Of a stretch of DNA of 37,371 nt, positions 1-37,371 are shown one piece after another. This DNA comes from Anaerolineae bacterium. GTDB lineage: Bacteria > Chloroflexota > Anaerolineae > JAAYZQ01. The notes beneath the pieces were generated by a model that saw nothing but the letters and a program-made list of their open reading frames with translations, was not told where the DNA came from and did no database searches. How positions within the stretch are numbered: the stretch's first letter is position 1; every line of letters starts with the position of its first letter. The stretch is taken from assembly GCA_041559855.1 (NCBI GenBank), contig JBFFCR010000003.1:1-37371 (forward strand), in the 5' to 3' direction. The position numbers and the translations under genes were made by a program.

Positions 1-118
1 GGCCGAGGACCGCGAGTTCGACCGTCGCTTCCGCCGCGAGGCCAAAGCCCTGGCCCGGCTGGCCCAGGCCCGTGAGACGCACGGACAGCACGAGGAGATA
101 GGATGGTACCACACATGA
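1..118 (+). pseudogene. Truncated Ser/Thr kinase N-lobe fragment, running off the window start
   Basis: Frame from base 2 reads AEDREFDRRFRREAKALARLAQ, matching [22 protein letters not shown] of the downstream kinases. It then diverges and stops at TGA 116-118. Not in the ORF track. Confidence 0.7.
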
Positions 119-1368
119 GAAAACGCACAACGCATCAATCACAGATGGAGCCGCGAGCAGCCCGGCGGCGGGATACAGGCCGTGCCCCCAGGTGGCGAGC
201 AGCTGCACAGCCTGCCCTGCTGGGCGTGCTGTTTCTGTTCGTGGCGCTGCTGCTGAGTGGTTGCAACGGCGACGTGCCCTATGAGGCGCGCCGCCTGCTC
301 TACGAGCTGGAGTCGCTGCTCGATGAGCTCGAACCGCTAGTGGAGGCCGCGCGCTGGGCCTTTGCCATTGCCGGCCTGGCACTGCTGGTCGCCGGCTACA
401 AGATCTACCGTTTCGTGATCGCGCTGCCAGGCTTTGTGATCGGCGCGCTACTGGGCGCTGGGCTGGGATACGCTGGCGCCGACGAGAACTGGCTGATGGC
501 CATCCTAGGGTTGATCCTTGGCGGCATGGCAGGGGCGGCGCTGGCACTGCTGCTCCACGACCTGGCCGTGTTCCTCCTCGGCGCCCTGATCGGCGGCGCC
601 CTCGCGGCGCTGGTCTTTGCCGGACTGGGCGACTCGGGGCCGCCGCTGCTGCCGGTGCTCATCGGCGCGATTATAGGCGGCGCGGGCCTGCTGGCCCTGT
701 CGCACCTGTGGATCGTGGTGCTGTCGTCCTTTGTCGGCGCAGTGATGTTCGGCTTTGGCGTCGATGCCGACCCGGGCTGGATGCTGATCTTTTTCCTGGG
801 TGGCATCGCGGTGCAGTATGGGCTGGCGCGGGCGATCGGCGACAGGATCCCGAGACCGGGGGCCAGGGCGGAGCCAGCAGCGGGACCAGCAGCGCCTGTT
901 CCCAGGGCGCCTGTCCCGCCGCCCGCAGCTCCCAGCCCTGACATCACAGCGCCCATATCTACGGCTCCGCCACCGGGCATAGCGCCCAGGCAAGGCATCA
1001 CCGCGCCCATATCTGCAGCGCCGCCGCCGGCACAGGGGGTCCAGGTGCCCTCCGCAGCTCCTCAGGCTGCCAGCGCGCCAGCGGCCACGCTGGTCAGCAC
1101 CGGTCCGGGTGGCGAGATCTACCAGGTCCGGGATGGCAGCCTGGTGGGCCGGGGTGAAGGTTGTGAAATCTGGCTGCGCGACCGGACCGTCTCGCGCAGG
1201 CACGCCCGCTTTCGCTATGCCCAGGGGATCTGGTACGTGCAGGATGAGGGGAGCACGGCCGGCACCATGGTGAACGGCGTGTATGTGACGGCCACGCGCC
1301 TCCGTGCGGGTGACCGGATCCAGTTGGGCGATTCGATCTTTACCTTCCAGACCGGAGCCAGCATATGA
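103..1368 (+). CDS. Multi-pass membrane protein (DUF4203-like Gly-rich TM bundle) with Pro-rich linker and C-terminal FHA domain (FHA1)
   Basis: GAGGAG RBS at 92-97 and several GxxxG hydrophobic helices. FHA motifs [19 protein letters not shown]. The stop overlaps the K1 start (ATGA, 1365-1368). Confidence 0.85.
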
Positions 1369-3581
1369 TCGACCTGGTGGGCAGGACGCTCAAGGGTCGC
1401 TACCGCATCGAGGCGATGATCGGCCGGGGCGGCATGGCCGAGGTCTACAAGGCCTGGGACACCCACCGCCAGTACCACGTCGCTGTCAAGGTGATGCGCG
1501 AGGACCTGGCGGAGGACCTGGAGTTCGTGCGCCGCTTCCGCCGCGAGGCCCGGGCGCTGGCGGCCCTCGCCCACGAGAATATCGTCCGCTTCTACTCCTT
1601 TGAGCGCGACGGCCGCCTGGCCTTTATCGTCATGGGCTACGTGGAGGGCTCGACCCTGCGCGGGCGGATTCTGGATGCTGAGGAGCAGCCCCTGCCGCTG
1701 GACGAGGCGCTGTCGGTCGCGCGGCAGGTGTGCGCCGCGTTGCACTATGCCCACGGGGAGAACGTGTTGCACCGCGACGTCAAGCCGGGCAACATCATGA
1801 TCCGCCCGGACAGCCTGGTGCTGGTGGCCGACTTTGGCATCGCCAAGGCGGCAGATGCGGCGACGGCGACGACGGTGATGCCCGGCACGCCAGCCTACAT
1901 GTCGCCGGAGCAGTGCCGCAGCGAACCGCTGGACCCCCGCACCGACGTCTATTCGCTGGGCATTGTGGTCTATGAGATGCTCGCTGGGCGGCGCCCCTTC
2001 GTGGGGGACACACACGCGACCACCGGGAGCACGCGGGAGCGGATCCGCTGGGAGCAGGTGCACGCCGACCCACCGCCGCTGCGGGGGCTCAACCCGGGGG
2101 TGCCGCCTGGCGTGGAGGCCGCCGTGCTGAAAGCACTGGCTAAGGAGCCGGGCGACCGCTGGCCCAGCGTGCTGGCCTTCTGGCAGGCGTTGGAGAAGGC
2201 GTTGGGAAGCGCGGCCGAGCCCGTGCCTGCAGCTGCCGCTGTCCCGGTTGCCATGCGACCAATTGCCTCTCCCCAGCAGCAGCGAGCAGCTGTCAGATCG
2301 GTTGCTCAACAGGGTGCGACCTCGCAACCATTGCACCAGCCTGCTCAGCGCGTGGCCCTTCCACCGTGGGCCTGGGTAGCAGGGGGGACGCTCCTGGCAG
2401 CGATGGTGATTGTGGCATTCTTGCTACTTTCGAGGCCAACTCCTGAGCCCCCACTTACAGCCACGCCCACCGAGGTTGTGATAGTCCAGGTGACTACGTC
2501 TGTGCCCGCGCCAGGGTCAACTGCCACGGCAACTCAAACGCCGACTCCGACACATACACCACATCCCGCAGACACCCATACGCCGACCGCCACGGACACA
2601 GCCTATCCCACGGACACCCATACGCCGATCGCCACGGACACAGCCCAGCCCACTGACACTCACACGCCAACGGCGACAGACACCCACACGCCCGTCGTAC
2701 CTACCGACACGCCGAGGCCGACGAGAACGCCGAGCCCGTTGCCGACTCGAACACCGATACCGCCCACCGCCACGCCGGACCAAGGAGCTGACCGAATTGC
2801 TTTCGCCTCCTATCGCGACGGTAACTCAGAGATATATGTCATGAACGCCGACGGCTCCGACCAGACCCGCTTGACAAGCAACGCGGCGGCAGACGAATTC
2901 CCCACTTGGTTGCCGGACGGAAACCGTATCGGCTTTGATTCCGCCCGAGACGGTAACTACGAGGTCTACGTTATGAACGCCGACGGTTCGGGTGTGTCAC
3001 GCCTTACCTATGATCCCACGAGGGATTGGGATGCTGCCTGGTCGCCTGACGGGCAGCGCATCGCATTCACCTGTGGGGGCCAAACTGCCAATGCCGAGAT
3101 ATGCATCATGGACTCCGACGGCTCCCATCGGGTGAACCTGACAAACTACTGGGACAGGGACATGGAACCCGCGTGGTCGCCCGATGGCCGGCGGATTGCC
3201 TTCATGTCAGTACGGGATGGTTATTGGAGCATCTTGGTCATGAACGCCGACGGCTCGGGCCAGACCCGACTGACTGAAGGAGAGGTGGATTTGTCACCCG
3301 CATGGTCGTCTGACGGGCAGCGCATCGCCTTCACCTCCCGGCGTTCGGGATGGCGTCAGATCTACACCATGAACGCCGACGGCTCAGGCCTGGTGCGGCT
3401 GACTAACCACCAGGCTCACGACTACTCCCCCACCTGGTCACCCGATGGGCGACGCATCGCCTTCGTCTCCGAGCGGGACGGTAACGCAGAGATCTATGTC
3501 ATGAACGCCGACGGATCGGGCCAGACGCGTCTCACGAGCAACCAAACGAGCGACGACGCCCCGGCCTGGTCGCCGCGTTAG
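1365..3581 (+). CDS. K1: Hanks-type Ser/Thr kinase - TM - Pro/Thr linker - 6 PD40/TolB-like beta-propeller repeats
   Basis: [24 protein letters not shown] and GTPAYMSPE motifs; LPPWAW followed by a TM helix; six [19 protein letters not shown] repeats (about 2790-3578). Confidence 0.92.
2571..2685 (+). repeat. About 2.7 copies of a 42-bp coding repeat ([14 protein letters not shown]) in the K1 linker
   Basis: Units start at 2571, 2613 and 2655 with GACAC(C/T)CA(T/C)ACGCC. Confidence 0.8.
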
Positions 3582-3653
3582 TGACCTTTCAGAAGACAGA
3601 CTTGAGTTCTCGCCCATCACGTCTCGTGACAGGTCGAGCGGTTTCCGGTAGTC

Positions 3654-3917
3654 TTGGCCGTCAAAGGTGCCGGCTGGTGCGAGGCATTGGACATGGCAGG
3701 CAGTGTATGGCAGTGGACGGCGAGCCTCTACAAGGCCTATCCGAACCTGGCAGACGATGGTCGGAATGACCCCACCGTCGCGGGCTCCCGGGTACTGCGT
3801 GGCGGCTCGTGCGTTGAGGATCCGTCTGGTGTGCGTGGCGCAGTCCGCGGCGTCATGGATGCTCGCTGTAGGGCGACTGACACTGAAGGATTCCGTTGCG
3901 TGAGAGATTCTCCCCAA
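3654..3917 (+). pseudogene. Orphan, degenerate C-terminal fragment of an FGE-sulfatase/CLec domain
   Basis: Reads ALDMAGSVWQWTAS..ADDGRNDP..RVLRGGSC..GFRCVRDSP. The N-terminal half of the domain is missing and conserved N, E and W positions are substituted. Confidence 0.8.
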
Positions 3918-3973
3918 CAGCTACTTGCTGTTGTAGGCGAGACCATATGTGCAGGTTCAAGGATCATGACACC

Positions 3974-6118
3974 ATGCTAGATCTGACAGGACAAACACTG
4001 AAGGGACGCTATCGCATCGAGGCCCTGATCGGCCGCGGCGGGATGGCCGAGGTCTACAAGGCCTGGGATCGGCGGCGCCAGCACCATGTCGCCGTCAAGG
4101 TGATGCGCGAGGACCTGGCCGAGGACGTCGAGTTCCTGCGCCGCTTCCGCCGGGAGGCCGAGGCGCTGGCCCGGTTGGCCCACCGCAACATCGTCCGCTT
4201 CTATAGCTTTGAGCGCGACGACTACCTGGCCTTCATCGTCATGGATTATGTCGAGGGCACCACCCTGCGGCGGCGCATCCTGGATACCGAGGAGCAGCCC
4301 CTGCCCCTGGACGAGGCGCTGTCGATCGCGCAGCAAGTGTGCGCCGCGCTGCACTATGCCCACGGCGAGAACGTGCTGCACCGCGACGTCAAGCCGGGCA
4401 ACATCATGATCAGACCTGATGGCCAGGTACTGGTGACCGATTTCGGTATCGCCAAAGCAGCGGACTCGGCGACGGCGACGACGGTAATGCCAGGGACGCC
4501 GGCGTACATGTCGCCGGAGCAGTGCCGCAGCGAGCCGCTGGATCCCCGCACCGACGTCTATTCGTTGGGCATCGTGGTGTTCGAGATGCTGGCGGGGCGG
4601 CGGCCCTTCGTGGGGGACACGCACGCGACCACTGGCAGTACCCGGGAAAAGATCCGCTGGGAGCAGATCCATGCCGACGCGCCGCCGCTGCGGAGGCTGA
4701 ACCCGGAGGTGCCGCCGGGCGTGAAGGCCGCCGTGCTCAAGGCACTGGCCAAAGATCCGGCGGACCGCTGGCCCAGCGTGCTGGCCTTCTGGCAGGCGTT
4801 GGCGAGCGCTGCTGGTGAGCATGTGCACACGGCTAGCACAGCGCCGGCGCCGACGCCCGTCCGAGGGGCGCCGATCTCCATAGCCGCTCCCTCCCTGGCG
4901 CCGCGACCAGGCCCAGAGCCGAAGCCCATGTCGGCGCCGTTCAGTGCCGCCACGCCCGCAGAGGCGGCGCCCGACACCCCACCCCAGGCCCGCGCCATGC
5001 TGCCACCGTGGGCCTGGGTTCTCGGGGGCGTGCTGCTGGCAGCGCTCGTGATCATGGCCATCGCGCTACTGTCGTCGCCTCCCCCACCAACGCCCACGAC
5101 CACTGCAGTTGTGGCTGCTCAGGCTACTACGTCTATGCCGGCACCAACGCATGCCCCATCAGCAATCCACACGATTGCGCCGACCGACACTAATGCGCCG
5201 CTGCCCACGGACACGCCCTTACCCACGGAAACCGGTTCACCTACGGCGACAGACACGCCCCTCCCCACAGATACGCGTACACCTGCGGCGACAGACACAC
5301 CCTTCCCGACAGATACCGACACGCCCATGCCGACGGAAACACCTCGCCCGACAGACACTCACACGCCGCCACCGACGGATACGCCTCGCCCGACGAATAC
5401 GCCCAAGCTCTGGACCAGGTCCGAAGATGGGATGGTGATGGTCTACGTACCGGCGGGCGAATTCCTGATGGGCAATTCAGAGGACGTGAGCGGCATCGCA
5501 GCGCCGGAGCACACAGTCTACCTCGACGGGTTCTGGATAGACCAAACGGAGGTAACCAACGCTCAGATGCAACTCTGCGTACAGGATGGACATTGTGAGC
5601 CGCCACCGAACTGTCGATGGGGTCCGGCCCCCTGCCCAGCCCCGGACACGGCAGATCACCCAGTGGTGTGCATGTCGTGGTATGGAGCACAAGAGTACTG
5701 CGCCTGGGCTGGGGGACGGTTGCCGACGGAGGCGGAATGGGAGAAAGCAGCACGGGGCACCGACGGGAGGGAGTACCCGTGGGGCGATGCTGTGCCGACC
5801 TGTGAGCACGCGCAATTCGAGCCATGCGACGGGACGACGACGGCGGTGGGGAGCAAGCCAGAAGGAACCAGTCCGTATGGCGCGCTGGACATGGCGGGTA
5901 ATGTGTATGAGTGGGTAGCCGACTGGTATGACCCAAACTACTACGAGAGCTCGCCATCCTTGAATCCGCAGGGTCCAGCATATAGCCCATACCGTGTGTA
6001 CCGCGGGGGTTCGTGGCTTGGCTTCCCAAGCAACCTGACCTGTTGGGGGCGCGGCCGCGAAGATCCCTATGTTCACCAATGCTATCTCGGTTTTCGTTGC
6101 GCCATGAATGCTCCCTGA
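3974..6118 (+). CDS. K2: Ser/Thr kinase - TM - Pro/Thr linker - FGE-sulfatase (CLec-fold) domain
   Basis: Start moved to ATG 3974 by alignment to paralogs (MLDLTGQTLKGRY) and the shared AGGATCATGAC leader. Full kinase motifs. FGE motifs EVTN, RLPTEAEWEKAARG, DMAGNVYEW, RGGSW, GFRC. Confidence 0.92.
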   Translation: MLDLTGQTLKGRYRIEALIGRGGMAEVYKAWDRRRQHHVAVKVMREDLAEDVEFLRRFRREAEALARLAHRNIVRFYSFERDDYLAFIVMDYVEGTTLRRRILDTEEQPLPLDEALSIAQQVCAALHYAHGENVLHRDVKPGNIMIRPDGQVLVTDFGIAKAADSATATTVMPGTPAYMSPEQCRSEPLDPRTDVYSLGIVVFEMLAGRRPFVGDTHATTGSTREKIRWEQIHADAPPLRRLNPEVPPGVKAAVLKALAKDPADRWPSVLAFWQALASAAGEHVHTASTAPAPTPVRGAPISIAAPSLAPRPGPEPKPMSAPFSAATPAEAAPDTPPQARAMLPPWAWVLGGVLLAALVIMAIALLSSPPPPTPTTTAVVAAQATTSMPAPTHAPSAIHTIAPTDTNAPLPTDTPLPTETGSPTATDTPLPTDTRTPAATDTPFPTDTDTPMPTETPRPTDTHTPPPTDTPRPTNTPKLWTRSEDGMVMVYVPAGEFLMGNSEDVSGIAAPEHTVYLDGFWIDQTEVTNAQMQLCVQDGHCEPPPNCRWGPAPCPAPDTADHPVVCMSWYGAQEYCAWAGGRLPTEAEWEKAARGTDGREYPWGDAVPTCEHAQFEPCDGTTTAVGSKPEGTSPYGALDMAGNVYEWVADWYDPNYYESSPSLNPQGPAYSPYRVYRGGSWLGFPSNLTCWGRGREDPYVHQCYLGFRCAMNAP

Positions 6119-6234
6119 TCGTTTTTCAACTGAGAGCTATCAGATCGGAGCAGTTCCGGGCAGTAACCCGGCGGGGGATTGGGCGGTAGATCTGGTAAGG
6201 CCTCTGGTTGTGTGAAGGATACAAGGAGGTACCG

Positions 6235-9200
6235 ATGTCTAAAAGACCACTGAAGGCACAGCGCTTGGTGGCTATCGTGCTGATTAGTGCGCTCGTCCTG
6301 AGCGGGTTGCCCCTATCGCCACCGGCGCAGGCGGCCACGTCCTCCCTCCAGTCCGGAGGAGATCAGGTCCTGTCCAACGAGGATCTGTCCCTCAGGCTCT
6401 ACGGCAGCGGGGTCTTTACGCTCGCCAGTGCTGACGATCGGGCGCTGCTCTTCCCGGCAGGTACCTCCTACGTGTCGGTGTGGGTCGACGGCGCGGCCTA
6501 TACCGGTTCGCCGGTCGCGCTGGTCGGGGGGAACACGATCAGCCGGGAAGAGGGCCCGCGCCTCACTGGGTCCAACCAGGCCGAAGAGGTCTTTATCACC
6601 GCGGAAGGTGTGCGATTCACCCTCACCTACAGCCTGGTCGGACCGGCCGTCCGCTTCAGCGTCAGGGCCCAGAACGAGGGGGCCGCGTCCCACAGGGCCA
6701 AGACCCGGTACCTGCTCGACACCCAGGTGGACGAGAACGATGGATCGCCGCTGTGGTCGAGCGGCAGCGTGTACACCGCCGAGGCCGAGGTCTCGCCGTC
6801 AACCACGATTTTCAAAGGCTATGACAAGATCCCGGAACCCGATTTCACCTCCACCGGCATGCTGGTGACCCGTCCCGAACGGATGGCCTTTGTTCACTGG
6901 CCCACGGCCGTGGACTATGCCTGGGACTACACGCTGGACCCGGGCCAATCCTTCTACACGCCGGGATACACCGAGAGCCCCCTGAGCGACAGCGCCGTCC
7001 TGCTCTACTACGACCTGGGCGAGCTGGCGCCCGGCGCGTCTGCCGAGGCCGAGTTCTACTATGGCTTGGCCGTTCCAGAGGAAGAAGCGGCGGCTGACAC
7101 CCTGCTGCTCGAGCTGGAAAGGACACGGGGTGCGATTCAGGCGCGGATTGATGCCGACCTTGACCGTCTGGCCGAGATCCACACCCGCACCTACCGGGCT
7201 GTCTACGGGCATACCGGTCCCCCAGGCATCGTCGACTCGCTGACCAGTGGCGTCAAGCTGGGGGAGGCCGCGATATTCTTCGGTGAGACAGCGCATGCGG
7301 GGGAATTGGTCGTTGCAGGCGTCGGGCTGGCAGGCAAGCTGATCCTTGCCGGCATGAGAGAAGAAACAAAGTCCGATGTCGAAGAGGCGCTGCCTGCCAT
7401 CTACCGCGATCTGGCCCTAGAGCCCAGCGATCCTACTCTGCCCACAGAGGTGCGGAGTACTTTGGACGAGTACCTGGGATTCCGATACCACCAGCAAGAG
7501 ATCGACGCCGACTTTGCCGAGTTGGAGCAGACCATCCGGGAGGACGGCCTCCCGCCTGACTATCCCATCGAGCGAGTAGTCGCCGCCCTGCGCGCCTATC
7601 GCAGCCAGTTGGAGCTCACAAGCGATCAGGAGGCCCTGTTGCTCTGGCCAGGGGCCAGCCAGCATACCACAGCCTACCAGCCCAGTGGCCTACTGGCGCA
7701 GCATCTCCGCTTCAGCCAGGCTCTGGAGGACCGTGAAAACCTGGCCGGTGGGCTGCAATGGACAGGCTATGCCCTCAAGGTTGGAGTGGTGGTTGGGCTC
7801 GGCCTCAAGATCTGTGCCGCCGTGGCGACCGCGGGCGCATCCATCCCGTTGGAGACAGTGGTCACCGTCGCAGCGGTGGGTGGCACTGCCCTAAGCCTCG
7901 GTGGGGGCGCTGTGGAAGAAAGCGCCGTCGAGCGACATGCTTTTGCGGCTGTGCAGTCGGCAATCGTCGCATCCGTGGAGCTGTACCTGTTGGAAGCGTC
8001 GGCCGGCGACGTGGTCTCGGCTATCGAGGACTCGCTCAGCGACGCCACGGGGTGGAACGCCGAGGGAGCAGTGGTCCGCGTCGCGTTGCAGGACATCATC
8101 CTGAGCGAGGGCGAGGACGTCGGCACAGCCCAGGGCTCGGTCACGGTGCGCAACACTGGTGACGCAGACGCAGAGGTCTCGCTCTACGCCACCGTCCTCG
8201 GACCTACCAGCACGGACCGGGCGCCGATCGCCATGCTTGGCCAACCCGAGCCGGTGACCGTGCGCGCCGGTGAAGAGCAAGAGATCGCGTTCGAGTATGG
8301 TGCGCCGGACACCCGGCTGTGGCGCCAGGCCAGCGCCTATCCGGTGGATCTCTGGGTGTCTATCGGATATGGTCTTATTCACGTGTCAGACAACCCGGAT
8401 CTGGCGGGCACTTTGCAGGTGTTGGTGGGCAGTCGAGACGCCGTGGAACTGCTGCGATACGGCGATCAGACCGTGATCCACGCCGCCGATCTGAGCGAGG
8501 ACGAGTTCAGCCGCAGAGAGTTCACCATCAGTCCGGACGCGGCGACGACGACCCTCGATCTGTCGTACACCGGTAGTGACTTTGACCTGCACCTGTACGA
8601 CATGCAGGGCAACCACGTCGGCCTGAACTATGACACGGGTCAGATCGATGCTCAGATTGCGGACGTGACCTATTCGGGACCATCCGCCAGGCCCGAGTGG
8701 ATGGAGATCAACGGACGAGGCGGCGAGACCTTTGAGGTGGAGGTCGTAGCTGTGCAGGCTGAGGTGCCGGAGCGCTTCACCGTCGTGAGCCGCGAGCTAC
8801 CGGCCTTCCCGGGGATGCTGGGGGCTGACCCCCTGGACATCTTTGTGTCGGAATCCCCCCCAGATACGATCGAGGCTGAGCTCGCCGTGTACGAGTATGG
8901 GGGCCAGAGCGGCGTATCTGGCATCACAGGTCAGGTGGAGTCGCTAGAATCCGAGGGTGGACGGACGATATCGGGCGACGAGTTCGAGCTCGACCTGCCC
9001 CGTGCACTCGATGCAGGGGAGACAGCCTCCGGTTCGGTGCGCCTTGGCGCGCGCTCGTTGCGCCCGGGTACCTACTCTGGCATCGTGCGCCTCTCTGGCG
9101 TGGATGCCGCGTCAGGCGCATCCACGGAGGCCTCGGCAAGATTGCAGATCTATGTGCCGGGCGAGGATGGTCCGGGTGACGGTGGAGACGGCGCGGGATT

Positions 9201-9609
9201 GGGCCTTGCCGTCGCCCTCGTCGTGGTAGCCGTGGCAGGTCTGGCTGTGTATGGACTTGTGCGCAGGCAGCAAAGGAGACCGGTGGCGGCAGGCGAAGGC
9301 GCGGTGGGGCCTGCAGTAGTCGCTCCCGCCAGCCTTTTCGTCATCCATGAGTCCGGCGCAGGCCAGCAAATCCCGCTGAGTGGTTCCCTTACCATCGGTC
9401 GTGCGGGGGATAATGCCGTGCGCCTGGCGGACACTGCCGTCTCGCGCCGCCACGCTGTCATCCGCTATGCCCAGGGACGCTGGTTCATCCAGGACCAGGG
9501 CAGCACGGTGGGCACCTTTGTCAACGGCCAGCGGGTCGATGCCACCGCCTTGAGCAATGGCGATCGCGTCCGCATTGGCGACACCGAGTTCGAGTTCCGC
9601 AGCAGTTGA
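6235..9609 (+). CDS. Large exported, single-pass protein with multi-domain ectodomain (including a PPC-like domain) and cytoplasmic C-terminal FHA domain (FHA2)
   Basis: AAGGAGG RBS before ATG 6235 and a signal peptide ending near AQA. SDFDLHLYD is a PPC-like motif. TM helix followed by RRQQRR, then FHA motifs GR..SRRHA..DQGSTVGTFVNG. Confidence 0.85.
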   Translation: MSKRPLKAQRLVAIVLISALVLSGLPLSPPAQAATSSLQSGGDQVLSNEDLSLRLYGSGVFTLASADDRALLFPAGTSYVSVWVDGAAYTGSPVALVGGNTISREEGPRLTGSNQAEEVFITAEGVRFTLTYSLVGPAVRFSVRAQNEGAASHRAKTRYLLDTQVDENDGSPLWSSGSVYTAEAEVSPSTTIFKGYDKIPEPDFTSTGMLVTRPERMAFVHWPTAVDYAWDYTLDPGQSFYTPGYTESPLSDSAVLLYYDLGELAPGASAEAEFYYGLAVPEEEAAADTLLLELERTRGAIQARIDADLDRLAEIHTRTYRAVYGHTGPPGIVDSLTSGVKLGEAAIFFGETAHAGELVVAGVGLAGKLILAGMREETKSDVEEALPAIYRDLALEPSDPTLPTEVRSTLDEYLGFRYHQQEIDADFAELEQTIREDGLPPDYPIERVVAALRAYRSQLELTSDQEALLLWPGASQHTTAYQPSGLLAQHLRFSQALEDRENLAGGLQWTGYALKVGVVVGLGLKICAAVATAGASIPLETVVTVAAVGGTALSLGGGAVEESAVERHAFAAVQSAIVASVELYLLEASAGDVVSAIEDSLSDATGWNAEGAVVRVALQDIILSEGEDVGTAQGSVTVRNTGDADAEVSLYATVLGPTSTDRAPIAMLGQPEPVTVRAGEEQEIAFEYGAPDTRLWRQASAYPVDLWVSIGYGLIHVSDNPDLAGTLQVLVGSRDAVELLRYGDQTVIHAADLSEDEFSRREFTISPDAATTTLDLSYTGSDFDLHLYDMQGNHVGLNYDTGQIDAQIADVTYSGPSARPEWMEINGRGGETFEVEVVAVQAEVPERFTVVSRELPAFPGMLGADPLDIFVSESPPDTIEAELAVYEYGGQSGVSGITGQVESLESEGGRTISGDEFELDLPRALDAGETASGSVRLGARSLRPGTYSGIVRLSGVDAASGASTEASARLQIYVPGEDGPGDGGDGAGLGLAVALVVVAVAGLAVYGLVRRQQRRPVAAGEGAVGPAVVAPASLFVIHESGAGQQIPLSGSLTIGRAGDNAVRLADTAVSRRHAVIRYAQGRWFIQDQGSTVGTFVNGQRVDATALSNGDRVRIGDTEFEFRSS

Positions 9610-9625
9610 GAGGAGTCGGGAAGCG

Positions 9626-11512
9626 ATGCCCAACCTGGAAAGACAAACCCTGAGGGAGCGCTACCGTATTGAAGAGCTGATTGGCCGGGGCGGAATGGCC
9701 GAGGTCTACAAGGCATGGGACCTGCGCCGCCAGCACCACGTCGCCATCAAGGTCATGCGGGCGGACCTGGCCGATGACCTCGAGTTCCTGCGGCGCTTCA
9801 AGCGCGAGGCCGAGGCCCTGTCTGCCCTCTCCCACGAGAACATCGTCCGCTTCCACAGCTTCGAGCGGGATGGCCACCTGGCCTTCATTGTGATGGACTA
9901 TGTGGAAGGCACAACGTTACAGCGGCGCATCCGGGAGGCGGAGGGGCAGCCGCTGCCACTGGGCGAGGTGCTGCTGATCGCCAAGCAGGTGTGCGCGGCC
10001 CTGCACTATGCCCACAGTGAGAACGTTCTGCACCGCGATGTCAAGCCGGGCAACATCATGCTACGGGCCGATGGAACGGTGCTGGTGGCCGATTTTGGCA
10101 TCGCCAAGGCAGCCGACTCGGCGACGGTGACGACGGTGATGCCCGGCACCCCGGCCTACATGTCGCCGGAGCAGTGCCGCAGCGAGCCCCTGGACGCGCG
10201 GGCCGATCTGTACTCGTTGGGCATCCTGATCTACGAGATGCTGGCGGGGCGGCGGCCCTTCGTGGGAGAAACACAGGCCGTTACAGGCAGCACCCGGGAA
10301 AAGATCCGCTGGGAGCAGTTGCACGCCGATCCGCCGCGGCTGCGGGCATTCAACCCCGAGGTGCCGCGCGGGGTGGACGTCATAGTGCGGATGGCGTTGG
10401 CCAAGGAGCGCGATGCCCGTTGGCCGACGGTGCAGGACTTTTGGGAGATGCTGGTCGAGGGGGCGGGCGTGCCTGAGCGGGACTGGGTGGCAGCTCGCGT
10501 GCCTGTGCGTCGTGAGGCGCCGCCGGTGCGGGACAATCGGGAAGTGCTCGCCGAGGAAGCCGACGTGCGCGAGCGGGGCTGGGTGGCGGCTCCTTCGCCG
10601 CCCGTGCCTGAGGCAGTTCACCAGCTTCCGGGGCGGATCAAGATCCCACCGTGGGGATGGGCGCTGCTTGGCGTGGCGCTTGTGGCGCTGATCCTGATCA
10701 TCTCCGGTGCGCTGTCGGGCGGCGGTCGCCCCACGCCGGAGCCTGTCCGAATCGTGGAACGAGAAGCCACGGTGGCTCCGCCCGAGGTGATCGTGGAGAC
10801 GGTGGTGGTGGAGAGGGAGGTCACCGTGGATCCGCCTGAGGTGATCGTGGAGACGGTGGTCGTCGAGAGGGAGGTCACCGTGGATCCGCCTGAGGTGATC
10901 GTGGAGACGGTGGTCGTCGAGAGAGAGGTCACTGTGGATCCGCCCGAGGTAATCGTGGTGCCGCAAACTGACTCGGACATGCGTTTCGTAGTCGTATACC
11001 CACAGTCGGATGGGCTCAGCATGCGGACAGGCCCGGACACCTCTGACCGCGAAATCGCCGTGCTCTACGCAGGCACCGAGTTGGAGGTCACCGGCTCTCC
11101 TGTAGGCAGTGGTTCACTTAGGTGGTGGCCTGTATCGAGCGCATTCGGGGCAGGTTGGGTCGCAGAGTGGTACGGGGAGTGGCGACTTGTCAAACCGGTC
11201 TTTGGTCCAGGTGAAGTGATCCAGGTCTTTAACCCGCAGAGCACAGGCAACGTAAACCTGCGCAACTCGAACTGCGACGCTGTGCGCATCCTCAGCCGAG
11301 GAACCCGACTGACTGTGCTCGATGGGCCCGCGACCAAGTGCGATAGCGCAGGCTCGGCGATAGTTCAGCAGGGCCGCAGGTGGTGGTACATCGAGACCGC
11401 TGATGGGGCCACTGGCTGGATGGCAGATTTCAGTCAAGACTCGGACAAACGGATGCTTATCGCTCCCCAGTGGTATGTGGAGCTGGCCGCATACGCACCG
11501 TTTGATCGGTAG
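9626..11512 (+). CDS. K3: Ser/Thr kinase - TM - EVIVETVVVEREV repeats - two SH3b-like domains
   Basis: Start ATG 9626 (GAGGAG upstream; MPNLE matches K5) and full kinase motifs. The LSMRTGP..WWPV..GWVAE and VNLRN..WWYI..GWMAD segments resemble bacterial SH3 domains. Confidence 0.88.
   Translation: MPNLERQTLRERYRIEELIGRGGMAEVYKAWDLRRQHHVAIKVMRADLADDLEFLRRFKREAEALSALSHENIVRFHSFERDGHLAFIVMDYVEGTTLQRRIREAEGQPLPLGEVLLIAKQVCAALHYAHSENVLHRDVKPGNIMLRADGTVLVADFGIAKAADSATVTTVMPGTPAYMSPEQCRSEPLDARADLYSLGILIYEMLAGRRPFVGETQAVTGSTREKIRWEQLHADPPRLRAFNPEVPRGVDVIVRMALAKERDARWPTVQDFWEMLVEGAGVPERDWVAARVPVRREAPPVRDNREVLAEEADVRERGWVAAPSPPVPEAVHQLPGRIKIPPWGWALLGVALVALILIISGALSGGGRPTPEPVRIVEREATVAPPEVIVETVVVEREVTVDPPEVIVETVVVEREVTVDPPEVIVETVVVEREVTVDPPEVIVVPQTDSDMRFVVVYPQSDGLSMRTGPDTSDREIAVLYAGTELEVTGSPVGSGSLRWWPVSSAFGAGWVAEWYGEWRLVKPVFGPGEVIQVFNPQSTGNVNLRNSNCDAVRILSRGTRLTVLDGPATKCDSAGSAIVQQGRRWWYIETADGATGWMADFSQDSDKRMLIAPQWYVELAAYAPFDR
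10778..10957 (+). repeat. About 3.3 near-perfect copies of a 54-bp coding repeat (PPEVIVETVVVEREVTVD)
   Basis: Units start at 10778, 10832 and 10886, with a partial unit at 10940. Confidence 0.95.
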
Positions 11513-11606
11513 CTTCGTCCTGGGGAGTGAATGGGCTTCGCTGCAGAGACAACCTCGGGGCACAGCTTTGTGACACGAAGACCAGCATACTGGTGAAAGG
11601 ATCAAC

Positions 11607-13625
11607 ATGGCCATACTGGAAGGACACATCCTCAAAGGACAATATCGCATCGAGGCGCTGATCGGGCGTGGCGGCATGGCCGAGGTCTACAAGGCATGGG
11701 ACCTGCGCCGCCAGCACTACGTGGCCATCAAAGTCATGCGCGAGGACATGGCCGATGACCTCGAGTTCCTGCGGCGCTTCAAGCGCGAGGCCGAGGCCCT
11801 GTCGGCGCTCTCCCACGAGAACATCGTCCGCTTTTACAGCTTTGAGCGGGATGGCCACCTGGCCTTCATCGTGATGGACTACGTAGAAGGCACAACGCTA
11901 CAGCGGCGCATCCGGGAGGCGGAGGGGCAGCCGATGCCGCTTACCGAAGCCCTGACCATCGTACAGCAGGTGTGCGCGGCGCTGCACTATGCCCACAGCG
12001 AGAACGTGCTGCACCGCGACGTCAAGCCGGGCAACATCATGCTACGGGCCGATGGAAGGGTGCTGGTGGCGGACTTTGGTATTGCCAAGGCAGCCGACTC
12101 GGCTACCGTCACGGCGGTCATGCCGGGGACGCCGGCTTATATGTCGCCGGAGCAGTGTCGCAGCGAGCCACTAGACGGTCGGGCTGACGTGTACTCCTTG
12201 GGCGTCGTGGTCTACGAGATGCTGGCGGGGCGGCGGCCCTTCGTGGGAGAAACACAGGCCGTTACGGGCAGCACCCGGGAAAGGATCCGCTGGGAGCAGG
12301 TAAATGCCCATCCACCGCCGCTGGCCCGATTCAACCCTGCGGCGCCGCGGGGGGTGGACGTCACAGTGCGGATGGCGCTGGCCAAGGACCGCGATGCCCG
12401 CTGGCCGACGGTGCTGGACTTTTGGCAAGCGTTGACCCAGGCGGCGGGCCTGCCCGAGCAGAGTTGGCGCATGCCCCCAGTGCGAGTGGAGCAGAGACAT
12501 GAGCGTGTGGCGCTCCGCCAGCCGATGAATGCTCCGCCGCTGGTGGTTCCGCAGCCCCCATCTGGGGCAGCCCGCCAGTCTTCCGGGCAGATCACGATCC
12601 CTCCTTGGGGATGGGTAGTGGCTGGCGTGGTGCTTGTGGCGCTGATCTTGATCGTCTCGGCTGCGCTGTCGGGCGGCCGGCCTACCCCAGAGCCAACAAT
12701 GATCGCCCAGACGGCCGTCGAGAGGGCGACCACGGCGGCTCCTCCCGTCGTCACGGTACAGCCCACCGCGCCGCCGGGAGTCACTCCCAGCGACACGCCG
12801 ACCAGGACCTCGACACCGACACGGACCACGACACCAACTCCTACTGCCACACCGACGAGGACGCCGGAAGCCAGACCCTGGCACGACCAGGTCTTGGTGC
12901 CAGGGGGGCAGTTCATCAAGGGTTCAAGTAGTGACGAAATCCAAGATGTTGTGAATCAGTTGTGTGCCGCATATACCGACAGCTGGTGCACAACGAGCTC
13001 GTTCGAGGATGAGTCGCCAAGATCCCAGATCTACGTGGGTGATTTCTACATCGATCGCTACGAGGTGACCAACGAGCAGTACGCGCAATGTGTCGATTTT
13101 GGTCCCTGTGACCTTCCACAAACGAGTGGCGTGAACCCGCGGCATGGCGACTATTACGAATCCCAGTTCGCCCGTCGACCCGTGATCTATGTCACCTGGG
13201 ACGACGCGCAGAAATACTGCGAGTGGATCGGGGGCCGGCTGCCTACAGCAGACGAATGGGAGAAAGCCGCCCGCGGGACTGACGGTCGCCTGTACCCATG
13301 GGGCAATTGGGCACCCAGTGCTGAGGCCAACTACAGGCGTCCCGGAACCAGCTCGGCAACAAACGAGGATTCGACCAGAGTAGGTGGCGACCCTGCGCCG
13401 GTGGGGTCGTATCCTTACGACAGGAGCCCGTTCGATGTGATGGACATGGCCGGCAATGTGATGGAATGGGTCGATACCTGGTACGGGTCTGGTAAACGCG
13501 AGATCCGCGGCGGTTCGTGGAATACCGGCATCTGGACCACACGTGCAGCGAATCGGGTGCCCGCACTCCCCGATGGGTCCTACTTTGACATCGGCTTTAG
13601 ATGCGCCTGGGATTTCGCTCAATAG
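11607..13625 (+). CDS. K4: Ser/Thr kinase - TM - Pro/Thr linker - FGE-sulfatase (CLec-fold) domain
   Basis: AAAGGA RBS, full kinase motifs and IPPWGW + TM. FGE motifs YEVTN, RLPTADEWEKAARG, DMAGNVMEW, RGGSW, GFRC. Confidence 0.92.
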   Translation: MAILEGHILKGQYRIEALIGRGGMAEVYKAWDLRRQHYVAIKVMREDMADDLEFLRRFKREAEALSALSHENIVRFYSFERDGHLAFIVMDYVEGTTLQRRIREAEGQPMPLTEALTIVQQVCAALHYAHSENVLHRDVKPGNIMLRADGRVLVADFGIAKAADSATVTAVMPGTPAYMSPEQCRSEPLDGRADVYSLGVVVYEMLAGRRPFVGETQAVTGSTRERIRWEQVNAHPPPLARFNPAAPRGVDVTVRMALAKDRDARWPTVLDFWQALTQAAGLPEQSWRMPPVRVEQRHERVALRQPMNAPPLVVPQPPSGAARQSSGQITIPPWGWVVAGVVLVALILIVSAALSGGRPTPEPTMIAQTAVERATTAAPPVVTVQPTAPPGVTPSDTPTRTSTPTRTTTPTPTATPTRTPEARPWHDQVLVPGGQFIKGSSSDEIQDVVNQLCAAYTDSWCTTSSFEDESPRSQIYVGDFYIDRYEVTNEQYAQCVDFGPCDLPQTSGVNPRHGDYYESQFARRPVIYVTWDDAQKYCEWIGGRLPTADEWEKAARGTDGRLYPWGNWAPSAEANYRRPGTSSATNEDSTRVGGDPAPVGSYPYDRSPFDVMDMAGNVMEWVDTWYGSGKREIRGGSWNTGIWTTRAANRVPALPDGSYFDIGFRCAWDFAQ

Positions 13626-13639
13626 ACTGGAGGGTTTTC

Positions 13640-15619
13640 GTGAAGATCCGCGAGCAGTTCACTTCTGAGATCGACAAGGGGTATGCGGTCGGTTGGGCGT
13701 CCGCCACACGGCTGTTGGTAGTGTCCATCATGTTGCTGTCAGGGGTGCTGTCATGTGGTGAGCACCCTGCGCCCCAGATCACAGCAACTGCGGTTCCCAC
13801 GGCAGTCTTGGCAACCGCCGTGCCCACCATGGCATCCGAGCCCAGCCCGACCTCACCGGAGGAGCCTGGAACCGCTGAAGCGGTGGTCTCGCCGGTTGTG
13901 CCCTCAACTCCCGTCACGAGTGCCAGCGCAGAGCCTACACCACCATCCGTGACGCCGACGGCAAAGGCGGAACAGCCCTTGGTTCCATCGATCACAGAAC
14001 TTGAGGCGATGCTGGCCCAGATGTCGGTGCGGGACAAGGTGGCCCAGATGGTGATGGTCGGCTTTCACGGGCGCTCCATTGACGAGTCGCCCGAGCTCGC
14101 GACGATGGTTGGGGAGTATCACGTCGGCGGGCTGGTCCTGCTGGAGGCCAACGCCCACGATCCTGCCCAGGTGCAGAGGCTCACCGGAGAGCTACAGGCG
14201 CTCGCGACATCCTCGGGTGCTGGAATCCCTCTCTTCATCTCGATCAACCACGAAGGCGGGATCGTCATCCGGATAACAGAAGGGATCACCGAATTTCCCG
14301 GGAACATGGCGGTCGGCGCCACCGGCCTGCCCCAAAACGCCTATCTCGCCGCAGCGCTGGGCGGTGAGGAACTGAGGGCCATGGGCATCAACATGAATCT
14401 GGCCCCCGTGTTGGACATCAACGACAATCCCCTCAACCCGATCATCGGCACGCGGTCTTTTGGTGCTTCGGCCCCGATGGTAGCCGAATACGGGCGGTTG
14501 GCAGTTCGGGGCATGCAGGAGCGGGGCGTGATTGCCGTGGCCAAGCACTTTCCGGGGCATGGCGGCGTGGCTGTGGACTCGCATGGGGGGCTGCCGGTGA
14601 TAGAGGCATCGGCTGAGGCCCTGTGGCAGCACGAGCTGGTACCCTTTCGGGCTGCTGTGGAGGAGGGCGTGACCGGCATCATGACGGCGCACATCTCGCT
14701 GCCGGCCCTGGATGCCACCGGCAGGCCGGCCACCCTGTCACCCGAGATCCTGACAGGGCTGTTGCGAGAACAGATGGGCTACGATGGGCTGATCATGACC
14801 GATTCCCTGGGCATGGCCGGTGTCTCCAAGGATCGCGGGCAGGTGCAGGCCGCCATCGAGGCCGTGCAGGCCGGCGCAGACATCCTGCTCTCCACCTCCC
14901 CCATGGATGCCCATGTCGCGATCATAAAGGCGCTGGCCCAATCTGTGCGGCAAGGAGAGATCCCCCTCGAGCGCATCGACCGTTCGGTGATGCGGATCCT
15001 AAAGGCCAAAGCGGCCTACAGCCTATTCCAGCCTCTTCCATCCGATCTCAGTCGCGTCGGCTCGCCACAGAACAGGGCCACTGCCGAGGAGATTGCGCTG
15101 CAGGCGGTCACGGTTGTGCGGGACGCTGACGGCAACATCCCCCTGCCGCCCACGACAGCCAGCTTGCTGGTCATCAGCCCCAGTGAGTTGCCACGCGCCA
15201 CCGAGGGCCAGGGGACCCGCTTCGCCCAACTCTTGCGCGAGCGGGGCTACTTGGTAGACGAGCTGGTCTTTAACCCCAACTTGGCCGATAGCCGCGCTGA
15301 GGTGGCTGCCAGCGCCAAAGCCCGGAGCCCAGAGTATGACGCCGTGCTGTTTGGCGAGTGGGAGTTGATCAAGCGGTTCGTGAACCTGGGTGACGTCTGG
15401 GAGGAGGAGCTGATCGGCGCGCTGCAGCAGAGCAGCCGCACGCTGATCGTCGTGGCGTGGCACAATCCAGCCGCGATCCTGCGCTGCCCGGAGGTGACCG
15501 GGTTCATAGCAGCATACGACAATTCTGCCGCTCAGGTGGAAGCGGTAGTGGCCGTGCTGAACGGTGAGCACAAGGCGACGGGAGAGCTACCGATGCCGCT
15601 ACCCACCAGTGGAGACTGA
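13640..15619 (+). CDS. nagZ: GH3 beta-N-acetylhexosaminidase (NagZ-like), probable lipoprotein with Pro/Thr linker
   Basis: GGAGGG RBS and GTG at 13640; lipobox-like VLSC. Motifs NLAPVLD, RSFG, KHFPGHG..DSH and the nucleophile context MTDSLGM, followed by a GH3 C-terminal domain. Confidence 0.85.
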   Translation: MKIREQFTSEIDKGYAVGWASATRLLVVSIMLLSGVLSCGEHPAPQITATAVPTAVLATAVPTMASEPSPTSPEEPGTAEAVVSPVVPSTPVTSASAEPTPPSVTPTAKAEQPLVPSITELEAMLAQMSVRDKVAQMVMVGFHGRSIDESPELATMVGEYHVGGLVLLEANAHDPAQVQRLTGELQALATSSGAGIPLFISINHEGGIVIRITEGITEFPGNMAVGATGLPQNAYLAAALGGEELRAMGINMNLAPVLDINDNPLNPIIGTRSFGASAPMVAEYGRLAVRGMQERGVIAVAKHFPGHGGVAVDSHGGLPVIEASAEALWQHELVPFRAAVEEGVTGIMTAHISLPALDATGRPATLSPEILTGLLREQMGYDGLIMTDSLGMAGVSKDRGQVQAAIEAVQAGADILLSTSPMDAHVAIIKALAQSVRQGEIPLERIDRSVMRILKAKAAYSLFQPLPSDLSRVGSPQNRATAEEIALQAVTVVRDADGNIPLPPTTASLLVISPSELPRATEGQGTRFAQLLRERGYLVDELVFNPNLADSRAEVAASAKARSPEYDAVLFGEWELIKRFVNLGDVWEEELIGALQQSSRTLIVVAWHNPAAILRCPEVTGFIAAYDNSAAQVEAVVAVLNGEHKATGELPMPLPTSGD

Positions 15620-15667
15620 GGGGCGCGATGTTCCCATGGCCGCTTGCCTGAGCATTCCCAACGGTGA

Positions 15668-15696
15668 TTGACAGCAACGGAGAATTCGCGTATACT
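15668..15696 (+). promoter_or_regulatory. Near-consensus sigma70-type promoter upstream of K5
   Basis: TTGACA (15668-15673), 17-nt spacer, TATACT (15691-15696). It is intergenic and ends 23 nt before ATG 15720. Confidence 0.75.
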
Positions 15697-15719
15697 TGTC
15701 GCGAACCCGGAGTAACAAG

Positions 15720-18700
15720 ATGCCCAACCTGGAAGGACAGATCCTACTAGACCGCTATAGCATCCTCGAACTGATCGGCCGGGGCGGCATGGCCGAGGTC
15801 TACAAGGCCTGGGACACCTGGCGCAACTACCACGTCGCCGTCAAGGTCATGCGCGAGGACCTGGCTGAGGACCTCGAGTTCGTGCGCCGCTTCAAGCGCG
15901 AGGCCCGGGCCCTGGCAGCCCTGTCTCATGCCAACATCGTGCGCTTTTACTCCTTCGAGCGCGACGATCTGACCGTTTTCATCGTGATGGACTATGTCGA
16001 GGGCACCACCCTGCGGGCCGAGATCGCCCGTGCTGCGGGCCCCCTGCCCCTGGAGCGGGTGCTGGATGTGACCGCACAAGTGGGCGCGGCCCTGCACTAC
16101 GCCCACATGGAGGGCGTGCTGCACCGCGACGTCAAGCCCGGCAACATCATGGTCGCGCCGGGACGCGGCGAGGAAGGCCGCGACCTATTCCTGGTCACCG
16201 ACTTTGGCATCGCCAAGGCGGCCGACGCGGCGACGGCGACCACCGTGATGCCCGGCACGCCGGCCTACATGTCGCCCGAGCAGTGCCGCAGCGAGCCGCT
16301 GGACGAGCGCTCGGACGTCTATTCGCTGGGGATCGTGGTGTACGAGATGCTGGCGGGGCGGCGGCCGTTTGTGGGGGACACCGAGGCGACGACCGGCAGC
16401 ACCCGGGAAAAGATCCGCTGGGAGCAGGTGCACGCCGAGCCGCCGCCGCTGCGGGCATTCAACCGCGAGGTACCGCCCGGGGTTGAGGCCGTGCTGCGCA
16501 GGGCATTGACCAAGGAGCGGGAGGACCGCTGGCCGACGGCGCTGGCCTTCTGGCAGGCCCTGGCGAGCGCGGCTGGCGAGCAGGCGCCCGCGGGCGCCGC
16601 AGCGCCTGCGGTTGCCGAGACACCCGCGCCGCCCGTGCGAGCGGAAGTCGAGCCTGTGGTCGCGCCGTTCCCAACACCGCAGCCGGTGCGAGAACCGGAG
16701 CCCGTGCCCGCGCGCCAGCCAGAACCGGAGCCAGAGCCTGCACCGGTCAGTGCCGCACCCGGCCCCCGAACCGGGGCACGGCGGGCGGCGCTGCCGCCGT
16801 GGGCCTGGGTGGCGGGCGGTGTGCTGCTGGCTGCTCTGGTGATCCTGGCGCTGGCATTGCTGTCCGGTGGGACGCCGCTTGCGATTGTACCGACACCCAC
16901 GCGTAACTGGACGCCAACACCCACCCCCACGCCCGCGCCTACCCGCACCCCGACACCGGTGCCTCAGTTTGCGCAGGCCATCTCCCCGTCCACGGCTGAC
17001 CAAATTGCCGAGGTGGCCCGATGGGGCAGGGGCAGAAACACTCGAACCGCCCTCTCTCTCGATGGCTCCCGCCTTGCGATCGCTTCATCTATCGGCGTCT
17101 ACCTGTACGACGCGCGGACACTGGAAGAGGAGTGGTTCGCTGAGTCGGACGCCTGGACCTCCAGCGTGGCCTTCAGTCCGGACGGCGAGACCCTGGCCTC
17201 CGGCTCAGGCGATACCACGGTACGTCTGTGGCGGGTGAGCGATGGCAGCCTGCTGCATACCCTGGAGGGGCACGAGGGTGCGGTATACAGCGTGGCCTTC
17301 AGTCCCGACGGAGAGACCCTGGCCTCCGGCTCGTTCGATAACACGGTTCGGCTGTGGAGGGTGAGCGATAGCAGCTTGCTGCGCACCCTGGAGGCGCACG
17401 AGGGCGCTGTGCTCAGCGTGGCCTTCAGTCCCGATGGCGAGACCCTGGCCTCCGGCTCGTACGACGACACGGTGCGGCTGTGGCGGGTGCGTGATGCCAG
17501 CCTGCTGCATACCCTGGAGGACCGTAGTAGCTTTGTGTTCAGCGTGGTCTTCAGTCCCGATGGCGAGACCCTGGCCTCCGGCTCATTGGATGACACGGTG
17601 CGGCTGTGGCGGGTGCGGGATGGCCGCCTGCTGCGTGCCCTGGAGGGGCACGGAGGCGATGTGAAAAGCGTGGCCTTCAGTCCCGATGGCGAGACCCTAG
17701 CCTCCGGCTCAGACGACAACACTGTACAGCTGTGGCAGGTGCGCGATGGCCGCATGCTGCATACTCTGTATGACCACGAGGATACAGTGCACAGTGTGGC
17801 TTTCAGTCCCGATGGCGAGACCCTATTCTCTGGATCGTACGACACGGTGCGTTTGTGGCGGGTGAGCGATGGCAGCCTGCTGGATACCCTGGAAGGCCAA
17901 AATAGCGTTGTGTACAGCGTGGCCTTCAGTCCCGACGGAGAGACCCTTGCCTCTGGGTCGTCCGACGACACGGTGCGGCTATGGCGGGTGCGCGATGGCA
18001 GCCTGATGCATACCCTGGAGGGGCACGAAGGCGGTGTGCTCAGCGTGGCCTTCAGTCCCGATGGCGAGACCCTGGCCTCGGGCTCGTACGACGACACGGT
18101 GCGGCTATGGCGAGCGAGCGATGGCAGCCTGCTGGACACCTTGGAGGGCCACGAAAGCCTTGTGTACAGTGTGGCCTTCAGTCCCGACGGAGAGACCCTG
18201 GCCTCTGGTTCATACGATACCACGATGCGGCTGTGGCGGGTGCGCGATGGAAGCCTGCTGGACACCCTGGAAGGGTACGTGTACAGTGTGAACAGCGTGG
18301 CCTTCAGTCCAGACGGAGAGACCCTGGCCTCCGGTTCATCGGACGACATACTGCTGTGGCAGGCGCGCGATGGCCGCCTGCTGGACACCCTTGAGGTTGG
18401 TCATAATAGCATTGTGTTAAGCGTCGCCTTCAGTCCCGACGGAGAGACACTGGCCTCCGGTTCGCAATATGATAACACGGTGCGTCTGTGGCGGGTGAGC
18501 GATGGCCGCATGCTCAATACTTTTGAGGCGCACGAGGACTGGGTAAGGGGTGTGACCTTCAGTCCCGACGGCGAGATCCTGGCCTCCGGCTCGTGGGACG
18601 CCACGGTGCGACTGTGGCGGGTGAGTGATGGGCGCCTATTGCATACACTGGAAGGGCACACAGGTCAGGTGTACAGCCTCACCTTCAGTCCAGAGGGGAC

Positions 18701-18761
18701 AATACTGATCTCCAGCTCATCCGATGGCACGATCCGGCTGTGGGGTGTGCCGCAGGATTGA
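15720..18761 (+). CDS. K5: Ser/Thr kinase - TM - Pro/Thr linker - tandem WD40 propellers (13 conserved + 1 degenerate repeat)
   Basis: Start at ATG 15720 (MPNLEG), full kinase motifs, LPPWAW + TM, and repeated SVAFSPDGETLASGSxDxTVRLW. Confidence 0.92.
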   Translation: MPNLEGQILLDRYSILELIGRGGMAEVYKAWDTWRNYHVAVKVMREDLAEDLEFVRRFKREARALAALSHANIVRFYSFERDDLTVFIVMDYVEGTTLRAEIARAAGPLPLERVLDVTAQVGAALHYAHMEGVLHRDVKPGNIMVAPGRGEEGRDLFLVTDFGIAKAADAATATTVMPGTPAYMSPEQCRSEPLDERSDVYSLGIVVYEMLAGRRPFVGDTEATTGSTREKIRWEQVHAEPPPLRAFNREVPPGVEAVLRRALTKEREDRWPTALAFWQALASAAGEQAPAGAAAPAVAETPAPPVRAEVEPVVAPFPTPQPVREPEPVPARQPEPEPEPAPVSAAPGPRTGARRAALPPWAWVAGGVLLAALVILALALLSGGTPLAIVPTPTRNWTPTPTPTPAPTRTPTPVPQFAQAISPSTADQIAEVARWGRGRNTRTALSLDGSRLAIASSIGVYLYDARTLEEEWFAESDAWTSSVAFSPDGETLASGSGDTTVRLWRVSDGSLLHTLEGHEGAVYSVAFSPDGETLASGSFDNTVRLWRVSDSSLLRTLEAHEGAVLSVAFSPDGETLASGSYDDTVRLWRVRDASLLHTLEDRSSFVFSVVFSPDGETLASGSLDDTVRLWRVRDGRLLRALEGHGGDVKSVAFSPDGETLASGSDDNTVQLWQVRDGRMLHTLYDHEDTVHSVAFSPDGETLFSGSYDTVRLWRVSDGSLLDTLEGQNSVVYSVAFSPDGETLASGSSDDTVRLWRVRDGSLMHTLEGHEGGVLSVAFSPDGETLASGSYDDTVRLWRASDGSLLDTLEGHESLVYSVAFSPDGETLASGSYDTTMRLWRVRDGSLLDTLEGYVYSVNSVAFSPDGETLASGSSDDILLWQARDGRLLDTLEVGHNSIVLSVAFSPDGETLASGSQYDNTVRLWRVSDGRMLNTFEAHEDWVRGVTFSPDGEILASGSWDATVRLWRVSDGRLLHTLEGHTGQVYSLTFSPEGTILISSSSDGTIRLWGVPQD
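17155..18745 (+). repeat. About 13 tandem ~126-bp WD40-coding repeats with high DNA similarity
   Basis: GTGGCCTTCAGTCCCGA(C/T)GG(C/A)GAGACCCTGGCCTC recurs at about 126-bp period. Confidence 0.92.
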
Positions 18762-18799
18762 TGATTCGATCAGGACGATTATCATAGGATCATGACGAC

Positions 18800-20821
18800 A
18801 TGCTCGACCTGACGGGAAAAACACTCAAAGGGCGCTACCGCATCGAGGCGCTGGTCGGCCGCGGCGGGATGGCCGAGGTCTACAAGGCCTGGGACACCCA
18901 CCGCCAGTACCACGTCGCCGTCAAGGTGATGCGTGAGGACCTGGCCGAGGACCTGGAGTTCGTGCGCCGTTTCCGCCGCGAGGCCCGGGCGCTGGCGGCC
19001 CTGTCCCACGCCAACATTGTGCGCTTTTACTCCTTTGAGCAGGAGGGCCGGCTGGCCTTCATCGTCATGGACTATGCGGAGGGGACGAGCCTGCGGGGCA
19101 GGATCCTTGATGCGGGGGGCAAGCCCCTGCCCCTGGAGGAGGTGCTCTCCATCGCACGGCAGGTGAGCGCCGCGCTGCACTATGCACACAGCGAGAACGT
19201 CCTGCACCGCGACGTCAAGCCGGGCAACATCATGGTCGCGCCGGGCCGTGGCGAGGGAGGCAAAGACCTGATTCTGGTGACCGACTTTGGCATCGCCAAG
19301 GCGGCCGACGCGGCGACGGCGACGACGGTGATGCCCGGCACGCCGGCCTACATGTCGCCCGAGCAGTGCCGCAGCGAGCCGGTGGACGAGCGGTCGGACG
19401 TGTACTCATTGGGCATCGTGGTGTACGAGATGTTGGCCGGGCGGCGGCCCTTTGTGGGGGACACCGAGGCGTCCACCAGCAGCACGCGGGAAACGATCCG
19501 CTGGGAGCAGGTGCACGCCGACCCGCCGTCCCTGCCGCGATTCAACCCCGAGGCGCCGCCGGGGGTGGAGGCCGTGCTGCGCAGGGCATTGGCCAAGGAG
19601 AAGGAACACCGCTGGCCGACGGCGCTGGCCTTCTGGCAGGCGTTGGCGAGTGCGGCCGGGGAGCAGACGCCAGCGGGCGCCGAGACGCCTGCGGCGCCCG
19701 TGCGAGAAGCCGAACCCTTGCCCGCGCGACAGCCGCAACCGGAACCGGAGCCAGAACCTCTGCCCCCCAGTGCTGCCGCACTAGAAGAAGCTGCGCCCGG
19801 TGCCCGAGCCCCGGCACGGCGCGGAACGCTGCCGCCGTGGGCCTGGGTGGCAGGCGGGGTACTGCTGGCCGGGTTGGTGATTCTGGCGCTGGCGTTGCTG
19901 TCAGGTGGGACACCCAAAGCGATTGCGCCGGCCCCCACGGCAACTTGGACGGCCACACCGGCAACTACCCATACACCCCGTGCCACGGCGACTCCGGCCG
20001 GCCCGTCAAAGGGCGACACCTGGTCCCGGCCCGCAGACGGGATGGTTATGGTGTACGTGCCGGCGGGGGAGTTCCGGATGGGCAGCACGGAGCAGGAAGT
20101 CGATGATGCGTTGGAGTTGTGCAACCAATATCGTGACGATTGCGAGAGATCTTGGTTCGAAGATGAGCTGCCAATGCATCAGGTGCATCTGGAAGCCTAC
20201 TGGATCGACCGGGCGGAGGTGACCAACGCCCAGTTCGCAGCCTTCATGAACGAGCAAGGCAATCCGGTAGAAGGCGGTGTCCCCTGGCTGGACCTGAGCG
20301 ACGTAGATTGCCTCATTGAGCAAACGACGAACGGCTACAAAGCCAAGGAGGGCTATGCCGACCACCCGGTGATCGAGGTGACGTGGTACGGAGCCCAGGC
20401 GTACTGCCAGTGGGCCGGAGGACAGCTTCCGACAGAGGCTCAGTGGGAGTACGCGGCACGGGGGCCGAATCGGCTGCTTTACCCGTGGGGGAGCAGCCCG
20501 CCAGCCTGCGAGTACGTACATTACCAGGCATGCGCAGGGCTAACCCTGCCCGTGGATGGCAAACCACTTGGGGCTAGTCCCTACGGCGCGTTAAACACGG
20601 CAGGGAATGTGTGGGAGTGGACAGCTAGCCTCTCTCAGACTTATCCCTACCAGGCTGATGATGGTAGAAATGATCCTAACGCAGCGGGGGACAGGATACT
20701 GCGTGGGGGCTCGTGGGGCGACTATCCGCACAATCTGCGCACCGCAAACCGTGTGCCGAACCATCCAGTTGACTCCGGTATGTATAAAGTCGGGTTTCGT
20801 TGCGCCAAGGGGATTCCCTAG
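18800..20821 (+). CDS. K6: Ser/Thr kinase - TM - Pro/Thr linker - FGE-sulfatase (CLec-fold) domain
   Basis: AGGATCATGAC leader, full kinase motifs and LPPWAW + TM. FGE motifs EVTNAQF, LPTEAQWEYAARG, GNVWEW, RGGSW, GFRC. Confidence 0.92.
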   Translation: MLDLTGKTLKGRYRIEALVGRGGMAEVYKAWDTHRQYHVAVKVMREDLAEDLEFVRRFRREARALAALSHANIVRFYSFEQEGRLAFIVMDYAEGTSLRGRILDAGGKPLPLEEVLSIARQVSAALHYAHSENVLHRDVKPGNIMVAPGRGEGGKDLILVTDFGIAKAADAATATTVMPGTPAYMSPEQCRSEPVDERSDVYSLGIVVYEMLAGRRPFVGDTEASTSSTRETIRWEQVHADPPSLPRFNPEAPPGVEAVLRRALAKEKEHRWPTALAFWQALASAAGEQTPAGAETPAAPVREAEPLPARQPQPEPEPEPLPPSAAALEEAAPGARAPARRGTLPPWAWVAGGVLLAGLVILALALLSGGTPKAIAPAPTATWTATPATTHTPRATATPAGPSKGDTWSRPADGMVMVYVPAGEFRMGSTEQEVDDALELCNQYRDDCERSWFEDELPMHQVHLEAYWIDRAEVTNAQFAAFMNEQGNPVEGGVPWLDLSDVDCLIEQTTNGYKAKEGYADHPVIEVTWYGAQAYCQWAGGQLPTEAQWEYAARGPNRLLYPWGSSPPACEYVHYQACAGLTLPVDGKPLGASPYGALNTAGNVWEWTASLSQTYPYQADDGRNDPNAAGDRILRGGSWGDYPHNLRTANRVPNHPVDSGMYKVGFRCAKGIP

Positions 20822-20965
20822 ATGCTGCCTGGCCCCTGCTCCCGAGCGGAAATCCGCGCAGCCAACCCAGGGAGCAGCCGAAGGAAAGCGTGGTCATTGG
20901 TAACGAGTGTGACGTTTTTCAGTTAGTATCGCCAAAATGGTCGATTCAACGAAAGGAGAGACAAG

Positions 20966-21757
20966 ATGGAAGCAACGAGTGATTTCTTTCAATGGTGGTT
21001 CACCGCAGGAAACATCGGTGGCTGGATCGCATTCCTGGTGTTGGCCCTGATCGCCATCGCCTGGCTGGTCTATGACAGCCAGACGCGGCGCGTCCGGGCT
21101 GCAGGATGGATACTGGGCGCCATCCTGCCGGCGCTGCTGCTCCTGCCTTCGGCCTGGATGGGGCTCTCGCTCGAGGCGCAGGTGCGCATGCAGGACTCGC
21201 TGGAGTTGTTCTTCTACCTGGGGCTGGTGGGCGGCATCGTGCCGGTGGTCGTCGCCGTCGGCTACCTGATCACCTACAAGGACACCCGGGGCTGCGAGAG
21301 GGGGCACATTTACGATGCCTCGCTGGCCGAGTGCCCGGTCTGTGCCCAGGAGCGAGCACGACAGGCGCCAGCGCAGGTGCCAGCCCCCCCACCAGCGCCA
21401 CGACCAGGCCCCACCCCACGACGGGAGCGAGCCGCGCCGCCACCGCCGCCGCCAAAGCCCAAGGCCAATGCCTGGCTGGTGGATGAGCGGGCGGACCGCA
21501 CGCACCGGTTGAACCAGGGGGACACCCGCGTGGGCCGGGGCAAGGAGGTCAACGACCTGGTCTTTGCCGACAAGGCGGTCTCGCGTGAGCACATGCTCAT
21601 CCGCGAGGAGCACGGCCACTTTACCCTCTACGACCGCGGCTCCAGGACCGGCACGCTGGTCAACGGCCGCAGGGTCGAGTCGCCCCTGCTGCTGGCGCAC
21701 GACGACATCATCGAGATCGGTGACACGCGCTTGCGCTTTATCACCTCGCGCCAGTAG
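20966..21757 (+). CDS. 3-TM membrane protein with Cys/His zinc-ribbon-like motif and C-terminal FHA domain (FHA3)
   Basis: AAAGGAGA RBS, three hydrophobic helices, CERGHIYD....CPVC, and FHA motifs GR..VSREH..DRGSRTGTLVNG. Confidence 0.85.
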   Translation: MEATSDFFQWWFTAGNIGGWIAFLVLALIAIAWLVYDSQTRRVRAAGWILGAILPALLLLPSAWMGLSLEAQVRMQDSLELFFYLGLVGGIVPVVVAVGYLITYKDTRGCERGHIYDASLAECPVCAQERARQAPAQVPAPPPAPRPGPTPRRERAAPPPPPPKPKANAWLVDERADRTHRLNQGDTRVGRGKEVNDLVFADKAVSREHMLIREEHGHFTLYDRGSRTGTLVNGRRVESPLLLAHDDIIEIGDTRLRFITSRQ

Positions 21758-21775
21758 GTGTCGACGGGAGGAGCC

Positions 21776-23740
21776 ATGAACAAACCGATAGCCGGAACCG
21801 GCGCCAGACTGCTCCTCGGCCTGGGGCTGGCGGTCTTGGTGCTGATCTGGTGCCCGGCCCTGGTCCGGACTCAGGAGCCGGTGAACATCACCCTGAACGG
21901 GGTGGATTCATCCGAGTTCCCCAGAGTGGTGGCCTATGTCACGGTCTCTGATCACACGGGCCATGCCATCCCGAATCTCCTGCCCGACGCATTTACCCTG
22001 AGCGAGGACCGCAACCCGGTCGACGACGTTGCCGCCGAGTTCCTGGAGAATGTGGGCGAGCCGATCCTGCTGGCGCTGGCGCTGGATACCAGCGGCAGCA
22101 TGGCGGGGACCGCGTTGAGCAACGCCCAGGCGGCGGCCGTGCAACTGATCAACGACTTGGGTCCGGCCGACAAGGTGAGCGTGCTCTCCTTTAACGACAC
22201 GGTCGAGACCCAGGTCGAGCTCACCGCCGACAAGGCCGCCGCCATCGCCGCCGTGCAGGCCCTCAGCGCCGGGGGCGATACGGCCTTTAACGATGCCGTC
22301 TACGAAGGGGCCAGGTTGCTGGCAAGCCGTCCTCGTGGGCGCAAGGCCCTCGTCGTCCTGACTGACGGGGAGGATACCAGCAGCGTGCTAACAATCGACG
22401 ACGCCATCAGCGCGGCACAGGAGGCCAGCGTCCCGGTCTATGCCGTGGGCTTTGGCCCGGACATACGGCCTCGCATCTTGGAGAGGTTGGCGCTGCTGAC
22501 CGGCGGGCACCTTTACCGGACGCCCTCGTCGGAGCAGATCGGGGAGAGCTTCCAGGCCGTGGCCCGTCTGTTGCGCTACCAGTACGTCTTGCGCTTTGAC
22601 TCGTCCCTGCCCGCCGATGACCGTCCGCACACACTGCGCGTGGACGTGAATGTCGAGGGCATCCGGGCGCACGCCGAGATCCCGTTCACGGCTGTGGGAC
22701 GCGAGATCGCACTGGCGATGGTCGCGCCGGCGGAAGGGAGCACGGTGGGGGGCATGGTCACCCTGACGCCCCGCATCGAGGCGCCGGGCGATGTGCTGCA
22801 AGTCGACTATCTGCTGGACGGCGATCCACTGGCGACCGTGACCACCGGCGATTTCAGCTATGCCTGGGATGCCACCACCGTTCCTATCGGTCGGCACACG
22901 CTCACGGTGCGCGTCACCGACAGCGCGACCAACGAGGGTGAGGCGGATCTGAACCTGACGGTGGCTGAGCCCGTCGAGATCGCCTTTGTCGCGCCTGCGG
23001 ATAACCTGACTGATCTGAGTGGTGAGGTGGAGGTGGCCGTAGAGGTCGTTTCGCTTGCCGGCGTGTCACACGTGGACTTTGCCGTCGACGATCAGGTGGT
23101 GGAAACACTAGAGTCGCCCCCCTATCGCTTTGACTGGGACACTGGTTCAGTGGCCACCGGCGACCACCAGCTTGCGGCAACTGCCTACGACGTCAACGGC
23201 CTGTCCGACCGGGCGACGCTGGATGTGTGGGTCGCCTTCCGCGGTACGAGCTGGGGACTGTGGGCGGTGCTGGGGCTTGTGCTCGTGGTGGGGGGACTGA
23301 TGGTGCCCCTGGCCCTGCGCCGGCGGCGGAGGGTAGTGCGGCAGCCAACGGCGGCAGGTATGCCATCCACTGCGGTGGCGCCGCCGGTTCCTCGCCCCGG
23401 TGATGCAACGACAGAGCGATCCGACCAGCCTGAAGGCGAGCCGGTCGCATGGCTGGTCGTCGAGGCGGGCCCCGATGCCGGCTCTCGCTGGCCCGTCGTG
23501 ATGGGGGAGACCCGGCTGGGCCGCACCCGCAGTGCCAACGACGTCGTTATCCCCAGCAGCACGGCCTCGCGACGACACGCATCGATCCTCGCTGACGTGG
23601 ATGGCTTTGTCTACTATGACATCGAGCCAACCAACCCCACGTTGACAAACGACGTGCCCATCGTGGGCTCGCACGAATTGTTGGACGGCGATCGGATCCA
23701 GATCGGCGACATCATCTTGCGATTTGAGAAGGAGGGATAG
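21776..23740 (+). CDS. Exported vWA + two Ig-like domains - TM - cytoplasmic FHA protein (FHA4)
   Basis: GGAGGAG RBS before ATG 21776 and a signal peptide. MIDAS motif DTSGS..GDT..LTDG and two V.(Y/F)..D..Y/F.WD..G.H.L Ig-like units. TM followed by RRRRR, then FHA GR..SRRHA..TN. Confidence 0.87.
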   Translation: MNKPIAGTGARLLLGLGLAVLVLIWCPALVRTQEPVNITLNGVDSSEFPRVVAYVTVSDHTGHAIPNLLPDAFTLSEDRNPVDDVAAEFLENVGEPILLALALDTSGSMAGTALSNAQAAAVQLINDLGPADKVSVLSFNDTVETQVELTADKAAAIAAVQALSAGGDTAFNDAVYEGARLLASRPRGRKALVVLTDGEDTSSVLTIDDAISAAQEASVPVYAVGFGPDIRPRILERLALLTGGHLYRTPSSEQIGESFQAVARLLRYQYVLRFDSSLPADDRPHTLRVDVNVEGIRAHAEIPFTAVGREIALAMVAPAEGSTVGGMVTLTPRIEAPGDVLQVDYLLDGDPLATVTTGDFSYAWDATTVPIGRHTLTVRVTDSATNEGEADLNLTVAEPVEIAFVAPADNLTDLSGEVEVAVEVVSLAGVSHVDFAVDDQVVETLESPPYRFDWDTGSVATGDHQLAATAYDVNGLSDRATLDVWVAFRGTSWGLWAVLGLVLVVGGLMVPLALRRRRRVVRQPTAAGMPSTAVAPPVPRPGDATTERSDQPEGEPVAWLVVEAGPDAGSRWPVVMGETRLGRTRSANDVVIPSSTASRRHASILADVDGFVYYDIEPTNPTLTNDVPIVGSHELLDGDRIQIGDIILRFEKEG

Positions 23741-23742
23741 AA

Positions 23743-24336
23743 ATGAGCCAGGAAGGTTTCTGTGAGAAACATGGTCCGTACGATGCGTCTCTGGGCAGAT
23801 GCCCATACTGCGACCGAGAGAGGGGACTGCCTGCTGCGCCACCGCCGTTGGATGACGAGCTGCCCACCGATCCGTGGGGCGGGCGGGGCAGGCCAGCGCG
23901 GGCTGCCGCAGACGACGATGTCACGGAATGGCCCCAGCGCCGGCGTGCGGGCTTGGACGACGAGGATATGACCGAGCTGCCCGAGCGGCGCAAGCGCGTC
24001 GGCTGGGAGGAAGACGAGACGGTCGTGGAGCGATCTGAGAGCGGCCTGCTGGGTTTCTTGATCGTCAAGGAGGGCATGCGCCGGGGGCAGGTACACCGCA
24101 TCGGGCACGGCACGACGCTGGGTCGGGGCGACTCGGACATCCTCATCCGCGACGAAAAGGTGTCCCGCCTCCATGCCAAGTTCACGGTCGAGGACGAGCA
24201 GTTCTTTGTCTGGGACTTTGGCAGCGAGAACGACACCCTGGTGAACGGCGAGCGGATCCGCGAGGCCACGGCGCTCCAGGAGAACGATACGATCAAGATT
24301 GGGAACACGACCTTTGTGCTAAAGACCTTGGAGTAG
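23743..24336 (+). CDS. Soluble zinc-ribbon + acidic linker + FHA protein (FHA5)
   Basis: AAGGAGG RBS, CEKHGPYD....CPYC, and FHA motifs GR..VSRLHA..DFGSENDTLVNG. Confidence 0.87.
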   Translation: MSQEGFCEKHGPYDASLGRCPYCDRERGLPAAPPPLDDELPTDPWGGRGRPARAAADDDVTEWPQRRRAGLDDEDMTELPERRKRVGWEEDETVVERSESGLLGFLIVKEGMRRGQVHRIGHGTTLGRGDSDILIRDEKVSRLHAKFTVEDEQFFVWDFGSENDTLVNGERIREATALQENDTIKIGNTTFVLKTLE

Positions 24337-24401
24337 CCGCCTCGTACTAGCTGCACCGCAGCAAGGGGGCAAGACTCAAGAGAGACCAGCAAAGGGTGGT
24401 A

Positions 24402-26216
24402 ATGGACCAACTACTGGGACGGACGCTGAAGGGGCGCTACCGCATAGACAGCTACGTCGGGGGCGGTGGCATGGCCAACGTCTACCGCGCCTGGGACCAG
24501 AGCCAGCGCCGTTATGTCGCGCTCAAGATCCTCCGCGAGGATCTGGCGGATGACCCCGTGTTCCTGCGCCGCTTTCGCCGCGAGGCAGCGGTGCTGGGAC
24601 AACTGCAGCATCCCAACATCGTGCGCTACCATGGCTTGGAGCAGGAGCATGGGCTGGCCTACATGGTCGTCGAGTTCATTGACGGCCGAAGCCTTCGCAA
24701 GGAGATGGCCCAGCTCCGCCAACCCATGACTCCGAGTCAGGCGGCGGCGATCCTCGAGCCTGTGTGCGATGCCCTGCAGTACGCGCACGATCGGGACCTT
24801 ATGCACTGCGACGTGAAGCCAGCGAACATCCTTGTGGAAAAGGGAGGGCGGGTGGTGCTGGCCGATTTCGGCATTGCGCGCTGGGCAGAGTCGGCAACGA
24901 CGACCTTTGCCGGCGCAGGGACTCCGGCCTACATGTCACCGGAGCAATGCCGGGGCACGGGCATCACCCGCCTGACCGATATCTACAGCTTGAGCGTCAC
25001 CCTGTACGAGATGCTGACGCTCGACCGGCCCTTTGTCGGTGACACCGGCCCGCCAGACAGTGCCCTGGGTGAGCGGATCCGCTGGGAGCATCTGCGCGAG
25101 TCCCCGCCATCTCCGCGCAGTCTCAACCCCAGGATCCCGGCCGCACTCGAGGAAGTGATCCTCACCGGCCTGTCCAAAGAGCCCGGGATGCGCCAGCAGA
25201 CGCCGCGCGGGTTGTATCGGCAGGTGGTCGCGGCAGGGATTGAGCCCGATCGCACGATGGCATGGGCGGTCGAGGAAACGCTCCTCCCAGCCCGAACGCT
25301 GGGGCCGAAGGTCGATACCCTGCCAGAGCCGCCCGCACCCCCGGCGGTACCGGCCGGTGTGCGTCCGCGACAAAAACGAGGTCTTCTGTTTCTGGTCATG
25401 GGCGTGACGGTCGCCCTGCTATTGGTGCTTGCCATAGCTCTTGTAGGACCGGCCCCGGACCCGCCTGCGCCGACTCGGGCGGCCGCTGTGCCAACGCACA
25501 CCCCTGTGCCAACCGCAACCACGTGGTCGATTCCAACTGATGCAGTGCCCCCCACTCCTGAAGCAACGACGGCGATCATCCCGTCCGAGACGCCGGCACC
25601 AACGCCGCTTCCACCACCCAGCACGGTCTATATCGAGTATGTGCTCGATACTTCGAACAGCATGATGCAGTCCTTGTCGGGAGAGCGTACCAGGCTGGCA
25701 GTTGCCGTTTCCGCGCTGATGGGGCACTGGCAGGCTTTGGACACAGAGCCCAACATTGGCCTGCGCGTCTACGGCCACCAGCTCCCCGTCACTGACCCCG
25801 GTAGCTGCACGGACACAGAGCTTCTGGCGGCGCCAGCCCAGGGACAGAGAGAGGTTCTGGCCGGCCACCTACACGAGCTGTCAGCGCGGGGTATGTCTCC
25901 TTTGATCGATACATTGGTAAAGGCGACACGCGATTTCTCGTTCCTTGGCGGAAGGACCAATGCTCTGATCTTGATCGCCGATGGAGGAGACAACTGCGTT
26001 GACAAGAACCCGTGCGACACGGTACGGACGCACCTAGAGGTAGGGATGCAGTACACAATCAATGTCGTAGGACTCGCGGTGGACGAGACTGCAAAGCAGC
26101 AACTGCAGTGCATGGCACAAGTCAGCGGTGGCCTGTACCGCGATGCAGCGAGTGAGGCCGAGCTGATCAGCGCGCTGAACGAGTTCGTGGCACAGATCCT
26201 GGCCGAAGGGCAGTAG
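24402..26216 (+). CDS. K7: divergent non-RD (HCD) Ser/Thr kinase - TM - Pro/Thr linker - vWA domain
   Basis: GGGGMANVY, VALK, HCDVKPAN, DFG and GTPAYMSPE; TM helix; vWA motifs LDTSNS..GMSPL..IADG. The start could be GTG 24396. Confidence 0.9.
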   Translation: MDQLLGRTLKGRYRIDSYVGGGGMANVYRAWDQSQRRYVALKILREDLADDPVFLRRFRREAAVLGQLQHPNIVRYHGLEQEHGLAYMVVEFIDGRSLRKEMAQLRQPMTPSQAAAILEPVCDALQYAHDRDLMHCDVKPANILVEKGGRVVLADFGIARWAESATTTFAGAGTPAYMSPEQCRGTGITRLTDIYSLSVTLYEMLTLDRPFVGDTGPPDSALGERIRWEHLRESPPSPRSLNPRIPAALEEVILTGLSKEPGMRQQTPRGLYRQVVAAGIEPDRTMAWAVEETLLPARTLGPKVDTLPEPPAPPAVPAGVRPRQKRGLLFLVMGVTVALLLVLAIALVGPAPDPPAPTRAAAVPTHTPVPTATTWSIPTDAVPPTPEATTAIIPSETPAPTPLPPPSTVYIEYVLDTSNSMMQSLSGERTRLAVAVSALMGHWQALDTEPNIGLRVYGHQLPVTDPGSCTDTELLAAPAQGQREVLAGHLHELSARGMSPLIDTLVKATRDFSFLGGRTNALILIADGGDNCVDKNPCDTVRTHLEVGMQYTINVVGLAVDETAKQQLQCMAQVSGGLYRDAASEAELISALNEFVAQILAEGQ

Positions 26217-26253
26217 ACCCGCATAGCAAACCGAGGAGAAGGAGAGAAGCCCT

Positions 26254-28515
26254 ATGCAACCCGACAACGGATGCGCAACCCGCCTGGCTGCCCGCCGCCG
26301 GATCGTCGTGGGTGTCGGCATCGTCCTGGCCCTGTTGATTGTCGCCTGGATCGCCTACGCGCTCATCAGCAGCCTGCTCGACGGGCCGCAGCCGGCGCCC
26401 ACGACGGTTCCCGCAAGCAAGAGTCCTCTCCCTCCCTCCTCGGAGACGCTGCCCCCCTCCCCGACCTCCGAACTCGGCACGAGTAACATCTACATCGAGT
26501 ATATCCTCGATGCCTCGGGGAGCATGAACGAAACCCTGCCGGACGGGACGCTCAAGCTGGAGGTGGCCAAGAACCTGCTCACCGACCACCTGGGGGCCTT
26601 CCATCCCGAGACCAACATCGGGCTGCGGGCGTACGGTCACCGGCTGCCCTACCAACAGACGGAGGAGAGCTGCCGGGACATCGAGCTGATTGCTCCCGTG
26701 GAGAAGGGGCAGTTGGAGACGATCGTCACCTGGCTGCGAGGGTTCGCCGCCCAGGGGATGACGCCGCTGGCAGAGTCGATACGGCAGGCGATGGCGGATT
26801 TCGTCTTTGAGCCGGGGCGCATCAACTCGATCGTGATGCTGAGCGACGGCATCGAGACCTGTGAGGGGGACCCGTGTGGTTTGGTGGAAGAACTGAAAGC
26901 GGCAGGCATCAACTTTACCATCCACGTGATCGGCCTGGACGTGGACGGGGCGACGCGGGAGCAGTTGCGCTGCATCGCGGAAGCCGGGGGCGGCACTTAC
27001 TACGACGTCGAGACGGAACAGGACCTGGCGGAGGCCCTGGACGACATCCAGGAAACGGTCACGGAGGATGAGGTGATCGTGCCGCCCGGCGTGGACACGC
27101 CGTCTCCTATCTCACCGGTTTCCGACCTGGATCCTCAAGACATCCTGCTCACTGGAGTGGCAGGCTCCTCCTCTGAAGGGGGTTCGGGCTTCCATTTAGT
27201 AGTGGGCGAAGTACTCGCAGTTGGCTCCGAAGTGCCAGAGTGCGTGACCGAGCTCGAGGATGCCCGAGTTGAGGGAGTGCGGGATCAGTGTCTGGGTGAG
27301 TGGCTAGCAGAGATCCAGCCTGGCGAGATCGATGTCTTTGCTGGTGATGAGGTTGAGATCTTTGGCAGAGTGACAAGCATGACTTCACATGGTTGCGGCA
27401 TTTACATCGGCGTCTGCGAGAGCGCCAGCTACTATTTGAGATACGCGCAGCCTACCTCGCCTGGGCAAGACGAGCCTGTGGGTGATGAGAGCTTCTCAAT
27501 CAAGGCCGCACAGGCCCTTGCCCCGATTTCGATCCTGTCCAAGACAGAATATCCGGGGCTAACTGAGGATTATTCATACATGCAGTTCGAGGTGGATCAA
27601 GCTGGCAACGTCCACATCCTCATACATTGGGGCTGGGATGACGACGAAGAGGGTGAGATCTACGTGGTGGACGGTGTAGTCTATGCTCGGGATAGTGGCG
27701 TAGGCGAAGACGATTTCACCGTGGTGGAAGACCCAGAATACCTCGCTCTGTTGGCCGATCCCTTTGATGCTGTGTTTTCAGTCCATGAGGGCTCAGAAGA
27801 TATCTTTGAGACCTTTCCCCTGCATACGATTCTCTGGGCGGGGGCATATGCGAGTGTGGAACCGCTAGGCGCTGAAACCGTAAATGGATTCCTATCAGAT
27901 GAGTACCGGCTGGTGGTGGATCCGACGGAGCTGAGTGACCTTCGCGGGCTTTGGCGTCATTTTGATGACCTGGCTGACTGGATTTCCCTTGACCAGGACA
28001 ATGCTGTTGTTGACGTATGGATCGAGCCAAGCACCGGGGCTATCGTGAAGGCCGAGTGGCAGCTCATCACCGATGAGGGGATCATGAATGCAACTCTCGA
28101 GGTCATGCCCCTGAACACGACGCGATTCGTGCCACCCCCGGTGGAACCTGCGGGCACGACGGCAGAGGAAACCACTCCCCATGGAACCATCGCTGGAGGA
28201 TTGAGCTATCCCTCTGAGTATATTCCGGCCATGACCATCTATGCGCGCAACATAGATACTTATCAGACGTTTTCCGTCCGTGTACCGGAAGGCACACTTG
28301 AATACTGGCTGGACATTCCAGTGGAAGGCTCCTATTTTGTCTTCGCCTGGACCGATACAGGTGTCGGCGCCAGCTATTCCCGCTTTGTGACATGTGGCTT
28401 GAGAGCAGAATGCTCCGATCACACACTCATTCCTGTTTCCGTGAAACTCGGAGAGAGCGTGACTGGAATAGACATAGCTGATTGGTACTGGCAGGAGGCA
28501 GTTCCGGAGCCGTAG
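26254..28515 (+). CDS. V1: N-terminally anchored vWA protein with variable multi-domain C-terminus (unknown domains, one LppX/LolA-like by eye)
   Basis: AAGGAGA RBS, RRR + TM helix, and MIDAS LDASGS..GMTPL..LSDG. Sequence after about 27100 is unique and lower in GC. Confidence 0.85.
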   Translation: MQPDNGCATRLAARRRIVVGVGIVLALLIVAWIAYALISSLLDGPQPAPTTVPASKSPLPPSSETLPPSPTSELGTSNIYIEYILDASGSMNETLPDGTLKLEVAKNLLTDHLGAFHPETNIGLRAYGHRLPYQQTEESCRDIELIAPVEKGQLETIVTWLRGFAAQGMTPLAESIRQAMADFVFEPGRINSIVMLSDGIETCEGDPCGLVEELKAAGINFTIHVIGLDVDGATREQLRCIAEAGGGTYYDVETEQDLAEALDDIQETVTEDEVIVPPGVDTPSPISPVSDLDPQDILLTGVAGSSSEGGSGFHLVVGEVLAVGSEVPECVTELEDARVEGVRDQCLGEWLAEIQPGEIDVFAGDEVEIFGRVTSMTSHGCGIYIGVCESASYYLRYAQPTSPGQDEPVGDESFSIKAAQALAPISILSKTEYPGLTEDYSYMQFEVDQAGNVHILIHWGWDDDEEGEIYVVDGVVYARDSGVGEDDFTVVEDPEYLALLADPFDAVFSVHEGSEDIFETFPLHTILWAGAYASVEPLGAETVNGFLSDEYRLVVDPTELSDLRGLWRHFDDLADWISLDQDNAVVDVWIEPSTGAIVKAEWQLITDEGIMNATLEVMPLNTTRFVPPPVEPAGTTAEETTPHGTIAGGLSYPSEYIPAMTIYARNIDTYQTFSVRVPEGTLEYWLDIPVEGSYFVFAWTDTGVGASYSRFVTCGLRAECSDHTLIPVSVKLGESVTGIDIADWYWQEAVPEP

Positions 28516-28890
28516 GGGTCGAGCACCCAGACGATCTCGTCGTGGCGGGCTTTGACTGGATCGCCGCAGCCGGGGATCGCACAAGAGCGCCGCTTCGCCC
28601 GTGAGGCAGAACATGGAGAGAAGGACGAGCGCTTGGTCTGCAAAGAATTCAACCTACACCTGAGCAGCGGCTGGGCCGATGCGTTTCGCTTCCGGTTGTC
28701 ACCAAAGCCCTCTGGGAAGGCAGCTAGCCGCCTTCATTTCCGATCGCGACGGAAGCGATGAGATTCATGTGATAAAGCGCGATGGGAGTGGTCTGCACCA
28801 GATTGCACGAGAGGGAACGCAGCCGTCTTGGCGGCATTGACGCACGAGACGGTGCCCGCATAGCAAACCGAGGAGAAGGAGAGAACCCCT

Positions 28891-35740: not shown

Positions 35741-37371
35741 CTATGCCGTCGAACCGTGCTCAGTCCGGGCGATGATCTCATCTTGCACCTTCTTGTCCAG
35801 ACTGACAAAGTAGGCACTGTAGCCAGCCACCCTCACAATGAGATCGCGATGCTTTTCTGGATGCAGTTGGGCATCCAGCAGTGTGTCCTTATTGACAACG
35901 TTGAATTGCACATGCTTCCCACCGGCGCTGAAGTAGATCCTGATCAAGTCCGACAGTTTCTTCAGATCTTCGGTGGTCTTGAGGGCCGATGGATGGAATT
36001 TCATATTCAGCAATGTAGCCTGGAAGGGCGTCTGGTTTATTGTCATGGCGCTTCTGAGCAGGGCCGTAGGCCCATGAGTATCCTTACCCTGTGCCGCAGA
36101 TATGGTTCCATCTGCCAGAGTCTCACCGGCATATCTGCCGTCAGGGGTCGCACCGGTCAAGGCCCCCCCTGGCGCGTGTGCTGTGATCGAAATGCCCGTT
36201 GGTTTGTTCGTTCCGCCCCAAGCCGTAGGGAACGTGGCAGCCGTGTCCGCCCAAAACTGGTAGAGTTGCTTGGCTATCGAGTCAACATAGGGATCACCGT
36301 TTCCATATTTGGGCGCCGACAGGCACATCTTGCGGATGTCTTCGTGCCCGTTTCGCTGCCAATTCGCGTCGAGAGCGGCTTTCAGCTCCGTCTTGGTGAT
36401 CTGCTTCTCCTCAAAGACAAGCTTCTTCACCGCTGCCATAGAGTCAGCAACATTGATCATGCCGACGAGGTTCAGCGCTGAGCCATTCTCAAAAGGCATG
36501 ATACGATCCAGAGCATCTCTGCCCACCTTTATGGCGTCAACCATCAGCGCAGAATGAACAGGGTCAGGGAAGAGCTCGGTCTGTACCATCAAGAGAATGT
36601 TGTGCTCCTCTGCCGCCAGACCCATAAAGTAGGCAAGTTGCTCTCTGAATGCCTTCATAAAGTCATCAAAGGTCTCAAAGCTTTCAAACTCTCCAGTCTG
36701 TATCCCAAGTTGCGTACCGGTGCGCGGGTCAATACCGTTGCTCATGGTGATCTCGAAAACGCGCGGTACGATGAACATGCCAAAGGCATGAATGCGCGAT
36801 TTGCCCGGAATGTTGACATCAAGGCACCCGGCAAGCGCGTAGTCCCGCGCATCTCGCAGAGGTACGCCCTGGCCCACCAGGTATTCGATGTACGACTTGT
36901 CGCCGACGAATGCGGGCATACCGATGCCGGTCCTCACCACTTCGAGGGCTTTGAGCATGAGAGCTTCAGGAGTGCCCTCATGGACGCGCACCGTTATGGT
37001 GTGATGAGGCGTCTGGCAGTCCTTTGCGGCTTCTAGTATGAGATACGACAACTCGTTGGTGGCATCTTTGCCATCAGGCGTGATGCCGCCGATGACCCAG
37101 TTGTGCCACCTGGCCATCCCTGCCCACTTTTCCCGCTGTAGTTTGCCGCCTCCGACAAAGTTGTATTGCATGATCTTAATCCGAAGACACTCGAGTAATT
37201 CCAGTACCTCGTCGTCGCTGATTCTGCCCTCTTCCTTGTCCTTCTTGTAGAACGGGTACATGAGTTGGTCAAATCGGCCTCCTGGCGCAGTCCCACTGGC
37301 AATCATTATCCAGATAAACCAGAACGACTGCATCGCTTCGTGGAAGGTCCTTGCCGGGTTGCCTGGCACCC
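35741..37371 (-). CDS. Glycyl radical enzyme (PFL2/GD-like superfamily), 5' end outside window
   Basis: C-terminal RVAGYS glycyl loop, GRFDQ, PKYGN, ATPDGR, HVQFNVV, and Cys loop AGCLD. Confidence 0.93.
   Translation of the reverse strand, partial: VPGNPARTFHEAMQSFWFIWIMIASGTAPGGRFDQLMYPFYKKDKEEGRISDDEVLELLECLRIKIMQYNFVGGGKLQREKWAGMARWHNWVIGGITPDGKDATNELSYLILEAAKDCQTPHHTITVRVHEGTPEALMLKALEVVRTGIGMPAFVGDKSYIEYLVGQGVPLRDARDYALAGCLDVNIPGKSRIHAFGMFIVPRVFEITMSNGIDPRTGTQLGIQTGEFESFETFDDFMKAFREQLAYFMGLAAEEHNILLMVQTELFPDPVHSALMVDAIKVGRDALDRIMPFENGSALNLVGMINVADSMAAVKKLVFEEKQITKTELKAALDANWQRNGHEDIRKMCLSAPKYGNGDPYVDSIAKQLYQFWADTAATFPTAWGGTNKPTGISITAHAPGGALTGATPDGRYAGETLADGTISAAQGKDTHGPTALLRSAMTINQTPFQATLLNMKFHPSALKTTEDLKKLSDLIRIYFSAGGKHVQFNVVNKDTLLDAQLHPEKHRDLIVRVAGYSAYFVSLDKKVQDEIIARTEHGSTA

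Follow-up and report, generated by a model that had tools for sequence, protein, structure and literature searches.

A tandem array of receptor-type kinase genes with closely similar kinase chassis and unlike sensor tips in an uncultured Anaerolineae bacterium

The window, the whole 37,371-nucleotide stretch of Anaerolineae contig JBFFCR010000003.1 that was analysed, carries six related kinase genes (K1 to K6) arranged as adjacent, co-directional and tightly spaced pairs, together with a distant kinase paralogue (K7), a second family built on a TM-VWA chassis and several genes for FHA-domain proteins (Table 1). Pfam searches recovered exactly the architectures that a sequence-only reading of this DNA had proposed, namely FHA1-K1(PD40)-K2(FGE), FHA2-K3(SH3)-K4(FGE) and GH3-K5(WD40)-K6(FGE). 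The same reading had placed a membrane partner ahead of each pair; hydropathy indicates hydrophobic anchors in all three proteins (FHA1, FHA2 and GH3), but GH3 lacks an FHA domain. FHA1 (Pfam FHA 1.9e-18, with a TM7S3/TM198-like match) has six hydrophobic segments by hydropathy. FHA2 has hydrophobic segments at residues 20-38 and 1000-1018, and its ~960-residue extracytoplasmic region gave no Pfam match. The FHA1 stop overlaps the K1 start, and the first 25 nt of GH3 lie within K4. The K2 start at 3974 is backed by alignment and by a 714-aa database protein (P0002), and the K3 start by a 628-aa database protein (P0020); the linker of K3 contains 54-nt repeats at 10752-10963. At the contig edge, a kinase stub, K0, overlaps the FHA1 start. 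Its nt 1-66 are 83% identical to K2 nt 144-209 (self-blastn), its frame-2 translation reads AEDREFDRRFRREAKALARLA... before a stop, and kinase-like sequence continues upstream of position 1 in Logan contigs.

Table 1. Genes and other features of the array and its surroundings (window coordinates)
Feature	Position	Strand	Description
K0 stub	2..118	+	kinase N-lobe piece, ~residues 48-70 of the family, then stop
FHA1	103..1368	+	multi-pass membrane protein with C-terminal cytoplasmic FHA
K1	1365..3581	+	kinase-juxtamembrane-TM chassis to ~2750; PD40 beta-propeller tip 2760-3578 (Pfam Pkinase and PD40)
FGE relic	3642..3914	+	non-coding; 91 residues, C-terminal third of FGE domain
K2	3974..6118	+	chassis and FGE-sulfatase-fold tip 5411-6115 (Pfam)
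FHA2	6208..9609	+	N-terminal anchor, ~960-residue extracytoplasmic region, TM helix, C-terminal FHA (Pfam 3.2e-20)
K3	9626..11512	+	chassis, 18-residue tandem-repeat linker, SH3_3 tip (Pfam)
K4	11607..13625	+	chassis and FGE tip 12852-13622 (Pfam)
GH3	13601..15619	+	NagZ-like glycosidase; Pfam Glyco_hydro_3 2.5e-88; N-terminal hydrophobic anchor, segment 35-53
K5	15720..18761	+	chassis and tip of 13 WD40 repeats (Pfam)
K6	18800..20821	+	chassis and FGE tip 20015-20818 (Pfam)
FHA3	20966-21757	+	FHA protein, 3 TM (Pfam, hydropathy)
VWA-Big_7-TM-FHA protein	21758-23740	+	Pfam, hydropathy
FHA4	23743-24336	+	FHA protein (Pfam)
K7	24396..26216	+	distant paralogue, kinase-TM-VWA (Pfam)
U753	26254..28515	+	V-family member 1: TM-VWA chassis and 468-residue tip
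V2	28891..30780	+	V-family member 2: TM-VWA chassis and FGE tip (Pfam VWA_3, FGE 1.1e-55)
K8frag	30901..31400	+	decayed kinase gene
VWA3b	31429..33300	+	V-family member 3: TM-VWA chassis and 327-residue tip

The kinase domains of K1-K6 match Pfam Pkinase at E 1e-50 to 1e-55, and in the alignment the catalytic motifs VAVK, HRD, DFG and SPE are intact in all six and present in K7 too. After the kinase domain, hydropathy finds in each kinase a single hydrophobic 19-mer, located between residues 332 and 393 (338-356 for the TM helix of K1), followed by a C-terminal PD40, FGE, SH3_3, WD40 or VWA domain. This order points to the topology of a receptor-type Hanks Ser/Thr kinase (PknB-like), with a single TM helix and then a C-terminal extracytoplasmic domain. 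Kinase-domain identity is ~87, 85 and 82% within the pairs and 71-81% across them; K7 is 42-47% identical to K1-K6. The similarity between chassis extends past the kinase domain through the TM helix, and kinase-domain dN/dS values of 0.16-0.33 indicate purifying selection.

In a tree with close outgroups (38 rows), K1+K2 (99/96), K3+K4 (100/100) and K5+K6 (100/97) emerge as the three sister pairs that the sequence-only reading had predicted. The private markers it had listed are likewise present in the alignment: a 12-letter stretch and GDTHATT in K1/K2, DLRRQH, GETQAVT and PRGVDV in K3/K4, and a 6-residue insert before DFG in K5/K6. At silent sites, K3/K4 (dS 0.39) and K5/K6 (dS 0.42) are each closest to one another, so common descent is enough for the private markers. 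K1 is no closer to K2 (dS 0.55) than to K6 (dS 0.46), and with distant outgroups only, K1+K2 fails to resolve in one tree and is absent from the best tree in another (p-AU 0.44). Monophyly of the six kinases receives 100/99 with distant outgroups and appears in only 5% of bootstrap trees when close relatives are added. In the tree with close relatives, K3+K4 lean to P0005/P0015 (86/79), and two lineages may therefore sit in the array. Sister kinases with unlike tips also occur in the wider clade, where P0047 (FGE) joins P0045 (LysM) at 100/100 and P0005 (FGE) joins P0015 at 100/99; six kinases with unlike tips, apparently on one 50,433-nt contig, cluster in that tree as well. Topologies grouping the array kinases by tip (K2, K4, K6) or by position (K1, K3, K5) were rejected (p < 1e-6), as were those forcing kinases to follow their tip partners (K2+P0044, p=0.026; K6+P0005, p=0.0017; PD40 kinases, p=8e-5).

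The relationships of the tips differ from those of the chassis. The kinases of K2, K4 and K6 are 72-78% identical, whereas their FGE tips are only 36-41% identical and do not form a clade (AU p=0.0025; p=0.005 with V2 included). The FGE tips match Pfam PF03781 at E 1e-45 to 1e-55 and have PDB sequence matches to CalU17, human FGE and bacterial FGE; by eye, the segment after RGGSW appears to lack a Cys pair such as the catalytic one of formylglycine-generating enzymes. The K2 FGE tip shares 60% identity with its counterpart in a kinase-FGE protein of genome G021, although the kinases of the two share only 37%. Identity between the FGE tips of K6 and V2 is 57% (74% at the nucleotide level over 485 nt), and no FGE in 40 related genomes exceeds 48% identity to the K4 tip. 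Across 55 kinase-FGE gene pairs, the identity of the kinases minus that of the FGE tips is +36 to +41 in the three intra-array pairs and -36 to +14 in the others. Similarly, the PD40 tip of K1 is 60% identical to a kinase-PD40 tip of G017 and 57% to one of its own genome (C148), on kinases with only 47% and 39% identity to that of K1. The WD40 tip of K5 is 64% identical over 585 residues to that of an own-genome kinase-WD40 protein (C138), whose kinase is 39% identical to that of K1. The PD40, WD40 and FGE tips thus have nearer relatives on distant kinases, and the histories of chassis and tips conflict. In alignments and self-comparison, the homology boundaries are sharp and always lie in the linker just past the TM helix.

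Within the kinase domains, a PHI test (p=0.002) and the similarities of the K1 N-lobe indicate that the signal is not tree-like. The K1 N-lobe has 94-98% nucleotide identity to K6 and to K8frag, a stub 29 kb away. With partition boundaries that were set after the mosaic pattern had been seen, the N-lobe tree places K1, K8frag and K6 together at 92/95 (forced K1+K2, p-AU 0.04), whereas the C-lobe tree rejects K1+K6 (p=0.001). The tract shared by K1 and K8frag has p=0.0004, and the two have a 134-nt exact match. K8frag itself preserves 14 nt of upstream sequence and the opening 292 nt of a gene resembling K6 and K1. What follows is a juxtamembrane-like remnant with 43% identity to K5 residues 290-364; the gene has lost its C-lobe and has Arg in place of the P-loop Gly. 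Over ~300 nt, it shares 94% nucleotide identity with K6 and 91% with K1. The kinase domains thus look like mosaics arising from exchange between non-adjacent copies, which the sequence-only reading had not foreseen, and kinase-domain trees in such families do not track whole-gene history.

Directly behind the K1 stop codons lies the FGE relic, which is 46% identical to the K6 FGE tip over 91 residues (tblastn, E 2e-17) and 70% identical to the K6 3ʹ end over 164 nt. Independent Logan contigs from two studies cover it with 0-1 differences. The evidence supports its reading as the probable footprint of a tip replacement in K1, in which PD40 displaced FGE; alternatively, it could descend from a gene distinct from K1. 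Such a relic lies beside only one of the three non-FGE tips (PD40, SH3, WD40), the gaps of 95 and 39 nt at K3 and K5 leaving no room for one.

In the V family (U753, V2 and VWA3b), one TM-VWA chassis likewise carries three tips. Similarity begins upstream of the ATG, amounts to 87-90% nucleotide identity over the 5ʹ ~900 nt and then gives way to abrupt divergence. The FGE type of tip is found on both chassis, kinase-TM and TM-VWA. The U753 tip gave no Pfam or Atlas hit, and that of VWA3b gave only a weak lectin-like lead, with a best Atlas score of 0.89, below the tool's 0.9 level. The C-terminal part of K7 is 35-37% identical to the V chassis.

The sequence-only reading had described the array as a grammar in which a gene with some other tip (X) precedes a gene with an FGE tip. 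FGE is indeed second in all three kinase pairs, an outcome with a probability of 1 in 8 by chance alone. The V family was said to follow the same order, which holds for U753 and V2 but not for VWA3b, a further X gene that follows the FGE gene. Elsewhere, neither of two mixed adjacent pairs is X-then-FGE, and the order is absent from homologous arrays and beside other kinase-FGE genes. Random tip order in homologous arrays was what that reading had itself named as counting against it, and since the order is not kept, a grammar in the sense of a rule is unsupported. Its suggestion that a chassis is duplicated and a copy receives a new tip fares better, being backed by the sister pairs, the polyphyletic tips and the FGE relic.

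The array is probably the product of tandem duplication, recombinational tip replacement and inter-copy exchange in a birth-and-death kinase cluster. Each receptor would consist of one cytoplasmic kinase-juxtamembrane-TM chassis with an interchangeable extracytoplasmic sensor tip, and neighbouring genes would be sister copies from tandem duplication. After duplication, recombination within the Pro/Thr-rich linker that adjoins the membrane on its outer side would exchange the tip; in K1, the PD40 propeller would have ousted an FGE tip, the 3ʹ third of which stayed behind as the relic. Copies, whether neighbours or not, may still be undergoing homologous exchange by gene conversion or unequal crossing-over, which would account for the mosaic kinase domains and the stubs K0 and K8frag, and the TM-VWA family in the same contig may have been shaped by the same process. 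To judge from the protein families encoded, several outside signals would feed into one near-identical kinase output, read by the FHA membrane proteins encoded among the kinases.

Some of the same observations would fit concerted evolution by itself, in which six old, distinct kinases had their 5ʹ halves (kinase to TM) homogenised by conversion, most strongly between neighbours, and no tip was replaced. The mosaic tracts and the PHI test indicate that conversion-like exchange is real, and the tips predate the chassis similarity. Moreover, FHA1 and FHA2 share only 48% identity in their FHA domains, compared with 74% for the adjacent kinases, FHA1-K1 and FHA2-K3 have homologous FHA-kinase junctions, and FHA-then-kinase operons occur in relatives (L068, L069). 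The FGE relic behind the PD40 tip of K1, however, requires a replacement event, and the sharp boundaries always fall in the post-TM linker, with the V family alike; homogenisation without replacement is accordingly rated unlikely. Less likely again is the proposal of the sequence-only reading that the pairs are matched receptor/co-receptor heterodimers whose co-evolving kinase domains explain the private markers. Bacterial Hanks kinases dimerise, the members of each pair are close neighbours on one strand, and the C-lobe values of dN 0.06 and dS 0.50 for K1/K2 against dN 0.14 and dS 0.51 for K1/K6, less than half the dN at equal dS, are compatible with shared constraint. The markers do not need this explanation, however: K3/K4 and K5/K6 are closest at silent sites too, as common descent predicts, and those of K1/K2 comprise no more than a few variable-loop residues. 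In addition, the K1 N-lobe tracks K6 and K8frag rather than its partner K2, none of four kinase-FGE genes elsewhere (each with an upstream flank of at least 6.5 kb) has a kinase neighbour, and the mixed pairs elsewhere lack the X-then-FGE order. Co-receptor pairing is compatible with duplication and tip replacement, and the two are not mutually exclusive.

It is very improbable that the array or its mosaics are unreal, an artefact of assembly or binning in which repeated kinase cores were mis-joined. The source genome is a MAG of 608 contigs (86% complete, 6% contamination), and none of 22 other genomes from its order yielded a member of the chassis clade. Every kinase core contains a break between Logan contigs, and the original assembly is thus the basis for phasing across these regions, a limitation that weighs most at the exact K1/K8frag repeat. 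Against this, the connection between each tip and the gene that follows is reproduced in contigs of two studies with 0-1 differences (2262-4058, 4773-9724, 10894-11705 and 12236-13700), and all six ORFs are intact. Furthermore, the longest exact match between copies, K1-K8frag apart, is at most 55 nt, the GC and tetranucleotide profile of the contig fit the bin, and the K1 N-lobe differs from both K6 and K8frag and is thus not a copied path. Diversification of the FGE tips by a DGR (retroelement) can be considered scarcely credible. Among DGR targets, the FGE fold (a C-type lectin fold) forms the largest class, and a class of DGR variable proteins combines a kinase with an FGE-fold ligand-binding tip (PMC5758913). 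However, the 86%-complete genome gave no match to reverse transcriptase RVT_1 (PF00078, E<=0.001) and, when searched with the tips, no near-identical template-like repeat of any of them. The mismatches between the relic and K6 are not adenine-specific (6/49 at relic adenines), and DGR systems vary a short block (PMC5758913), whereas whole domains are exchanged here.

A more far-reaching version of tip replacement, which must be regarded as doubtful, is that of a dedicated sensor-diversification locus. The low-complexity Pro/Thr linker would be a recombination hotspot at which tips from a genomic pool (FGE, PD40, WD40, SH3, lectin-like) are grafted repeatedly onto a fixed chassis, in two unrelated families (kinase-TM and TM-VWA) in parallel, with displaced tips and 5ʹ stubs left as in polymorphic-toxin loci. 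If true, the locus would do for receptors what tip-swapping does for toxins, under selection for quick turnover of sensed signals. In polymorphic toxins (Rhs/CdiA-type), the N-terminal part is constant, recombination with cassettes exchanges the C-terminal tips, and the displaced ones persist downstream, formally resembling the FGE relic behind K1. Those are secreted toxins, whereas the products here are receptors; the likeness is one of evolution only and does not make this locus a member. No toxin families were matched among the tips by Pfam, and no conserved demarcation motif was found.

Bacterial receptor Ser/Thr kinases undergo species-specific bursts of expansion and have very varied outside domains, and Anaerolineae are filamentous bacteria rich in such kinases. 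At the RD900 locus of the Mycobacterium tuberculosis complex, pknH1 and pknH2 are neighbouring receptor Ser/Thr kinase paralogues that, like the present array, combine near-alike kinase domains, a Pro-rich region and one TM helix with unlike extracellular sensors (PMC7785237). Homologous recombination in the kinase domains is also common to both, there yielding in-frame hybrid genes (PMC7785237). That locus has two genes, whereas at least six plus stubs are present here; there, deletion is described as leaving one gene, the sensor folds are unlike those here, and neither a displaced tip relic nor a second chassis family is described for pknH1/pknH2 in the portions of PMC7785237 drawn on. Ser/Thr kinase expansions are also described in Myxobacteria (Perez et al. 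2008, as cited in PMC11032199) and in 'Ca. Uabimicrobium amorphum' of the Planctomycetota (PMC11032199). These too feature species-specific kinase clades ascribed to duplication and/or recombination, some adjacent copies, and membrane-bound kinases with outside WD40 or other repeat domains (PMC11032199). They come from genome-wide surveys, whereas a single locus here displays the individual steps, from sister pairs and mosaic tracts to a tip relic and stubs. The array is therefore a clear but not unprecedented case of bacterial sensor diversification and not a new kind of system, the principle being already evident from pknH1/pknH2 and from kinome studies of myxobacteria and planctomycetes. 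The steps of fitting a new sensor to an existing kinase are seldom visible; here sister copies, sharp linker boundaries, an FGE remnant, distant-copy conversion tracts, stubs and a parallel in a second family come together in one 37-kb contig, which makes the locus a concrete, testable model of sensor turnover in Anaerolineae.

No PP2C phosphatase, the cognate partner expected in a threonine phosphorylation module of the PpkA-Fha1-PppA type, was found among the scanned ORFs of the window, and PP2C_2 matches in the genome occur only on C297, C146 and C328. PpkA-Fha1 is the threonine phosphorylation pathway of the Pseudomonas aeruginosa H1-T6SS. K7 (kinase-TM-VWA_3), preceded by FHA3, the VWA-FHA protein and FHA4, resembles it in setting a kinase-TM-VWA protein beside FHA proteins, whereas K1-K6 carry other tips.

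Almost all genes of contig C3 are carried on the plus strand, with short gaps between them (see table). Pfam reproduces the map of the sequence-only reading, in which a membrane partner is followed by a kinase with a non-FGE tip (kinase-X) and then by a kinase with an FGE tip (kinase-FGE). The tip is the extracytoplasmic sensor domain, and the kinase, juxtamembrane and TM parts together are termed the chassis. Each kinase has one hydrophobic helix, located 3ʹ of its kinase and juxtamembrane parts, and membrane anchors are present in FHA1, FHA2 and GH3. In the alignment, the catalytic motifs of K1 to K6 and of the distant paralogue K7 are all intact.

Genes, gene remnants, repeats and spans of independent contigs in the window
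Feature	Position (nt)	Strand	Description
First triplet		+	FHA1, K1 (Pkinase+PD40), K2 (Pkinase+FGE-sulfatase); Pfam
Second triplet		+	FHA2, K3 (Pkinase+SH3_3), K4 (Pkinase+FGE); Pfam
Third triplet		+	GH3 (family-3 glycosidase), K5 (Pkinase and 13 WD40 repeats), K6 (Pkinase+FGE); Pfam
Genes 3ʹ of K6			three FHA proteins, K7 (kinase-TM-VWA), U753 (tip without Pfam match), V2 (VWA_3+FGE), K8frag, VWA3b (VWA_3)
Edge stub	2-118		decayed kinase 5ʹ piece at contig edge; first 66 nt of the contig an N-lobe piece; its stop overlies the FHA1 start
FGE-like relic	3642-3914		91 residues, non-coding, in the K1-K2 gap
FHA2	6208-9609		gene with an extracytoplasmic region of about 960 residues without Pfam match, between the N-terminal anchor and the pre-FHA TM helix
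K3 outside linker	10752-10963		about 4 tandem copies of a 54-nt (18-residue) unit, 84-90% identity
K5 WD40 blades	17162-18750		13 blades, about 77% nt identical to one another, 126-nt period
V family (U753, V2, VWA3b)	26218-33300		second chassis family
K8frag	30901-31400		decayed kinase gene
3ʹ end of contig	34000-37371	-	GC falls to 53%; minus-strand PGA_cap (capsule synthesis-like) gene and truncated glycyl-radical enzyme (PFL-like) gene
Span of independent contigs	2262-4058		includes the relic
Span of independent contigs	4773-9724		
Span of independent contigs	10894-11705		
Span of independent contigs	12236-13700		

The two kinases of each triplet are closely related. Kinase-domain identity within pairs is 87% for K1/K2, 85% for K3/K4 and 82% for K5/K6, compared with 71-81% across pairs and 42-47% with K7, and every private marker quoted for the pairs was found in the alignment. 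Pair similarity runs past the TM helix into the outside linker, where it ends sharply. The next best kinase of the same genome is 45% identical to K1 (among 42 tblastn segments). In a first tree of 58 kinases from this genome and 40 relatives, with distant outgroups only, K1 to K6 form one clade (100/99) with K3 + K4 (100/100) and K5 + K6 (100/95) as sisters and K1 + K2 not resolved; a 9-row tree agrees, with K1 + K2 absent from its best topology (p-AU 0.44). A large protein database holds much closer kinase relatives, 58-76% identical over the chassis. Once 32 close relatives were included, the three sister pairs expected from the sequence-only reading were all recovered with strong support (K1 + K2, 99/96; K3 + K4, 100/100; K5 + K6, 100/97), and a quick 68-row tree was concordant. 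Groupings by tip (K2, K4, K6) or by position (K1, K3, K5) are rejected with p below 1e-6. In the close-relative tree, K1, K2, K5 and K6 form a clade (96/96), K3 + K4 lean to two outside proteins (86/79), and K1 to K6 are monophyletic in only 5% of bootstrap trees; thus, the kinase array may hold two lineages.

The chassis and the tip of a gene do not share one history. Between K2, K4 and K6, identity is 36-41% for the FGE tips by blastp (42-47% by MAFFT) and 72-78% for the kinases. The K2 FGE domain is 60%, 54% and 53% identical to those of kinase-FGE genes in the related genomes G021, G018 and G030, respectively; in the kinase part, those genes reach 37-44% identity to K2. Pairing 11 kinase-FGE genes with one another gives 55 comparisons, in which kinase-minus-FGE identity is +36 to +41 for the 3 intra-array pairs and -36 to +14 for the rest; the negative extremes show that discordance between chassis and tip exists outside the array too. 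In a phylogeny of 46 FGE domains, the array tips are scattered: a K2 + K4 + K6 clade is rejected (AU p = 0.0025, or 0.005 with V2), and K6, V2 and two outside proteins form one clade (100/96), with the caveat that the branches of K2 and K4 are long. Within the chassis clade, FGE identity is 56% between K2 and the database protein P0044 and 54% between K6 and P0005, compared with 41% between K2 and K6, and trees in which the kinases are constrained to follow these tip partners are rejected (K2 + P0044, p = 0.026; K6 + P0005, p = 0.0017). Monophyly of all kinases with a PD40 tip is rejected (p = 8e-5). The PD40 tip of K1 shares 60% identity with that of a kinase in G017 (kinase 47%) and 57% with that of a kinase on contig C148, which belongs to the same genome as C3 (kinase 39%). 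The WD40 tip of K5 matches that of another kinase of this genome, on contig C138, at 64% identity over 585 residues (kinase 39%).

The kinase domains are themselves mosaics. A sliding-window comparison puts nt identity among the N-lobes of K1, K6 and K8frag at 94-98% and that of K1 with K2 over the same part at only 80-87%; once the C-lobe is reached, K1 tracks K2 and K6 tracks K5. The PHI test over 160 informative sites gives 0.353 versus 0.377 ± 0.008 in 2000 permutations (p = 0.002), and the conflicting splits (K1, K5, K6) and (K1, K2, K6) are concentrated in the 5ʹ third. When the domain is partitioned into N-lobe and C-lobe, a division picked after the sliding-window result was known, the N-lobe tree groups K1, K8frag and K6 (92/95) and gives a p-AU of 0.04 for K1 + K2 constrained together, and the C-lobe tree rejects K1 + K6 (p = 0.001). 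In a GENECONV-like run test of 21 pairs, K1-K8frag stands out, with 41 of 123 polymorphic sites matching consecutively (p = 0.0004 per pair); these two also share the longest exact match, 134 nt, versus 55 nt or less for every other pair. Silent-site distances are 0.39 for K3/K4, 0.42 for K5/K6, 0.46 for K1/K6, 0.55 for K1/K2 and 0.54-0.85 for the remaining pairs. The duplications are therefore not very recent, and by this measure K2 is no nearer to K1 than K6 is. A dN/dS of 0.16-0.33 among the array kinases indicates that the proteins are under purifying selection.

The stretch is present in five runs from two studies, and there is no RNA run among the runs listed as holding it. Independently built contigs join tip to next gene with 0-1 differences over the spans given in the table; the separately listed joints have sides shorter than 30 nt and were disregarded. 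Each kinase core contains a break in these contigs, and the phasing of N-lobe with C-lobe follows the original assembly.

Remnants of former genes are found between the present ones. The K1-K2 gap is 390 nt long, and the FGE-like relic within it lies in the frame of K1, behind three stops. Its nearest counterpart is the C-terminal third of the K6 FGE domain (46% amino acid identity, E 2e-17; 70% nt identity over 164 nt), and homology of the K1 PD40 tip to the C148 tip stops at the K1 stop codon. Most simply, K1 would formerly have been a kinase-FGE gene, the tip of which was exchanged for a PD40 cassette. K8frag starts with 14 upstream nt and 292 nt from the 5ʹ end of a K6-like gene (94% identity), after which comes a juxtamembrane-like remnant 43% identical to K5 residues 290-364; its C-lobe is deleted, and a P-loop Gly is changed to Arg. 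This combination of N-lobe piece and juxtamembrane remnant identifies K8frag as what is left of a kinase gene after loss of the C-lobe. Both decayed kinase 5ʹ pieces immediately precede another gene, K8frag preceding VWA3b and the edge stub FHA1. Additionally, the junction of FHA1 with K1, comprising the 3ʹ end of the former and the 5ʹ part of the latter, can be aligned with the corresponding junction of FHA2 with K3 (75% over 1015 nt).

The V family, built on a TM-VWA chassis, behaves likewise. U753, V2 and VWA3b have about 900 nt in common at 87-90% nt identity, beginning about 30 nt 5ʹ of the start codons and coding for a short tail on the cytoplasmic side, then a TM helix, a linker and a VWA domain that is nearly identical in all of them, past which the three genes diverge abruptly into three tips, one of them FGE (V2). 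The U753 tip has no match in an Atlas look-up, and the VWA3b tip has a weak, sub-threshold lectin-like lead (Atlas score 0.89). The FGE tips of K6 and V2 are 74% identical over 485 nt, which places the same tip type on both chassis. The outside part of K7 is 35-37% identical to the V chassis.

A fixed order of kinase-X before kinase-FGE is not supported as a rule by related genomes and outside loci. From 40 related genomes, 35 long FGE-bearing ORFs were fetched, nine of which are kinase-FGE genes; none of the four for which the upstream flank extends 6.5 kb or more has a kinase neighbour, and on one short contig an FGE-ending ORF lies upstream of the kinase-FGE gene. Three tandem kinase arrays of relatives have PD40 or unidentified tips and no kinase-FGE gene; two of the three (L068 and L069) sit 3ʹ of an FHA gene. 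A wider outside set, in which duplicates between two collections are possible, comprises 198 loci with 226 kinase genes and 35 adjacent kinase pairs. Of these pairs, 32 are without FGE, one has FGE on both kinases, two are FGE-then-X and none is X-then-FGE, so that neither mixed pair follows the order. The mixed pairs lie on the metagenome contigs L073, where two kinase-FGE genes and a kinase-X gene are consecutive, and L087. Only one outside pair (L205, 90%) reaches the 82-88% kinase identity seen in the window.

The chassis clade was not found in 22 further genomes of the order, and among 400 other genomes sampled in the class, one has it (G055, of another family, 66% identity). The chassis-clade kinases of G055 have beta-helix, FlaA-like and WD40+PD40 tips; none of them carries an FGE tip or has an FHA neighbour. 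Searches with the K1 kinase against metagenome_contigs and genome_contigs gave nothing above 50% identity among the matches listed. Many of the relatives at 58-76% identity are unbinned metagenome proteins; among the matches listed, the nearest named kinase relatives are Anaerolineae MAGs. The wider clade contains repeated cases of sister kinases that differ in their tips, including P0047 (FGE) with P0045 (LysM; 100/100), P0005 (FGE) with P0015, and P0006 with P0008 (VWA). Furthermore, six kinases apparently on one 50,433-nt contig cluster together and carry PD40, FGE and other tips.

The observation underlying the sequence-only reading is confirmed, and of the two explanations it offered, a recurrent process that duplicates a chassis and changes its tip is supported. 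Matched receptor and co-receptor pairs, in which the kinase domains would coevolve, are not supported by these data. PP2C phosphatase genes are found only on contigs other than C3. FGE-fold tips are the commonest targets of diversity-generating retroelements (PMC5758913); such an element was considered and rejected, there being no reverse transcriptase in the 86%-complete genome, no template-like repeat and no adenine bias. The principle of chassis duplication with tip change is already established by two precedents. In the M. tuberculosis complex, pknH1 and pknH2 are neighbouring kinases with near-identical kinase domains, different sensor domains and recombination within the kinase domain (PMC7785237), and in Myxobacteria and Planctomycetota, species-specific kinase clades are ascribed to duplication and/or recombination (PMC11032199). 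Compared with both, the locus studied here is richer, with three consecutive pairs, a displaced tip, stubs and a second family behaving likewise.

C3 is one whole contig of 37,371 nt in a 4.1-Mb, 608-contig metagenome-assembled genome (86% complete, 6% contamination). It may have been horizontally acquired or mis-binned, though its composition is consistent with the bin: its GC content is 63.5%, versus 61.5 ± 1.5% for the 164 bin contigs of at least 8 kb, and its tetranucleotide profile lies at the 43rd percentile. The PFL-like gene at the contig end, with a best match of 39% identity among 40 relatives and no close orthologue there, is uninformative on bin membership. Within K5, the likeness of the WD40 blades to one another suggests recent internal repeat expansion or homogenisation.
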